A model generated the notes under the pieces. The model was not told where the DNA came from and made no database searches. It saw only the letters and a program-made list of their open reading frames with translations. A program made the position numbers and the translations under genes. Shown piece after piece: positions 1 through 64,000 of a DNA stretch of 64,000 bases; positions within the stretch are counted from its first letter, which is position 1; the number at the start of each line of letters is the position of its first letter. This stretch comes from Candidatus Eiseniibacteriota bacterium (lineage in GTDB: Bacteria; Eisenbacteria; RBG-16-71-46; CAIMUX01): contig CAWHYG010000008.1 of assembly GCA_963833505.1 (NCBI GenBank), forward strand, positions 151,886 to 215,885, written 5' to 3'.

Positions 1-1568
1 CTTCCGCCGGCCGTCCCCGCGATCCCCGGGGCCGTGCCCGGCCCAGCGCTGTTCCGAGCGGCGCGCGGCGCAGGCGGTCTCCGGAGCTCGCTGAGCGATG
101 CGTCCAGCACGCGGTTCCGCACCGTCGGGGGAGCGGCGACGCCTTCCTGCTTCTTTTTCACGGCGTAGAGGACGGTGTGGCCCACGGTCACTCCGGGCCA
201 GACTCCCGCCTCGATCAGGGTCAGCTCGACGAGGTCGGATTCGGACAGGAGAAGCCGGCGGATCCGCGAAAAGTGATGCCCCGTCAGAAGCGAGTCGGGC
301 ACCAGGAAACCGTGGGTGCCCCCCGCGCGGCAGAGGCGGAGAGCCAGCTCCATGAACAGCGGATACAGGGTCAGCTTGTACTGGGTGCCCGCGGGGTAGA
401 GCCGCTCGTAGTACGTCCGTTCTTCTTCGGGCGCCGGCGTGCGGTCGCGAAGCCCGTAGCTCACCCAGGGCGGGTTTCCCAGGACCAGATCGAAACCGGG
501 ACGCTCGCGGCGATAGATCTTGGGAAAGCGCCGCTCCCACAGGAAACCGGGACTGAAGGAACTGGGCTCGATCAAGAGGGAGTTCCCGGCCTGGATCTGG
601 CTGCCCAGGAAATAGGGAAAGCCCGTTCCAAAAGCCTGGTCCAGAACGACGGCGACATCCGGTCCGCCGCCCCGCCGGTTCCTCAACCCTTCCGCGGCTT
701 CCACCGCCGCAACGTGAGTCAGATTCCACGAGGCCAGTCGCGCAGCGCGGGGATCGAGATCGACGCCGTGCAGGCGACGGAACCGCGCCACGCCGGCCAC
801 GGGATCCGGCCCGGTTTCCGCCGCCGGCGCTCGCGCAGACCGTCGTGCCGCGGCCATGAGAAAGGCCCCGCTCCCGCAGGCAGGATCGAGAACTTCAACC
901 TCGGACGGATCGGGGACCATCGCAAAGAGAATGGAGGAGAGCTCCCCGGCCAGCTCCGGCGGCGTGTTGACGGCGCCCAGCCCCTGCGCCCGGTTGCCGT
1001 CGGCGCGGAACGCCAGCTTCCCGGAAGCGTCGGCTCGCGCCGTCTGCCTCAGGGAGTGCGCGTAGATCAGCCCGGGAAGATCATCCTCGGGGCTCAGGCG
1101 GCAGACCAGCAGGTACAGGCGGCGGACGATCTCACTGACTCGAACCGGGGCCAGCTCGGAAGCCTCCGCCAGCGCACGCACGCGCCCGAGACCCTCCACA
1201 AAGGCCTGCTCCCGCCCCGCCGACTGCGTTCCCAGCTTCCACGGGATGTCATCCGACGTCGGGCTGTTTTCCCACTCGCCCAGCAGGCGCAGCGTGGGAC
1301 CGCTTCCGAGCCCGAGCCGCTGCCGGCCCGCGATCCGAAGAGGCGAGGCTACCAGTCCCAGACGCTCCATCTGGATCAGGAGCACGAGCTCGAGCAGCAG
1401 GGAGTGAGCCCGCTCGGAGACCTCCTGGAGCTGCCCGGGATCGCGCCGGCCGGAGCCTCCCGCCGAGAAGTCGAACTCAAGCTGGGCGGTGTCGCCTGGC
1501 GCGACGCCCGGTCCCGCTGCCAGGAGCAACGTCCTCCGGACCTGATTCAAAATCTCAGGTCGTCTCAC
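1..1568 (-). CDS. N6-adenine DNA methyltransferase, Eco57I/type IIG-like (gamma class); C-terminus runs off the window
   Basis: The minus-strand frame is open from 1601 to the window edge, so it is absent from the ORF track. My translation shows motif I VLDPACGSGAFL (about 858-893) upstream of motif IV NPPW (465-476), with a TPPELA stretch before motif I. That order is typical of gamma-class amino-methyltransferases. The start is uncertain: GTG 1568 or ATG 1370. Confidence 0.7.
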   Translation of the reverse strand, partial: MRRPEILNQVRRTLLLAAGPGVAPGDTAQLEFDFSAGGSGRRDPGQLQEVSERAHSLLLELVLLIQMERLGLVASPLRIAGRQRLGLGSGPTLRLLGEWENSPTSDDIPWKLGTQSAGREQAFVEGLGRVRALAEASELAPVRVSEIVRRLYLLVCRLSPEDDLPGLIYAHSLRQTARADASGKLAFRADGNRAQGLGAVNTPPELAGELSSILFAMVPDPSEVEVLDPACGSGAFLMAAARRSARAPAAETGPDPVAGVARFRRLHGVDLDPRAARLASWNLTHVAAVEAAEGLRNRRGGGPDVAVVLDQAFGTGFPYFLGSQIQAGNSLLIEPSSFSPGFLWERRFPKIYRRERPGFDLVLGNPPWVSYGLRDRTPAPEEERTYYERLYPAGTQYKLTLYPLFMELALRLCRAGGTHGFLVPDSLLTGHHFSRIRRLLLSESDLVELTLIEAGVWPGVTVGHTVLYAVKKKQEGVAAPPTVRNRVLDASLSELRRPPAPRAARNSAGPGTAPGIAGTAGG

Positions 1569-1807
1569 CCGACGCTCCGTGGACCCGGGCTTTCCAAGCG
1601 CTCAAACGCGGGTTGTCCACGAGTTCTCCACACCCCGACATCGCGGCCACGGCCGGATCTCCACAGAATGTTAGTTGGTTGTGTTTCAATTGGTTGCAAA
1701 ATAATGGCGCGGATCCGCGGCCGGGCTCCAACCCCAAGTTATCCACAATGCGCGCGGATAGGCGGACGGCCCGCTTCGAGCGTCCGGAGCCATGAGAAAA
1801 ACGGCGT

Positions 1808-4312
1808 TCATCGTCGCTGAACAACGAATGCTCCGTGCTCGCGTCCGGTCCAACCCCCCGAGGGCCGCCGCGACTCGAGAAGGAAAAAATAGACGCCGGC
1901 CGGAATCGAGCCGGAAATCGAGGATCCGCCTCCGCTCCAATCGACCTCCAGAGAGCCGGCGGGCCAATCGAGAGACGTGATCCGCCGGCCGGCCGCCGTG
2001 AACAACTGAAGGCGTCCGCCGGATGCGAGCGGAGCGGAGAGCTGGAAGCGGATCGGCTGACGCTGATCCCATGGGACCGGAGCCACGCGCACGGCTCCGG
2101 AGGTGAGCGTTCCAGAAGCGCGCGCCCGCACGGTGTCGCTCCAGGCCACCAACGGCCCTCCGACTCCGGCGCCGTCCTCCGGAGTCGCCGAAAGCTGATA
2201 CACGAATGGTCCCGCGTTGGGCGGCCGGTCGATGAAGCGGCGCTCAGCCGGCGGCGCGTTCTCGGCCGTCTCCACCGTTTCCACCCGTTGCCCGTCCGAT
2301 CCGGGTACGGCCCCGCCGGCGGAAAATCGCGCAAGAACGCAATGCCATCGCGCTTCCGGCATGACCCACCACTCGAGAGCGACGCCGCCATCCGTCTCCG
2401 GAATCGCCTGCAGCGCGGGCTGCATGACCGGCGTGAAGATCGGGTCCGCCACGCCGGTGGTCTCCGCCATGACCTGCCAGCGTCCCGGCGGCAGGCCGGC
2501 CCGGGCGAAGGACGCAGTGCTGTTGAGGCCGAGCGCGCCCACGAAGACGCGATCGAGCAGAAAGCTCCCGTCCGCGGCGGTCACCCCATCCGCTTCGACG
2601 CGCGAGGAATCCAGCTCGACCGCGCGCACGTGTACGCCTGCCAGAGCCGCGTTCGTGGCGCGGCTGTAAACGCGGCCGCTCAGACGGACCGATTTTTCGA
2701 GACGAAAGGCGACGGCGACGGTGTCTCCGACGGGGATCGAGATCAGACGGGCGCGGCGGGCGACGGTCGTGTGCGGGTAATACAGCAGGGAGATCGGTCC
2801 GTCCAGGGCCGCCTCGAGCGTGTATTTGCCGGAAGGAAGACAGGTGATGTTGTAGATCCCCGGATCGGTCACCTCGACCTCCGCGGTGTCCTGACCCGAT
2901 CGGGCGATGATCACTCCGCCGGCGAGGCCGGCGAAATCCCCCTGGACGGACACCGCCAGGGTTCCCTGCGTCTCAGGCGGCAGCTCGCAATTGATCTCCA
3001 ACTCGCCCTGAAGGTTGGTGTAGGGCACCTCCTCGGGCTGGGTCACGGGAACCAGGCGGGCCCGATTCGGCTGGTCGGAGTCGATGTAATATTTCCCGAT
3101 CGCCGGAACAAAGATGCGATAGGAGCCGCTGGGAAGGCCCACGATCGCGTAGTTTCCGCCGTCGTCGGTCGTCGATCGATAGACCTGGCCGGTCGAGGGA
3201 TTGGTCGCCGTGACGAGAAGCCCCGGGAACGGGCTCAGGTCGTCATGCTTGACCGTTCCGGAAATCACGCCCCCCCGATCCAACGGCAGATCCAGATCGG
3301 TGCGCTCCGAGTCCGCGTCGACGTGAATCGACTGAGCCTGGCCCGGAGCGAGAGCGCCGCCGTAAAACTCAGGGATGTAGGCGGAATCGCCGGGGACGGC
3401 TTCGAGCAGATAGTCGCCAGGGATGATTCCTCCGAACACGAACGACCCCGAAGCGGAGGCGCGGACCGACCAGATGTTCGTCGAGTCGGGAGACTGCGGG
3501 GCGCCGGCCTTCCGTGCTCCTTCCGGGACCGACGCGGGTTGGATCCACACCCGGGTGCCGGCGATCGGAAGACCGGTGTCGCCGGCCCGGACCTGGCCAC
3601 CGAGTACGCCCGAGGCCGGCAGCGTGATCGGGTCGAGGATGGTCGTGCCTCCATCCGTGACCGTAACCGGCGTCGCCTGAGCCCGCACGGCGACTCCGGG
3701 ATAGTAGAGAGCCTGCACCCGGCCGGCGTGAGAAAGAGGATCGTTCGTGGCGAAACGGATGATGACCGGACCGGCCGGAACTCCATTCAGCGTGAAACGA
3801 CCGTCGGCTCCGCTTCGGGAAAGGACGCGGACGCTTCCAAGCAACGCCTCCACGAGCGCGCCATCGACCGGAACCGGCTGCGTTCCCGGACCGAAAACCT
3901 GTCCCTGCACGGTCCCGCCGCTGGCGTCCATCGGAATGGAGAGGATTGGGGACGCGTCCCCAGGCAGAACGGAGACCGATGCCGCCTGCGAACTGTCGGC
4001 GACTCCGGGATACCAGCGGGCGGGAAAGAGGCTCGAACCCTCGAGATTGCCCGTGCCCGATCGGAGCGTTCGGGTCGGACCGGGAGGAGCCGCCCGGGCG
4101 ATCGCAACAGCGGCGACAAGACTGAGAAGAGCCGCGGTGAACAGAATCGCAACGGCACACGGCGAGAGCTCCCGACCACGGCCGGCCGTCACGGCGCGCA
4201 GTGAGAGCGCGGGGCGACGCCGGATCGCCTTTCCGGCGTTCGCGCCTCGTGATGAGGGCCAAAGGCGCCCCTGGGAAGCCACCTGGGACGAGACGTAGCA
4301 ACCGGTTTCCAT
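1808..4312 (-). CDS. Large secreted/surface protein with repeated carboxypeptidase-regulatory-like (CarboxypepD_reg) modules and a C-terminal FlgD Ig-like/T9SS-type domain
   Basis: Track ORF 1808..4912. The first 200 codons overlap queF in another frame and look non-coding. The likely start is ATG 4312 or GTG 4192, just before the signal-like AILFTAALLSLVAAVAIARA. Repeated ADGRFTLNGVP / GNYAIVGLPSGSY-type modules are present. The C-terminal RLQLFTAAGRRITSLDW...IPAGVYFFLLE resembles FlgD Ig-like sorting domains. Confidence 0.7.
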   Translation of the reverse strand: METGCYVSSQVASQGRLWPSSRGANAGKAIRRRPALSLRAVTAGRGRELSPCAVAILFTAALLSLVAAVAIARAAPPGPTRTLRSGTGNLEGSSLFPARWYPGVADSSQAASVSVLPGDASPILSIPMDASGGTVQGQVFGPGTQPVPVDGALVEALLGSVRVLSRSGADGRFTLNGVPAGPVIIRFATNDPLSHAGRVQALYYPGVAVRAQATPVTVTDGGTTILDPITLPASGVLGGQVRAGDTGLPIAGTRVWIQPASVPEGARKAGAPQSPDSTNIWSVRASASGSFVFGGIIPGDYLLEAVPGDSAYIPEFYGGALAPGQAQSIHVDADSERTDLDLPLDRGGVISGTVKHDDLSPFPGLLVTATNPSTGQVYRSTTDDGGNYAIVGLPSGSYRIFVPAIGKYYIDSDQPNRARLVPVTQPEEVPYTNLQGELEINCELPPETQGTLAVSVQGDFAGLAGGVIIARSGQDTAEVEVTDPGIYNITCLPSGKYTLEAALDGPISLLYYPHTTVARRARLISIPVGDTVAVAFRLEKSVRLSGRVYSRATNAALAGVHVRAVELDSSRVEADGVTAADGSFLLDRVFVGALGLNSTASFARAGLPPGRWQVMAETTGVADPIFTPVMQPALQAIPETDGGVALEWWVMPEARWHCVLARFSAGGAVPGSDGQRVETVETAENAPPAERRFIDRPPNAGPFVYQLSATPEDGAGVGGPLVAWSDTVRARASGTLTSGAVRVAPVPWDQRQPIRFQLSAPLASGGRLQLFTAAGRRITSLDWPAGSLEVDWSGGGSSISGSIPAGVYFFLLESRRPSGGWTGREHGAFVVQRR

Positions 4313-4446
4313 GGCAGCCCCGTGAGCTGGGTGAGGGGTGGTCCGCGTGCAGTTCGCGCCCGTTCCGGCGATCCCCCCTGCGCCGGCTGGGTCCGGCCGG
4401 AGGAGTCCGAGTGGGCGGTCTCCCTTGCGGGCCGGTGCTGCGGAGT

Positions 4447-4839
4447 CTAGAGGTTTCGGGTCGTCTCGTCCACGGGCGGAAGAGCGGCCGTGGTGTGCTC
4501 CGCCCTCACGATGGTGTGGATCCCGCCGCGCACGTTGAAGTCCCCCTCGATGCTCATCCGCCGGGGGCCGAGCGCCTGGACCAGATCGTCCAGGATTCGG
4601 TTGATCACGGCCTCGTGGAAGTGCCCCTCGTCGCGGAACGACCAGAGATACAACTTGAACGACTTCAGCTCGACGCAGAGTTGATCCGGCACGTAGCGGA
4701 TCCGGATCACCGCAAAGTCCGGCTGGCCGGTCCGGGGGCAGAGACAGGTGAATTCCGGGGCCTCGAAGGAGATCTCGTAGTCCCGCTCCGGTCGAGGGTT
4801 CGGGAACGTCTCGAGGTTTCTGGTCGGCTGGCTGGGCAT
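4447..4839 (-). CDS. queF: NADPH-dependent 7-cyano-7-deazaguanine (preQ0) reductase
   Basis: Track ORF 4447..4959 trimmed to ATG 4839, which has a GGAG RBS upstream. [15 protein letters not shown]...[15 protein letters not shown]...[10 protein letters not shown] matches unimodular QueF. Confidence 0.9.
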
Positions 4840-4899
4840 GAGATGGAGGCTCCTTTCCCGCCTGAGAGCCAAAGCCCGCGCCGTCCCGGCCGGAAGAGA

Positions 4900-4998
4900 A
4901 CGACGCAGGCATGCTCCCCGCAGTATGTCGAGGAGTGAGGGCAAGCGCAACGCAGTCATGACAGGCAGATCCTCTGCCGCAGCAGGGGGCTCATGAAC
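4900..4998. repeat. MITE-like repeat family, right-half copy A
   Basis: Aligns by eye to the right half of the full copies at 44741-44908 and 58869-59036 (GTATGTCGAGGAGTGAGGGCAAGCGCAACGCAGTCATG...CAGGGGGCTCATGAA). It lies between the divergent queF and dodecin genes. Confidence 0.6.
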
Positions 4999-5115
4999 AA
5001 TGCAGTCGATCGAAACTTGCCATCCGCGCCCATTGGTTTAGCCTCAGGCGAGCCGGCATCGTCCCGGCCGAGGGACGGACACCGGCGACGCTCAACCCAG
5101 ACCCCGGAGGAGATC

Positions 5116-5325
5116 ATGGCGGATAAAACCTACGAGAGGATCGAGATCGTCGGCACGTCCACGGAGGGATACGAGGCGGCCACGCAGAACGCCATCCGGC
5201 AGGCTCGCAAGACTCTCCGCGGGCTCTCCTGGTTCGAGGTGATCGAGATGCGGGGAAATCTGCAGGGCCCGGAAATCCTCTACCAGATCACGCTCAAGGT
5301 CGGCTTCCAGGTCCAGGAGGACTGA
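5116..5325 (+). CDS. Dodecin family flavin-binding protein
   Basis: ATG 5116 is preceded by GGAGGA. MADKTYERIEIVGTSTEGYEAATQNAIRQA...YQITLKVGFQV is typical of dodecins (about 69 aa). Confidence 0.85.
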   Translation: MADKTYERIEIVGTSTEGYEAATQNAIRQARKTLRGLSWFEVIEMRGNLQGPEILYQITLKVGFQVQED

Positions 5326-5380
5326 AAGCGGCGCGCCGTTCGGGGCTCTCGGCCCCGGCGCATCGATTCACGCCGCAAGG

Positions 5381-6250
5381 TCAGCTCTGGGCCTCGACCT
5401 CCGCCGGCGGACAGGGAAAGCGGCCGGCCAGCGCGTCCTGGACGAGCACCTTGACCTCCGGGGGAAAGTCCCGCTCCAGCATCCAGTGGAGATACTCGGG
5501 AGCCTTCGCCGCGACCTCGCGCAGCGTCTGTCCGCGGCGGTAGCCGAAGTTGAAGGTCGCCTCCTGGTTTCTCCAGCAGAAGCGACGATTGGAGTCGACG
5601 AAGCGCCGGTCGGGACGATGAAACAGGGCATCAAGCTCGCCCACTTCGTGCGGCAGCTCCGGATAGCGCCGGATCTGTGAAAGCAGCACGCGGGCCGTGG
5701 CCCTGGTGTCGGCCAGGGCGCCGTGGGCTCCGTCCAGCTCGCGGCCGCAGTAGAAGCGATAGGCCGCCGACAGGTCCCTCGGCTCCATCTTGTGGAAGAT
5801 GATCTGGCAGTCCACGATGCGGACGCCGTCCAGATTCCAGACGAGACCGCAGCGCTGGAACTCGCACTTGAGAAGCGGAATGTCGAACCGAAGAAGATTG
5901 AAGCCGGCGAGATCCGCGTCGCGGCACCGATCGAGGATTTCCGGGGCCAGCCGCTTGAACGGAGGCGCGAACTCGACCATGTCATCCGTGATGCCGTGGA
6001 TCTGCTGAGCCTCGATCGGAATGGGCGCGCCGGGATTCACGAGGCTCTCGAATTCTTCGGTGGCGCCGTCCGGATGCAACCGGACCAGCGCCAATTGGAC
6101 CACGCGATCGAGGGAGCAATCCGCCCCGGTCGTCTCGGCATCCAGAAAGACCAGATCCCGGTCGAGCCGGAGGCCGCAAGCGGAGATCTCCTCGGCGAGC
6201 TCGGGCGTCTCTTCCCTTCCGTCAGCTCGATTGGTCGGCTCGCATCCCAT
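5381..6250 (-). CDS. DEDDh 3'-5' exonuclease (DnaQ/epsilon-like) with C-terminal extension
   Basis: Track ORF. Exo I is FLDAETTG, Exo II is HGITDDMV and Exo III is HGALADTRATARVL. Confidence 0.8.
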   Translation of the reverse strand: MGCEPTNRADGREETPELAEEISACGLRLDRDLVFLDAETTGADCSLDRVVQLALVRLHPDGATEEFESLVNPGAPIPIEAQQIHGITDDMVEFAPPFKRLAPEILDRCRDADLAGFNLLRFDIPLLKCEFQRCGLVWNLDGVRIVDCQIIFHKMEPRDLSAAYRFYCGRELDGAHGALADTRATARVLLSQIRRYPELPHEVGELDALFHRPDRRFVDSNRRFCWRNQEATFNFGYRRGQTLREVAAKAPEYLHWMLERDFPPEVKVLVQDALAGRFPCPPAEVEAQS

Positions 6251-6500
6251 GGCTTCCGTTCCCTTTCGTGCTCAGGCACCGCGACTGTTCCTTCCCTTCC
6301 GTCGAGAAGGCCCGTCCGGATCTGAGACGTTAAATCTCGTTAGATGACCCCGGACTTCTTCATCCTACCTGGAGCTTGCCGTTGCGCCTCAGGGATTCCG
6401 GCGATAGATTGCGGAGGGTTTTTGTTCGAGGCCGAGTCGCACGGATTGATTCCTTGGTACCATTCCCCCGGGATCGACGCCCGGAGATGAAGGAGGTCGA

Positions 6501-7772
6501 GTGAACCGCGCCTTACGACCTGCCGCCGGCCCGCGCGTAGCCGGAATCGTCCCTGCCGCCGGAAGCCTTCCCGGCACAGGAACGGGCCCTGGCCCGGAGA
6601 CTCTACCCGCCGCCGGCGCCGTCCGTGTCACCGGGATTCTCCTCGTCGTCGCGCTCCTGGCGTGCGGGGCGTGCGGGACCTCGCTCGCCATCCCTCGCTT
6701 CTCCGCCCGATATCAGCAGACCTGCGGGCTCTGCCACATGAACCCGACCGGCGGCGGCGAGCGCACGGTCTACGCGTCCCAGGTGCTCGTGCCTTCGGAG
6801 CTGTCCTACCAGAAGTACACCGCCGAACAACTCATGCAGATCGATCCCCAGATCGGCAAGAACCTGGTCGTGGGGTTCGACGGACGCACGATCTATCACA
6901 AAGGGAACAAGACCATCATCGGGGTCGACAACTTCATCCACATGGAGGGAGACGTCGACCTGACCTTCCAGATCGATCCGCGATTCCTGGCCTACGTGGA
7001 TCGGGGCCTCACCCAGACACCCGAGGCCTTCGGCGTCGGATACATCCTGCCTTGGGCCGGCTATGTCAAGGTCGGCCGCTTCTATCCGGCCTTCGGGTGG
7101 CGCTTCGACGATCACACCGCCTTTACGAGGATGAAGGCGCTCCACGCCACCAGCGACGGCTCCGATCTCGACGGACCGCCGAATTTCGACTATGACACCG
7201 GCCTCGAGGCCGGGGTCTTTCCCGGACGGCTGTCGCTGATCGGCGCGGTCCTGAACGGGAGTTTCGCCGGCACGCCCGACAACAACAGCCGGGTGGCCCT
7301 CTCGGCCCAGGGCCTGGGCCGCGGTCATGTCGGACCGGTCGGATTCGGGGCGGGCGGATCCTTCTGGAACAACGACGAACCGGACGCCATGCGGACGGCG
7401 TACGGCCCATACGGCTACCTGACCCTGGGACCCGCCACGTGGGTGGGCGAGGCGGACTGGACCTGGTCCCGGCCACCGGGGACCACCTCCCCGCTGTCCA
7501 TCCTGGTTCCGGTCACCCACTTCACCACCTCCCACGAGCTGTCCTTCGTTCTCCGCCGAGGCGTGACGCTTCGCGGGACCTACGATTTCTTCGACCCGGA
7601 CGTCCGCGCCAGGACGGGCACCCGCGCCCGATACGGCATCGGCGCCGACTTCATGCCCTATCCGTTCGCCATGGTGATGGCAACCATGAACTTCCACCGG
7701 TTCCAGCGGGGCGCCGTCGTGACCGGCACCAACTACAACATGCTCGAGCTTCAGGTTCATATCTTCTACTGA
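6501..7772 (+). CDS. Putative outer-membrane beta-barrel protein with N-terminal CxxCH motif
   Basis: GTG 6501 has GAAGGAGG 6 nt upstream. A signal/TM-like ILLVVALLACGACG is followed by RFSARYQQTCGLCHMNPTGGG (CGLCH is a CxxCH motif). The rest of the sequence is Gly/aromatic-rich and ends in the OMP-like ...LQVHIFY. Confidence 0.65.
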   Translation: MNRALRPAAGPRVAGIVPAAGSLPGTGTGPGPETLPAAGAVRVTGILLVVALLACGACGTSLAIPRFSARYQQTCGLCHMNPTGGGERTVYASQVLVPSELSYQKYTAEQLMQIDPQIGKNLVVGFDGRTIYHKGNKTIIGVDNFIHMEGDVDLTFQIDPRFLAYVDRGLTQTPEAFGVGYILPWAGYVKVGRFYPAFGWRFDDHTAFTRMKALHATSDGSDLDGPPNFDYDTGLEAGVFPGRLSLIGAVLNGSFAGTPDNNSRVALSAQGLGRGHVGPVGFGAGGSFWNNDEPDAMRTAYGPYGYLTLGPATWVGEADWTWSRPPGTTSPLSILVPVTHFTTSHELSFVLRRGVTLRGTYDFFDPDVRARTGTRARYGIGADFMPYPFAMVMATMNFHRFQRGAVVTGTNYNMLELQVHIFY

Positions 7773-7782
7773 GAGGTTTCAC

Positions 7783-8439
7783 ATGAATGGAAATCCTGCG
7801 CGTCCCCTCAGCCGGACGCTGATCCGGCTGTCGCTGTCCTTGCTCCTGCTGCCGGCGGCGGCCGTCGCCGCGCGCGCCGCGCACTACGTCATCAACCCGG
7901 GCTCGCCCAATCTGGTCAAGTTCGACTCCAAGTCGACGGCGGAGTCGTTCAGCGGCAGCACCCGAACCGTCCGGGGCGCCATCGACTTCAATCCCCAGAA
8001 CCTGGCCGATTCGGCCGCCGTCAACGTCGAGGTCGATCTGAACACGCTCGACACCGGGATCAGTCTCCGGAACCAGCAAATGCGGGAGAGTCACCTCGAG
8101 ACGGACAAGTACCCCAAGGCCTTCTTCCGCGGCGGGAAGATGAGCGGCTTCTCCGCCGCGGCCCTGACTCCCGGACAGAAGGCGACGTTCAACCTCGCCG
8201 GGGAGTTTGAGATCCACGGGGTCAAACGGCCGCTGGTGCTGCCCGTCGAAGTGACCGAAGGCAATCAGGATGGCAAGGACTTCGTGCACATCGTCGGACA
8301 CTTCCCCGTGACTTTGGCGGACTACAACATCAGCCGGCCGCAATTCCTGGTCCTTCGGCTCGGTGAGACCCAACAAGTGACGATCGATCTGACGGCGGTG
8401 GAATCTCCGGAAACTCCGCCGGCGGGTTCCGGTCACTGA
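7783..8439 (+). CDS. YceI family periplasmic polyisoprenoid-binding protein
   Basis: Track ORF with a signal peptide. FDSKSTAESFSGSTRTVRGAIDFNP...LRNQQMRESHLETDKYPKAFF is typical of YceI. Confidence 0.9.
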   Translation: MNGNPARPLSRTLIRLSLSLLLLPAAAVAARAAHYVINPGSPNLVKFDSKSTAESFSGSTRTVRGAIDFNPQNLADSAAVNVEVDLNTLDTGISLRNQQMRESHLETDKYPKAFFRGGKMSGFSAAALTPGQKATFNLAGEFEIHGVKRPLVLPVEVTEGNQDGKDFVHIVGHFPVTLADYNISRPQFLVLRLGETQQVTIDLTAVESPETPPAGSGH

Positions 8440-8703
8440 GCGCATTCCAGGCGCACTCCGAGCCCCGAAGCGAGCGGCTCGCTCCGTAATTCTACGCCTA
8501 CGCCGGTCTCGCCGCAGGGCCGGCGGGCGTCTCGGTCACTGGCCGCCTTCCCAGACGCACGCCCGGCTCCGAACAAGGCGGCTGACGCCGGATTTCTTCG
8601 GCGGACCCGCACCCGGAAGCTCCTTTCTTGTGCAAGATTTCATTTGTGAACCAAGACAGCGCTGCCGGGTAGGTAACTCCGGGGATGGTACCCGGAGGGA
8701 GCG

Positions 8704-9285
8704 ATGTCAGATCGCAGCGAAGGCGTCCTGGGGGCGCTGGAACGTGACAAACCGATTGCGAGAGTCCGACCGGCACTCGACGAAGAAATCGCCGAACACA
8801 TGGAAGTCTTGCGACATAAGGACGGGAGCCGTCGCCGGCGGGCTCGCCAGGCGTTGGTCGAGATCGGCAGGCCGTCGGTACCGGCGTTGATTGAGTACCT
8901 GCGAGTTCCCGACGTCCAGATGCGCTGGGAGGCGGCCAAAGCGCTCTCCGACATCGCGGACCCGGGCTCGGCTCCCGCGCTGGTTCAAGCCTTGGACGAT
9001 GACGCGTTCGAGATCCGGTGGCTCGCCAGTGAGGGCCTCGTGGCCATCGGCAAGCCGGGCCTCCGGCCGCTCTTGCACGCTCTGGCGCTGCACGTCGATT
9101 CGCCGTGGCTTCGCGAGGGAGCGCATCACGTCCTCTACGAGCTGGAGCGCCGCCAGCCGACCGCCGCCAAGGCCAGGCTCCTGCGCGCCTTCGGAAACCC
9201 GGCCGGCGACACCGAGATCACGGCCGCGGCCCGCGCCCTGCTTCGGGAGATGCGTGAACCATGGGAGGCGCGGCGCGGCGCTTGA
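8704..9285 (+). CDS. HEAT-repeat (PBS lyase-like) protein
   Basis: ATG 8704 is preceded by GGAGGGAG. Repeated helix pairs are present, such as RRRARQALVEIGRPSVPALIEYL / MRWEAAKALSDIADPGSAPALVQAL / IRWLASEGLVAIGKPGLRPLL. Confidence 0.75.
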   Translation: MSDRSEGVLGALERDKPIARVRPALDEEIAEHMEVLRHKDGSRRRRARQALVEIGRPSVPALIEYLRVPDVQMRWEAAKALSDIADPGSAPALVQALDDDAFEIRWLASEGLVAIGKPGLRPLLHALALHVDSPWLREGAHHVLYELERRQPTAAKARLLRAFGNPAGDTEITAAARALLREMREPWEARRGA

Positions 9286-9301
9286 TCCACGCGCGCCGAT
9301 C

Positions 9302-9946
9302 TCAGATCTTGTGCGCGGTGAGCTCCATGACCTTCATTTCCTTGTTCTGGCCGTCCGGCCCGCTCATCTGCACGTACATGCTCATGACGTAGTCGGTATC
9401 GTCCGACCAGCGCACTTCCTCGCGGACGGGAACGTTCTTCATCTGCGTGGGGTCGAACATCGAGCCGGCCAGGTCGATGCCCTTCCCGTTCGTCGCCGGC
9501 TGTCCGGTCATGTTCATCATCCCGGTGCCCATGTTGTCGATCCAGGTGGAGAAGTACTGCTTCTGCGCCCTGTCGTAGCCGTCGATCTCCATTCCCTCGA
9601 ACGGCATGCCGCCCATCTGCCCCGTGTGATGACTTTCGAGGTACCGGCCCCCCAGGATCCACGCGTAGGTCGACTTCCCTTCGGTGACCGTCGGATCCCC
9701 GGGCCCCATCCACATCTTGATCGACGTCTTCCAGTCGCCCACCAGCTTGCCGAGCGCCTGGTGTTCCGGTCCGGGCGTCGCCAGCTCCATCATCTTCTGC
9801 ATTTCCGCCTGACCCATCTGGCCGGACGACCCGCCGTTCGCGGCCGGTGGCTGGTCCGCCCTGGGCGTGGCGAGGCTGGCAGACAACGGCAGGGCGACCA
9901 GGACGACGCCAAGGAGAACCCGGAACGTGCTCGAAACGGACTTCAT
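9302..9946 (-). CDS. DUF1579 domain-containing secreted protein
   Basis: Track ORF 9302..9961 trimmed to MKSVSS (signal peptide). LVGDWKTSIKMWMGPG...AWILGGRYLE...DGYDRAQKQYFSTWIDNMGTG matches the DUF1579 pattern. Confidence 0.8.
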   Translation of the reverse strand: MKSVSSTFRVLLGVVLVALPLSASLATPRADQPPAANGGSSGQMGQAEMQKMMELATPGPEHQALGKLVGDWKTSIKMWMGPGDPTVTEGKSTYAWILGGRYLESHHTGQMGGMPFEGMEIDGYDRAQKQYFSTWIDNMGTGMMNMTGQPATNGKGIDLAGSMFDPTQMKNVPVREEVRWSDDTDYVMSMYVQMSGPDGQNKEMKVMELTAHKI

Positions 9947-10133
9947 GGCAGGAACCTCCATTGTCGGACGATGATCATGCGCGCCTGGCTGTCCTTATCT
10001 CACCAGGGGCCGGCCGCGAGGCGTGGAAGCTGCCAGACGGCCCGCAGCCTTGCAACGATAGCGGCCGGTCTCGCGACTTGTCCACGCGGATTCCGAAATC
10101 ATCTGTGAGATGTCTGTGATCAACTGCGGAACC

Positions 10134-11303
10134 TCAGGGCAAAGGCATCGCGTCCAGATAGCTGAGGGCCGTTCCGGTGTTGAAGAGAATGACGTCGTCA
10201 TTCGCTCCCATCCACTCCTCGGCGTACAAACGGCGCGCCGCCGCGACCGCGGCACCTCCTTCGGGCGCGGCCAGAACTCCTTCCGTGCGACCGAGAAGGC
10301 GCACGCCTTCCAGCATCTCTTCGTCGGACACCGCCAGGGCCGTCCCCCCCGACTCGCGCAACGCCTGCAGCATGAGCCGATCGCCCACCGCGGCGGGAAC
10401 GCGCAATCCGGATGCCAGGGTCGCGGGATCCTCCCAGGTGGAGGCTTCTTCGGCCCCGGTCCGGAAGGCGCGGACGATCGGAGCGCATCCTTCCGCCTGC
10501 ACGGAGACCATCCGGGGCCGCGCGGAACCGATCCAGCCCAGAGCCGCCAGCTCCTGGAAGGCCTTCCACATTCCGACCAGCCCGGTGCCGCCGCCGGTCG
10601 GATAGACGATCACATCGGGAAGGCGGCCGCCGAGCTGTTCCCAGAGCTCGAAACCCATCGTCTTCTTGCCCTCGAGTCGATACGGCTCCTTGAGTGTGGA
10701 GACGTCGAACCAGCCTTCCCGCGCCGCGCCTTCACGGACCCGCCGGGCGCAATCGGTGATGAACCCATCGACCAGATGCACGCGCGCGCCGAGCAGGCGG
10801 GTGGCCTGCACGAACGAAGCCGGCGTGTCGGCGGGGCATAAGACGTCCGCCTCGAGAGCGGCCCGTGAGGCGTAGGCGGCCAGGGCCAGACCGGCGTTTC
10901 CCGCGGTCGGGATGGCGAGCCTCCGGACTCCGCGTTCGCGCGCCATGGTGACCGCCGCGCTCAATCCGCGCGACTTGAAGGAACCGGTCGGGTTGAGCGA
11001 TTCGTCCTTGATCCAGAGCCGCGCGCCGCCGATCTCGCGCCCGAGGGCGGGAGCGGCCAGGAGCGGAGTCCAACCCTCGCCCAGCGACACCGGCTCGCCC
11101 GAGGCCGGGAGAAGCTCCCGATAGCGCCACATCCCCTGTTCGGGAGGCGCGAACCGGCCGTTCAACCGCTCTTTCACACGGGGAATGTCATAGCGGGCCA
11201 GGAGCGGCCGGGCGCACTCCAGGCAGAGCCCTTGCCGAGCACTCGCGTCGTGGAGCTTTCCGCAGGACGAACACTCCAGATGCGTCAGGAACATCCGATT
11301 CAC
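10134..11303 (-). CDS. thrC: Threonine synthase (PLP-dependent)
   Basis: Track ORF. It has an N-terminal Cys-rich LECSSCGK...CLEC, the PLP lysine context NPTGSFKSRG, and GNAGLALAAYA. Confidence 0.9.
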   Translation of the reverse strand: MNRMFLTHLECSSCGKLHDASARQGLCLECARPLLARYDIPRVKERLNGRFAPPEQGMWRYRELLPASGEPVSLGEGWTPLLAAPALGREIGGARLWIKDESLNPTGSFKSRGLSAAVTMARERGVRRLAIPTAGNAGLALAAYASRAALEADVLCPADTPASFVQATRLLGARVHLVDGFITDCARRVREGAAREGWFDVSTLKEPYRLEGKKTMGFELWEQLGGRLPDVIVYPTGGGTGLVGMWKAFQELAALGWIGSARPRMVSVQAEGCAPIVRAFRTGAEEASTWEDPATLASGLRVPAAVGDRLMLQALRESGGTALAVSDEEMLEGVRLLGRTEGVLAAPEGGAAVAAARRLYAEEWMGANDDVILFNTGTALSYLDAMPLP

Positions 11304-11450
11304 TCCCCTGGGCCGAATCCGCCCCGACCGCTCCGGTGCTGCAGCGCAGGCGCGGTGACTGCCATCATGGAGCGGAGCGACCGGGAGCTGCTCTCGCCCG
11401 CATCGTCCGACCCCTCGCGGCGGCGCCGGATCGGCTCGGCCTGTGCCGCC

Positions 11451-13292
11451 TCAGAGCGCCTCGTACATCCCGACCTGCTCCTCGAGCAGTCGAATGCTCC
11501 CGTTCCAGAACTTGCGGGACCGGATGTCGATCCCGAACCGCGCGACCAGGTCCGCCGCGGGACCTGCGCCCGTCGCGCGCAGAAGCTCCCGGTAGCGGGG
11601 CAGGAAGCTGTCCCCGTCCCGGCGATAGATCGCGTACATGCCCAGGCCGAAGAGCTGGCCGAAAGCGTAGGGGAAGTTGTAGAAGTTCAGGTCGGTCTGA
11701 TAGTAGTGGGGCTTCATCACCCACATGTAGGGATGGAGATGTTCCGGATCGAGCGCGTCCCCGTACGTCTCTTTCTGCGCCCGAAGCATGATCTCGCAAA
11801 GCTCGTCGGCGCCGAGCTCGGCGGCCTGCCTCCGCCGGAAGACCTCCGACTCGAAGAGAAAGCGCGAGGAGATGTCCACCGTGACCTGGGTCGCTCCCGC
11901 GAGCGCGTTCTCGAGAATGAGGAGCCGGGCTGCCGGCGGCGCCGTCTCCAGGGCCGCGTTGAACACCACGGTTTCACAGAAGGTCGAGGCGGTCTCGGCC
12001 AGGGTCATGGGAGCGCCACGCCGGAGCATGGGCAGCCCGCTTTGACACTGGGCGTGATAGCCGTGCCCCAGCTCGTGCGCGACGGTCACGAGCTGATCGA
12101 AGCTGCCGTCGAAGTTGGTCAGGATGCGGCTCTGGTCGAGCCCGGGCACCGTCATGCAGAAGGCACCGCCGCGCTTCCCGTCCCGCGGCTCGGCGTCGAT
12201 CCAGCCGCGATCGAAGGCCGATCGGGCGAACCGGGCCAGATCCTCGCTGAACCGCCCGAATTGCTCGACGATGAACCGGCTCGCGGCTTCCCAGCTCCAG
12301 GCCGGCGCGGCCTCGCCGACCGGCGCCAGGAGGTTCCACCAGGGAAGCCGCTCCTGACCGAGCTTGCGCGCCTTGCTTTTGAGGTAGCGGCGGAAGACCG
12401 GGAAGTTGTCCCGGATGGCCCCGAGAAGGGCCTCGAGCGTGGCCCGATCGATGCGATTCAGCTCGAGGCTGGCCTCGAGCACATCCTCGCGCCCGCGCCA
12501 CCGCGCCAGCGTCGCCGCCGAGCCCTTGACCCCGTTGAGCGCGAAGGCGATCGGCTCGCGGATCGACTCCCACGCGGCCAGCTCCGTCTCGTAGGCGCGC
12601 CGCCGGATCTCCTCGCTCGGATCAAAGGCCAGGTTCCGGATCACGGTCATCGGCAGCATCTCGGTCTTGCCGTCCCGTGTGAAAGGAGCCTTGAGCTGGC
12701 TGGTGACGTTCCCCTGGAGCTTCCACATCACGCCGCCGCCGCCCAGCAGCAGCTCGGAGGCCAGATCCTCGAGGCGTGTCTCCATGAGATGGCGGCTCTG
12801 CTCGGCCAGATCATCCAGAACCAACCTGTGCTCCGGGCCGAGACGGCTGCGGCCCGCGACGTCTCCGAGCCCCGATCCCAGCGCGCCGATCCAGGCGGTG
12901 AACCGCGTCCGCTGTTTGCGCAGGCGGACCTCGAGCTGTTCCAGCTCGCTCAACCGCCGCGCCGCCGCCCGATCATAGGAGTCGGTGGAAACGAAGCCGT
13001 AAACGTAGGCGTTCAGGGTCTCCAGAAGAATCAGGGTCGCGTTGAGACGTTCCAGTGCGCCGTCCAGTGCCGCCGCCGCGGGATCGGGGTCCTTCGACGC
13101 CGAGGATGGAGCCGCTCCGCCGATGCCCTGCGCCGCCGTGAAAACCTCCAGATCGGAGAGAAGCGTCTCGAGGCGTTCCACGTCCCGATGAAATTCGGGG
13201 GAATCGAGTCCGGGGTAGATGCTGGCCAGGTCCCATCGCGGCGGCTTGGCAACGGTCGGATCGGATGGAGAGCGAGCGGCGATCTCGGACAT
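11451..13292 (-). CDS. pepF: M3 family oligoendopeptidase (PepF-like)
   Basis: Track ORF 11451..13415 trimmed to ATG 13292, which has GGGAG upstream. The zinc motif HELGHGYH is present and the length (about 613 aa) is typical of M3B. Confidence 0.9.
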   Translation of the reverse strand: MSEIAARSPSDPTVAKPPRWDLASIYPGLDSPEFHRDVERLETLLSDLEVFTAAQGIGGAAPSSASKDPDPAAAALDGALERLNATLILLETLNAYVYGFVSTDSYDRAAARRLSELEQLEVRLRKQRTRFTAWIGALGSGLGDVAGRSRLGPEHRLVLDDLAEQSRHLMETRLEDLASELLLGGGGVMWKLQGNVTSQLKAPFTRDGKTEMLPMTVIRNLAFDPSEEIRRRAYETELAAWESIREPIAFALNGVKGSAATLARWRGREDVLEASLELNRIDRATLEALLGAIRDNFPVFRRYLKSKARKLGQERLPWWNLLAPVGEAAPAWSWEAASRFIVEQFGRFSEDLARFARSAFDRGWIDAEPRDGKRGGAFCMTVPGLDQSRILTNFDGSFDQLVTVAHELGHGYHAQCQSGLPMLRRGAPMTLAETASTFCETVVFNAALETAPPAARLLILENALAGATQVTVDISSRFLFESEVFRRRQAAELGADELCEIMLRAQKETYGDALDPEHLHPYMWVMKPHYYQTDLNFYNFPYAFGQLFGLGMYAIYRRDGDSFLPRYRELLRATGAGPAADLVARFGIDIRSRKFWNGSIRLLEEQVGMYEAL

Positions 13293-13540
13293 GGTCCACT
13301 CCCTTCGAGTTGTCAGTCCGATCCATGAGTCGGGCACCGGTTCGGCGGTCTGGACGAGGCCGCCCGCACTACGGAGCCTGCGGGAAATCCCAGTATACCG
13401 ATCCGGGAGATCCACCGCCAGGATCAGCCTGCGAGCGACTTCTGCCGTGTCTCGCCGGCGCGGCCCTGTCCCTGCGGACCTCTCAGAACAATTTCGCCGG
13501 TTCCGAACGTCGCTTCGCAGCTGTGAACCCGGGTCATCCA

Positions 13541-13790
13541 GATGTCTCCGCCCACGATGGCCTGGGCCAGCTCGGAGTTGCCGAAGGCCGACATGACCAT
13601 GAGGAGCGACTGGCTGATCGTGGCGTAGGTCACGGTGTCGCCCACCGTCAGTCCCCCCGTCGACCCACGATGACGGAAGAGCGCCAGGTAGATGTAGACC
13701 AATCCGAAGAAGAGATTGGTGGCGAGACCGGCCAGACTGGCGTCGGTAGGCCAGGCTGCGCTGGAACGATGCTGATCGGCCTCTACGTGG
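13541..13790 (-). pseudogene. Degenerate fragment duplicating the 5' part of the ABC-2 permease gene at 17500-18291
   Basis: The minus-strand translation ...LAGLATNLFFGLVYIYLALFRHRGSTGGLTVGDTVTYATISQSLLMVMSAFGNSELAQAIVGGDI parallels residues about 20-100 of the intact permease. Indels are visible upstream, similarity stops abruptly after GGDI, and there is no proper start. Confidence 0.6.
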
Positions 13791-14074
13791 ACGAGCGTCG
13801 AGTGCTCCGCGGTCCGGACTGACCGGCTTTGAATCGTCGGCGCGTTTCCCCTCTCCGCCCTCCGGTCGTCCGAGCTGAATAGCTTCGTCTCACAAGCAAT
13901 TATTTGTTAGATCTCGCCGCTTCGCGCGATTCCCCATCAACGATCCACGCCTTGGAGCCAGGCGGGCAGGGGACGGCCACAGGAAGCACGGACCTGTGAA
14001 CCGACCGGCGATCTTGGTATTCATCCTGTCGGTGAAGCCAATTGTGTGCGGATTCGAGCCAGGAGGTTTCAGTC

Positions 14075-15382
14075 ATGAGAACCAGTTCTCACGCCAACAC
14101 TGACTTGAGATCGATCGTCACGTCTTTGCTAATCTGCGGTTGCGCAATGTCCGTGGTGACGCTGGCGGCCGCTGCCACCTATGTCGTCAATCCGGGCGGC
14201 ACGGGGGACTACCCGACCATCCAGGCGGCGGTGAACGCCGTCGCGTCGGGCTCTGTGATCGAGCTGACCGATGGAACCTTCCTCGGCGACGGAAACCGGG
14301 ACATCAGCTTTCTAGGCAAGGCCATCACGGTCCGATCGCAGAACGGTCCGGCGAACTGCACGATCAACCCGCAGGGGGTGGATTATTTCGGCCCGTTGCA
14401 CAACGGGTTCGATTTCTTCTCCGGAGAAGGGCAGGGGTCCGTGGTCGACGGGATCACCATTACCGGGGGCGCGGTGCAGGAAGGCGGAGGCATCTTCATC
14501 GGCTCCGCATCTCCCTGGATCAAGAACTGCGTCATCCATGCGAACGTGGCCGGCGGGCTCGAACACGAGGGTTACCAAGGGCAGGGGGGCGGCGTCTACT
14601 GCGGCACAGGATCCTCAGCTCGTTTCACGAATTGCAGTCTTACCGACAATTATTCCAACTCGGAGAACTATCCTGTCCTCATATCCTATGGAGGCGGGGC
14701 TTACTGTGAGTCCTCGACGCCGATCTTTGAGAATTGCGTGTTCTCTGGCAACGCCGCCCCTGACGGGGGCGGAATCTACTGCGACAACTCAGCGGCGACG
14801 ATCTCGGATTGCGTGATAACCGGGTCGGTGATCCTGGCTAATCCCAGTCATGGCGGTGGGCTCTACTGCGCGGGAACGCCCCCCACGATCAGCGGATGCA
14901 CCTTCTGCGGCGATGCGGCCCTGTACGGCGGAGCGATCTTTCTTACTTCATCTTCGCCCACGATCACGAGTACCACCTTCTATCGGAATGGGTCGGACTA
15001 TGCAGACATCTATTGCTCCCTATCCTCGCCCCACCTTTCGAAGTCAATCATGACGGCTGAGGAGTTTTCACAGCCGGTCTACTGCGACGGTGGAGGCAGC
15101 TTGCCAACGCTGTCGTGCTGTGATCTTTACGGGAATCCGTCCGGTGACTGGACCGGATGCATCGCGGGCCAGCTTGGGCTCAATGGAAACATCTCGGCGG
15201 ATGCCGACTTCTGCAATCCGACCTGTGGCCCGCTCAACACCAGCTTCACGATCAACTTCAACTCTCCCTGTGCTCCCACGGCGAATCCGTCCTGCGGTTT
15301 GATCGGAGCCTGGCCGGTCGCGTGCGGCGCCGTGCCTGTTCTTCAGAGCACGTGGGGCGCGATCAAGGCCCGGTTCAAATGA
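14075..15382 (+). CDS. Right-handed parallel beta-helix repeat protein (pectin-lyase fold), secreted
   Basis: ATG 14075 has AGGAGG upstream (the track ORF starts at TTG 14042). It has a signal/TM segment, then repeated GGGIY/GGGLYC...F.NC.F.GN turns typical of beta-helix repeats. The region is visibly less GC-rich than its neighbours. The protein ends ...LQSTWGAIKARFK. Confidence 0.75.
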   Translation: MRTSSHANTDLRSIVTSLLICGCAMSVVTLAAAATYVVNPGGTGDYPTIQAAVNAVASGSVIELTDGTFLGDGNRDISFLGKAITVRSQNGPANCTINPQGVDYFGPLHNGFDFFSGEGQGSVVDGITITGGAVQEGGGIFIGSASPWIKNCVIHANVAGGLEHEGYQGQGGGVYCGTGSSARFTNCSLTDNYSNSENYPVLISYGGGAYCESSTPIFENCVFSGNAAPDGGGIYCDNSAATISDCVITGSVILANPSHGGGLYCAGTPPTISGCTFCGDAALYGGAIFLTSSSPTITSTTFYRNGSDYADIYCSLSSPHLSKSIMTAEEFSQPVYCDGGGSLPTLSCCDLYGNPSGDWTGCIAGQLGLNGNISADADFCNPTCGPLNTSFTINFNSPCAPTANPSCGLIGAWPVACGAVPVLQSTWGAIKARFK

Positions 15383-15383
15383 C

Positions 15384-15415
15384 CTGCGCCTAGCCTCTGA
15401 TCAAGCGCGGTTTTT
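15384..15415 (+). terminator. Possible intrinsic terminator after the beta-helix gene
   Basis: A CTGCGC ... GCGCGG stem (6 bp including one G-U, 15384-15389 / 15405-15410) is followed by TTTTT (15411-15415). Confidence 0.35.
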
Positions 15416-15706
15416 CGCATAGCTCTCCGCGATCTGGGTCTACTTCGCCTGGGTCTCGTACCGGCTCCGGTCGTGGAGCTGGTGGCTGATCCTGGTCGCC
15501 ATTGTCTTGGCGGGAGCCTCGGGGACGCTGTCCGTCGCCCGGGCGGATCCGGATCAGATCCGCCGGCTCATGGGCGAATCCGCAGAGCAGATCGCGAAGT
15601 TCCGGATGCCGGGCCGAGGTCTGATGGCCTGGTGCACCGGGCTGGGGACGCTCGTGCTGGTCGGCGATCTGCTCGGCGTGAAACGGTACTTCCGCGGAAC
15701 GATCCC

Positions 15707-16690
15707 TCAGGGTCGCAGCAGGTTGCCCTCATAGACCCGCCGCACGATCTCCTCGATCTCCTGCTCCTCGATCAGGAGATCGCGGACGCGATGGCGCCGC
15801 AAGAGCGAGGTCATCACCTCCACCATCCCGACTTCACCCGGAGCCACCAGCAGCCAGACCCGGTTTCCCTCGCGCCGGAGCAGACGCGCTTCCGGCACCG
15901 ACACCTCCTCCGTCTCCGAGTCGAGGTCCGCGACCAGCACGCGCTCGCCGCCAAAACGGGTCCTCAGCTCGCCCAGGGTCCCATCGAACACCAATCGGCC
16001 CCGGTCGATCATGAGGATCCGATCACAGAGCTTCTCCACGTCGCCCAGGTCGTGCGTGGTCAGGATCACCGTCGTGCCCGCCTCGCGGTTCCGCCGGCGG
16101 ATGAAGCTCCGGATCCGCTCCTTCGCCACCACGTCCAGCCCGATCGTCGGCTCGTCCAGGAACAGCACTTCCGGATCGTGGAGAAGCGCGGCGGCCAGGT
16201 CCGCCCGCATGCGCTGGCCCAGGCTCAGGTTCCGCACCGGCGTGTCGAGGAACGGGCCCATCTCGAGCATCGCTTCGAATTGCGCGAGATTCCGGCGGTA
16301 GCGGTCGGCCGGCACGCGATAGACGCGCCGGAGCAACTCGAGCGATTCGATCAGGGGAAGGTCCCACCAGAGCCCGGTCCGCTGTCCGAAGACGACGCCG
16401 ATCCGGCGGGCGTGCTCCACCCGGTCCTTCCACGGCACCCGGCCGTTCACCCGGACGTCGCCGCCGGTGGGCACAAGGATGCCGGTCAGGATCTTGATGG
16501 TGGTCGATTTCCCCGCGCCGTTCGGGCCGAGGTAGCCGACCAGCTCGCCCCGGCGGACGTGAAAGCTCACTCCCTGCACCGCCGACACCGTGGTAAAGCG
16601 CCTCGTCACGAGGTTCCGCAGCGCTCCCCATCCGCCTCGATGGTGGCGGTAGACCCGGAAATCCTTGTCCACCCGATCCAGGGTAATCAT
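15707..16690 (-). CDS. ABC transporter ATP-binding protein (ABC-2 type system)
   Basis: Track ORF. Walker A is GPNGAGKST, the signature is LSLGQRMR and Walker B is LFLDEPT. Confidence 0.9.
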   Translation of the reverse strand: MITLDRVDKDFRVYRHHRGGWGALRNLVTRRFTTVSAVQGVSFHVRRGELVGYLGPNGAGKSTTIKILTGILVPTGGDVRVNGRVPWKDRVEHARRIGVVFGQRTGLWWDLPLIESLELLRRVYRVPADRYRRNLAQFEAMLEMGPFLDTPVRNLSLGQRMRADLAAALLHDPEVLFLDEPTIGLDVVAKERIRSFIRRRNREAGTTVILTTHDLGDVEKLCDRILMIDRGRLVFDGTLGELRTRFGGERVLVADLDSETEEVSVPEARLLRREGNRVWLLVAPGEVGMVEVMTSLLRRHRVRDLLIEEQEIEEIVRRVYEGNLLRP

Positions 16691-16694
16691 GCGC

Positions 16695-17498
16695 TCAGCT
16701 CCCCGTGCTTTGATAATGCCGGACCCCGCTTCGCCAAAGGCCCATCGCCGCCAGGAAGAGCGCTCCGGCGGCCGCCGGGGCCAGAAACGGGACGAATCCC
16801 GGCAGGCCCAGAGGATCGCGCTTCCCGAGGAGAAAGACCGCGGGATAGTAGTTGATGAAGGCCATCGGGATGATGAAGGTGAAGATCGAACGGATCCAGG
16901 CTTGATAGATGTACATCGGATAGCTGGTCATGAACTGGCCGCCGTAGGTGAACATGTTGACCAGCTCGGCCGTCTGCGGCGTCCAGAACGCCGCCGTGGC
17001 TCCCAGGATGAAGACCGCGAGAAAGACCAGAACGCCTCCCGCCAGCATGACTCCGAAAAACAGCCACCGCCCCGCGTCCCAGCTTGGATGCAGCAGATGC
17101 AGCGCGAGGGCCAGAGCCAGCGCTCCCTGAAGGAACCGGCCGAATCTCCGGAACTGGAAATCCCCGGTCAGCATCTGGAACGCGATCGGCAGGGGCCGGA
17201 GAAGCAGGCGGTCGAAATCCCCGCGCGACACCCAGCGGTCGAAATCCTGGAACGCTCCCGAGAAGAACTCCGCCAGGCCGAAGGAGACCGCCGAAGTCCC
17301 GTACAAGAAGGCGATCTCGGGCAGACCCCAGGTGTCGATGCGCTGGAAGCGGCCCAGAAGGATGTACAAGGCGGCGAAATCGAGCGCCGAAACCACGAGG
17401 TCGCCCATCGTCTCGAGAAAAAAGGAAACGCGGTACTGCATCCTCGAGCGAAGCTGCGCGCCGAACAAGCGCCCGTAAAGGCCGAGCCAGCCGCTCAC
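16695..17498 (-). CDS. ABC-2 family transporter permease
   Basis: Track ORF with a multi-TM hydrophobic profile. It is tightly packed between the ATPase and the second permease. Confidence 0.85.
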   Translation of the reverse strand: MSGWLGLYGRLFGAQLRSRMQYRVSFFLETMGDLVVSALDFAALYILLGRFQRIDTWGLPEIAFLYGTSAVSFGLAEFFSGAFQDFDRWVSRGDFDRLLLRPLPIAFQMLTGDFQFRRFGRFLQGALALALALHLLHPSWDAGRWLFFGVMLAGGVLVFLAVFILGATAAFWTPQTAELVNMFTYGGQFMTSYPMYIYQAWIRSIFTFIIPMAFINYYPAVFLLGKRDPLGLPGFVPFLAPAAAGALFLAAMGLWRSGVRHYQSTGS

Positions 17499-17499
17499 C

Positions 17500-18291
17500 T
17501 CACCCTCCGTGGATGACCAGCCGGGTCAGCATCCGGCGGAGAAGCCAACGCCCGAACGCGGTCAGGGCGGCCAGCCAGAGAAGCTCGACGGCGAGCGGAC
17601 GGAGAAAGGCCGCGCCCTCGAGCTGCCCCAGATAGACGCTGATGGGCAGATGCGCCATGGCGGAGAAGGGAAGCCACTCGGCGACGCGGCGGAGGGCCGC
17701 AGGGAAGAAGTTCAGCGGTACCAGGAAACCGGAGAAGAAGAGGATCGGAGTGGTCACCAGGTAGTTGAGTCCGCGCACGTCGTGCGTCCAGAACGCCAGG
17801 CTGCCGACGATGAATCGAAAGGTGAAGCTCAGCATCATTCCGGCGGCCACCGCGAGAAGAAACGGGGCCAGGATCCCCGGCCCGCGGGGCAGGCGGGCGT
17901 GAAAGAGCCACATCCCGAGGAGGTAGGTCGGGATTCCGCGGAACACGAGGTAGTAGGCGGCGCGGCCCAGGTCGGTGGCGGCCCAGTAGAAGTGGATGTC
18001 CAGCGGACGGCAGAGGTCGGCGGCGATATCTCCGCGCACGATGGCCTGGGACAGCTCGGAGTTGCCGAAGGCGGACATGACCATGAGGAGCGACTGGCTG
18101 ATCGTGGCGTAGGTCACCGCGTCGCGCGCGGTCAGCCCCCCCATCGTTCCGCGGTGGCGGAAAAGCGCCAGGTAGATGGCCACGTAGACCGACCCGAAGA
18201 AGAGGTTGGTGGCGAGGCCGGCCAGATTGGCGGCCCGGTAGGCCAGGCTGCGCTGGAACGACTTAACGGCCACGTGCAGGTAGAGGGGCAT
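17500..18291 (-). CDS. ABC-2 family transporter permease
   Basis: Track ORF 17500..18768 trimmed to ATG 18291 (MPLYLHVAVKSFQRSLAYR...), which has GGAG upstream. It is a multi-TM protein. Confidence 0.85.
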   Translation of the reverse strand: MPLYLHVAVKSFQRSLAYRAANLAGLATNLFFGSVYVAIYLALFRHRGTMGGLTARDAVTYATISQSLLMVMSAFGNSELSQAIVRGDIAADLCRPLDIHFYWAATDLGRAAYYLVFRGIPTYLLGMWLFHARLPRGPGILAPFLLAVAAGMMLSFTFRFIVGSLAFWTHDVRGLNYLVTTPILFFSGFLVPLNFFPAALRRVAEWLPFSAMAHLPISVYLGQLEGAAFLRPLAVELLWLAALTAFGRWLLRRMLTRLVIHGG

Positions 18292-18509
18292 GGAGTCTCC
18301 GTGTGGACTTTCCTTCTCACGCGCCTGCAAGACTGCCGGGCAGGTGGACTTTCGCGCCCACGCGCCGGTGGGACCGCCGGGGCACGATACCACGTTTCTG
18401 GCCCCGCAAGTGGTCTCGTTCGGCTTCCCTCTGTCACCGGCGCGGATCAGCCTCTCTGGGCCCCTTTGCGTGACAGCCGCGGATCGGCTTCTCGGCGTCT
18501 CTGCGCTTG

Positions 18510-18690
18510 ACACCCGCCGATCAGCGCTTCGGAGCCCTTGCGCCCCAAAGCCTACGCGGACCGGTCGTCGGCCCCTGCTCCTCGCGGCTCCGCGCACGGT
18601 CGTGCGCTCCCGCCGCACTCCGCATGGCCCTCCTTCATGGTCCGCTCCGGCTTCAAAGCGCAAGGGCAGGAACCGCCGGTGTGCGCATCG
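18510..18690. repeat. Single copy of the 182-bp repeat unit, inverted relative to the array at 20250-20935
   Basis: The plus-strand pseudo-translation here (PADQRFGALAPQSLRGPVVGPCSSRLRA..CAPAALRMALLHGPLRL) equals the minus-strand pseudo-translation of the downstream array. Confidence 0.8.
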
Positions 18691-18978
18691 GTTGTGCCAC
18701 TTGAGCTGAGCGGCCGATGTCCGCCGGCAGCGTCGGTCGCGGGCTCTCTCGACTTCGCACCATTCCATACGGCCGCGCCGGCGGATTGCGCCGCCGGTTC
18801 CAGCGAGGTATCATGAAGAGGCGTTGGTCGTGTGCGAGACACCCAGTCGGGAGGACCCGCGATGCGCGCATGCCCTGGCCGCTTTTCAGCCCGCCCCATC
18901 CGCCCGGCCCCGGATGCCGTCACCGACAGGTCCGGGCCGAACCAGCCGCGAGCCGCTCTGATCGAGCGTTTCAGGAAC

Positions 18979-20247
18979 ATGGAGCGCGCCGGCGGAGTGC
19001 TCATCGTCCCGCTTCTGACGGCGGCGCTTCTCCTTTCCGGCTGCGGCGGGAAACAGGCCACGCGCCCTCCGGATCCGTTCCAGGTCCGCCAGATCCCGAG
19101 CTCTCTGCAATCCGACCTTCAGCCGGTCGTGGACGGCAATACCGCCTTCGCGTTCGATCTCTACGGCCGTCTGCGCCCGCAGACCGGGAACCTCTTTCTC
19201 TCTCCCTACAGCATCTCGACCGCCTTCGCCATGACCTGGGCCGGCGCGCGTGGGATCACGGAATCCGAGATGGCGAAGGTCCTGCATTTCCCCTTCGGCC
19301 AGGACCAGCTCCATCCGGTCTTTGGCGCGGTCCAGCGCAGCCTGGAAAGGGGAGCGTCTCTCGGCGGGTATGAGCTTCGGATCGCCGATCGCCTCTGGGG
19401 GGAAAAGGGCTACCCCTGGCTGGACGCCTTTCTCGCCGTGACGCGAGACGACTATGAGGCGGAGTTGCAGCCGATGAGCTTCGACTCCGATCCGGAGGGC
19501 TGCCGGCAGACGATCAACCAGTGGATCGGGACGGTCACCGCGGGGCGCATCCCCGATCTCCTTCCGGCCGGAAGCATCGATCCGACCACCAGGCTGGTGC
19601 TGACCAACGCCATCTACTTCCAGGGGACCTGGGCCGTCCTTTTCGACCCGAGCGACACGCGTTCCGAGGCCTTCCATACCGCTTCCGGAAGCGCTGTCGT
19701 CGTGCCCATGATGCATCTCCATTCCCGATTCGGCTACGCGGAGGCGAACGGAGCGCAGGTGCTGGAAATGCCGTATTCCGGCGGCGACCTCAGCATGGTC
19801 TTTCTGCTGCCTGATTCCGGGCGCTCTTTGGACGCGCTGGAGAACAACCTCACGGCGCAGAACCTGACCGCCTGGCTTGGATCCCTGCGTCCGCTCGATC
19901 TGGACGTCGCGATCCCCCGCTTCGATTTCAGCTCCGCTTTCTCCCTGCCCGGCGTGCTCTCTGCTTTGGGAATGCCGTCGGCCTTCGACCCGAGCTCCGC
20001 CGACTTCCTGGGAATGGATGGTGGAACCGGCGGCGCATCCGATCTCTACATCACCGGTGCGTTTCACCAGGCCTCCGTGCACGTCGATGAAAAGGGCTCG
20101 GTAGCTGCAGGCTCAACCGGCATCATCATCGGACCGACCAGCGCCGGCGCCAGCTTCACGGCCGACCATCCCTTCGTCTTCCTGATCCATGACGAGGTGA
20201 CGGGAAGCGTTCTCTTCCTGGGAAGGGTCGTGGATCCGAGCCAGTAG
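18979..20247 (+). CDS. Serpin family protease inhibitor, predicted lipoprotein
   Basis: Track ORF 18832..20247 trimmed to MERAGGVLIVPLLTAALLLSGCGG (lipobox LSGC). Serpin hallmarks are NLFLSPYSISTAFAMTWAGARG, TNAIYFQGTW, and the hinge/RCL DEKGSVAAGSTGIIIGPTS followed by FTADHPFVFLIHD. Confidence 0.9.
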   Translation: MERAGGVLIVPLLTAALLLSGCGGKQATRPPDPFQVRQIPSSLQSDLQPVVDGNTAFAFDLYGRLRPQTGNLFLSPYSISTAFAMTWAGARGITESEMAKVLHFPFGQDQLHPVFGAVQRSLERGASLGGYELRIADRLWGEKGYPWLDAFLAVTRDDYEAELQPMSFDSDPEGCRQTINQWIGTVTAGRIPDLLPAGSIDPTTRLVLTNAIYFQGTWAVLFDPSDTRSEAFHTASGSAVVVPMMHLHSRFGYAEANGAQVLEMPYSGGDLSMVFLLPDSGRSLDALENNLTAQNLTAWLGSLRPLDLDVAIPRFDFSSAFSLPGVLSALGMPSAFDPSSADFLGMDGGTGGASDLYITGAFHQASVHVDEKGSVAAGSTGIIIGPTSAGASFTADHPFVFLIHDEVTGSVLFLGRVVDPSQ

Positions 20248-20249
20248 CC

Positions 20250-20935
20250 GCGACGATGGGCCTGATGGCAGGGGCTCCGAGACGCTGATCAAGGCGGTCC
20301 GCGCAGGCTCCGGTGTGCAAGGGCCCCGAGGCGCTGATCAGCGGGAGCCCGAGGCGCAGAACGGCCGTCCACGCCCTTGCGATCCGAAGCCGGAGCGGAC
20401 CATGGAGGAGGGCCATGCGGAGTGCGGCGGGAGCGCACGCCGGTGCGCGGAGCCGCGCGGAGCAGGGGCCGACGACCGGTCCGCGTAGGCTTTGGGGCGC
20501 AAGGGCTCCGAGACGCTGATCAGCGGGAGCCCCAGGCGCTGAACCTCCGTCCACGCCCTTGCGATCCGAAGCCGGAGCGGACCATGGAGGAGGGCCATGC
20601 GGAGTGCGGCGGGAGCGCACGCCGGTGCGCGGAGCCGCGCGGAGCAGGGGCCGACGACCGGTCCGCGTAGGCTTTGGGGCGCAAGGGCTCCGAGACGCTG
20701 ATCAGCGGGAGCCCCAGGCGCTGAACCTCCGTCCACGCCCTTGCGATCCGAAGCCGGAGCGGACCATGGAGGAGGGCCATGCGGAGTGCGGCGGGAGCGC
20801 ACGCCGGTGCGCGGAGCCGCGCGGAGCAGGGGCCGACGACCGGTCCGCGTAGGCTTTGGGGCGCAAGGGCTCCGAGACGCTGATCAAGGCGGTCCGCGCA
20901 GGCTCCGGGGCGCAAGGGCTCCGATGCGCTGATCA
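20250..20935. repeat. Tandem array, about 3.8 copies of a 182-bp unit, filling the serpin-VOC intergenic region
   Basis: Track ORFs recur with an exact 182-nt offset (20377/20559/20741 on plus; stops at 20338/20520/20702 on minus) and have near-identical pseudo-translations. Confidence 0.9.
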
Positions 20936-20939
20936 CGAG

Positions 20940-21308
20940 CTACCCCTGCGTGAAAACCCAGCGGTGCCCTTCGGGATCGTCCAGCTCGAATTCGCGCTCC
21001 CCCCACGGACGGGTCACCGGCGCCTCCAAGGGCCGGTTCTCCAGCAAATGGTCGATGGGCACCAGCCCCCGCTCGCGGACGAGCCGGAAGAACCGGTCGA
21101 CGTCGGAGACGATCGCGTGGATGGCGGGGCAGTCCTTGCCCGAAGTCTTTTCGGACGGGCGCAGGATGATCTCGGCCGCCCCGAAGCGGAACCAGTGGGC
21201 GCCCTCTTCCCCGCGCAGGTACTCGAATCCGACCTTCTCGTACCACCAGCGCGCGGCCTCCGCGTCGCGGCAATAGAGAACCAGGTGGTGCAAGCCGCCG
21301 ATCCGCAC
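20940..21308 (-). CDS. VOC family protein (glyoxalase/bleomycin-resistance fold)
   Basis: Track ORF. HHLVLYCRDAEAARWWYEKVGF...FELDDPEGHRWVF is typical of VOC proteins. Confidence 0.85.
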   Translation of the reverse strand: MRIGGLHHLVLYCRDAEAARWWYEKVGFEYLRGEEGAHWFRFGAAEIILRPSEKTSGKDCPAIHAIVSDVDRFFRLVRERGLVPIDHLLENRPLEAPVTRPWGEREFELDDPEGHRWVFTQG

Positions 21309-21320
21309 GGCAGGTCAGCC

Positions 21321-21962
21321 TCAGTGGACCCCGGCGATCGCCTTCTTCAAGGCTTCGTAGTCGGTCTGGTCCTTGACCGAGTAGGCAGTGTTCTCATAGG
21401 CGATGCGGCCGTCGGATCCGACCACGAAGACGGTACGCTGGTTGAATCCGGACTTGGGATTGAAGCTGCCGTATTCCCCGGCCACCTCGTGTTTCACGTC
21501 CGAAAGCAGCCGGAAGGGAAGCTTCTGCTCCCGCGCCCAGGCCCGATGCGCGAACGGCTGATCGCCGGAGATCGCCCAGACCGTGACCTTGAGGTTCGCC
21601 AGATCGGCGATTCCATCGCGGAAGGTGCAGACCTCGCGGGTGCAACCCGGGCTCCAGTCCGCCGGATAGAAAGCCAGAAGCACGGGACCGTGCTTGACGG
21701 CTTCCGCCAGCGGCTCGCCCTGGAAGAGGATGGTGTCGGCGGTGGCGTAAGGCAACGTGAAGTCGGGCGCGGGATCACCCGTTTTCGGCGCCGGATGCGA
21801 GGAGTCGACGGCGGCGGAATCGCGCGGCCCGGCCGGCGACGCGCCTGCCTTCGCGGCCAACGAAAGCGCCGTTCCGGCCAGGACGACAGACAGGAAGAGA
21901 CGACCGGCCGCCGGAATTCGGGCGGCGATACGGGAACAGAGGGACGGGCGGGACGCATGCAT
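21321..21962 (-). CDS. Secreted peroxiredoxin, Bcp/PrxQ-like
   Basis: Track ORF 21321..22136 trimmed to ATG 21962 (signal-like RLFLSVVLAGTALSLAAKA). The active site is FYPADWSPGCTREVCTF. Confidence 0.85.
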   Translation of the reverse strand: MHASRPSLCSRIAARIPAAGRLFLSVVLAGTALSLAAKAGASPAGPRDSAAVDSSHPAPKTGDPAPDFTLPYATADTILFQGEPLAEAVKHGPVLLAFYPADWSPGCTREVCTFRDGIADLANLKVTVWAISGDQPFAHRAWAREQKLPFRLLSDVKHEVAGEYGSFNPKSGFNQRTVFVVGSDGRIAYENTAYSVKDQTDYEALKKAIAGVH

Positions 21963-22199
21963 CGTGGTCGGTTCCTTTTCGGTGGGATGGTTGATCTCGA
22001 ATGCTGCCGGCGGAGCGGCGGAACGAACCAGGATACCCCGGTGACGGAGGTTTGTCTCACATTCGGAAGTTCCGGTGGTGGATCGGAGCCCACCGCCGAC
22101 CCGTTGGTGGATCAGAGTCCGCCGCCGAAGTTCCAATCCCGCCGGGCTCCCAAGACGAGCCGGATCCCGGCGGGATCTTTGGATCGACGCCAGACCGCT

Positions 22200-22821
22200 C
22201 TACTTCTCGCTGAGAGCCTCGTGGACTCGTCCCACCAACTGGGCCGACGGAGTCAGGGTCTTGTCCCCTTCATTCTTCCACTTCGCCGGACAGGCCTCCG
22301 CTTCCTTCCCGTAGAGGTACAGATTGGCCTTGAACTTCCGCATCAGCTCATCGATGTTGCGCCCCAGGTTGTAGAGGTTGATCTCCGAAGTCAGGAGAAT
22401 CCCCTTCGGATTGATGATGAAGACGCCGCGCAGGGCGTTTCCGGTCCCGGGATCGTAGACGCCGAACAGCTTCGAGATCGCGCCGGTCCGATCCGCCCCC
22501 ATCGGGTAGCGGACATCGCTCAACTCTCGCTCATGGCGCTTCCAGGCCAGAATGGACGTACTCCGTGTCCGTGCTTACGGTGACGATCTCCGCCCCGAGC
22601 TTCTGGAACTTCTCGTATTGCTCGGCCAGGGCCGCGAATTCCGTGGCGCAGACGAAAGTGAAGTCCGCCGGGTAGAAGAACAGGATGGACCACTTGCCCT
22701 TGGCCTTCAGATCGGACAGGCGGATCGTGCCGAAATCCTCCTTGAGCGGGTTGTAGACCGTGATCGTGAAGTCAGGTACCTCCTGGCCCAGGCGAATCGT
22801 TGGCAACTCCTTCCCTTCCAT
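22200..22821 (-). pseudogene. Typical 2-Cys peroxiredoxin (AhpC/Prx1-like) interrupted by a single-base frameshift near 22546-22554
   Basis: Track ORFs 22531..22821 (…FYPADFTFVCATE…VSTDTEYVHSGLEAP*) and 22200..22523 (SDVRYPMGADRTG…EACPAKW…) are two halves in frames offset by 1. Reading ...CAT(T)CTGGCCTGGAAG without one base gives the family-typical YVHLAWKRHE. Confidence 0.85.
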
Positions 22822-23270
22822 GACGGGTGTCTCCTTTTCTCACCAGCCCCCCGACGGGACCCCCTACGGCGACTCCACAAGATCGGGCCCGGCGCTCCCG
22901 ACCAGGGAAGACCGGGCGACATGCGATGACCTTAGCGCAGACTCCGTCGCCGGGAAATCCCCGCGAACGCGACCGGCAGGATCACCGCCCGCGGATTCCG
23001 CCCGTTTTCCCGGGTCGATCGCCGGCTCTTTCGCGCTCCAGCCGGTTTTTCAATCGGGAAAACGCCGGATGTCGAAACCGGCATCCTCTCGGAACCCGGC
23101 CGCCGGGTGCTGGTATGCCCCTGTTGCGCCTCTCGCCCGGACCGCAGGGCCGGGACGCAGCCAGGATGGTTCGATCAAGCATTGCAGGAGCCGCCTCCGT
23201 TCCCCGTGGACGCCGGCGGTTTCCGGCGCGCGGCGTGGACCCTCAATCCGGATCCAGGCGGCGCGCATTT

Positions 23271-23313
23271 CCGCCCCGGGTGCTCCTCCTGACATCCGGG
23301 GCGGGTTCTTTTT
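23271..23313 (+). terminator. Intrinsic terminator inside the prx / efflux-operon intergenic region
   Basis: A perfect 9-bp GC stem CCGCCCCGG (23271-23279) / CCGGGGCGG (23296-23304) with a 16-nt loop is followed by GTTCTTTTT (23305-23313). Confidence 0.6.
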
Positions 23314-23504
23314 CGGCCGCCGATCGTGCCTCTTCTTCCTGGCGACCGTTCGATCGGGATCGTTCGCTCCGGCCGGTGGCGCCGCAAGGCGCGGTGGCCG
23401 TTGCCCACGGGCGCCCTGCACCGGTTCGGGAACCGTTCAGGCTTTTCAGAGATCGTCCGCCCATCGGTCCGCGAGAAAAGGGGCTGGAGGAGAGTGGACG
23501 AAAC

Positions 23505-24881
23505 ATGGTCGAGCCGTCGCTGCCGGTCGAACGGGGTCATGGCGGAGGTGTCGCGGCTGGATTCCTGGCCCTGATCCTCGTCGCGGGCATGGGCCGGACC
23601 TGCGCCGCCGAAGCCGGCTCGCCGCCGGTTCCCGACTCTCTCACCATCATGGAGTGCGCAACCCTCGCGGCCCGCACGGCCCCCGAGGTCCGAATCGCCG
23701 TCTCCGAGCTTCAAGCGGCCCGCTTCGACTCCGCCGGCACCTCCCGGAACAGCCGGCCCCGAGTGGGCTTCTTCGCACACGCCATGGTGGCGCCGGAGGG
23801 ATTCTACGATCCCATCATCACGAACCTCGGCGAGTACGAGATCAAAGCCGGCATCGAGCTGCCCTTGAGCGACGGCGGCGCCCGCGCTCGAGCCCGGGCC
23901 CGCGCGGCGAACCAGGCCGGAAAGGCCATTTCCGGGCGGGATCAATCGACGCGCGAGGCGGCGTTGCGGGCGGCCGCCCTGGCGGCGGAGATCCTGGCCT
24001 CCCGTGAAACGGAGAGCGCGGAAGTCAGTTCCTACGGGTGGCTGAACGATCTCGCGACCTTGATTCGCTCCGGCGTGCGCGGCGGAACGAGCGGACCGTC
24101 CGATCTGCTGCGCGTGTCCTTGGAGCAGGACGCGGTGGAGGCCGCCCTGGCGGAAACGCGCGCCGATCTCGGATCCAAGGAGAGAGAGCTGGGGCAGCTC
24201 CTCGGCGGGCCGCCGGGCTCGGAACCGAAGGTCCGCCCGCCCGGGCCGAACACGGACTTCCCGCCGACGGCGGAGGACTCCGTACGGGTGGTCGCGCGCA
24301 TCGCGAGGCTTCCCGAGGTCCTTGGCAGGCAGTTCGAGGCCTTGAAGGCGCAGCTCGATCTCGCCGACGCCGAACATGCGAAGGCCCTGACGATCGGCGT
24401 TTCCGCCGACGCCGGTCTGGCCGGATCCAATCTGACGACCTTGGTTCCACCGGAAGTGCGCGCCGGGGATCCGGACGCCGATTTCGCGGATCGCCTGCGC
24501 CGCGACAAGGGCGCCTCCCTCACGGTCGACCTCGACCGCCCACTGATCGAACCGGGCGCCGGATCGGTCACGGAGGCGCGCCGCGCGGATGCCGGCGCGG
24601 CCGGTCTGGCCTTGACCACCGAGGAGGACACGCAGATGCGCGCCGCCCTCGATCTCCTGGAGCGATGGCGCATCGCCTCGCAGCGTCTGGCGGCAGCGGG
24701 GCAGACGGCGGAGCGGGCGGAGACGAATCTCCTCCGGGTCAAGAGCCTGTATGTGGCCGGCGAGCTGGGTCTCCTCGACGTTCTCGACGCGCGGCGGATC
24801 CTTGATGACGCCCGGGAACGCCTCGCCGAAGCGCACGAGGCCAGCCGGGAAGCTCGGATCGAAACGGAGGTGCAACCGTGA
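23505..24881 (+). CDS. TolC-like outer membrane efflux protein
   Basis: Track ORF 22827..24881 trimmed to ATG 23505, which has GGAGGAGAG upstream. It has a signal-like N-terminus and two long Ala/Leu/Arg-rich coiled repeat halves typical of OMF proteins. It is the first gene of the MFP-RND operon. Confidence 0.75.
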   Translation: MVEPSLPVERGHGGGVAAGFLALILVAGMGRTCAAEAGSPPVPDSLTIMECATLAARTAPEVRIAVSELQAARFDSAGTSRNSRPRVGFFAHAMVAPEGFYDPIITNLGEYEIKAGIELPLSDGGARARARARAANQAGKAISGRDQSTREAALRAAALAAEILASRETESAEVSSYGWLNDLATLIRSGVRGGTSGPSDLLRVSLEQDAVEAALAETRADLGSKERELGQLLGGPPGSEPKVRPPGPNTDFPPTAEDSVRVVARIARLPEVLGRQFEALKAQLDLADAEHAKALTIGVSADAGLAGSNLTTLVPPEVRAGDPDADFADRLRRDKGASLTVDLDRPLIEPGAGSVTEARRADAGAAGLALTTEEDTQMRAALDLLERWRIASQRLAAAGQTAERAETNLLRVKSLYVAGELGLLDVLDARRILDDARERLAEAHEASREARIETEVQP

Positions 24882-26044
24882 ACCGATCGGTTTCGGGAAG
24901 AGCTGCCAGGGTCCGCGCGTGCCTGATCGTCGCCGCCGGCGTGGGTCTCCTCGGGTTGGCTGGATGCTCGCGGAAGATGGGAACCTCCGAGGCGTCGGCA
25001 AGCTCGGAGACTCCTCTGGTCACGGTTCGCGCGCGGTCAATCGAGGCGTGCGTGTTTCAGGACGCCGTCGTGGCCAACGGAACGTGGCGCGCCAGCGCCG
25101 AGGTGGCCATCGCCGCGACCTGCGCCGGGGTGCTTGATTCCCTGGGCGTTCAAGCGGGCGACCGCGTCGCCGCCGGACAGACCTTTGGCTGGATCGAGAC
25201 GCGGGAATCGCGCGCCACGCTGCGCGGCGCCGATCTCATGCTTCAGGCGGCGCAAGGCGAGAGCAGCCGCGCGGAAGCTTCGCGCGCCCTGGCCCTGGCC
25301 AGGCGCGAGCGGGTCCGCGTGCCGCTGATCGCCCCGCGGAGCGGACGGATCATCCACGTGGACACCGGGGCTGGAGCCGAGGTCGCCGAATCGGAATCGA
25401 TCCTCGCGATCCTGCCGGACGGCGCCGCCGTGTTCGAAGCCCGGATCGAGCCGTCGGACGCCGGGCGCATCCGCCAGGGACAGGAGGCCTGGATCGTCGC
25501 CCAGGAATCTTCGAAGCGATCCGCCAGGGTCAGCCGGATTCTCCCTACGGCCGGTGAAGGCGATCAGATGATCCTTGCATGGCTCGCCGCGGATTCGGCG
25601 AGAACGTCCCCCAGGATCGGCGAATTCGGAACGGCCACGATCGTGGTCGGGGCGCCGGACCGAGCCGTCGCCGTGCCTGACTCGTCCATCGTGGAGGACG
25701 ATCTGACGGGTAGAACGAGCGTGGCCGTCGTAGAGACGTTCGCGGCTCCCGCAGGAAGCGCCGGCGTGGCGAGCGGCGGCCGGGCCGAGGAAACGACGTC
25801 CACCGCCGAATCCGGCGCCGCCAAGGCCGGGGAGGCGACGCCGGGCGCGCGGCCCGAGGGACGATCCGAATCGGCGGCGCCTGAGCCCGGCGTGGAACGC
25901 GCGATCTGGACTCCGGTCACTCTCGGCCGCGCCGCGGGCTCATGGCGCAAGCTCCTCTCTCCGGCCCTCGCTCCCGGAACCCTGGTCATCGTCGAAGGCC
26001 AGCGCGGACTGCCCGACAGCACGCGCGTCCAGATCGCTCCGTGA
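24878..26044 (+). CDS. Efflux RND transporter periplasmic adaptor (MFP), lipoprotein
   Basis: GTG 24878 overlaps the upstream stop (GTGA). The lipobox is LLGLAGC, and biotinyl-lipoyl-like GVLDSLGVQAGDRVAAGQTFGWIE and IAPRSGRIIHV segments are present. Confidence 0.85.
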   Translation: MNRSVSGRAARVRACLIVAAGVGLLGLAGCSRKMGTSEASASSETPLVTVRARSIEACVFQDAVVANGTWRASAEVAIAATCAGVLDSLGVQAGDRVAAGQTFGWIETRESRATLRGADLMLQAAQGESSRAEASRALALARRERVRVPLIAPRSGRIIHVDTGAGAEVAESESILAILPDGAAVFEARIEPSDAGRIRQGQEAWIVAQESSKRSARVSRILPTAGEGDQMILAWLAADSARTSPRIGEFGTATIVVGAPDRAVAVPDSSIVEDDLTGRTSVAVVETFAAPAGSAGVASGGRAEETTSTAESGAAKAGEATPGARPEGRSESAAPEPGVERAIWTPVTLGRAAGSWRKLLSPALAPGTLVIVEGQRGLPDSTRVQIAP

Positions 26045-29000
26045 CCCGCTTCTTCGAGCTTCTCCGGATCCAGCGGCGGGCGATCTTCCTCGCGGCCGCG
26101 CTCCTGACCGGAGTCGGCGTGGCGCTCGGGATCCGTCTGCCGGCGGCGATCTTGCCCGAAGTGACCTTCCCGCGGATCAAGGTGATCGCGGACAGCGGCG
26201 AGCTGCCCGGAGAGGAAATGCTTCGCTCGGTCACGCGCCCGCTCGAGGAATCGATCCACCGCGTTTCCGGCGTGGTCGAGATGCGCTCGACGACGAGCCG
26301 CGGATCCTCGGAGATCGACCTCGACTGCCGGTGGGGATCGGACATGAACCTCGCGCTCCAGCGCGTGCAGGCGCAGATCGACGCGGTGCGCCACGAGCTT
26401 CCGCCCGAGACCACGGTCGAGGCCCGGCTCATGAGCCCGGCGCTCTTCCCGGTGCTCGGGATCTCGCTGGCGTCGAAGACCCGGAGCCTGGCCGAGCTGC
26501 GCGATCTGGCCGACCTGGCCCTCAAGCCGGAGCTGGCTCGTCTGCCCGGCGTCGCCGAGGTCGTGATCCAGGGCGGCCGAAAGCTGGAAGCGCGCGTCAC
26601 GCTGGATCCCGCGGCGCTCCAGGCCCGAGGTCTCACCGCCGCCGGGGTGGCCGACGTCGTCCGGCGTTCGAACGAGATCCGCTCCGCCGGTCTGCTCGAC
26701 CTCAATCACGAGCTCTACCTCGGGCTGGTGGATGCCAGACCGCCCGACCTTACTGCCCTGGCCGCGATCCCTGTTCCCGTCGCCGGGTCCGCGGTCGTTC
26801 CGCTGGGGGATCTCGGCCGGATCTCGCTGGAAGAGGCGCCCGAGTTCACCCGATACGCCGCCCAGTCGCGCGAGGCGGTCCTGATCAATCTGCTTCGCCA
26901 GCCCTCGGCCAGCACGATCGGGCTGGCTCGGGCGACGCGGAGATGGTTCGCCGACCATCGCGGCGTCGTGCCGCCGGACGTCAGCGTCCAGACCTTCTAC
27001 GATCAGTCCGATCTCGTGCGCTCCTCGGTCGGCAGCGTGCGCGACAGCCTGCTGGTGGGGGCGATCCTCTCGATCATCGTGATCACGATCTTTCTCGGGA
27101 GCATTCCGCTCGGTCTGGCGGGCGCCATCGTCCTGCCCGGCGCCATCGGACTCACGCTTCTCGGCCTGACCTTGACCGGCCAGACCCTCAACATGATGAC
27201 GCTCGGGGGAATCGCGGCCGCCGTCGGACTCGTTCTCGATGACGCCATCGTCGTGGTCGAACACCTGGCCCATCGGGCGGAGAGCCGCCGAGAGGTGGGC
27301 CGGCGATCGGCCGCGATGGGCGAGATCTTCCCTTCCCTGGTCGGGTCGAGCCTCTGCACGATCGCCATCTTTGGACCTTTCACGATGCTCGGAGGCGTCA
27401 CCGGCGCCTTCTTCCGCGTGCTGGCGCTGTCCATGGTCTTCATGCTGAGCGCGTCCCTGCTGCTCTGCGTCACGGTTCTGCCGATCCTGAGCCGGGTCCG
27501 GGCTCGCCCGAGCCGCCCGCCGAACGCCCCCGCGCGCTGGCTCGCCCGCGTTCTCCGGACCGTCACGGCGCGTCCCTGGGTGGCCGTCCTGCCCACGCTC
27601 GTCCTGATCGGCTCGATCGTTCCTCTCCGGTCCACCATGGGAACCGGCTTTCTTCCCGACATGGACGAGGGATCGTTGATTCTCGACTACGTGCTGCCGC
27701 CGGGAACCTCTCTTCCCGAAAGCGAGGCGCTTCTCAAGCGCGTGGAGAAGGAGATCGACACCACGCCCTCGGTCGCCGCCTGGTCCCGGCGGACCGGCGA
27801 TCAGCTCGGGTTCTTCATCACCGAGCCGAACATCGGGGACTACGTGCTGCGCCTGAAGCCGGGCCGGCGCCCGTCTTCCGACGAGATCGCGGACGATCTC
27901 CGCGGCCGGATCGAGAGTTCACTCCCGGCGATCGAGATCGAGTTCGGCCAGCTCGTCGAGGACGTCATCGGCGACCTGACGACGAATCCGGAGCCGATCG
28001 AGGTCCGGGTCTTCGGCGAGGACAAGCGCCTCGATGAAGACAAGGCCGAGCAGGCGGCCGAGATCATCGGCAGGGTGCGCGGCGTCGTGGACGTGAAAAG
28101 CGGCGTCGTCGTGAGCGGGCCGAACGTGGAGATCATGCCGGATGCGACGGCGGCCCGCCTCGGGCTCTCGTCCGAGGATCTCGCCGACGCCGTCGCGCCG
28201 GCGGTGATCGGGCTCGAGGCCGGTTTGATCCCGCGGGGCGCCCGCGTCTGGCCCGTGCGCGTCGTGCTGCCCGGACCGGCCGCCACAGGAGAGACGAAGG
28301 AGCTGGCCGGCCTTCCGGTGCCGGCGGCACCCCAACGCTGGATGAAGCTCGGAGATCTGGCCGCGCTCAAGGTGGATCCGGGCGAGACGGAGATCGACCG
28401 GGACAATCAAAGGACCATGGTCTCCGTGACGGGCCGGCTTTCGGGCCGCGATCTGGGCTCCGCCGTGGCCGAAATCCAGCAGGAGCTGCGGCGGAAGCTC
28501 GCCCTGCCCACCGAGATGAGCCTCCAGTACGCCGGACTCTGGGCCGAGCAGCAGTCCTCCTTCCGGGGCTTGAGCTCGGTCCTTCTCGGCGCCTTCGCCT
28601 CCGTGCTCCTGATCCTTCTGGTATCCTTCCGGTCCTGGAGGCAGACCGGCGCCGTTCTCCTGGTCGTGACCGCTTCCTTGACCGGAGTCTTCGTGGCGCT
28701 GCACCTCGCGAGGTCGACCTTCAACATCTCGAGTTTCGTGGGGGCGATCATGATGGTCGGGATCGTCTCGGAGAACGCCTACTTCCTGGTGGCCGCGCAC
28801 CGCAGCGCCCTCGCTTCCGGGGCCACCGCTCCGGAAGCGGCCGCGGCGGCGGCTCGCCGGCGGACCCGCCCCATCCTCATGACCACCGCGGCCGGCATCG
28901 CCGCGCTGTCGCCGCTGGCGCTCGGTCTGGGCGCGGGGAGCGCCATCCTCCGCCCGCTCGCCGTCGCGGTGGTGGGAGGGTTCCTGACTTCGGCTCCGTT

Positions 29001-29052
29001 TCTCCTGCTCGCGCTGCCGGCTCTCCTGGCTCGCGCGGGCGGGATCGAATGA
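26041..29052 (+). CDS. Efflux RND transporter permease (AcrB/CzcA superfamily)
   Basis: GTG 26041 overlaps the MFP stop (GTGA). The product is about 1000 aa with the 12-TM pattern and the conserved GIAAAVGLVLDDAIVVVEH. Confidence 0.9.
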   Translation: MTRFFELLRIQRRAIFLAAALLTGVGVALGIRLPAAILPEVTFPRIKVIADSGELPGEEMLRSVTRPLEESIHRVSGVVEMRSTTSRGSSEIDLDCRWGSDMNLALQRVQAQIDAVRHELPPETTVEARLMSPALFPVLGISLASKTRSLAELRDLADLALKPELARLPGVAEVVIQGGRKLEARVTLDPAALQARGLTAAGVADVVRRSNEIRSAGLLDLNHELYLGLVDARPPDLTALAAIPVPVAGSAVVPLGDLGRISLEEAPEFTRYAAQSREAVLINLLRQPSASTIGLARATRRWFADHRGVVPPDVSVQTFYDQSDLVRSSVGSVRDSLLVGAILSIIVITIFLGSIPLGLAGAIVLPGAIGLTLLGLTLTGQTLNMMTLGGIAAAVGLVLDDAIVVVEHLAHRAESRREVGRRSAAMGEIFPSLVGSSLCTIAIFGPFTMLGGVTGAFFRVLALSMVFMLSASLLLCVTVLPILSRVRARPSRPPNAPARWLARVLRTVTARPWVAVLPTLVLIGSIVPLRSTMGTGFLPDMDEGSLILDYVLPPGTSLPESEALLKRVEKEIDTTPSVAAWSRRTGDQLGFFITEPNIGDYVLRLKPGRRPSSDEIADDLRGRIESSLPAIEIEFGQLVEDVIGDLTTNPEPIEVRVFGEDKRLDEDKAEQAAEIIGRVRGVVDVKSGVVVSGPNVEIMPDATAARLGLSSEDLADAVAPAVIGLEAGLIPRGARVWPVRVVLPGPAATGETKELAGLPVPAAPQRWMKLGDLAALKVDPGETEIDRDNQRTMVSVTGRLSGRDLGSAVAEIQQELRRKLALPTEMSLQYAGLWAEQQSSFRGLSSVLLGAFASVLLILLVSFRSWRQTGAVLLVVTASLTGVFVALHLARSTFNISSFVGAIMMVGIVSENAYFLVAAHRSALASGATAPEAAAAAARRRTRPILMTTAAGIAALSPLALGLGAGSAILRPLAVAVVGGFLTSAPFLLLALPALLARAGGIE

Positions 29053-29108
29053 GAAAGGACGCGTTTGCCCAGCGTTGAAGGCGGGGATCCGAATCCTCCG
29101 GTGAGCCC

Positions 29109-29780
29109 ATGCGGATCCTGGTGATCGAGGACAGCCCTCCGACCCGGGACCTTCTTCGAGCGTCGCTCGATGAGACCGGGCACACGGCGATCTTCGCCTC
29201 CCGCGCTTCGAGCGCGCGGAAGGTCCTGGAGAAGGAATCGTTCGACGTGCTCGTGATCGACATCATGCTCCCGGACGGAAACGGGCTGGACCTCTGCCGG
29301 GAGATCCGCGCGCGCGGCACGACGACCCCGATCCTGTTCCTGAGCGCGCGGGGAGAGGTGAGCGATCGGATCCGAGGGCTCGACGCCGGGGGCGACGACT
29401 ATCTGCGCAAGCCGTTCGCCCTGGGAGAGCTGCACGCCCGCCTGCGGGCGCTGGCCCGCCGCCGCGGCCTGTCCCCGCCGGCTCTTCTCGAACAGGGGCC
29501 GACCCGCATCAACTTCAGCGCGCGGCGCCTCACGCGCGACGGCCAGGACATTCCGCTCACGGGGCGCGAATGGGATGTTCTCCGTCTGCTCGCCTCGCGA
29601 CCGGGCCGTCTGGTTTCCCGCGAAGACCTCCTCGAGACCGTGTGGCACGACACCGGACCCGCCGCGTCGGAGAGCCTCGATGTCATCGTGAGCCGGTTGC
29701 GGCGGAAGCTCGGCGGCGAGCCCGGGCCCTGGATTCGCACGATCCGTGGGGAAGGCTATTCCCTCGAGGTGCCACGATGA
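29109..29780 (+). CDS. OmpR-family response regulator
   Basis: Track ORF. The REC domain has MRILVIEDS...DVLVIDIMLPDG, and the winged helix ends TIRGEGYSL. Confidence 0.9.
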   Translation: MRILVIEDSPPTRDLLRASLDETGHTAIFASRASSARKVLEKESFDVLVIDIMLPDGNGLDLCREIRARGTTTPILFLSARGEVSDRIRGLDAGGDDYLRKPFALGELHARLRALARRRGLSPPALLEQGPTRINFSARRLTRDGQDIPLTGREWDVLRLLASRPGRLVSREDLLETVWHDTGPAASESLDVIVSRLRRKLGGEPGPWIRTIRGEGYSLEVPR

Positions 29781-29886
29781 GTCCAAAGTCGCCGGGGCTC
29801 CGTCCGGGACCGCGACGGATCCTTTCGGTTGCCGCCCTCAGGCATCGCCGGCCCGAGGGCGATCCCGCCTCGAGGGAGACCGGCGG

Positions 29887-31260
29887 ATGACGCCGAGATC
29901 CCTCGCATCCCGTCTGACGCTTCTCCAACAGGTGACCGGAGTGGCCGTCATCGCCGTCTTCGCCGCCTCGGCCCTTCTTTTCACCGGAAGGGCGATCAAA
30001 CGCGAGCAGGGGGAGTTCCTTCAGGCGACCGCGCGCCATCTCGCGGGCAACATCGACCTGGAATACCGGGAAGATCCGAATGTCGCGCGCGCCGCCGCCG
30101 CCGCGATGGACGAGGAGTCCGCGGTTGACGTCCGCATCGACGTCCTTGACGCGTCCGGCGAGACTCTCGTCTCCTCGCAGCGCGCACCCGCTCCCGGCCG
30201 GCCGTCCCAGCCGGGCGCCGCCGGGGGATCGCCGCCGGGGCCCTCCTCCCCGGAAATCCAGAAGGCGACGGCACGTGCCGGGTGCGGTGCCGTCGTGGTG
30301 GTCTCGACCTCGAATCGGCTCCGATCGGCCGGAATCACGGCTCTCGGTCGCGTCCTCCTCTTCACCGCCGTTCCGCTCCTGCTCATCTCCCTGTTCTGGA
30401 ACCGCCGCCTGGTGCGCCGCGCGCTGTCTCCTCTGGCGGAAATGGAACGTCGCGCGCGCGAAGCCTCGGCGGAAGAAGGCCTTCGCTCCCTGGGCCGGAT
30501 GTCGGGACTCGCCGAGATTGACGCGCTCAAGGAGTCGTTCGACCGACTGCTGGTCCGTCTGGATGATCTGCTCCAAATCGAGCGGCGGTTCACCTCCGAT
30601 GCCTCTCACGAGCTCAGAACTCCGATCACGGTGCTCTTGGGCGAACTCGAGTTGGTTCTGGGGAGCTCTGATCTCCCCGCCGATTCCCGCGCGGGTCTGG
30701 AACGGGCCTTCGAGCAAGCCGGTGCGATGCGCGACCTCGTCGACGCCCTGTTGTTGTTTCGACGCACCGGCCCCGGCGGGATCGGCTCGGCGGCCGGCCT
30801 TGAACCGGTCAACCTGGCCGATCTGGCGCGAGACCTGGGGCGGGAATTCCAGGCGCAGGAGCCCGCGAGATCCGCCGATCTCAGGGTCGCGGCTCCCGAC
30901 GAGGTTCTGGTGCCCGGGCAGCCGGCGCTCCTCGCCTCCGCCCTGCGGAATCTGCTCGGCAACGCGCTCAAGTTCTCCCGACCGGGCCAGCCCGTCCACG
31001 TTTCGGTCGGCTGCGCCGACTTCGCCTTCGTCATCGTCGAAGACGGGGGCCCCGGTATTCCGGAGGACGAGCGGGAGCACATCTTCGATCCCTTCTTCCG
31101 CGGGAAGGAGGCGCGGGCCTCGCACAGCGGATCGGGGCTGGGCCTGCCTCTGCTGCGCCGGGTCGCCCGCGCGCACGGAGGCGAGGTCACGGTCGAAGAC
31201 TCGGCCCTGGGCGGGGCGCGTTTCCTGCTGCGGCTGCCGCTTTGGCCGCCGGCGGCTTGA
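29887..31260 (+). CDS. Sensor histidine kinase (HisKA/HATPase_c), partner of the OmpR-type regulator
   Basis: Track ORF 29746..31260 trimmed to ATG 29887 (MTPRSLASRLTLLQQVTGVAVIAVFAASALLF is TM1). The H-box is FTSDASHELRTP, the N box is LLGNALKFS, and the G boxes are DGGPGIP and GSGLGL. Confidence 0.9.
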   Translation: MTPRSLASRLTLLQQVTGVAVIAVFAASALLFTGRAIKREQGEFLQATARHLAGNIDLEYREDPNVARAAAAAMDEESAVDVRIDVLDASGETLVSSQRAPAPGRPSQPGAAGGSPPGPSSPEIQKATARAGCGAVVVVSTSNRLRSAGITALGRVLLFTAVPLLLISLFWNRRLVRRALSPLAEMERRAREASAEEGLRSLGRMSGLAEIDALKESFDRLLVRLDDLLQIERRFTSDASHELRTPITVLLGELELVLGSSDLPADSRAGLERAFEQAGAMRDLVDALLLFRRTGPGGIGSAAGLEPVNLADLARDLGREFQAQEPARSADLRVAAPDEVLVPGQPALLASALRNLLGNALKFSRPGQPVHVSVGCADFAFVIVEDGGPGIPEDEREHIFDPFFRGKEARASHSGSGLGLPLLRRVARAHGGEVTVEDSALGGARFLLRLPLWPPAA

Positions 31261-31412
31261 CCGGACCATCGAACTCCCCGAGGCGCGAACCGTCCGGCGC
31301 CTTGGACGCCGGCGGCCGGATCGAGTGCCCACCGATTGCCGCAGGATGTCGCAGGACCACGCCGTGCCCCGAACGACGCCGTTCGGCGTGATCCGGCGCC
31401 AATCGATTTGCT

Positions 31413-31432
31413 TGACGCGTCATCTATTGACG
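31413..31432. promoter_or_regulatory. Candidate MarR operator/promoter: palindrome TGACGCGTCA plus a nearby TTGACG half-site
   Basis: A perfect 10-bp palindrome at 31413-31422 and TTGACG at 31427-31432 lie 16-35 nt upstream of the marR-type start at 31448. Confidence 0.3.
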
Positions 31433-31447
31433 TGAGGAGCCTGAACC

Positions 31448-31933
31448 ATGAGAACGAGCACCCTGCAGGATGAGATCAAGCAGCGCCGGCCGTTTCGGTC
31501 GGAACGCCACGAGGCGGCCGTGGCCCTGGCGCGGACGGCCGACGTCGTCCGCCGCCATTTCGCCGGAGTCCTGGCGCCGCACGACCTGACTCCCCAGCAG
31601 TTCAACGTCCTCAGGATTCTGCGGGGCGCGGGCGCCGAAGGGCTCCCGACGATGGAGATCGGGCGGCGGATGCTGGAGCGGACGCCCGGCACCACCCGGC
31701 TCATCGACCGGCTCATCGCCAAGCGATGGGTGGTTCGCGAGGCTTCGGAGGGCGACCGGCGGCGAGTGGTCTGCAAGATCACGCCGAAGGGATTGGGCGC
31801 CCTGGCGCGCGCGGACGGACCGATTGCCGACGCCAACGAGCATGCGCTGGCCGTGCTCGGCCGGGATGAGGTGCGGAAGCTGATCGAGCTGTTGCACGCC
31901 ATTCGGGCCGGACTTCTCCCCGAGCCGGAGTGA
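31448..31933 (+). CDS. MarR family transcriptional regulator
   Basis: Track ORF. LTPQQFNVLRILRGAG...PTMEIGRRMLERTPGTTRLIDRLIAKRWV...DRRRV is a winged HTH of MarR type. Confidence 0.9.
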   Translation: MRTSTLQDEIKQRRPFRSERHEAAVALARTADVVRRHFAGVLAPHDLTPQQFNVLRILRGAGAEGLPTMEIGRRMLERTPGTTRLIDRLIAKRWVVREASEGDRRRVVCKITPKGLGALARADGPIADANEHALAVLGRDEVRKLIELLHAIRAGLLPEPE

Positions 31934-31971
31934 ATAACCAAAGGGCCGTCAGGCCCGGAAAGGTGGCGATC

Positions 31972-32508
31972 ATGAGTACCCTCACCCACGCACGATCCGA
32001 CCCGGACCACTCCGCCGCGTCCGACGCGACGGCTTCCTTCGGTCGAGAGGCGCTTGGCGCCCTGGTCCGGACCTCCACCCGAAGCGCTCCCTTGGTGGCC
32101 CGGCTGGCCTTGGGCGTGGTCATGTTCCCGCACGGCGCCCAGAAGATGCTCGGTTGGTTCGGCGGCTATGGATTTCACGGCACCATGGGGGCCTTTACCG
32201 GCGGGATGCACATTCCGGCGCCGCTCGCCTTCCTGGCGATCTGCGCGGAGTTCTTCGGCTCCCTGGCCCTGATCCTCGGAGTCCTCGTGAGACCGGCGGC
32301 GGCGGCCATCGCGGTCAACATGATCGTGGCCGTGTTCCTCGTGCATCTGCCGAACGGACTCTTCATGAACTGGAGCGGACAGCAGCACGGCGAAGGTTTT
32401 GAGTATCACATCCTCGCCGTGGCTCTGGCGGCGGTCATCGTGATTCTGGGGGCCGGCCGGCTTTCGCTCGATCGACTGATCCAGGGCCGGCTGGAGCGCC
32501 GCTTCTAG
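31972..32508 (+). CDS. DoxX family membrane protein
   Basis: Track ORF 31930..32508. ATG 31972 has AAGGTGG upstream, and GTG 31930 is an alternative start. RLALGVVMFPHGAQKMLGWFGGYGF...FGSLALILG is typical of DoxX. Confidence 0.85.
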   Translation: MSTLTHARSDPDHSAASDATASFGREALGALVRTSTRSAPLVARLALGVVMFPHGAQKMLGWFGGYGFHGTMGAFTGGMHIPAPLAFLAICAEFFGSLALILGVLVRPAAAAIAVNMIVAVFLVHLPNGLFMNWSGQQHGEGFEYHILAVALAAVIVILGAGRLSLDRLIQGRLERRF

Positions 32509-32792
32509 CCGACTGAGGCCGGAGATCTCATCCGGCGGGGCGTTCTGCCGGATCAGGAGCGCCGATTCCACGCGCCATGACGCAAGTCTTGGCGCGACCC
32601 GTTGGCGGTTTCAATCGACTGTGATAGCCTGATCGGTCGCTTCGCCTCCGCGCTCGGAGGCAGCGTGGCCGGCGGGAACGGCGCGGGCCGGGAGACGAGC
32701 GATCGTGAACCGCCGCGCCGGATCCGGCCGTGCCGCCGCGAGGCGCCGGCGATCAAACCAAATCCATGAACCATCCAATCAGGGAGCACATC

Positions 32793-33341
32793 ATGCGACG
32801 TTTTCCGTTATATCTGGCAGGAGTGATCCTGGCATGCTCGGTGACCCATCTGCAGGCCAGGGCGGCTTACGGCACCCAGGCGATGGGCCAGGCGGGCACC
32901 GACCTGACCTCGACCCTGCAAGGATACGAGACCGAGATCAACCAGGCGCTCAAGAACAAGGACATCAGCGCCTTCAACGCCCATGTCGATCCGAACGCCC
33001 TGTCCGTGGACGAAACAGGATTCACCCCGACCTCCCAGTTCGCGACCATGATCAAGGACCTGGAGTGCTCGAGCTTTACCATCGAGAACTATCAGGTTCA
33101 CATGATCGACAAGGACGCCGCCGTCGCGACCTACGTCTGGAGGGGCACCGTCACCTTCAAGGGGCAGGCCGGGCCCCCAGTGACCTACTGCTGCACGGTC
33201 TGGGCCAGGCAGGGGAAGGACTGGAAGGCGATCTACCATCAGGAGTCCGCGGCCGCGGGCGGCATGAGCGGCATGGGCGGAATGAACGGCATGAAGGGAA
33301 TGGAGGGCATGGACGGCATGAAGCCCTCCGGCTCCCATTAG
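32793..33341 (+). CDS. Secreted NTF2-like (DUF4440/SnoaL-like) protein with Met/Gly-rich C-terminal tail
   Basis: ATG 32793 has AGGGAG upstream. It has a signal peptide, an NTF2-like core (…VATYVWRGTVTFKG…CCTVWARQGKDWKAIYHQES) and the tail GGMSGMGGMNGMKGMEGMDGMKPSGSH. Confidence 0.7.
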   Translation: MRRFPLYLAGVILACSVTHLQARAAYGTQAMGQAGTDLTSTLQGYETEINQALKNKDISAFNAHVDPNALSVDETGFTPTSQFATMIKDLECSSFTIENYQVHMIDKDAAVATYVWRGTVTFKGQAGPPVTYCCTVWARQGKDWKAIYHQESAAAGGMSGMGGMNGMKGMEGMDGMKPSGSH

Positions 33342-33368
33342 CAGCGACGCTGCCGGATGCCATCCGGA

Positions 33369-33390
33369 GGGGCGCCTGAACGGGCGCCCC
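33369..33390 (+). terminator. Stable GC hairpin downstream of the NTF2-like gene (weak U-tract)
   Basis: An 8-bp stem GGGGCGCC (33369-33376) / GGCGCCCC (33383-33390) with a 6-nt loop is followed by GATTCCTTCC. Confidence 0.35.
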
Positions 33391-33680
33391 GATTCCTTCC
33401 CGCCGCACGCTCCGCTTCTTCGCGCTCCGGGGCGCACGCCGCGGCGCGTGCTGGCCACTCCGATCGTGCCCCGGCCGTAGCGCGTTCCCGCCAACCCAGC
33501 CGTGCGCCGGCTACTACGTTCCCGCCAACCTGATCGCGCGTCGGCTACGCCGCGTTCCCGCCTCGATCTCCCGTCCCGCGCCGCGGCCTCCAGCTTGCGC
33601 ATCGGAATCCCCCGGTCTAGTCTGAAGGGCGGGGAACGTTCCCGCGCATCTGCGCGAATCCGCACAAGGAGGCACACCCC

Positions 33681-36029
33681 ATGAACATTTCCGGACAATC
33701 CCGCGGTCCCTGTTTCCGCTGGATGCTCCTGCTCCCGGCCCTCGCCCTGGCGGCGGCTTCTTCGGCGGCTCTCGCCGACGACTGGCCACGGCAGTTCGAC
33801 TCGGACAGCGGCTCCTTTGTGATCTACGAGCCGCAGCCGGAGACCTTGAATGGGGACCTCTTGACCGGCCGCGCCGCCTTCTCGCTGACGAAGGCCAGTG
33901 GACAGAGCCCGGTCTTCGGCGTGCTCTGGTTCACCGAGCACGTCCAGATCGACCGCGACAGCAGCACGGTGGAGGCGCGGAATTTTGACGTCACGCGGGT
34001 GCGCCTCCCGGGGATCTCGTCGGGCGATGCGCACAGCTACGAGACCCTGGTGGAGCAGCAGGCCGCGCAGTGGAACCTGTCGGGATCGATGGAAGAGCTG
34101 GAGGCCGGCTTGGCGGCCGCGGAGAAGGAACGCGCCAGTGTGGCCAATCTCGACAACACTCCGCCGCGCATCGTCTTCTCCTACGAGAAGGCGATCCTGG
34201 TCCAGTACGATGGCGACCCGGCCCTGGAGACGATCGAAGGCAGCAACCTCGAGCGCGTTTCCAACACGCCCTACGCGATCATCTACGACCCGGCGGCCGG
34301 CGATTACTACCTGAGCGGCGCGCGCCTCTGGTACACCTCGAAGGATCCCGTCGGCCAGTGGCGCAACATCCCGGCGCCGCCGCAGGCGGTGGCCGACGTC
34401 ACGCCTCCCGACACTTCGTCCACCGACCAGATCCAGGGTGCGCCGCCTGTCGTCCTCACCGCGACCGAGCCCACCGAGCTGATCTCGATCGCTGGCGAGC
34501 CGGACTTCGCGCCGCTGGTCGACGGCGAGCTCCTCTATGTTCGGAACACGGAGAGCGACGTGGTGCGGGAGGTGAGCACGCAGTCGCTCTACGTCCTCCT
34601 GGCCGGCCGGTGGTATCGCGCTCCGACTCCCGACGGTCCATGGAGCTACGTTTCCGCTGACGGCCTGCCCGAGAGCTTCAGCCGGGTTCCGGCCGATTCC
34701 CCCAAGGGAGAGATCCTGGCTTCGGTCGCCGGGACCGAGGAAGCTGACGACGCGGTGGCCGACGCCGAAATCCCGCAGACGAGCGCGATCCGGCGCGACA
34801 GCACGGACTTCCAGGTGAGCTATGACGGCGCGCCGCAGTTCGACCCGGTCGAGGGCACCAAGCTGCAGTACGCGCTCAATACCGACGCCCAGGTGCTCCT
34901 GGCCGACGGACGGTACTACGCCTGCGACCAGGGAGTCTGGTACGTGTCGGATCAGCCCGAAGGCCCCTGGAGCGTCAGCGAGACCCGGCCCTTGGAGTGC
35001 GACGACATCCCTCCGAGCTGTCCGGATTACGACGTGCGCTACGTCTACATTTATGAGGCGACGCCGGACTTCGTCTACGAGGGCTATCTGCCCGGCTACG
35101 TCGGCTGTTTTCCCTACGACGGCACCGTGGTCTACGGAACGGGGTACTATTACCGGCCCTGGAGAAGCCACCGGCACTACTTCCCGCGGCCGTTCACCTG
35201 GGGATTCTCCCCTCACTACAATCCATGGCTGAGCCGCTGGAGCTTCGGCTACAGCTACGAGTCCGGCTTCCTGCGCCCAGGGTCGCGCCGGGAATCCCAG
35301 CCGCGTTCCCATTCGGGCGCGTTCCAAAGAACCGCGCTCTGGTTCGGCCCCGGCGGCTACCACCGGCCCCTGCTCGCCGCGGATCAGACATTGCTCAGGA
35401 CGCGCACCTCGATCAGAAAAGTGCGGCGCGCCGCCGATTCGCTGCCGGTCAACATCTACAGCCGGTCGACCAACATCCAGCGAGTCAACCGGACTGCGGC
35501 ACTCAAGCCGGTGCCCGCTGTCCGCACCTATCCGGTCCGTCCGGTCAGCCTGCCCAACAACGTCTTCGCCGGGAAGGACGGGAAGGTCTATCAGCGCGAC
35601 CCGGGCGGCGCCTGGACGGTCAGCAAGGGAAAGCGATGGGTTCCGGCACGCGGCTTCAGCCGCGGGAGCGCGGCCGGTGGAAAGGCGCCAACGACCCCGG
35701 CGACAGCGAAACGCAACGTCGCCCCGCCCGCGATCCGTCCGTTCCCGATGCGGGTGCCGGCGCCGTCGCCGGTGCGGCTCCCCACAATCCGTCCCGTGCC
35801 TCCTCCGATCAGCAAGGATCCGGGAGACCTGGAGCGCGAATACCAGGCACGGGAGCATGTCGGACGCGAATCGCCGCCGGAACCGACCCCCGCTCCCAGA
35901 CCGCCGGAGGTGCGCCCGACCCCTGCTCCGGCCACTCCGTCGCCGGCCCAGCCGGCGCCGGCCAAACCCGCGCCGGCCCGTCCCGAACCGAAGCGCGAAC
36001 CGCCGAAGAAGAACGCGAACGGCCGCTAG
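33681..36029 (+). CDS. Large secreted protein of unknown function with Pro-rich C-terminal tail
   Basis: ATG 33681 has AAGGAGG upstream. The signal peptide is MLLLPALALAAASSAALA. A W-Y-x(5-7)-G-P/Q-W motif recurs (LWYTSKDPVGQW, RWYRAPTPDGPW, VWYVSDQPEGPW). An aromatic-rich YYYRPW segment and a PAP-rich tail are also present. Confidence 0.75.
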   Translation: MNISGQSRGPCFRWMLLLPALALAAASSAALADDWPRQFDSDSGSFVIYEPQPETLNGDLLTGRAAFSLTKASGQSPVFGVLWFTEHVQIDRDSSTVEARNFDVTRVRLPGISSGDAHSYETLVEQQAAQWNLSGSMEELEAGLAAAEKERASVANLDNTPPRIVFSYEKAILVQYDGDPALETIEGSNLERVSNTPYAIIYDPAAGDYYLSGARLWYTSKDPVGQWRNIPAPPQAVADVTPPDTSSTDQIQGAPPVVLTATEPTELISIAGEPDFAPLVDGELLYVRNTESDVVREVSTQSLYVLLAGRWYRAPTPDGPWSYVSADGLPESFSRVPADSPKGEILASVAGTEEADDAVADAEIPQTSAIRRDSTDFQVSYDGAPQFDPVEGTKLQYALNTDAQVLLADGRYYACDQGVWYVSDQPEGPWSVSETRPLECDDIPPSCPDYDVRYVYIYEATPDFVYEGYLPGYVGCFPYDGTVVYGTGYYYRPWRSHRHYFPRPFTWGFSPHYNPWLSRWSFGYSYESGFLRPGSRRESQPRSHSGAFQRTALWFGPGGYHRPLLAADQTLLRTRTSIRKVRRAADSLPVNIYSRSTNIQRVNRTAALKPVPAVRTYPVRPVSLPNNVFAGKDGKVYQRDPGGAWTVSKGKRWVPARGFSRGSAAGGKAPTTPATAKRNVAPPAIRPFPMRVPAPSPVRLPTIRPVPPPISKDPGDLEREYQAREHVGRESPPEPTPAPRPPEVRPTPAPATPSPAQPAPAKPAPARPEPKREPPKKNANGR

Positions 36030-36032
36030 GCT

Positions 36033-36125
36033 GCATCCTTCAGGATCGCCCGTCGCCCGGCACCGGAGATGCCCGGAAGGCACGGGCGCGCGCCGGCCGC
36101 AGAGACAGGCATACCCTGCAGCAGG
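36033..36125. repeat. MITE-like repeat family, left-half copy D
   Basis: GATCGCCCGTCGCCCGGCACCGGAGATGCCCGGAAGGCACGGGCGCGCGCC...CAGGCATACCCTGCAG aligns to the left half of copy B (44741-44830). Confidence 0.55.
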
Positions 36126-36195
36126 TCAAGAGACGGCGGGGAGTAGAGTTCGCTCTTCTCCCCGCTCTTTCGCGCAGCCGTGGGGTTCTACGGTT

Positions 36196-36633
36196 TCAAA
36201 CCGCCACGTTGAGGGTGCTGCCGGTCGTGTCCCCGCCGGCGGCGGTGTCGGCCGTCCCGGTCGAGTCCAGCGCCGAGGCGGCCTGGGCATGATGGCGATG
36301 ATGGCCGTGGTGCGTCTTGGCCACGCTCGACATGTCCTGCTGGAGAGTGGCGAAGGCCTTCTGCGCGTCGGACACGTTTCCCGACTGCAGAGCCTTCGCC
36401 AGGTTGCTGAAGTCCGTAGTCAACGTCTGGTTCGGAGACGCTGTCGATGACTGCGTCCCCTGCCCGATGGGCGAGTTCTGCATCATCTGGGCGAAGGCGC
36501 TCTGCGCGGCCGAGAGATTCCCGGACTGGAGAGCCGCGGCCAACGCCTGGAAGTTCTGGCGCTGGGACTGCATCCCGTTGAGCTGTTGACTGGCGTACAG
36601 ACTCGAGGTTTGAGAGACGCTCGAGACATCCAT
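36196..36633 (-). CDS. Small Gln/Ser/Ala-rich protein with internal duplication and His cluster (unknown function)
   Basis: Track ORF with a strong GAGGAGG RBS upstream of ATG 36633. The motif ALQSGNLSAAQSAFAQ / ALQSGNVSDAQKAFAT is duplicated, followed by HHGHHRHH. Confidence 0.6.
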   Translation of the reverse strand: MDVSSVSQTSSLYASQQLNGMQSQRQNFQALAAALQSGNLSAAQSAFAQMMQNSPIGQGTQSSTASPNQTLTTDFSNLAKALQSGNVSDAQKAFATLQQDMSSVAKTHHGHHRHHAQAASALDSTGTADTAAGGDTTGSTLNVAV

Positions 36634-37016
36634 TTCTCGTCCTCCTCATGGGCCATTCCGTTCGCGATCCGTTCGGAGCCGCCCTGGCTCCCTCTTCCCC
36701 CTTGGCCTATCAATCGACCGCGCATCCGGCCGGCTGGAGTCGGCAAGTGCTGCAGATTGTGGTATTTTGTGACATGCAACGACCAATCTCGGCGGCCAGG
36801 CGACTGCCGAGAGCCTGACAGGCCCCCGGATGGCTCTGGAGCCCCGCGGCCAGGACCCAAAGGCCGGTGCCGGCCTCGACCTCCTGGCCCCGGGGCGGCT
36901 CTGTAGCCCCGCAGGGAAGACACGAAGGTCCGTGTGCCGGTCCTGGCCCTCCGCTACGCTTTGACGGGAAGCAGCCGTCACCGCGGCCGAAGTGTTCGAG
37001 GCCTCGGGGAGCGGCC

Positions 37017-37183
37017 ATGACGCCAGAGACGCCGATCGATTCAACCCGAGCGGCCGACATAGGAGACAAAGGGGTCCGAGCGAGCCATGACACAGAGACA
37101 CCGATCGGGTCAACCCGACCGGCCGGCAGGGGATATGGACAGGCCTGAGCGAGCATGACGCCAGAGACGCCGATTGATTCAGC
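37017..37183. repeat. Tandem repeat, about 2.4 copies of a 69-bp unit
   Basis: Units start at 37017, 37086 and 37155 (ATGACGCCAGAGACGCCGATCGATTCA... / CATGACACAGAGACACCGATCGGGTCA... / ATGACGCCAGAGACGCCGATTGATTCA...). Confidence 0.8.
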
Positions 37184-37757
37184 TTCCCTGGGGGATTCTT
37201 CCCGGCACGTCCGCCTGGCGGACCTGACGCGGGGCCTCGAAGGATGTCCCGATCCGCCCAGGGAAGCCGGCCGGGTCATCCTCTTGGTCCGGAAGGCGGA
37301 AGGGGGGCGCCGGGAGACTCCCACCAGAACCCTGCTGTCGCCGGACTTCGGAATCCCGGGAGACGCCTGGGGACGGGAAGCCGAGCTGGATCCAGGTGTG
37401 CAGATCACCGCCATGCAACGCGACGTCGCCGAGCTGATCGCGAACGGCCAACCACTTACCCTGTCCGGCGACAACCTGATCCTCGACCTCGACCTCTCGG
37501 GCCCGAACCTGCCGGCCGGCAGCCGCGTCCGCGCCGGCGCCGCTGTTCTCGAGGTGACGCCGCAACCGCACAACGGCTGCAAGAAGTTCCGGGCGCGGTT
37601 CGGTCCTGACGCGCTGGCCTTCGTGTCCATGCCGGCGCTGCGCCACCGGAACCTGCGGGGGATCCATTTTCGCGTTGTAGAAGGCGGAGAGGCGGCCGTC
37701 GGCGATCCGGTCACGGTGTTGTCGCGGGGTGGAGATAAGCCCGGATCACGCGATTGA
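37155..37757 (+). CDS. MOSC domain-containing protein
   Basis: Track ORF. GRVILLVRKAEGG...GIPGDAWG...SGDNLILDLDLS...TPQPHNGCKKF is typical of MOSC. The annotated ATG lies in the third copy of the 69-bp repeat, so the start is uncertain. Confidence 0.8.
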   Translation: MTPETPIDSASLGDSSRHVRLADLTRGLEGCPDPPREAGRVILLVRKAEGGRRETPTRTLLSPDFGIPGDAWGREAELDPGVQITAMQRDVAELIANGQPLTLSGDNLILDLDLSGPNLPAGSRVRAGAAVLEVTPQPHNGCKKFRARFGPDALAFVSMPALRHRNLRGIHFRVVEGGEAAVGDPVTVLSRGGDKPGSRD

Positions 37758-38545
37758 AGGACCTGCGCGACAGCGGTGGCCGCCGGCGAGTGGATCAGAG
37801 AGTGTGGCCGGCCATCGGCTGGGTCGGCACGGCGCTGGCGGCCTTCGCTCTCGGATTTGCTCTCAGCCGCTTCCTGGCCCCGGCGGCGGGACTCGGGCGA
37901 ACGTCTTCCGGTGCCGTTTCCATGCGCGTGACGGCGATCCACGATCGCTCGGACTCGCTCTACACGCTCTCGATCGAATACCCGACCTTTGACGGGTTTC
38001 CGGCTCTGTCGGCCGAGGTCTCGAGCTACGTGAATCAGGCCCTGGCCGAGTTCAAGTCCACCGCCCCGCACAACTGGGCAGCCCGGATCGCCACCGCGCC
38101 TCCTGGGTCGCCTCGTCCCGCGATCGACCATCCGTTCACCTTCCAAGCCTCATGGGAGCCGGCGCAGATCAACCATCGCGCGATCAGCTTCATCGTCCGC
38201 CTCTACTGGTTTTCCGGAGGCGCGCACGGCGACGATCAACTCCGGACGTTCAACTATGACCCGGCGGTCCGGAAGGACATCTCGCTGGCGGATCTGTTCC
38301 CGAAGGATCGGAACTATCTGGAAACGGTCGCCCGGGCCGCACGCACGTCCCTCACGGAATCGCTCCAGGACCGGTCGGGGGATCACGCGCCGGCGGAGAT
38401 GATCGAGCACGGGACGGAGCCCACGGCGGAGAACTTCAACAACTTCACGTTCAACGACGACTCGATCACCCTGTACTTCCAGAAATACCAGGTGGCGCCC
38501 GGGTACTTCGGGCCTCAGTCGGTGATGCTGCCCCGGGGCCGGTAG
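37754..38545 (+). CDS. DUF3298/DUF4163 (RsiV/PdaC-like) domain protein, membrane-anchored
   Basis: Track ORF; TTG 37754 overlaps the MOSC stop. It has a TM anchor WPAIGWVGTALAAFALGFAL and the DUF3298-like LYWFSGGAHGDDQLRTFNYD. Confidence 0.75.
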   Translation: MKDLRDSGGRRRVDQRVWPAIGWVGTALAAFALGFALSRFLAPAAGLGRTSSGAVSMRVTAIHDRSDSLYTLSIEYPTFDGFPALSAEVSSYVNQALAEFKSTAPHNWAARIATAPPGSPRPAIDHPFTFQASWEPAQINHRAISFIVRLYWFSGGAHGDDQLRTFNYDPAVRKDISLADLFPKDRNYLETVARAARTSLTESLQDRSGDHAPAEMIEHGTEPTAENFNNFTFNDDSITLYFQKYQVAPGYFGPQSVMLPRGR

Positions 38546-38561
38546 GGCGGAGAGACCCGGC

Positions 38562-40616
38562 TCAGCCCTCCGGCTCCCAGCAAGTGATGCGTCCGGCGAT
38601 CGCCGACGCCGCCACCGTCAGCGGGCTCGCCAGATACATCTGCCCCGGACCGCTCCGCCCGGGGAAGTTCCGGTTGATGGCTGAAATCGTGACGGTCTCC
38701 TTGGCATAGGAAACCCCCGGCCCGGCGTTGATACACGCGCCGCACGAGGGCTCGATGATCCGCGCGCCCGCCTGGGAGAAGACTTCGAGGTAGCCTTCCC
38801 TCCGGCAGTACTCCTTCACCTCCTGCGAGCCGAACTGGATCCAGAAGACGACGCCCGGATGCACCCGCTGCCCGCGCGCGAGGGCCTGGCGCAGGACCCG
38901 GGCGTACATGTCCATGTCCTCGCGCTTGCCCGCGGTGCAGGATCCGCCGTAGGCGATTTCCACCGGGACCGGCTCCCCGCGCTCCCGGGTCAGCTCGCGG
39001 ACGGTCACGCCGTTTCCGGGATCCCCCGGCAGGGCCACCATCGGCTCCAGGCGGGAAGCGTCCAGCTCGACGGCGTACTCCCACTCCGCGTCCGGATCGC
39101 TCTCCCAGCCCTCGGTGAGCGCCTCCGCCTCGCTTCGTCTGAGGCCGCGGTGCTCCTCGAGAAAACGCGCCGTCTTCAGATCGGGACGGACGATGCCGGT
39201 GAAGGCGCCGACCTCCGCCGCCATGTTGGTCATGGTGGCGCGCTCGTCCACCGACAGCTCCTCGACCGCTTCGCCCGCGTATTCGACGATCTTGCCGATG
39301 GCGGATCCGCCCTTCACGTAAGGCAGGCTCAGGAGGGACAGCATGAAGTCCTTGGCCGTCACGTTGGCCGACCGTTTCCCGCGCACGCGAAAGAGGACCG
39401 AGGGCGGCACTTTCACACGAACGTCCTTCGTCACCCAGGCGTTGAACATGTCGGTCGTGCCGACGCCGAAGGCGACGGCGCCGATCGCCCCCGAGTGGGG
39501 CGTGTGGGAATCGGTGCCTGCGATGAGCTGCCCCGGCAGGGCGTAGTCCTGCAGGATCTTCGAGTGGCAGATCGCCTCCGACCCCCGGCCCGTGTCCGTC
39601 TCGATCTCGCCGTGGAGGCGGATCCCCTGGCGCCGGGCGAACTCCTCCTGTTTCCGTCTCAGCCCGTCGGCCAGCTCGAGCAGTCCCGCCTTCCGCTTCT
39701 CCGGAGTCATGACCTCGCCGAGGAAGGTCAGATGGTCGCGGAAGAAGTAGATCGAATCCGGATCGTTGACCTTCCCTTCCGGCCCCATCTCGCGTTCGAA
39801 GAACACGGCGGCCATCGGCGTGACGTACTCATGGCTGAATCGGATGTCCGTTCGAACGAAACCGGAGTCGCCCGGCCGGACGGCCGTGACGCCGGCCGAA
39901 CCTCCTGCCGGATCAACCAGTAGGTGCCGGGCCAGGATCTTCTCCGCCAGGGTCATCGGCCGAGGGGCCGTCGTCACCCGCGGCACCGAGACTTTTCCCT
40001 GGAGGCGCGCGACGTTGAAGGGAAAGAGCCCGCCGTACTCGATGATCCGGCGGGTGATCTCGTCCTCGTCGCGGGTGAACTCGGCCAGCGGGATGGGTTC
40101 TTCGCGGCGCACCCGCGCCAGCAGCGAGAAATCGGTCGAGGTGAGAATCCCGAGGTTCTGGCAGTTCTGGCGGTAGATCCGTTCGATGTTCTCCGCCACC
40201 ACCAGCCGGATCCCAGCGGTCATCTCGGCGAAGGGGGATTGCTCCCGCGAGGAGCCCTTGCCCCGTCGGCGGCCGCTGACCGAACACACGAATCCGCCCG
40301 CGCGCACGCTGCCGCGAGTCACCGGGAACCGGGTTCCGGATCGCAGGCCGGCATAGACGAACTCTCCCAGGGTCTCGTCGGCGTAGTAGCACACCCAACC
40401 CGGGGTGATCTCGTCCGTGGAGATGTCGTCGCGGAGCGGGAAGGGCAGCGCCCCGGCGCCCTTCTGCTCGAGCAGGGCGTCGTCGATCGGGGGATCCACC
40501 CCTTTGAGCTGCTGTTCGAGGATCTCGGGGTCGTCCGAGAGGTACAGAATGCGCCCCTCGAGCCGTACCTCGGAGGGCAGCGGGTCGATCCTGCGCGAGA
40601 ACAATCCGTCATTCAT
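38562..40616 (-). CDS. Aconitase-family Fe-S hydro-lyase, fused swivel (LeuD-like) domain N-terminal to the catalytic (LeuC-like) domains
   Basis: Track ORF 38562..40796 trimmed to ATG 40616, which has GGGAG upstream. The N-terminal part has DDISTDEITP, GKGSSREQSP and IERIYRQNCQNLGIL (small-subunit motifs). The C-terminal part has GTDSHTPHSGA, GSCTAGKRED and CGACINAGPG (cluster cysteines). Confidence 0.85.
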   Translation of the reverse strand: MNDGLFSRRIDPLPSEVRLEGRILYLSDDPEILEQQLKGVDPPIDDALLEQKGAGALPFPLRDDISTDEITPGWVCYYADETLGEFVYAGLRSGTRFPVTRGSVRAGGFVCSVSGRRRGKGSSREQSPFAEMTAGIRLVVAENIERIYRQNCQNLGILTSTDFSLLARVRREEPIPLAEFTRDEDEITRRIIEYGGLFPFNVARLQGKVSVPRVTTAPRPMTLAEKILARHLLVDPAGGSAGVTAVRPGDSGFVRTDIRFSHEYVTPMAAVFFEREMGPEGKVNDPDSIYFFRDHLTFLGEVMTPEKRKAGLLELADGLRRKQEEFARRQGIRLHGEIETDTGRGSEAICHSKILQDYALPGQLIAGTDSHTPHSGAIGAVAFGVGTTDMFNAWVTKDVRVKVPPSVLFRVRGKRSANVTAKDFMLSLLSLPYVKGGSAIGKIVEYAGEAVEELSVDERATMTNMAAEVGAFTGIVRPDLKTARFLEEHRGLRRSEAEALTEGWESDPDAEWEYAVELDASRLEPMVALPGDPGNGVTVRELTRERGEPVPVEIAYGGSCTAGKREDMDMYARVLRQALARGQRVHPGVVFWIQFGSQEVKEYCRREGYLEVFSQAGARIIEPSCGACINAGPGVSYAKETVTISAINRNFPGRSGPGQMYLASPLTVAASAIAGRITCWEPEG

Positions 40617-40729
40617 GGCGATCTCCCGGTTGGTCCGAATCAGATTGAACCTTTGACGATACCACGGCTGAGTGACGCGACCCGCCGCATCGTCTAGTCT
40701 CTTCGGAAAGCTGGGCTTAGGTTTCTGGA

Positions 40730-42184
40730 ATGCCGATCGGACGGACGGGAGGAGCGCGCTTGAAATCCAGGATCGCCGCCGGCGCGCCCGGCCCAAGCCG
40801 GACGCGGGCCGGGGTTCTTCGACTCGCGGGGGCGCTGCTGCTCGCGACCGTGGCCGCCGGGGCGCCGGCCAATCGGGCCGTGGCCGACATCCGGTCGGCG
40901 CTGGCGGGTAGGCCCGGGATTTCGGCTCCGGCGGCCGCCGCGTTGCCCGACTCGGCGCGAATGCTCCGGCGCCATCCGAGCCCCGCGGACAGCGGCGCGA
41001 TCGAATTCCAGCCCGGCAACTGGGATAGCGTCACCGCCGAGTTCGACCAGTCGATCAAGCCGGAGAGCCGGCGCCGCGTCACCCCCGTGTTCGAGGTCCG
41101 CTACTCGAAGGTGGAGGGCGTCCACCTCGGCGCGGGAGCCAGCCACAGCCTGCAAGCGCTCCGCCTCGACCACATCGAAGGCCGCTTCGGGTACGACCTC
41201 GGGCGGGAGCGTCCCACCGGCAGCGGGCTTCTTGAGTTCGGACTCCTCAAGGGGGGCGGCCTGATCGTCGAGGCGGAAGCGCACTCCCGCGCCCGCGCGT
41301 TCGGCGATTACAATCCGTACGGCAATACCGTGATGGCGCTCGTCGCCGGCTTTGACGCGCGCGAGTACCTGCTCGATCGGGAAGGACGGATCGGAATCGG
41401 ATGGGGCTTCAGCCCGGGCCGCCGGCTCGAGCTCTCGTGGGTGCGCGTGCGCCAGGATTCCCTCCGAGCCATCGCCCGCGCCCACCTCTCCGGGACGGAC
41501 TACTGGATGAGACACAACCCGCCGGCGGATCACGTGGTCGAGAATGGAATCCGATTAGCCGTGGAAACCCGTCCGGCCTACACCGGAGAAACCCGGATCC
41601 GGGGACTGGTGGTCAACGCGGAGGCCATCGACTACGGCGGGGCGTTGCTCGGCGGGACGCGCGAGTACTCGGTCGACCAGGCCAGCGTCTGGTTCACACA
41701 GAACCGCTGGGACGGCTCGGCCTGGCAGTTCTTCGGTTCCGGCGGAGTGGTCACGGGCCGGTCGCCGGTCCAGGGGCTGCTGGACCTCGGAGGATCGACC
41801 GGCCTGCGAGGATTCCCTCCGCGCGGAGAGGGTTCGTCCCTGGTCCTGGTCGGGCGGACCCGACTCCTGGCGCGCGCGGAATTCCAGAAGCGGGCCGACA
41901 TCTGGGGGCACATGCGCGTCAAGAGCATGCGCAGCCTTCGACTCCGCCTCGTTCCCTTCACGGAGGTCGGATCCTGCTGGGGCGCGCAGCCGATCCTGAG
42001 CGGCTCCGACCTTCGCGATCCCGAGCCCTCCGAGGTCCACTGGGATCTCGGCGCCGGACTGCGCACCGACCTCGACTACACCGGATTCCTCTCGTTCGCG
42101 GAGATCGACTTCGCCTGGCCCATGGGTCAGGACCGCGGGCCGGCCCGGATCGCCTTCCGCCTCTCGAGCAACGGGCTCGATTGA
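40730..42184 (+). CDS. Omp85/surface-antigen (D15)-like outer membrane beta-barrel protein
   Basis: Track ORF with signal-like LRLAGALLLATVAAGAPA. The barrel-type sequence includes LGGSTGLRGFP and the terminal ...ARIAFRLSSNGLD. Confidence 0.6.
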   Translation: MPIGRTGGARLKSRIAAGAPGPSRTRAGVLRLAGALLLATVAAGAPANRAVADIRSALAGRPGISAPAAAALPDSARMLRRHPSPADSGAIEFQPGNWDSVTAEFDQSIKPESRRRVTPVFEVRYSKVEGVHLGAGASHSLQALRLDHIEGRFGYDLGRERPTGSGLLEFGLLKGGGLIVEAEAHSRARAFGDYNPYGNTVMALVAGFDAREYLLDREGRIGIGWGFSPGRRLELSWVRVRQDSLRAIARAHLSGTDYWMRHNPPADHVVENGIRLAVETRPAYTGETRIRGLVVNAEAIDYGGALLGGTREYSVDQASVWFTQNRWDGSAWQFFGSGGVVTGRSPVQGLLDLGGSTGLRGFPPRGEGSSLVLVGRTRLLARAEFQKRADIWGHMRVKSMRSLRLRLVPFTEVGSCWGAQPILSGSDLRDPEPSEVHWDLGAGLRTDLDYTGFLSFAEIDFAWPMGQDRGPARIAFRLSSNGLD

Positions 42185-42284
42185 TCGTCGTTCGGAACCG
42201 GCAAGCTCGTTCTGAGAGGGCCGCAGGGAAAGGGCCGCGCCGGCGAGTACGCCGATGCCAAACGTCGGACAAACTACGTCGAAG

Positions 42285-42494
42285 CTACTCCTTGACCGGC
42301 AAAACGTGGATCGCCTTCACCAGCAGCGTGACCTCGTCTCCGACCTTGAGCCCCATGTCGTGCAAGGATTCGGTGGTCAAAACCGAACTCATTGAATTCC
42401 CGGAGGTCACGACGAACTTGACCTGTGACATGACGTCGCCGGTCTTGATCTCGGTCACCTTGCCCTTGAGCTGATTGCGAGCCCCTGCCTTCAT
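42285..42494 (-). CDS. TOBE/Mop-type molybdate-binding domain protein
   Basis: Track ORF 42285..42602 trimmed to ATG 42494, which has AGGAGG upstream. MKAGARNQLKGKVTEIKTGDVMSQVKF...LKVGDEVTLLVKA is typical of Mop (about 69 aa). Confidence 0.85.
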   Translation of the reverse strand: MKAGARNQLKGKVTEIKTGDVMSQVKFVVTSGNSMSSVLTTESLHDMGLKVGDEVTLLVKAIHVLPVKE

Positions 42495-42608
42495 GGCCAA
42501 TCCTCCTTCATCTTGTCTTCGTCTTGGCTTCTTCTTGTCTCCATCGTGTCCTGCCGGAACGCTCTTCTCGACGCTCCGGTGAACGGAGACCTTCTCGACC
42601 ATGCGTTT

Positions 42609-43592
42609 CTACGCGCCTCCAGGCCCGATCGCAAGCACGACCTTCCCGACGTTCAGGTTCTGCTCCAGAATATCGTGCGCGCGAGCCGCTTCCTGGACCG
42701 GAAGGATCCGATCCACCACCGGCCGGATGGCCCCCGACTCCAGGAGCGGCCAGATGTCCCGCCGGAGTCCGGCGATCACACGCGCCTTCTCGGCCAGCGG
42801 CCGCGTGCGAAGGGTGCTTCCGATCAGGCGGAGCCGGTTCGAGAGGATCGGGCGCAGGTCCAGCCGGGCGGCCCGGCCCTTCATCAGCGAAATGATGATC
42901 CAGCGCCCCCCGCTCCGCAGAAGCGGAAGCTGGACCCCCAGATCCTCTCCTCCGAGGCAATCCAGCACGACGTCGATTCCCCCCGCCAGCGAGATCGCCC
43001 GGAGCCGCGCGGTCACGTCCTCGGCCCGGTGGAGGATGATGTCGTCGGCCCCGAGATAGCGCACGCGCTCGGCCTTCTCCGAGCTTCCGACCGTCGTCAC
43101 CACCCTCGCTCCGAGGTTGTGCGCGATCTGGATCGCGGCCACGCCGACTCCGCTCGCGCCCGCTTGGATGAATGCCGTCTCGCCCGCGGCGAGGCCGGCT
43201 TCCATCACGAGATTGAGGTAGGCGGTGGCGAAGGTCTCGGGAAGGGACGCCGCCTCTTCCAGCGTCAGGCCATGCGGGATCGGCAGGAGCAGCCCGGCGG
43301 GCACGGCGACCTCCTCGGCGTATCCGCCTCCGGCCAGGAGGCAGCATGCCCGGTCTCCCGCCGCCCATCCTTCCACGAGCGGCCCGGTACCCTCGATCGT
43401 TCCGGCCGCTTCCAGGCCCATCCAGGGAGGCGTCCCGGGAGGCGGCGGATAGAGTCCCCGGCGCTGGAGCAGATCGGCGCGGTTGACGCCGGCGCATTCC
43501 ACGCGGAGGAGAACCTCCTCGTCCCCCGGAGTCGGATCCGGCACCTCGTCCCAGACGAGACGCCCCTCTTCCTTGACGATGACGGCTTTCAC
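42609..43592 (-). CDS. NAD(P)H:quinone oxidoreductase (zeta-crystallin/MDR family)
   Basis: Track ORF starting at GTG. It has VNRADLLQRRGLYPPPPG and the Rossmann GASGVGVAAIQIA. Confidence 0.9.
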   Translation of the reverse strand: MKAVIVKEEGRLVWDEVPDPTPGDEEVLLRVECAGVNRADLLQRRGLYPPPPGTPPWMGLEAAGTIEGTGPLVEGWAAGDRACCLLAGGGYAEEVAVPAGLLLPIPHGLTLEEAASLPETFATAYLNLVMEAGLAAGETAFIQAGASGVGVAAIQIAHNLGARVVTTVGSSEKAERVRYLGADDIILHRAEDVTARLRAISLAGGIDVVLDCLGGEDLGVQLPLLRSGGRWIIISLMKGRAARLDLRPILSNRLRLIGSTLRTRPLAEKARVIAGLRRDIWPLLESGAIRPVVDRILPVQEAARAHDILEQNLNVGKVVLAIGPGGA

Positions 43593-43619
43593 GCGGATGA
43601 CCTCGCGGGCGCGGACAGC

Positions 43620-44585
43620 CTACGGCCCGCCGGCTTCCCGGTAGGCTTGCTGCAGGGTTTCGGCCGATTGGAAGAGCGCCGCCTCCTCGCCGGGATCGAG
43701 AGCGAGCGGAAGCGTCGTCCTCCGTCCCGCCCGCCCGATGAGACAGGGAAAGGAGAGCGCGACGTTCCTCAGGTTCTGCTCGCCCTGGAAGACGGTGCTC
43801 ACGGTCAACACCGACCTTTCATCTTGAAGAATGCTGCGCGCCAGGCGCACGGTGGCGAGGCCGATGGCATACTGCGTCGCCCCTTTCCTGCGGATGACCT
43901 CGGCGCCGGCCGTGCGGACCTTTTCCGTGATCGCGGCCCGGATGTCCGGGCTCCACTCCTTGCCGGCCGCCTTCGCGAATTCCGGCAGGGCCACGTTCGC
44001 GATCCGCGCCTGACTCCAGGTCGGCACCTCGGTCTCGCCGTGCTCGCCCACGACGTAGGCGTGCACGTTGCGGACGCTCACGTCGAAGTGGGCGGCCAGC
44101 AGGATCCGGAGCCGCGCCGTGTCGAGGGTCGTCCCGGTGCCGATGATCCTCCCGGCGGGAAGCCCTGAAAGCCGCCAGACGGCCCGTGTCACGAGATCGA
44201 CCGGGTTCGACACCACCACGACGACGGCGCGATCGTGGAGCGGCATGATCCTCGGAACGATCCCGCCGATCAGGTCGAGATTGCGCCGGGCCAGATCCAG
44301 TCGGCTGTCTCCCGGCTGCCGCGCCGCGCCCGCCGTGAGAATGACGACGTCGGCTCCGGCGCAGTCCTCGAAGCCGCCGGCGCGCACGGCCGCCGGCGGC
44401 GTGTAGGGAAGCCCGTGGCTCAGATCCATGGCTTCGCCTTCGGCGCGGGCCAGGTCCTGATCCACGAGCACGATCTCGCCGGCCAGACCCGTGATCATGG
44501 CCGCATAGGCCGCCGCCGATCCGACGCGGCCCGCACCCACGATGACGACCCGGGACCGGCCTTCGAACGGCTCCGACGCTTCCAT
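43620..44585 (-). CDS. L-lactate/malate dehydrogenase family protein (LDH-like)
   Basis: Track ORF 43620..44627 trimmed to MEASEPFEGRSRVVIVGAGRVG. It has LTAGAARQPGDSRLDL, VSNPVD and GEHGE. Confidence 0.9.
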   Translation of the reverse strand: MEASEPFEGRSRVVIVGAGRVGSAAAYAAMITGLAGEIVLVDQDLARAEGEAMDLSHGLPYTPPAAVRAGGFEDCAGADVVILTAGAARQPGDSRLDLARRNLDLIGGIVPRIMPLHDRAVVVVVSNPVDLVTRAVWRLSGLPAGRIIGTGTTLDTARLRILLAAHFDVSVRNVHAYVVGEHGETEVPTWSQARIANVALPEFAKAAGKEWSPDIRAAITEKVRTAGAEVIRRKGATQYAIGLATVRLARSILQDERSVLTVSTVFQGEQNLRNVALSFPCLIGRAGRRTTLPLALDPGEEAALFQSAETLQQAYREAGGP

Positions 44586-44740
44586 GCGCCACCTCCACGG
44601 CTGCCCGCGACCGAAACTGAGGCCCACTCCCGCAGCATCGTACAGAACGCGCCTGCGCCGGGCCAGTTCCGATGGAAACGGACGCCGGCGCGTGGGGGCG
44701 GCACCGCGACTGCGACACCGTCACGCTGGATCTGGCCCGC

Positions 44741-44908
44741 ATCATTCGTGATCGCCCGTCGCGAGGCACCGGAGATGCCCGCCAGGGCAAGGCGCGCGCA
44801 GCCCGAGCGACGCAGGCATATTCCCTGCCGTATGTCGAGGAGCGAGGGCAAGCACAACGCAAGTCATGGCGGGCAGATCCGCTGCCGCAGCAGGGGGTTC
44901 ATGAATGA
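44741..44908 (+). mobile_element. MITE-like repeat, full-length copy B (about 168 bp) with imperfect terminal inverted repeats
   Basis: The ends are TCATTCGTGA (about 44742-44751) and TCATGAATGA (about 44899-44908), which are inverted. The internal sequence aligns end-to-end with the reverse complement of 58869-59036. It has no coding capacity. Confidence 0.6.
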
Positions 44909-45127
44909 CGCGGGGCCTAGGACTTTGTTCTAGGAAAATCACGGACTTGAGGCTGATTTTCACAACACCGAGGAGCGCGCATGATTCCTCTGGTCAGCAA
45001 GAACCCAGGAGCGACGAGGCGGTGCCGGGACGCCTGAGCAGACCCCCCCTGGTAGGGAACGTCCCGGCCCGCCGCCTTCCGAGACCAGAAACAGACCGGG
45101 CGCCCGCGCGGGCAGGGAAGCTGAGAA

Positions 45128-46132
45128 ATGACGGCGACTCCTCTCGCAAGCAAGGAAAAGAACCTGGCGGCCTCGATGTCGGTGGTTGCGGCCGTGGGCC
45201 TGACCTTCATAAAGGTGGTGGCAGGCTTGGCGACCGGCAGTCTCGGGTTGCTGTCCGAAGCCGCGCATTCCGGACTCGATCTCGTGGCGGCGCTGGTCAC
45301 CTTGGTGGCGGTGCGCGCGTCGGCGCGGCCGGCCGACCGGGATCATCCCTACGGCCACGGAAAGATCGAGAACCTCTCGGCGCTTTTCGAGACCTTCCTG
45401 CTTCTCCTCACCTGCCTCTGGATCATCCACGAGGGCGTCGTCCGACTGTTTTTCCGGTCCCGACACGTTGACGCCACGATCTGGGCGTTCATCGCCGTGT
45501 CCGTGTCCATCCTGGTCGATACCTGGCGCGCCCACGCTCTCCGGCGGGCCGCACAACGCCACGGAAGCCAGGCCCTGGAGGCCGACGCCCTTCATTTTTC
45601 GACCGATGTCTGGTCCTCAGCCGTGGTGCTCCTCGGGCTGGTGCTGGTGAAGGTCTCCGACGTGACCGGGATCGGCTGGTTGGCTCACGCCGACGCGGTC
45701 GCCGCCCTCGGCGTGGCCGCCCTCGTCGTCCGGGTGAGCGTCCGGCTGGCCTGGCGCGCGGCGGCCGAGCTGGTGGACACGGTTTCTCCGGCCCTCGGTG
45801 ACGAGATCTCGCGCGCGGCGGCGGTCGAAGGCGTGCGGGAGGTGCGCCAGGTCCGCCTGCGCCGCTCGGGTCCGGAGCTGTTCGTCGACGCCGTGCTCAT
45901 CGCGGACCGCCATATCTCCTTCGAGCGCGCGCACGGAATCGCGGTCGAGGCCGAAATCGCGGTGCGCGCGCTTCATCCGCGCGCGGACGTGGTCGTTCGG
46001 GTTGATCCGACGCCCGGCGTCGGACCCGGAAGCCCGAGCGTGTTCACCCTGGCGGCGGAGACCCGATCGGCCGCCGATCCGGATCGCGGATTCGGGAGTG
46101 AGGGCGCGGAGCGATACGCAGAAGCATTCTAA
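45128..46132 (+). CDS. Cation diffusion facilitator (CDF) family metal efflux transporter
   Basis: Track ORF. SEAAHSGLDLVAALVTLVAV...DHPYGHGKIE...LHFSTDVWSS are CDF signatures, and a C-terminal cytoplasmic domain is present. Confidence 0.9.
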   Translation: MTATPLASKEKNLAASMSVVAAVGLTFIKVVAGLATGSLGLLSEAAHSGLDLVAALVTLVAVRASARPADRDHPYGHGKIENLSALFETFLLLLTCLWIIHEGVVRLFFRSRHVDATIWAFIAVSVSILVDTWRAHALRRAAQRHGSQALEADALHFSTDVWSSAVVLLGLVLVKVSDVTGIGWLAHADAVAALGVAALVVRVSVRLAWRAAAELVDTVSPALGDEISRAAAVEGVREVRQVRLRRSGPELFVDAVLIADRHISFERAHGIAVEAEIAVRALHPRADVVVRVDPTPGVGPGSPSVFTLAAETRSAADPDRGFGSEGAERYAEAF

Positions 46133-46332
46133 GGCGGGGTCGAGCCCGCCCCGGCGCGCCGGCGCATGTGTCGGATTCGGGTGATTCTGATACCGACCAC
46201 GCGCCGGCGCTGTTTTGTGGCCTCGCCGGCACTCTCCCCGAACAAACCGTCTTGACGAAGCCTCGTGCCGGCGGTTCACTGAACCCGCAGCGTTCGAATC
46301 CGGCCTTCCGCGAGGAGTCGCCAGCCGTCGCC

Positions 46333-47037
46333 ATGAGCGCAACCACCGGGAAAAGGGCACGACCCGCCGGAGGCCCGAAAGCCGGGATCCTCCTGGTGGA
46401 CGACCATCCGCTCCTGCGGGAGGGATTGGCCCAACGGCTGACCCTCGAATCCGACCTCAGGATCTGCGGGCAGGCGGGCGACGGCGCTGCCGCGATCGAG
46501 GTCGCGGGGAGAACCCGGCCGGATCTCATGATCGTGGACATCTCCCTGCCCGGACGGGACGGCATCGACCTCTTGAAGGAGCTGAAGACCCGCTTTCCGC
46601 GTCTGCCCGTCCTGATCTTCTCGATGCACGACGAAACCCTTTACGCCGAGCGGGCGCTGCACGCCGGCGCCCGGGGCTACGTCATGAAGAGTGAGCCGCC
46701 GGAACAGCTCATCCACGCGATCCGGAGGGTTCTGGCCGGCGAGATCGCGCTCAGCCCCGAGATGATCTCCCGGCTTCTGAACCGCGCCGTCGGGATCCAA
46801 GCGACCAAGGCCCTGTCGGCCGTGGAGCTTCTCACCGATCGCGAGCTCGAGATCTTCCGGCTCATCGGAGAGGGCCGCCAGCGCCAGCGGATCGCCGCCG
46901 AGCTTCACCTCAGCGTCAAGACCGTCGAGGCCCATCGCGCCAACATCCGCCGGAAGCTCGGCCTCGAGAACGCCGCCGAGCTGCTGCAGCACGCGATCCA
47001 GTTCGTGCAGCGCGAGGGCGGTCCCCGGCCGGAGTGA
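46333..47037 (+). CDS. NarL/LuxR-family response regulator
   Basis: Track ORF 46168..47037 trimmed to ATG 46333. The REC domain has ILLVDDHPLLREGL...DLMIVDISLPGRDG, and the HTH has LTDRELEIFRLIGEGRQRQRIAAELHLSVKTVEAHRANI. Confidence 0.9.
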   Translation: MSATTGKRARPAGGPKAGILLVDDHPLLREGLAQRLTLESDLRICGQAGDGAAAIEVAGRTRPDLMIVDISLPGRDGIDLLKELKTRFPRLPVLIFSMHDETLYAERALHAGARGYVMKSEPPEQLIHAIRRVLAGEIALSPEMISRLLNRAVGIQATKALSAVELLTDRELEIFRLIGEGRQRQRIAAELHLSVKTVEAHRANIRRKLGLENAAELLQHAIQFVQREGGPRPE

Positions 47038-47057
47038 TCCTGGGTTCGGCCGGACGC

Positions 47058-47148
47058 CGATCGTTCGGTTGGCCGTCGATCGTCTCGGCCAGCCCCCGAT
47101 CGTTTCGGTTGGCCGTCGATCGCGAGGCGGACGAATCGGTTGGCGCCG
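47058..47148. repeat. Short tandem repeats (about 39-bp period, about 2.5 copies)
   Basis: CGATCGTTCGGTTGGCCGTCGATCG (47058-47082), CGATCGTTTCGGTTGGCCGTCGATCG (47097-47122), and a partial GAATCGGTTGGCGCCG (47133-47148). Confidence 0.7.
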
Positions 47149-47287
47149 CCGGGGTCGCAGCTGAGAAGGCCATCTAGTCCTTCGTCCTAGGACAAGATCA
47201 GCCGGCCGCCCGATTCACCGGAGCGCGGCCGTTGTCTACCATCAAGGTGACAACCTCGGTTCAGAGTGCTTCGTTTTCGGCCGGTCG

Positions 47288-49928
47288 TTGCCGCAAACGG
47301 GGGGGTGGGTCACGTCTCGAGATTCCGGAGAGCCGGGCCGGCTTCAGGCCATTCTTGATGCCGTCAACGTCGGTCTGCTCGTGATCGACGGCGAGGGACT
47401 GGTCCAACGCGTCAATCTCGCCGCATCGCGCTTGACCGGACGGAGCCTCGCGCCCCAGAAGGAAACCCGCCCCGGGGATTTTCTCGGCTGCGTCCACGCC
47501 CTCGCGGGCTCGGATCAGTGCGGCAGGACGATTCACTGCTCCGATTGCCCGATCCGGCAGGCCTTCGAGGCGGTGGTCGAATCCGGGCGGCCCGTGCGCG
47601 ATGTGGCGGTGGAGATCGGCCTGGTCATCGACGGGCGCGAGGCGCGGATTTCGCTCGAAGTGGGCGCCGACCCGCTGGTCCTCGACGACCACCGTTTCGC
47701 GCTGCTTTCGCTGACCGACGTCACCGAGCGCCTGCGGACGGAACGTGCCCTGGCGGAGAGCGAGGCGAGGTTCCGCTCCGCGTTCGAGGAGGGCGCCGTG
47801 GCCATGGCGTTGACCGCGCCCGACGCATCGCTCATCCGGGTTAACCAGGCCTTCTGCCGGCTCGTCGACGCCCGAGAGGAAGACCTCGTCGGCCGGAGCA
47901 TCATGGAGCTGACGCATCCGGACGACCGGAGACCGACCCGGGAGGCCCTTGACTCCGTCGTGCGGGACAGCCGCTCGACCCTGCGCTTTGAAAAACGCTA
48001 CCTCCGGCGCGACGGCGGCATCCTCTGGGTGGACATCAGCGCGGCGCCCGTCCGGGATGATGCCGGGCGGACCCTCTACCTCGTCACCCACGTCCAGGAC
48101 ATCACCGAGCGGAAACGCGCGGAAGAGCTGTTGCACCGCGCGCACGACGAGCTGGAGGAGAAGGTGCGCGGGCGCACCGACGAGCTGCGGAAGGCCAATC
48201 AGACGCTGCAGCTCATCTCGACCTGCAACCAGATCATGGTCCGGGCGACCCAGGAGACCGACCTGGTCCGGGAGATCTGCGAAGCCATCGTGACGACCGA
48301 GGGATACGTCATGGCCTGGGTGGGCTACGCCGAAACCGGCGCCGAGAAGACCGTCCGTCCGGTGGCCGCGGCCGGAATGGACCGCGACTATCTCGCGGAC
48401 ATCCGGATCCGATGGGACGACGTCGAGGAGGGGCGCGGCCCGACCGGCACCTGCATCCGCACCGGCCAGGTCCGGTTCGGGCGCGATTTCCGGACGGATC
48501 CGCATTCTGGCGGTGTGGCGGGAGGCGGCATTGAGGCGCGGCTTCCAGTCCTCGATCGCCGTTCCCCTCACCATGAGCGGCAAGGTCTTCGGGGCGCTCA
48601 CCATCTATGCCCGGGAACCGGAATTCTTCGACCAACGCCAGGGCGCCTTGCTGCGGGAGCTGGCCGATGATCTCTCCCGCGGCATCGTCTTCCTGCGGGC
48701 GCACCAGGAACGCGACGAGGCCCGGCGCGTCGCCGAGCTGCGGGCCCAGCAGCTCAGGACCCTCGCCTCCGCGCTCATCGAGGCCGAACAGAGGGAACGG
48801 AGGCGGCTCGCCGGCGTTCTGCACGACCACCTCCAGCAGCTTCTGGTCGGCGCGAAACTGAACGCCAGCACCATTCGCGCGACCGTGGCCAGAAAGTCCC
48901 TGCAGGATCTCGCAGAGCAGCTCTCCTGCACCCTGGATGAGGCGATCCAGACTTCGGGATCGCTCACGAGCGAGCTGAGCCCCCCGGTCCTTCACGAACG
49001 GGGATTGGCGGCCGGTCTGGAATGGCTGGGGCGGCAGTTGCGGCGAAGCCATCATCTGGAGGTCGAAGTCGACGCCGACCCGGAGGCCGAGCCGGCGGAG
49101 GAGCAGGCGCGCATCCTCCTGTTCGAAGCGGTGCGTGAGCTTCTACTCAACGCGATCAAGCACGCGAACGTCGACCGGGCGAGCGTCCGGATGAAGCTCC
49201 GGCCGGACCGCGAGATCGAGGTCACCGTGTCCGACGAGGGAGTCGGCTTCGACCCGTCGGGGTTGCAGGCCGAAGCGTCTCTGGGCGGCGCCTACGGTCT
49301 GTTCAGCATTCGCGAGCGGCTGAGCTACCTGGGAGGGCGGATGGAAATTGAAAGCGTCCCCGGCCGCGGGAGCCGTTTCACGTTGATCGCTCCGGTCGGG
49401 ATCCGGCGCGGTGCGCGCGTCAGGACCGCCGAGGCTGGTGAGCCGCGGAAGCCGGCCGAGCCGGAGATGCCCTTGGGAGCCGCCAAGGCCCTGGCGGCAG
49501 AATCCCCCATCATCCGGGTCCTGGTGGCCGATGACCACCCGGTGCTGCGGCGCGGCCTCGTGCTCCTCCTCAAGGATCTCGACGACATCGAGGTCGTGGG
49601 CGAAGCCGCGGACGGAGAGGAGACCGTCCGGCTGGCCGGGGAGCTCAAGCCGGACGTCGTGCTCATGGACGTTTCCATGCCGCATCTCGACGGGTTTGAA
49701 GCGACCCGGCTGGTCACCGCCCGATTGCCGAACGTGTGGGTGATCGGGCTGTCCATGCACGAGGAAGCCACCATGGCGCACGCCATGCTGCGGGCGGGCG
49801 CGGCGGCCTATGTGACCAAGGGAGGTCCGACCGACAAGCTGATCGCCGCCATTCGCGCCTCACGAAGCAGGAGAGACGCCGGGTCTCCTCCCAACCCGGA
49901 CGACTCTTCGCACCTTGGATCGGAGTAG
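47288..49928 (+). pseudogene. Hybrid sensor histidine kinase (PAS-PAS-GAF-HisKA_3-HATPase_c-REC) interrupted by a single-base frameshift at 48503-48511
   Basis: Track ORFs 47288..48670 and 48513..49928 are in frames offset by 1. The GAF domain is split between ...CIRTGQVRFGRDFRTDPH and (LAV)WREAALRRGFQSSIAVPL. Downstream are ERRRLAGVLHDHLQQ (HisKA_3), the HATPase N/G boxes and a C-terminal receiver (VLVADDHPVLRRGL...VLMDVSMPHLDG). Confidence 0.85.
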
Positions 49929-50195
49929 ATCCGCGCCCTGGATCCGTATAGAAAGGGATCGGCCCAGCCGTCTCGACTTGCTTTGTGTCGCAATCACAGT
50001 GATATCATGAGTCCCGTGACGCGACTTCCAAATTCCCGGCGCCCGCGGATAGATTCGGCGCGCGTTCTCGGGCTGGACCGTCGTTATCGGCCGGTCCGGG
50101 CCAAGCTCGACTCGGGCCGTCGATGTCAGCCGGTCCCAACTCCGGGGACTGGACAGGTTTTTCCTCCTGCTCGCGCCTTCGCGCCCTGCCCGTGG

Positions 50196-50486
50196 TTGCG
50201 CTCTTCCCTTGCGTTCGCCCTGCTGGCCTTCTTCCTGGCCAGCGGACCGATGCACATCTGGCACGACGCGATCGAGACCGATGACGCCTCCGCCGCCGGA
50301 CCCGATTCCCACCAGTGCCTGCTCTGCACGGTCTTCGCACATCTGCCGTTCTTGAACACCGCCGGCGTCACGATTCCCCCGGCCTCGATCACCTGCCTTC
50401 CGGTGGCGCTTCCTGCGCCCAAGCCGATCGCGGCCGCGCCCCGCCTGCTCCTCCTGGTTCGATCTCCTCCCGACTCCTCCTTGTGA
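50196..50486 (+). CDS. Small membrane protein, DUF2946-like (HxCxxC, C-terminal RSPP)
   Basis: This is the in-frame part of track ORF 49983..50486, starting from TTG 50196: LRSSLAFALLAFFLASGPMHIWHD...SHQCLLCTVFAHL...LVRSPPDSSL. The start codon and the family assignment are both tentative. Confidence 0.4.
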   Translation: MRSSLAFALLAFFLASGPMHIWHDAIETDDASAAGPDSHQCLLCTVFAHLPFLNTAGVTIPPASITCLPVALPAPKPIAAAPRLLLLVRSPPDSSL

Positions 50487-50691
50487 CCTCGCGCCGCCGC
50501 ACGGCCGCGTCCAACGCGGCTGCCGAAGGCGATGCGGCACGCTTGACCGCGGCGCGAAGGCCGTGAACATCCGTCGATTCCCGGACGTTGCGTATCCCGT
50601 TCCGAGCCGCCCGCGGACCACGTTCGGGCCAGGATCCCCCGGCGCACGGCGCCGCCACGGAGAAGTCCATGGAGCCAATTGCGGAGGAGTC

Positions 50692-51852
50692 ATGCCTCAT
50701 ACCGGAGAATCGTTCCATACCGGACAGGTAGTCCATACCGGAAAAACCGTCGCCCTTGTCGTCCTGGGCCTGATCGCGCCCTCGTTCGCGGGCGCGCAGA
50801 CCCGTTCCATCATCTCCAATCTGGCCAATCCGGCCATCGGGATGACCGGGCTCTTTCTCGCCCAAGCCGCGCCTGATCTGAAGACGGCGGGCGCGAACGG
50901 CCCGAGCTTTCAGGAGGCGGAGATCTCCATGATCTCCGCGGTCGATCCGCTGTGGACCCTGGCGGGCAACTTCACCTTCGACGCGGGGTCGGGCGTGGCG
51001 GAGGAGGCCTACGCCGTCACCGAGGCCGTCCCCAATGTGCAATTCAAGGTCGGCGAGTTCCGCGCCGCCTTCGGCAAGCACGGGACCCTGCACACCCACG
51101 CCTTTCCCTTCATCCAGGCCCCCATCATCATGTCCAACACCGTCGGCGAGGAAGGATTCAAGGACGCCGGCGTGGAGGCGGCCTGGCTGACGCCGCTGCC
51201 CTGGTACTGCGAGCTGACGGTCGGGGGATACGGCCAGGTCGCCGCGACGCCCGATCATCCCCTCAACTTCGATTCCAGCCGGAACCGCGTCGTCCCCTAC
51301 CTGGCGCACCTGAAGAACCTCTGGGACCTCTCGGAGAACACCACCCTGGAGCTGGGAGCGTCGGACCTGACCGGCGAAGGGGATGATAGCCTGCCCTCCG
51401 GGGCCGCCACCGTGCGGCAATCCGTGTATGGAGGCGATCTGACCGTGCGGAACGTCCCGTTGCGCCGATCCAACCAGCGGGGCTGGATCCTGCAAGGGGA
51501 GTTCCTGGACAAGGTCGCCTACGAGCCGGGCGGCGTCCATCAGCGGCAAGCCTACGGCTGGTACGCCTCCGGGCAGTACCGCTGGGCGCAAACCTGGTGG
51601 TCGGGGGCCCGGATCGAGGACGCCTATCACACCCTCTCCGACGTCGCCGCCAATCCCACCGACACGTTGCTCTCCGGCCACGTGCGCCGCGCTTCGGTCA
51701 ACCTCGCCTGGCTTCCCTCCGAGTTCTCCGAGCTGCGACTGGAATACGGGCTGGCGCAAGGCGACGGGCTGGAGGGCGCCAAGGTCTACGACGGGCGGGT
51801 CATGCTGCAGTTCAACTACATTATCGGGTTTCATCCGCCCCATGCCTATTGA
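50692..51852 (+). CDS. Putative outer-membrane beta-barrel protein of a metal-uptake cluster
   Basis: Track ORF 50563..51852 trimmed to ATG 50692. The N-terminus is MPHTGESFHTGQVVHTGK, followed by signal-like TVALVVLGLIAPSFAGA. The barrel-like sequence ends ...LQFNYIIGFHPPHAY. Confidence 0.65.
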   Translation: MPHTGESFHTGQVVHTGKTVALVVLGLIAPSFAGAQTRSIISNLANPAIGMTGLFLAQAAPDLKTAGANGPSFQEAEISMISAVDPLWTLAGNFTFDAGSGVAEEAYAVTEAVPNVQFKVGEFRAAFGKHGTLHTHAFPFIQAPIIMSNTVGEEGFKDAGVEAAWLTPLPWYCELTVGGYGQVAATPDHPLNFDSSRNRVVPYLAHLKNLWDLSENTTLELGASDLTGEGDDSLPSGAATVRQSVYGGDLTVRNVPLRRSNQRGWILQGEFLDKVAYEPGGVHQRQAYGWYASGQYRWAQTWWSGARIEDAYHTLSDVAANPTDTLLSGHVRRASVNLAWLPSEFSELRLEYGLAQGDGLEGAKVYDGRVMLQFNYIIGFHPPHAY

Positions 51853-52033
51853 TCGCCATGGCCGACTTGGCCGACCGGGCCCTCATTCGCCCGGCTCACG
51901 ATCGCGCTGGGACGCCGCACGACCGTTTCGCTCGCCGCGCGGCTACCGGCTGCCCGAACCAGGGCTCCCATCCGGAATTGAGGGAGGCCGGGCCGGCCTT
52001 GCCTCCTCCATCCATCCACCCAGGAGGATTGTC

Positions 52034-52948
52034 ATGAAAGCACTCGCCCTCACGGCCGCCGCCCTGGCGCTCTGCGCCATCGCCGCCGCCGCGCGCGCCG
52101 ATCTCAAGGTCGCGACCGCTCTCACCGACCTGGCTTCGGTGGCCCGGTTCGTCGGCGGCCGGCACGTCGAGGCCACCAGTCTGTGCAAGGGGTTCGAGGA
52201 TCCACACTTCGTTCCGGCCAAGCCCAGCCTGATGAAGTCGCTCCAGAATGCGGATGTTTTCGTCTCCGTGGGACTGGAGCTGGACTCCGGCTGGCTGCCG
52301 CTGGTGCTGCCCGGCAGCCGCAATCCCCGAATCCAGCCGGGAACCAAGGGGTTCGTCGACGCGTCCGAAGGCGTCTCGGTCCTGGACAAGCCGACCGGCA
52401 CGGTGAGTCGGACCGAGGGGGACATCCATCCCCTGGGAAACCCGCACTATTACACGGATCCGGCCAATCTGGAGGTCGTGGCCGATCATCTGGCCCAGGT
52501 CTTCCAGGATCTGGATCCCACCAACGGAGCGGAGTACGCCGCCAACGCCAAGGCCTTCGACGCCCGCATGGAGACATCCATCGCCGGGTGGCAGAAGGAG
52601 CTGGCGCCCTATCAAGGAGCGCAGGTCGTGACCTTCCATGACAACTTCAAGTACTTCCTGGCCCGATTCGGGCTCAAGCTCTTCGGTGAGGTGGAGCCGA
52701 AACCAGGCATTCCGCCGAATCCGCGGCACACCGCGGAGCTGGCCGACGCCATGAAGAGCGCCGGCGTCCGGGTGGTGCTGTATCAGCCCTACTACGACGC
52801 CGACGCCGCCAACGGCGTGGCGCAGAAGGCGGGCGGGGTCGCGCTCCTGATCCCGACCGAAGTGGGCGGCGTTCCCGAGGCCACGGACGTTTTCAGCAAG
52901 TTCGATACTATCGTCTCCCATCTGGTCCAGGCTTTTTCCCAGAAGTGA
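52034..52948 (+). CDS. Metal (Zn/Mn-type) ABC transporter substrate-binding protein, ZnuA/TroA-like
   Basis: Track ORF 51842..52948 trimmed to ATG 52034, which has AGGAGG upstream. It has a signal peptide, DPHFVPAKPS, GDIHPLGNPHYYTDP and FHDNFKYF. Confidence 0.9.
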   Translation: MKALALTAAALALCAIAAAARADLKVATALTDLASVARFVGGRHVEATSLCKGFEDPHFVPAKPSLMKSLQNADVFVSVGLELDSGWLPLVLPGSRNPRIQPGTKGFVDASEGVSVLDKPTGTVSRTEGDIHPLGNPHYYTDPANLEVVADHLAQVFQDLDPTNGAEYAANAKAFDARMETSIAGWQKELAPYQGAQVVTFHDNFKYFLARFGLKLFGEVEPKPGIPPNPRHTAELADAMKSAGVRVVLYQPYYDADAANGVAQKAGGVALLIPTEVGGVPEATDVFSKFDTIVSHLVQAFSQK

Positions 52949-52955
52949 GGTCATC

Positions 52956-53843
52956 GTGTTGGCGTTCTTCACCGTCATGGCTCTGCCGATTCTCGCGTGT
53001 CTTCTCCTCGTGCTGATCCATCCCGCCCTGGGCCAGCACGTGCTCGCGCGCGGCGTCATCTTCGTCGACCTCGCTCTGGCCCAGATCGCGGCCCTGGGCG
53101 GCAGCGTCGCCATCCTCCTGGGCCATGAAGCGCATGACCCGGCGACCTACCTGTTCTCCTTCGGATTCACCCTGCTGGGAGCGGCCTTGTTCAGCTTCCT
53201 CTGGGACCGGAACCACTCGGTCCTGCAGGAGGCGTTCATCGGCATCTCCTTCGCCGTGGCCACGGCCACGACCCTGGTGCTTTTGGCCAACTCCCCGCAC
53301 GGGGCCGAGCACGTGCAGGGGATCCTGAGCGGCGAGGCGCTCGGCTGGGTGACCCGCCAGGACATCATCATCATGGCGGTCGTGTACGCCGCCGTCGGGC
53401 TCTTCCTGTACACGCGCCATCGGACGCTCTTTCTGTGTTCCTCCGATCCCCATGAGGCGGCGCGGCGCGGGCATTCGCTGCGCTGGTGGGATTTCTCCTT
53501 CTATGCTTCGTTCGGGATCGTGGTCACGGACTCGGTCAAGGTGGCGGGGGTCCTGGCCGTGTTCTCGTTCCTCATCGTCCCCATGGTCTGCTCGACTCTA
53601 TTGGGACACCACGGCCGGCGGCGCCTCCTCTGGGCTTGGGGCATCGGTTTCGTCGTCTGTCTGGCCGGATCGGTCCTCTCCTACCTAAAGGACTGGCCCA
53701 TGGGCGCCACCATCGTCGGCCTTTTCGGCCTGATGGTCGCCATCATATCGGTCAGCGTGCGGATGAAGCGGCTGGCTCCGTCGGACTTGCAGGCGGCGCC
53801 GCCGAGCTCCGGCCCGCCGGCGGAGGAAGTGCGCGGGATGTGA
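52956..53843 (+). CDS. Metal ABC transporter permease (ABC-3/ZnuB-like)
   Basis: Track ORF. It is a multi-TM protein with VIFVDLALAQIAALG typical of ABC-3 permeases. Confidence 0.9.
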   Translation: MLAFFTVMALPILACLLLVLIHPALGQHVLARGVIFVDLALAQIAALGGSVAILLGHEAHDPATYLFSFGFTLLGAALFSFLWDRNHSVLQEAFIGISFAVATATTLVLLANSPHGAEHVQGILSGEALGWVTRQDIIIMAVVYAAVGLFLYTRHRTLFLCSSDPHEAARRGHSLRWWDFSFYASFGIVVTDSVKVAGVLAVFSFLIVPMVCSTLLGHHGRRRLLWAWGIGFVVCLAGSVLSYLKDWPMGATIVGLFGLMVAIISVSVRMKRLAPSDLQAAPPSSGPPAEEVRGM

Positions 53844-54147
53844 CCCGCGCGGGTCTCCGGGCGTCGCGTTCCATCCTCCGATGGGGCCCACGCCCGACGG
53901 AGGCGCAGCGGGGTGCCGTTCGAACTCCCTGCTTCCGCGGGATCCCGCCGTGGGCTATCATCCGCCGGCGGGCAAGCCGGACCTGCGCGTCGCGCGCCTC
54001 GGGCGCCGGCGCTGCGGCCGGGGCGATTCCACCACGTCCATCAGACCGATCAGGGGGAGCTGATCCGTGACCCAACCATCGAACCCGCTTCGTCCGATCG
54101 GATCGTCCGGATCGTCCGGGCGTCCACCCGCGGCTCCGCAGCACCCC

Positions 54148-56196
54148 ATGAACTTCCCCGCGAGTCCAGCGGACGACGTGGTGGAGGAGCTGCACGGGGT
54201 GAAGGTCCCTGATCCCTATCGCTGGCTCGAGGAAACCGGGAGCCCGCGGACCCGGGCCTGGATCGAAGCCCAGAATCGTTTCGCCCGGACCTGGTTCGAC
54301 GCGGCGCCTTCCCGCCGGAGAATCATCGAGCGCCTGACCCGTCTCTGGAAGATCCCCTCCTACGGGATTCCCTGGAAGCGCGGAGGACGCTATTTCTACA
54401 CCGCCAACGACGGGCTCCGGGATCAAGCCGTTCTCTACACGCTCGGATCTCCGGACGAAGAACCCCGCGTCCTCCTGGACCCGAATCTCTTTTCGGCCGA
54501 CGGCACGATCGCCGCCATGGCCTACACGGTGAGCGAGGACGGCCGCCACCTGGCCTACGAGGTCTCCTCGGGGGGGTCGGACTGGAAGGAGATCCGGATC
54601 CGCGAGATCGCCACCGGGCAGGATCTCGAGGACCGGCTTCGTTGGGTCAAATTCTCAGGGCTGGCCTGGGACCCCGGGGGCACCGGCCTCTACTACAACC
54701 GGTATGACGAGCCGGAGGCCGCCAGCGCGCTCGTCTCGGCCAACTACTTCCCCAAGCTCTGCCATCACCGGTTGGGCACGCCCCAGGCGGAGGACCGGAT
54801 CGTCTACGAGCGCCCCGACCACCCGGACTGGGGCTTTCACGCCGAGGTCACGGAAGACGGTCGAACCCTGATCATCCTGGTCTGGAAAGGCACGGAGCAG
54901 AAGAACCTGGTCTTCTATCGGGATCTGACCGCGCCGGAATCCCCGATCCGCGAGCTGATCACGGATTTTGAAGCCGGCTTCTACCTCGCCGGCAGCGAGG
55001 GCTCGACCCTGTGGCTCTGGACCGATCTGGACGCGCCGCGCGGGCGGGTCATCGCGGTCGACCTGCGCGCCCCCGAGCGCGCCCGCTGGCGCGAGATCAT
55101 CCCCGAGCGGGACGAAACGCTGACCTCGGTCTCGGTGGTCGGCGAATTCCTCTTCGCCCAGTACCTGGCCAACGCCCACAGCCTCATCCGCACCCACCGG
55201 TTGGACGGCACCTACCTGCGGACGGTCGGCCTTCCCGGCATCGGCTCGGCCGCGGGTTTCCACGGCCGCCGCCGGGACGACGAGACCTTCTTCGCCTTCA
55301 GCGGATTTACCAGCCCTGACGTCATCTACCGTCACGAGATCGTCAGCGGCCGGAGCGTGGTCTTCCGCCAGCCCAAGCTGGAATTCAACCCGCTGGATTT
55401 CGAGACCGTGCAGGTCTTCTATGCCAGCCGGGACGGCACGACGATCCCCATGTTCCTGAGCCACCGCCGCGGTCTCCGACGGGACGGGAACAATCCGACC
55501 TGGCTGTCCGGGTACGGAGGCTTCCGGATCTCCAAGACCCCCGCCTTTTCCCCGGCGGAGATGGCCTGGATGGAGATGGGCGGCGTCTACGCGGTTCCCA
55601 ACTTGCGCGGCGGAGGAGAGTTCGGCGAGGAGTGGCACGAGGCCGGAATCCGGGAACACAAACAGAACGTCTTCGACGATTTCATCGCGGCGGCGGAGTG
55701 GCTCATCGCCAACCGCTACACCAGCCGGACCAGGCTCGCCATCGGCGGACGGAGCAACGGGGGACTCCTGGTGGGAGCCTGCCTGGTGCAGCGGCCGGAG
55801 CTTTTCGGGGCGGTGGTCGCCGGAGTCGGCGTGCTCGACATGCTGCGTTTTCACAAGTTCACGATCGGATGGGCCTGGACCGCCGATTACGGGTCCCCCG
55901 ACGATCCGGTGATGTTCCCGGTGCTGAAGGCGTATTCCCCCCTCCACAACGTGCGGCCGGGAACAAGCTATCCACCGACCTTGATGCAGACCGGGGATCA
56001 CGACGATCGGGTCGTGCCGGCCCACAGTTTCAAGTTCGCCGCCGCCTTGCAGGCGGCTCAGGCCGGCCCCGCCCCCATCCTGATCCGCATCGAGACCCGG
56101 GCCGGACACGGACCGGGCAAGCCGACGCGCATGCTCATCGAGGAGGCGGCGGATCGAATCGCCTTCCTGGCCCGAAACCTGGGGATGGAGGGCTGA
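54148..56196 (+). CDS. Prolyl oligopeptidase (S9A family serine peptidase)
   Basis: Track ORF 54067..56196 with a probable start at ATG 54148. It has DPYRWLE near the N-terminus, the catalytic GGSNGGLL, and a DDRV...H triad context. Confidence 0.9.
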   Translation: MNFPASPADDVVEELHGVKVPDPYRWLEETGSPRTRAWIEAQNRFARTWFDAAPSRRRIIERLTRLWKIPSYGIPWKRGGRYFYTANDGLRDQAVLYTLGSPDEEPRVLLDPNLFSADGTIAAMAYTVSEDGRHLAYEVSSGGSDWKEIRIREIATGQDLEDRLRWVKFSGLAWDPGGTGLYYNRYDEPEAASALVSANYFPKLCHHRLGTPQAEDRIVYERPDHPDWGFHAEVTEDGRTLIILVWKGTEQKNLVFYRDLTAPESPIRELITDFEAGFYLAGSEGSTLWLWTDLDAPRGRVIAVDLRAPERARWREIIPERDETLTSVSVVGEFLFAQYLANAHSLIRTHRLDGTYLRTVGLPGIGSAAGFHGRRRDDETFFAFSGFTSPDVIYRHEIVSGRSVVFRQPKLEFNPLDFETVQVFYASRDGTTIPMFLSHRRGLRRDGNNPTWLSGYGGFRISKTPAFSPAEMAWMEMGGVYAVPNLRGGGEFGEEWHEAGIREHKQNVFDDFIAAAEWLIANRYTSRTRLAIGGRSNGGLLVGACLVQRPELFGAVVAGVGVLDMLRFHKFTIGWAWTADYGSPDDPVMFPVLKAYSPLHNVRPGTSYPPTLMQTGDHDDRVVPAHSFKFAAALQAAQAGPAPILIRIETRAGHGPGKPTRMLIEEAADRIAFLARNLGMEG

Positions 56197-56511
56197 CGGC
56201 CGGGCAGAGTGCAACCCGATCTGCGGTGTTTTGCACGGCCGGCGAGGATCAGGCCGCGGACTGCGATCGAGCGGCCCGGGCCCCGAATCCGCCGCTCCTC
56301 GACATCCGATTGCCTTGCAGGCTCCTGGAAGCAGCGCCGTCTCGCCCTTCCGCGGGTCCGGCCGGAGACCTGAAGGGCACGTTGTTTGAATCGCCTTGTG
56401 CCGGATCCGATCGTGACTGGCTCGCCGCGCAGCGGCTTGGGGCGGTTGCAGCGGATCCCACAGATCGGACAACGCGTGCAGCGGTCGGCTCCCGAGAGGG
56501 CCGGCTCCGGA

Positions 56512-56549
56512 CCCCGCCGTCGTTCCCCCCGGCGGGGTCTCTTTCTGTT
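56512..56549 (+). terminator. Intrinsic terminator about 320 nt downstream of the prolyl oligopeptidase stop
   Basis: An 8-bp stem CCCCGCCG (56512-56519) / CGGCGGGG (56529-56536) with a 9-nt loop is followed by TCTCTTTCTGTTT. Confidence 0.5.
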
Positions 56550-56753
56550 TCGCGCGCGAAACGACCGGACTCGTGCGTGGCCGCTGCATCTCCGACCCCC
56601 CAGGCGCACGACCGGCCGTCAGCCTTGCTGCTGACTGGTTTTCGGGAATTCCAGGTCCATCCCGCCCAGGGTGCGTTTCTTCGGACCGGATGAAGCTGTA
56701 TCCTGACAGCGTGCGAGGTTGTCATCCGACGCTCATCGAAAGGAAGAACCACC

Positions 56754-57260
56754 ATGCGTTTGATCCTGATCCGGCACGCTCGAGCGGCCGAGCGCGATCC
56801 CGAGGCCTGGCCGGACGATGACCTGCGTCCGCTGGTCTCACGCGGGCGCGACGAGCACAGGTCGGTGGCGCGGGCTCTGGCCCGCATGGATGTCGGGATC
56901 GAGAGCCTTCTTTCCAGCCCTCTGGTTCGCGCTCGGGAGACCGCGGAGATCACCGCCCGGGAGCTCGGCTTCAAGAACCCGATCCAATTCACGCCGCGGC
57001 TGGGCGGAACCTACGATCCCTTGCACCTGCTGGCCGTCCTGCGAGGCTTTCCGGCCGATGCCGTCGTGGCGGCGGTCGGCCACGAACCGCACCTGAGCGA
57101 CTTTTCGGGGTTTCTCCTCCATCCGGAGGGATCGATCCGCATCGAGTTCAAGAAGAGCGGCGTTCTGGGGATCGATTTCGAGGGGACAGCGAAGCGGGGC
57201 CAGGGAACCCTGCGGTTCTTCCTGACCCCGAAGCTTTTGGCGGCCATTTCGAAGAAGTGA
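56754..57260 (+). CDS. sixA: Phosphohistidine phosphatase SixA (histidine phosphatase superfamily)
   Basis: Track ORF. It has MRLILIRHARA (RHG-type motif), SSPLVRARETAE and VGHEPHLS. Confidence 0.8.
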   Translation: MRLILIRHARAAERDPEAWPDDDLRPLVSRGRDEHRSVARALARMDVGIESLLSSPLVRARETAEITARELGFKNPIQFTPRLGGTYDPLHLLAVLRGFPADAVVAAVGHEPHLSDFSGFLLHPEGSIRIEFKKSGVLGIDFEGTAKRGQGTLRFFLTPKLLAAISKK

Positions 57261-57384
57261 CCCTGCCGCTCGGGTCGGTCGTCGACCTGGAACGGTGGTT
57301 CGATCGGGGCAATCGCGACGTCCTGATTCGCTGTCGGCGGAGCGAGCCCGACCTCAGCGTCCGGCCCTCAGCCCGGCGGGCCCC

Positions 57385-57870
57385 TCAGGCCCTGCCGGAG
57401 CTGACGTCCCCTCCCGCCAGGAGGATTCCCTCGCGCTCTTCATGCTCGAGGAGGTCCTGGATACAGGCCGTGAGGTAGGCCTTCAGCGCCTCGGCCAGGG
57501 ATCCTGCGTCCCGGCCGGCCCGCAGATCCTCAATGACCCGCCGGCCGCTCTCGAGGAGCGCCCGCAGCTCACGGGTCAGCGGAAGGTGCTCGGCCACGAT
57601 CTGCTCCGCCTTCTGCTGCTCGTCCGGCGAAGCTCCCCCCGGCGCCGGTTGGAGAACCCGCTCTTCCCGGCTGAAATGCTCGGCCAGGCCGGGCAGCAGT
57701 CCCTCGATCTCGTCCATGCACGCCAGAAGAGAGCTCAGCACCGACGGGAATCCGGACTCCGGGGCCGCGAACTTCTGCAGGCGGATCAGCCGTTGGTAGA
57801 TCCGGCGGCGCTCCTCAAGGAACGCCTCATCTTTCAGGATCGGCATGGTGGGCGACATGGCTACCGACAC
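57385..57870 (-). CDS. Hypothetical protein, possibly hemerythrin-like (HHE cation-binding)
   Basis: Track ORF, all-helical in appearance. The H..EE motifs (AEHFSREERVL, LLEHEEREGIL) resemble hemerythrin-like domains. It lies next to bfr. The functional call is tentative. Confidence 0.5.
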   Translation of the reverse strand: MSVAMSPTMPILKDEAFLEERRRIYQRLIRLQKFAAPESGFPSVLSSLLACMDEIEGLLPGLAEHFSREERVLQPAPGGASPDEQQKAEQIVAEHLPLTRELRALLESGRRVIEDLRAGRDAGSLAEALKAYLTACIQDLLEHEEREGILLAGGDVSSGRA

Positions 57871-58221
57871 TCCTTTGAACCGCTCCGGGCTCTGACGCTG
57901 CTACCGGATTGGATGCAGGACCGGTGCAAAAGGGTTGGAATCTCTCCTATTGCTGTCGGCGGCTGTCTCCGGACCCCGCTCGGATCTGCTCCCGTCCGCC
58001 GATGCCCCACCTGCTCCCAGTATACATCGGCCGCCGCTTGCGGTTCTGAGGTCTCTTCACGCTCTTGGTGTCGCCGGCGCCGATGGCGAAGGCAATCGGC
58101 GCATTCGCACACACCGAGTCTCACCCTCGGACCCGGCGGCTTCCAGCCGGAACCGGAGATTCCGGCTGGAAAAAGCCGATCAGATGCGTCGTGCGCGGAT
58201 TCGCCGGATACGCCGCAGCCG

Positions 58222-58335
58222 CGGCGCATCCCGGGAGCGCGGCCCGTCCGTTGCAGCCCCGGCGCATCCCCGGAGCGCGGCTCGTCCGTTGCAACCGCAC
58301 CGGCATGCGGGAACGCGGGCTCGTCCGCCGCGGCC
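58222..58335. repeat. Short tandem repeats (about 38-bp period, about 3 copies) just downstream of bfr
   Basis: GCGCATCCCGGGAGCGCGGCCCGTCCGTTGCAGCC / GGCGCATCCCCGGAGCGCGGCTCGTCCGTTGCAACC / a degenerate third copy. Confidence 0.65.
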
Positions 58336-58367
58336 GGGAAGCGCGCGTCAGCTCGCTTTGAGGCGAA

Positions 58368-58847
58368 TCAAGACTTGTCGGAACCGAACTGCCGGCTCAG
58401 GTAGGTCGGCAGGCCCACCTGCGAAATCTGCTCAAGCTGGGTCTCGATCCAGTCGAGGTGCTCTTCTTCGTTGTCCAGAATCGATTGGAAGAGATCACGG
58501 CTTCCGTTGTCGCCCGAGGCGGCCGCCAGGGCGACCGCGCGGTTGTACATGTCCACGGCGCCCTTCTCGAGCACGAGATCGTTCGCGAGCATTTCGTCGA
58601 CCTTCGCCCCGATCCGAATCTCATTGTATCGACTCATGTTCGGATGCCCTTCGAGGAACAGGATCCGCTCGATGAGCATTTCGGCGTGCTTCATCTCGTC
58701 GATCGATTCCTTGCGGATCGCCTCCTTCAGCCGTTTGAAACCGTAGTTCTCGCAGATCTCCGCGTGGACGAAGTACTGGTTGATCGCGGTCAGCTCCTCC
58801 GTCAGCGCCTCGTTCAACATCTCCAACACCTTGGGGTTGCCTTTCAT
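58368..58847 (-). CDS. bfr: Bacterioferritin
   Basis: Track ORF 58368..58877 trimmed to MKGNPKVLEMLNEALTEELTAINQYFVHA... It has the ferroxidase residues (E..H pairs) and the heme Met context EMKHAEMLIERILFLEG. Confidence 0.95.
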   Translation of the reverse strand: MKGNPKVLEMLNEALTEELTAINQYFVHAEICENYGFKRLKEAIRKESIDEMKHAEMLIERILFLEGHPNMSRYNEIRIGAKVDEMLANDLVLEKGAVDMYNRAVALAAASGDNGSRDLFQSILDNEEEHLDWIETQLEQISQVGLPTYLSRQFGSDKS

Positions 58848-58868
58848 CTTGAGCCCTCCCTGGCCGGC

Positions 58869-59036
58869 ATTATTCATGAACCCCCTGCTGCGGCCGCGGA
58901 TCTGCCCGCCATGACTGCGTTGCGCTTGCCCTCACTCCTCGACATACTGCAGGGAGTATGCCTGCATCTGCGGGCTGCGCGCGCCTTGTCCTGACGGGCA
59001 TCTCCGGTGCCTCGCGACGGGCGATCATGCGTAATG
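58869..59036 (-). mobile_element. MITE-like repeat, full-length copy C (reverse orientation relative to copy B)
   Basis: ATTATTCATGAACCCCCTGCTGCGG...GCGACGGGCGATCATGCGTAAT aligns end-to-end with the reverse complement of 44741-44908. It starts 22 nt upstream of the bfr start codon. Confidence 0.6.
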
Positions 59037-59136
59037 CGGGCTAGCCACTCGCCGCCTGGAAACGCCGCCCGGTTCGGAAGGACGGCCGCCAATCTCGGAT
59101 GAGAATACCCGGGGGTTCGCGCGAAACAAGCCGAGA

Positions 59137-59395
59137 ACGCCACGCTCGAGGCGGGGGGTCCGGAAACGCCCGGTGGTGACAGGGATTGCGCTTGGGAGAA
59201 CCAGGGGACTGCCCCGCTCGAGGCGGAGGTCCGGAAACACCCCGGTGGTGACAAGGATTGTGCTCGGGAGAACCAGGGGACTGCCCCGCTCGAGGCGGAG
59301 GTCCGGAAACGCCCCGGTGGTGACAAGGATTGCGCTTGGGAGAACCAGGGGACTGCCCCGGTCGAGGCGGAGGTCGGGAAACACCCCGCGTGGCG
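59137..59395. repeat. Tandem array, about 3.6 copies of a 72-bp unit
   Basis: The pseudo-translation of track ORF 59173..59583 repeats every 24 codons (VVTRI.LGRTRGLPRSRRRSGN.P). The units are near-identical, with no unique spacers. Confidence 0.85.
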
Positions 59396-59527
59396 ACGGA
59401 ACGCGGGGGAACGGGCGGTCAGGAGTCGCGGATGAGACGCCTGTTCCGTCCGTCATGAGCCCTGCTGCGGCATTCTGTCTGCCTGAGGCGGAGTCTCTAC
59501 CTGCCACCACTCGGGTCGGAAGCGCTC

Positions 59528-60340
59528 CTACCACCACTCCTCGACGTGGATGTTGCCGACCTCGCCACGCTGATCGGGCGTGAATCCCAACTCGACGAGC
59601 CGCGCGCGGGCGGCCTCGATCATCCCGGGATTGCCGCAGAGGAAGACGTGCAGATGCGCCGGGTCGAGCGGAATCCCCGAAGCCTCGGTGACGGCGCCGG
59701 AAACGAGAACCTCCTGCAGATAGCCGGTCAGGCCGTTCCAGGAGGGATCCTGGGCGGGCCGGGTGATCGCGGGAAGATAGGTCACATTGGGGCACCGGCG
59801 GGCCCAGGCGCTCAGCTCCGCGCGGTAGCCCAGATCCCAGGAGAATCGGGCGCCGTGCAAGACGACAAAGTGGCGGGGGCCGCCGCAGACCAGCTCGGAC
59901 CGTAGCATGCTGATGTAGGGCGCGAGACCGGTGCCGGTGCCGACCAGAAGCGCATGGAATCCCTCGGGAACGCGGTCGAGCGTGAACACCCCCGCCGCTT
60001 TGGGCCCGACGTGCAGCCGATCACCGGGCTCCAGCGCGAACAGGCGCGGGCTCAGGTCGCCGCTCTCGACCAGGGTGAGGTAGAACTCCAGGTACTGGTC
60101 GGCGCGGCTCGACGAGGCGATGGAATAGGCCCGTCGCAACATCTTATCGGGGGATTCATCCGGCGCCGCCGGCTCTTCTTCCGCTTCGACGACGCGGGGC
60201 GCGGAGCGCTTCATTCCCAGCGTCGTGTACTGGCCGGCTTCGAACCGGTAAGGAAGATTGTCCGGCGCCACCCGGAGAATGATCAATCCGGGGGCTATAT
60301 CCGCTCGCTGTGAGACCGTCGCGTTGTATTCCAGGGCCAT
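59528..60340 (-). CDS. Ferredoxin-NADP+ reductase (FAD/NAD(P)-binding oxidoreductase)
   Basis: Track ORF 59528..60370 trimmed to MALEYNATV (ATG 60340, overlapping the upstream stop as TGATG). It has RAYSIAS (RxYS), GTGTGLAP, and the terminal ...VEEWW. Confidence 0.9.
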   Translation of the reverse strand: MALEYNATVSQRADIAPGLIILRVAPDNLPYRFEAGQYTTLGMKRSAPRVVEAEEEPAAPDESPDKMLRRAYSIASSSRADQYLEFYLTLVESGDLSPRLFALEPGDRLHVGPKAAGVFTLDRVPEGFHALLVGTGTGLAPYISMLRSELVCGGPRHFVVLHGARFSWDLGYRAELSAWARRCPNVTYLPAITRPAQDPSWNGLTGYLQEVLVSGAVTEASGIPLDPAHLHVFLCGNPGMIEAARARLVELGFTPDQRGEVGNIHVEEWW

Positions 60341-61047
60341 CAATCCGATCCTTCCAGCACGGCAAGCCACGACGCCAGGAAGCGCCGCCCCTGCTTCCGG
60401 TACTCATCGCCGAAGATGCGGGCACCCGCCAGCATCGTTTCGGTCGTCGCTTCGTCCAGGCGCTCGTCGGACTGCGCGATCCAGACCGGCAAGTCCTCCG
60501 GAGGGATCTCCGGATGAAACTGCAACGCGTAGCCTCTGGAACCGAAGCGAAACGCCTGGCTCTTGTACAGGGCGCTTCGGGCCAGGATAGCGCATCCGGC
60601 CGGAATCTCGAAAGTGTCGCTGTGCCAGTGAAGCGTCATCGGCGGATCCAGGAGCGTCGAGAAGTGCGGATCCACGCGGCCGGCCGGTTCGCCTTCAATC
60701 GGAGCCCAGCCCACTTCGCGAAGCTCCCCGCGCCGGACCGGCGCCCCCAGGGCCGCGGCCATGAGCTGAGCGCCCAGGCAGATGCCGAGGGTCGGTCGAT
60801 CCTCGTCCAGCCGGCGGCGCAGGACCTCGATCTCGCGACGCAGAAAGGGATGATGATCGGCCGCGTACACGTTCATGGACCCGCCCATGACAATGAGGAG
60901 ATCGGTCCCGCCGTCCAGGGATGACCCCGGCACATCCGAAAGGTCGCGGATCTCGCGAACGTCGATCTCCCAGCCCCGTTCCGCCAGCACGGCGCGGAAC
61001 ATCCCCAGACCCTCGTGGGAAACATGCCGGAAGACCATCGCCCTCAT
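60340..61047 (-). CDS. Class I glutamine amidotransferase (GATase1) domain protein
   Basis: Track ORF 60340..61095 trimmed to MRAMVFRHVSHEGLG. The nucleophile context is GICLGAQL and the His/Glu context is LQFHPE. Confidence 0.85.
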   Translation of the reverse strand: MRAMVFRHVSHEGLGMFRAVLAERGWEIDVREIRDLSDVPGSSLDGGTDLLIVMGGSMNVYAADHHPFLRREIEVLRRRLDEDRPTLGICLGAQLMAAALGAPVRRGELREVGWAPIEGEPAGRVDPHFSTLLDPPMTLHWHSDTFEIPAGCAILARSALYKSQAFRFGSRGYALQFHPEIPPEDLPVWIAQSDERLDEATTETMLAGARIFGDEYRKQGRRFLASWLAVLEGSD

Positions 61048-61121
61048 GGACCTGCCTCTGGCCAAAGCGCCCTTGGATCTCTGCGTCCAGGCCACAGGTT
61101 ACCGCAGCGGGAGCGCACGGC

Positions 61122-61188
61122 GTAGTCGAGGAGTGAGGGCAAGCGCAACGCTGGCATGACCAGACGGCTCCGACGCCGCGGCAGAACC
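61122..61188. repeat. MITE-like repeat family, degenerate right-half copy E
   Basis: GTAGTCGAGGAGTGAGGGCAAGCGCAACGCTGGCATGACCAGACGG... matches the core of copies A, B and C. It lies about 75 nt upstream of the GATase start. Confidence 0.5.
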
Positions 61189-61549
61189 GTGGCGAGACCT
61201 GGCGATCAGGCGGCGGCCGGCGGCCTGGACGGCCAGGAGGACCTGAACGACCTGGAGGACCTGAACGACCGGACAGCGCGGAGCGGATGGAGCCGGCAGC
61301 CGGACCCCGACGGGTCGGATTGGGACGCCCTCGGGATCCGGAGCTGCCGGAAAACCGACATCGAATAAGATCGACGCGCTGCCCAGGGACCTTGAGTCCG
61401 AAGGGTCATGGAGCCGGCCAGCGCCGCGGTCAAGTGGGCGGCGCCCGGGCTCGCGGTCCAGCCCGCGGGCAGTCGCGGGATACGCTTCGGAGGCTCCTTC
61501 CGGCGCTTCCGGCAAGGGTAGGTTGCCGGCTGGCGCGAACCCATCTAGG

Positions 61550-62456
61550 ATGGCGCCGGAAATGGCATTTCTCGGCGAATCCGCGGCCCTCGGCACGGCC
61601 GCCCTCTGGTCGATCACGTCGCTGCTCTTCACTTTCGCGGTCACGCGGATGGGAAGCCTTGCCCTCAACCTCGTGCGGCTCACCCTGGCCGCCGCCGGCC
61701 TGCTTGCGATCGCCCTGGCCGTCGAGGGATCCGGCTGGCTGACCGGGATGCGCTGGCCCGACGCCGTCTTTCTCGCCGCTTCCGGATTCGTCGGACTGAC
61801 GGTCGGAGACTGGGTCTACTTCAAGGCCCTCCACATGATCGGAGCCCGGCAGGGGACCCTGCTGATGGCCCTCGCTCCGGCGGTCACGGTGGTGCTGGCC
61901 ATGCCGGTGCTGAACGAGAGACCGGGACCGTACGCGATCCTCGGAATGGCTCTGACCATGACCGGTGTTCTCTGGGTGGTGCTGGAACGCCCCAACGTGC
62001 CGGCCCCGGCCGGCCATCGCGTTCGCGGCGCCTTCTTCGGCGGCCTGGGCGCGTGCTGCCAGGCCGGAGGCTTGATTCTCTCCAAGCTGGGCATGCGCGG
62101 AATCGTGGGGCCGCTCCCGGCCTCCGCCGTTCGCATGACTTTCGGGGCCGCCGGGGTCTGGCTCCTGTTCCTGCTGAGCCGACGGCGCCCGGCGCTGGTC
62201 CGTCCCCTGCAGGATTCCCGGCTTCTCGCGGCGGTGATCGCGGCGTCGATCCTCGGGCCGATCGCCGGCATTCTGGCTTTCTCTGGTGGCGGTGCAGAAC
62301 ACGCAGGCCGGCATCGCGGCGACCCTCATGGCGACCGTTCCGGTGCTCGTTCTTCCCCTCGTCGTCTGGGTGCAGAAGGAATCGGTCAGCGGCCGGGCCG
62401 TGGCCGGCGCTCTCGTGGCGGTCTCGGGAGTCGCCGTGCTCTTCGTCCAAAGATGA
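61550..62456 (+). pseudogene. EamA/DMT family transporter interrupted by a single-base frameshift at 62269-62277
   Basis: Track ORF 61523..62509 is hydrophobic and DMT-like up to ...ILGPIAGI, then turns Arg/Gly-rich. The +1 frame continues (W)LSLVAVQNTQAGIAATLMATVPVLVLPLVVWVQKESVSGRAVAGALVAVSGVAVLFVQR and stops at 62454-62456. Confidence 0.8.
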
Positions 62457-62498
62457 CACGAACAGAACGGAACCAGCCCTTCCAGGGTGGAGAAACGC

Positions 62499-63317
62499 AT
62501 GGCGATTGACAGAACCGCGCGCCGCGACGGCGGCGTCAGCAGCGACCGGCACGCCCTCTACCAGAGAGCCGTGCAGTGCCCCGAGGCGGACGTCCGGTTC
62601 TTCGACCGGATCTACCGATCCTGGAACGGGTCGCTCCCGCGGCTCTTGCGGGAGGACTTCTGCGGCACGGCGGCGGTGGCGGCCGCCTGGGTCCGGCAGC
62701 GGCCGGACAACCGCGCTCTGGGAGTGGATCTGGATCGGCCCACGCTGGAGTGGGGCGTCCGGAACAACCTCCATCCTCTCGGGGAAATCGCCGGCCGTGT
62801 GCGGCTGATCCGGGCCGACGTGCGCTCGGTCCGACGGCCGAAAGCGGACATCGTCGTCGCGCTCAATTTCTCCTACTTCGTGTTCAAGACGCTGGCCGAT
62901 CTCCGGAGCTACTTCCGGACGGTTCGTTCCGCTCTTCAACCGGGCGGGATCTTCATCCTCGACATCTTCGGGGGATCGGCGGCCCAGGCGCTCACCACGG
63001 AGACGCGCCGGCGGCCCGGGTTTACCTACATCTGGGAGCAGGCTTCCTTCGACCCGATTTCGGCCGACACCACGTTTCACATCCATTTCCGATTTCGGGA
63101 CGGGACCACGATGCGTCGCGCGTTCACCTACGACTGGCGTTTCTGGACGATTCCGGAGGTCCGGGAGGCGTTGCGCGACGCGGGGTTCGGACGATCGGAG
63201 GTCTATTGGGAGGGAACCGAACGCCGCACCGGGAAGGGAAACGGCATCTTCCGGCGGGCGACCACCGCCGCCAGCGACCCGGGATGGGTCGCCTACATCG
63301 TGGCGGGCCGCGCGTGA
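62499..63317 (+). CDS. Class I SAM-dependent methyltransferase
   Basis: Track ORF 62487..63317 with ATG at 62499. It has LLREDFCGTAAVAAAW, GVDLD, and ADIVVALNFSYFVF...LQPGGIFILD. Confidence 0.85.
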   Translation: MAIDRTARRDGGVSSDRHALYQRAVQCPEADVRFFDRIYRSWNGSLPRLLREDFCGTAAVAAAWVRQRPDNRALGVDLDRPTLEWGVRNNLHPLGEIAGRVRLIRADVRSVRRPKADIVVALNFSYFVFKTLADLRSYFRTVRSALQPGGIFILDIFGGSAAQALTTETRRRPGFTYIWEQASFDPISADTTFHIHFRFRDGTTMRRAFTYDWRFWTIPEVREALRDAGFGRSEVYWEGTERRTGKGNGIFRRATTAASDPGWVAYIVAGRA

Positions 63318-63446
63318 GCGGCGTCCGTCCCGCGCCATACTTATGCCACAGCCGGTTTCGGAGGCTTCTGCTACGATGGATTTCTGGCGAGAGCGGGAAA
63401 TCACGGTGCGTGAGCCGGACCGCCGGCCCGGGATTCTAGGAGGAAA

Positions 63447-64000
63447 ATGGGAATGAAGAGGAGAGGCGTCTGGATCCTGGTGGCTTGCCTGATCGTGGCG
63501 GCGGGCGCGGTCGGATGGTGGGCCTCGACCCGCAACCGGGAGAAGATCACCTACCGGACCCAGGAGGTCCAGCGCGGCGACGTCAAGCTCCAGGTCTCGG
63601 CCACCGGCACGCTGGCTGCGGATACGACGGTGCAGGTCGGCAGCCAGATCAGCGGAACCATCTCCGCCCTCCACGCCGACTTCAATGACCACGTCCGCAA
63701 GGGCCAGTTGCTGGCTCAGCTTGACCCCACGTTCCTCGCCGCCCAGGTGGCCCAGAGCCGGGCCGACATGCTGAACAGCCAGGTCCAGGTGCATCAGGCC
63801 GAGCGCGACAGCGCCCGGATCTTCCCCCTGGGCCCGGAAGGGCTCGCTTCCGCCGCAGACCTGGACAAGGCCAGGACGGCTCTGGATGCCGCGCGCGCCG
63901 AGCTCGCCGGCACCAAGGCGGCCCTGGTGCGCGCCGAGACCAACCTCGAGTACGCGACCATCACCTCTCCCATCGAAGGCGTCGTCGTCTCGCGCAACGT
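63447..64000 (+). CDS. HlyD/MFP-family efflux periplasmic adaptor, 3' end off-window
   Basis: This frame is open to the window edge and is not in the track. AGGAGG is followed by ATG 63447 or ATG 63453. My translation is MGMKRRGVWILVACLIVAAGAVGWW...QRGDVKLQVSATGTLAADTTVQVGSQISGTI...GQLLAQLDP...YATITSPIEGVVVSRNV. Confidence 0.8.
   Translation, partial: MGMKRRGVWILVACLIVAAGAVGWWASTRNREKITYRTQEVQRGDVKLQVSATGTLAADTTVQVGSQISGTISALHADFNDHVRKGQLLAQLDPTFLAAQVAQSRADMLNSQVQVHQAERDSARIFPLGPEGLASAADLDKARTALDAARAELAGTKAALVRAETNLEYATITSPIEGVVVSRN

What the first reader, a model, noticed from the sequence alone, without database searches (positions are those of the whole stretch)
22546..62277. Every copy of the 9-mer CATTCTGGC in the window sits exactly on a +1 frameshift in an otherwise intact gene
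Three genes are each split into two ORFs in frames offset by one base: the peroxiredoxin (minus strand, 22554 down to 22546), the hybrid histidine kinase (48503-48511) and the EamA transporter (62269-62277). In every case the junction lies on the identical 9-mer CATTCTGGC.

Deleting one base from the TT or GG run of that 9-mer restores a continuous, family-typical protein in all three. With a T removed, the junctions read YVH-LAWKRHE, TDPH-LAVWREAAL and GPIAGI-WLSLVAVQNTQAG.

In the first two genes the motif is read CAT|TCT|GGC. In the third it is read C|ATT|CTG|GC. The codon phase therefore differs, which argues against classical ribosomal +1 slippage. It favours a sequence-context-specific single-base insertion at the DNA or read level.

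A given 9-mer is expected only about 0.5 times in 2 x 64 kb under a uniform model, and I found no copy outside these junctions. The one-base-shorter CATCTGGC occurs in frame and undisturbed at 50255-50262 and 52487-52494. CATTCTGGA (minus strand, 52242-52250) is also undisturbed.

Candidate explanations:
- k-mer-specific basecalling or polishing error, for example at a methylated motif (an N6-adenine methyltransferase gene sits at 1-1568)
- a genuine site-specific indel or recoding process
Basis: partly seen in the sequence, partly recalled or inferred. Interest (0 to 1): 0.75.

Follow-up and report, generated by a model that had tools for sequence, protein, structure and literature searches.

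The report
Motif-specific extra-T assembly error
Three genes look broken at the same 9-letter word only because the deposited assembly carries one spurious extra T there, so this is a sequencing or consensus artefact and not biology.

Summary
CATTCTGGC occurs three times in the window. Each copy sits on a +1 frame break, in a peroxiredoxin, a hybrid histidine kinase and an EamA transporter. I found no other frame breaks.

The extra T does not appear to be real. An independent k-mer assembly of run ERR11594402 (Logan) matches 42 kb of the window, and the only indel inside the contig bodies is at site 3. There it reads CATCTGGC and encodes an intact 297-aa EamA protein. At site 1 a Logan contig stops exactly at CATTCT|GG. 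Site 2 was not covered.

Four of 15 Logan contig ends fall exactly at CATCT|GG (p about 1e-11). All eight substitutions between the two assemblies are transitions in two fixed contexts, CAT[C/T]TGC and GC[G/A]AY. Each assembly appears to be wrong at some of them.

This pattern fits context-specific nanopore-type basecalling and consensus errors around CATCTG(G), possibly at a methylated motif. The platform and any methylation could not be checked.

Orthologues read through all three junctions in one frame. Verdict: artefact, low interest. The three genes should be treated as intact.

The parts
22546..22554 (-). Site 1: CATTCTGGC in a 2-Cys peroxiredoxin (AhpC/Prx) gene. One T of the TT at 22551-22552 is spurious. 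The repaired gene, 22821 down to 22200, encodes 206 aa.
   Evidence: ORFs 22531-22821 and 22200-22523 lie in different frames. The AhpC-TSA domain is split at model position 72-74. VHLAW is invariant in 15 homologues. Logan contig L001 ends exactly at G22548, after CATTCT. The 96-aa fragment P0128 is recorded from NCBI and ENA only, not Logan.
48503..48511 (+). Site 2: CATTCTGGC inside the GAF domain of a PAS-GAF-HisKA_3-HATPase-receiver hybrid histidine kinase. The repaired gene, about 47381-49928, encodes 848-879 aa depending on the start codon.
   Evidence: GAF_2 is split, model positions 2-82 and 76-135. The closest full-length homologue, P0129, is 877 aa in one frame. DPxLAxWR aligns without gaps. 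Fragments P0145 and P0249 are recorded from NCBI and ENA only. No Logan contig covering this site was retrieved.
62269..62277 (+). Site 3: CATTCTGGC in an EamA/DMT transporter gene. The T at 62271/62272 is absent from the independent assembly. The repaired gene, 61562-62456, encodes 297 aa.
   Evidence: Logan contig L003 matches window 59331-64000 at 4669 of 4670 aligned positions. The single difference is the missing T. The intact 297-aa protein P0253 exists only in Logan. EamA scores 111 bits in the intact protein against 79 bits in the frameshifted ORF.
9815..9822 (+). Unaffected CATCTGGC control, with the same 10-mer CCATCTGGCC as site 1.
   Evidence: It lies inside Logan contig L006 and is identical in both assemblies. 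The host gene is an intact DUF1579 protein.
42749..42756 (-). Unaffected CATCTGGC control inside an intact zinc-dependent alcohol dehydrogenase gene.
50255..50262 (+). Unaffected CATCTGGC control.
   Evidence: Logan contig L004 is 100% identical over 49058-56051.
52487..52494 (+). Unaffected CATCTGGC control.
49053..49059 (+). CATCTGG where Logan contig L004 starts exactly after CATCT. The window sequence is in frame here.
41899..41905 (+). CATCTGG where Logan contig L008 starts exactly after CATCT.
10772..10778 (-). CATCTGG where Logan contig L006 ends exactly after CATCT.
8079..8079 (-). Transition in the context CAT[T/C]TGCTGG: window T, Logan C. It is synonymous (GCA against GCG), and the window carries the rare codon.
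21047..21047 (-). Transition in the context CAT[T/C]TGCTGG: window T, Logan C. It is synonymous (TTG against CTG), and the window carries the rare codon.
32850..32850 (+). Transition in the context CAT[C/T]TGCAGG: window C, Logan T. It is synonymous, and Logan carries the rare codon.
27043..34302 (+). Five G (window) against A (Logan) transitions, all in the context GC[G/A]A(C/T), at 27043, 29394, 33128, 34215 and 34302. Four change Asp to Asn.
   Evidence: At 29394 the window's Asp is the conserved first D of the response-regulator GADDY motif.
3..1568 (-). Eco57I-family N6-adenine DNA methyltransferase, cut by the window edge. It is a candidate source of an asymmetric methylation motif, but no link to the errors has been shown.

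Best explanation
The extra T in each CATTCTGGC is a consensus or polishing error in the deposited long-read metagenome assembly (contig of 351,737 bp). It is not a base in the organism's DNA.

The true sequence at all three sites is CATCTGGC, and the peroxiredoxin, histidine kinase and EamA genes are intact.

The error belongs to a wider, stochastic, context-specific miscalling of the word CATCTG(G), whose reverse complement is (C)CAGATG. At this word the consensus of the same reads sometimes inserts a T after CAT, sometimes swaps C for T, and sometimes splits into competing k-mers.

Shown directly:
- The T is absent from an independent assembly at site 3.
- That assembly's contigs break at the motif.
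- The substitutions between the two assemblies are bound to fixed contexts.
- Orthologues read through all three junctions in a single frame.

Inferred:
- The reads are nanopore-type.
- The trigger is a DNA modification at this motif, possibly laid down by a type IIG-like adenine methyltransferase such as the one at 1-1568. I put this modification step at about even odds against a modification-independent k-mer bias.
For: 1. Logan contig L003 from run ERR11594402 equals window 59331-64000 except for one missing T at 62271/2. It encodes an intact 297-aa EamA protein.

2. Across 42,131 window bases covered by eight Logan contigs, that is the only indel inside the contig bodies.

3. None of the four frameshifted ORF products checked (P0128, P0145, P0249, P0250) is recorded from Logan, whereas intact neighbouring genes are.

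4. Four of 15 Logan contig ends lie exactly between CATCT and GG, including site 1. The binomial p is about 1.3e-11.

5. All eight substitutions are transitions in two contexts. Three are at CAT[C/T]TGC, going in both directions. Five are at GC[G/A]AY, and all five lie on one contig. Codon usage (CTG 445 against TTG 59; GCG 451 against GCA 29) and the conserved GADDY Asp suggest that each assembly is wrong at some sites. This is what two consensus methods applied to the same noisy reads would produce.

6. Only one Logan sample carries this organism.

7. The repaired junctions align without gaps to homologues. VHLAW is invariant and DPxLAxWR is conserved. Pfam domains are split exactly at the junctions.

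8. Published work describes motif-centred, modification-mediated nanopore consensus errors (PMC10687267, motifs GCTGG and GCAGC). It also describes A-to-G and G-to-A errors concentrated at methylation motifs, with alternative-base fractions above 50% (bioRxiv 10.64898/2026.01.14.699587).
Against: - The sequencing platform of ERR11594402 and of the deposited assembly could not be looked up.
- No raw reads or signal data were seen.
- Site 2 has no independent read-derived sequence. At site 1 the independent assembly breaks rather than showing the T-less allele.
- Only 3 of 7 CATCTGGC sites and none of 12 other CATCTGG sites carry the insertion. The identical 10-mer CCATCTGGCC is affected at site 1 and unaffected at 9815, so the error is not a deterministic function of local sequence.
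- Published modification-mediated errors are mainly substitutions, not insertions.
- The five GC[G/A]AY differences cluster on one contig. I explain this only by inference, as locally skewed strand coverage of long reads.
Confidence: 0.9

Rival explanations
1. The error is real as an artefact but has nothing to do with DNA modification. The basecaller or polisher model has an intrinsic k-mer bias at CATCTG(G) in this high-GC context. The methyltransferase at the window start is irrelevant.
For: The published A-to-G and G-to-A bias persists in amplified, methylation-free DNA (abstract of 10.64898/2026.01.14.699587). Only a minority of motif copies are affected, and identical 10-mers behave differently. 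The five GC[G/A]AY differences involve a very common word, with 499 copies in the window, which does not look like a restriction-modification motif.
Against: Contig breaks and errors concentrate on one rare asymmetric 6-7-mer. This is the typical form of type IIG, type III or BREX adenine-methylation motifs. An Eco57I-family adenine methyltransferase is encoded in the window. Published motif-centred consensus errors were traced to modifications (PMC10687267).
Confidence: 0.4
2. The extra T is real in part of the population. A motif-targeted mutational process creates +T alleles at CATCTGGC, for example error-prone repair at a nicked or modified site acting like phase variation. The deposited assembly and the Logan assembly simply picked different alleles.
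For: The two assemblies of what seems to be one sample disagree at site 3. The k-mer graph branches or ends at the motif at four places, which true heterogeneity could also cause.
Against: - A TT/GG context is not a slippage-prone repeat.
- The three hits are in unrelated conserved genes with no other decay.
- The breaks lie directly before GG. A T-run-length polymorphism would place the branch three bases upstream.
- The accompanying differences are context-bound transitions that include unlikely Asp-to-Asn changes and rare codons in both assemblies. That looks like miscalling, not evolution.
- Breaks also occur at CATCTGG copies where the window is in frame.
Confidence: 0.04
3. The extra T is real and fixed, and expression is rescued by recoding through programmed +1 ribosomal frameshifting or transcriptional slippage at CATTCTGGC.
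For: Three breaks share an identical 9-mer, and the ORFs on both sides are otherwise intact.
Against: - The codon phase differs between sites 1-2 and site 3.
- There is no homopolymer tract for transcriptional slippage.
- Orthologues, including a 68%-identical 877-aa kinase and a 78%-identical peroxiredoxin, are single-frame at the junction.
- An assembly from the reads lacks the T at site 3.
Confidence: 0.01

Closest known systems
Modification-mediated (methylation-motif-associated) systematic errors in Oxford Nanopore consensus genomes, for example at GCTGG/CCAGC and GCAGC in Listeria (PMC10687267) or at Dam/Dcm sites (PMC6591954)
   Same: The errors recur at one short asymmetric word and survive read-based polishing. 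Basecalls at the word are inconsistent. The errors are accompanied by purine-purine and pyrimidine-pyrimidine substitutions. The affected words here, CATCTGG and TGCTGG, even overlap the published GCTGG word.
   Different: The published cases are dominated by mismatches, whereas the conspicuous symptom here is a one-base insertion that frameshifts genes. The platform, the modification and the motif were not verified here. Only a minority of motif copies are affected.
Shared nanopore A-to-G / G-to-A substitution bias amplified at bacterial methylation motifs (bioRxiv 10.64898/2026.01.14.699587)
   Same: All eight substitutions between the two assemblies are A/G or C/T transitions in fixed contexts. 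Some evidently exceed 50% of the k-mer support, giving SNP-like differences.
   Different: That work concerns substitutions in isolates with known methylomes. Here the comparison is between two assemblies of a metagenome, with no ground truth.
Homopolymer-length indel errors of long-read and flow-based platforms, which create false pseudogenes
   Same: Both give single-base indels that split otherwise intact genes and disappear when accurate reads are used.
   Different: The run here is only TT, or T before CT. The error depends on the surrounding 8-9-mer, not on homopolymer length.
Programmed +1 ribosomal frameshifting (prfB/RF2 type)
   Same: A +1 frame break at a short conserved word inside an otherwise intact gene.
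   Different: There is no fixed codon phase, no conservation of the break in orthologues, and no stop codon or Shine-Dalgarno context. The extra base is also absent from an independent assembly.

Membership tests
Motif-specific systematic consensus error of a long-read (nanopore-type) assembly | The same error recurs at the same sequence word far more often than chance allows | tested here: met
   Three of three copies of the 9-mer lie on the only three frame breaks found in the window.
Motif-specific systematic consensus error of a long-read (nanopore-type) assembly | An independent reconstruction from reads lacks the error | tested here: inconclusive
   Met at site 3: L003 lacks the T and the gene is intact. 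At site 1 the contig breaks at the motif. Site 2 was not recovered.
Motif-specific systematic consensus error of a long-read (nanopore-type) assembly | Read-level inconsistency at the motif | tested here: met
   This was tested indirectly. Four of 15 k-mer contig ends lie exactly at CATCT|GG, p about 1e-11. Three C/T disagreements occur at CAT[C/T]TGC, in both directions.
Motif-specific systematic consensus error of a long-read (nanopore-type) assembly | The sequencing platform is nanopore | not testable with these tools
   Run metadata for ERR11594402 were not available, and a text search found nothing. The platform is inferred from the 351,737-bp contig, the single Logan sample, a contig end carrying differences, and the context-bound transitions.
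Modification-mediated nanopore error | The affected motif carries a DNA modification | not testable with these tools
   No signal or kinetic data were available. An Eco57I-family N6-adenine methyltransferase is present at 3-1568, but its specificity is unknown.
Programmed +1 ribosomal frameshift | The shift site is read in a fixed codon phase | tested here: not met
   CAT|TCT|GGC at sites 1 and 2 against C|ATT|CTG|GC at site 3.
Programmed +1 ribosomal frameshift | The frameshift is conserved in orthologues | tested here: not met
   Fifteen peroxiredoxin and 19 kinase/GAF homologues are collinear across the junction.
Phase variation by slipped-strand mispairing | A homopolymer or short tandem repeat tract of several units at the indel | tested here: not met
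   Only TT and GG dinucleotides are present.
Genuine pseudogenes | Independent, unrelated lesions and further decay such as stops, truncations or relaxed codon bias | tested here: not met
   Each gene has a single identical lesion. GC3 is 0.82-0.85 on both sides. Removing one T restores the full domain architecture.

The most novel reading that the evidence does not exclude
CATCTGG (CCAGATG) might be a site of real, motif-targeted +T indel heterogeneity in the population. This would be a new kind of site-specific mutational or phase-variation process, perhaps coupled to a DNA modification or nicking system. In that reading it reversibly switches off a peroxiredoxin, a sensor kinase and a transporter.

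A milder version is that the error signature reveals a previously unknown asymmetric DNA modification motif in an uncultured, deeply branching high-GC bacterium.
Probability: 0.03. Interest if true: 0.85.

Novelty: not a real feature. Interest (0 to 1): 0.1.

Why it matters
The finding matters mainly for data quality. Three functional genes in a public metagenome-assembled genome are split into false fragments, and those fragment proteins are already in public protein collections.

The same word probably causes more false pseudogenes across the rest of the genome, and possibly in other genomes from the same pipeline. A scan for identical k-mers at frame breaks is a cheap way to find and repair such errors without reference genomes.

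If the trigger is a modification, the error signature also points to the methylation motif of an uncultured organism. No new biology is implied.

Tried and rejected
- **Source contig.** Exact-protein look-ups of window genes never returned the 351,737-bp source contig, only Logan contigs. I could therefore not scan the rest of the assembly for CATTCTGGC.

- **Guessed partial products at sites 2 and 3.** Modelled on the contig break at site 1, these were not on record. Repaired full-length kinase and peroxiredoxin sequences are not in the collection either. So there is no T-less Logan sequence for sites 1 and 2.

- **Homology searches.** A chimeric kinase+EamA search was saturated by kinase homologues and did not list even the known EamA proteins. 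A 142-aa junction query returned only short GAF proteins.

- **Other collections.** The genome-contig scan found only a 50%-identical methyltransferase in another MAG, not the source genome. A JGI metagenome scan for site 2, with or without the T, found nothing. A text search for the run accession found nothing.

- **Other suspected frameshifts.** The short His_Phos_1 match at 56754-57260 fits a small SixA-type phosphatase of about 160 aa, by my recollection of that family's size, and the downstream frame has no domain. The 92-aa ORF upstream of the M3 peptidase, and the open frame upstream of the peptidase's first start codon, have no domain hits. Both were rejected.

- **Alternative repairs.** Deleting T22549/T48508 or a G would give His-Ser. 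Homologues have Leu, Phe or Met at that position, and Logan shows loss of a T from the TT at site 3. Rejected.

- **Extended motif.** I looked for longer sequence context that separates affected from unaffected CATCTGG(C) copies and found none.


Full report
**1. Observation**

CATTCTGGC occurs three times in the window, at 22546-22554 (-), 48503-48511 (+) and 62269-62277 (+). Dinucleotide-preserving shuffles give 0.60 copies on average.

Each copy lies where a gene changes frame:
- The peroxiredoxin is split into ORFs 22531-22821 and 22200-22523.
- The hybrid histidine kinase is split into 47288-48670 and 48513-49928.
- The EamA transporter is split into 61523-62509 and 62286-62456.

A self-trained codon-model Viterbi pass puts same-strand frame switches at 22554/5, 48497/8 and 62280/1.

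Pfam shows each domain cut at its junction. AhpC-TSA covers model positions 2-74 upstream and 72-121 downstream. GAF_2 covers 2-82 upstream and 76-135 downstream.

One point needs correcting. The shorter CATCTGGC is undisturbed at four places, not two: 9815, 42756 (-), 50255 and 52487.

I found no other frameshifted gene in the window. This rests on the Viterbi pass plus Pfam over the regions that the independent assembly does not cover, and on direct comparison elsewhere.

**2. Where the window comes from**

Exact-sequence look-ups show that the window's proteins are recorded from NCBI and ENA on a contig of 351,737 bp. Many intact proteins are also recorded from Logan. Logan is a uniform k-mer assembly of individual public sequencing runs. 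It discards k-mers seen only once, simplifies the graph with Minia and calls genes with Prodigal (PMC12424806).

None of the four frameshifted ORF products I checked is recorded from Logan: P0128, P0145, P0249 and P0250.

All Logan contigs came from one run, ERR11594402. The look-ups showed no other carrier besides the source contig.

**3. The decisive comparison**

Eight Logan contigs cover 42,131 of the 64,000 window bases. They are almost identical to the window. Leaving aside differences at two contig ends (section 10), they differ by eight substitutions and one indel.

The one indel is at site 3. Logan reads GCCGGCATCTGGCTTTC where the window reads GCCGGCATTCTGGCTTTC. That intact protein, P0253, exists only in Logan.

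At site 1, contig L001 ends precisely inside the 9-mer. Its first bases are GGCCTGGAAG, immediately after CATTCT. The next contig, L002, begins 110 bases further on.

I could not retrieve a Logan contig across site 2. L004 begins at 49058, and searches for a repaired or partial kinase failed.

**4. The same word troubles the reads elsewhere**

Four of the 15 Logan contig ends I could place fall exactly between CATCT and GG. These are at 22548 (site 1), 49058, 10773 (- strand) and 41904. With 20 such junctions in the window, the binomial probability is about 1.3e-11. So the k-mer graph of this run branches or dies at CATCT|GG, even at copies where the window sequence is in frame.

Three of the eight substitutions lie at CAT[C/T]TGC:
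- At 8079 and 21047 the window has T and Logan has C.
- At 32850 the window has C and Logan has T.

All three are synonymous. In each case one assembly carries a rare codon (TTG or GCA) where the other has the common one. Codon counts are CTG 445 against TTG 59, and GCG 451 against GCA 29.

The other five substitutions are G in the window against A in Logan. All are in the context GC[G/A]A(C/T), and all lie on contig L002. Four would change Asp to Asn. At 29394 the window's Asp is the first D of the response-regulator GADDY motif, which is present in every solved homologue aligned.

So each assembly appears to be wrong at some context-bound positions. That is expected if both derive from the same error-prone reads through different consensus procedures. 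The clustering of the GC[G/A]AY differences on one contig would fit locally skewed strand coverage of long reads. This last point is inference.

**5. Homologues**

The repaired proteins align without gaps to relatives.
- VHLAW is invariant in the 15 best peroxiredoxin hits. The best hit is 78% identical.
- The kinase junction reads DPxLAxWR in relatives. The closest relative is a 68%-identical, 877-aa single-frame protein with the same PAS-GAF-HisKA_3-HATPase-receiver architecture.

The alternative repair giving His-Ser is not seen in any homologue.

**6. Interpretation**

The extra T is a consensus or polishing error in the deposited assembly at the word CATCTGGC. It is one manifestation of a stochastic miscall of CATCTG(G), whose reverse complement is (C)CAGATG.

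I did not see the run's metadata, so the nanopore-type reading is an inference. It rests on these points:
- a 351-kb contig from what appears to be a single run
- k-mer contigs that break at one asymmetric motif, one of them with differences from the window 22-23 bases from its end
- differences that are exclusively transitions in fixed contexts

This matches published descriptions. Motif-centred, modification-mediated nanopore errors survive Medaka polishing, at motifs such as GCTGG and GCAGC (PMC10687267). A-to-G and G-to-A errors concentrate at methylation motifs and sometimes exceed 50% of reads (bioRxiv 10.64898/2026.01.14.699587).

Whether a DNA modification is the trigger is unproven. 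The window does encode an Eco57I-family N6-adenine methyltransferase at 3-1568. From my own knowledge, enzymes of that family (type IIG and BREX PglX) typically mark asymmetric 6-7-bp words. However, only a minority of motif copies are affected, and the identical 10-mer CCATCTGGCC is hit at site 1 and spared at 9815.

**7. Rivals**

*Real population heterogeneity at the motif.* This is not excluded by what I could run, but it fits poorly:
- The context is not slippage-prone.
- The contig breaks lie directly before GG rather than at the T run.
- The accompanying differences look like miscalls.
- Breaks also occur at in-frame copies.

*Recoding.* The differing codon phases, the single-frame orthologues and the T-less assembly at site 3 all contradict it.

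*Pure k-mer bias without modification.* This remains a serious variant of the artefact explanation.

**8. What remains untested**

- the platform and pipeline
- the read pile-ups at the three sites
- site 2 in any independent data
- the rest of the 351-kb contig and the MAG
- the methylome

**9. Verdict**

The feature is an artefact.

The three genes should be read as intact:
- peroxiredoxin: 206 aa
- hybrid kinase: about 848-879 aa, depending on the start codon
- EamA transporter: 297 aa

**10. Differences at Logan contig ends**

These two differences are not counted in section 3.
- Near the 44035 end of L008, Logan reads CCTGGATAAGG where the window reads CCTGGAGTCAGG. That is a one-base gap plus a mismatch at 44012-44014.
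- The last 56 nt of L009 do not match the window beyond 13868.

Noticed in passing
window 27043, 29394, 33128, 34215, 34302: Five G (window) against A (Logan) differences share the context GC[G/A]A(C/T) and all lie on one 13.4-kb Logan contig. The other roughly 29 kb compared has none. Four would turn Asp into Asn. This is probably a second, strand-dependent miscall class, but the regional clustering is explained only by inference.
   Followed up: partly
L009 4237-4292 against window 13812-13867: The last 56 nt of Logan contig L009 diverge from the window beyond 13868. The sequence is related but full of indels. It could be a noisy graph tip, a strain variant of an intergenic region, or a local misassembly in either source.
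   Followed up: partly
window 44012-44014 (end of L008): Twenty-two bases from its end, Logan contig L008 reads CCTGGATAAGG where the window has CCTGGAGTCAGG. These are differences at a contig end, in another CTGG-containing context.
   Followed up: no
window 18103 and 20879: Two further Logan contig ends abut the word GCTGATC, one just after it and one just before it. This hints at a second problematic, GATC-containing context in the reads.
   Followed up: no
window 59187-59252 and 59331-59397: A short imperfect direct repeat, about 66 nt at 94% identity, sits where Logan contig L003 begins. It probably explains that contig end.
   Followed up: no
window 3-1568 (-); L007 10001-11494: An Eco57I-family N6-adenine DNA methyltransferase is cut by the window edge. 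Its only relative in the species-representative genome set is 50% identical, in an uncultured-bacterium MAG (CAZVYN010000002.1). The source genome itself was not found in that set.
   Followed up: partly
window 18832-20247 (+): A full-length bacterial serpin (Pfam Serpin, model positions 2-370 of 370, E 1e-105) lies next to an ABC-2 transporter operon.
   Followed up: no
window 20940-22821 (-): An oxidative-stress cluster: the peroxiredoxin, a 213-aa secreted-type Redoxin/AhpC-TSA protein and a glyoxalase-fold protein lie in a row. A ferritin-like (Pfam Ferritin) protein and a hemerythrin lie further along, at 57385-58877.
   Followed up: no
(tool behaviour): The large protein search did not return proteins known to be in the collection and identical to part of the query: P0250 and P0253, and P0145 and P0129. 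Absence of a hit in those searches is therefore weak evidence.
   Followed up: yes
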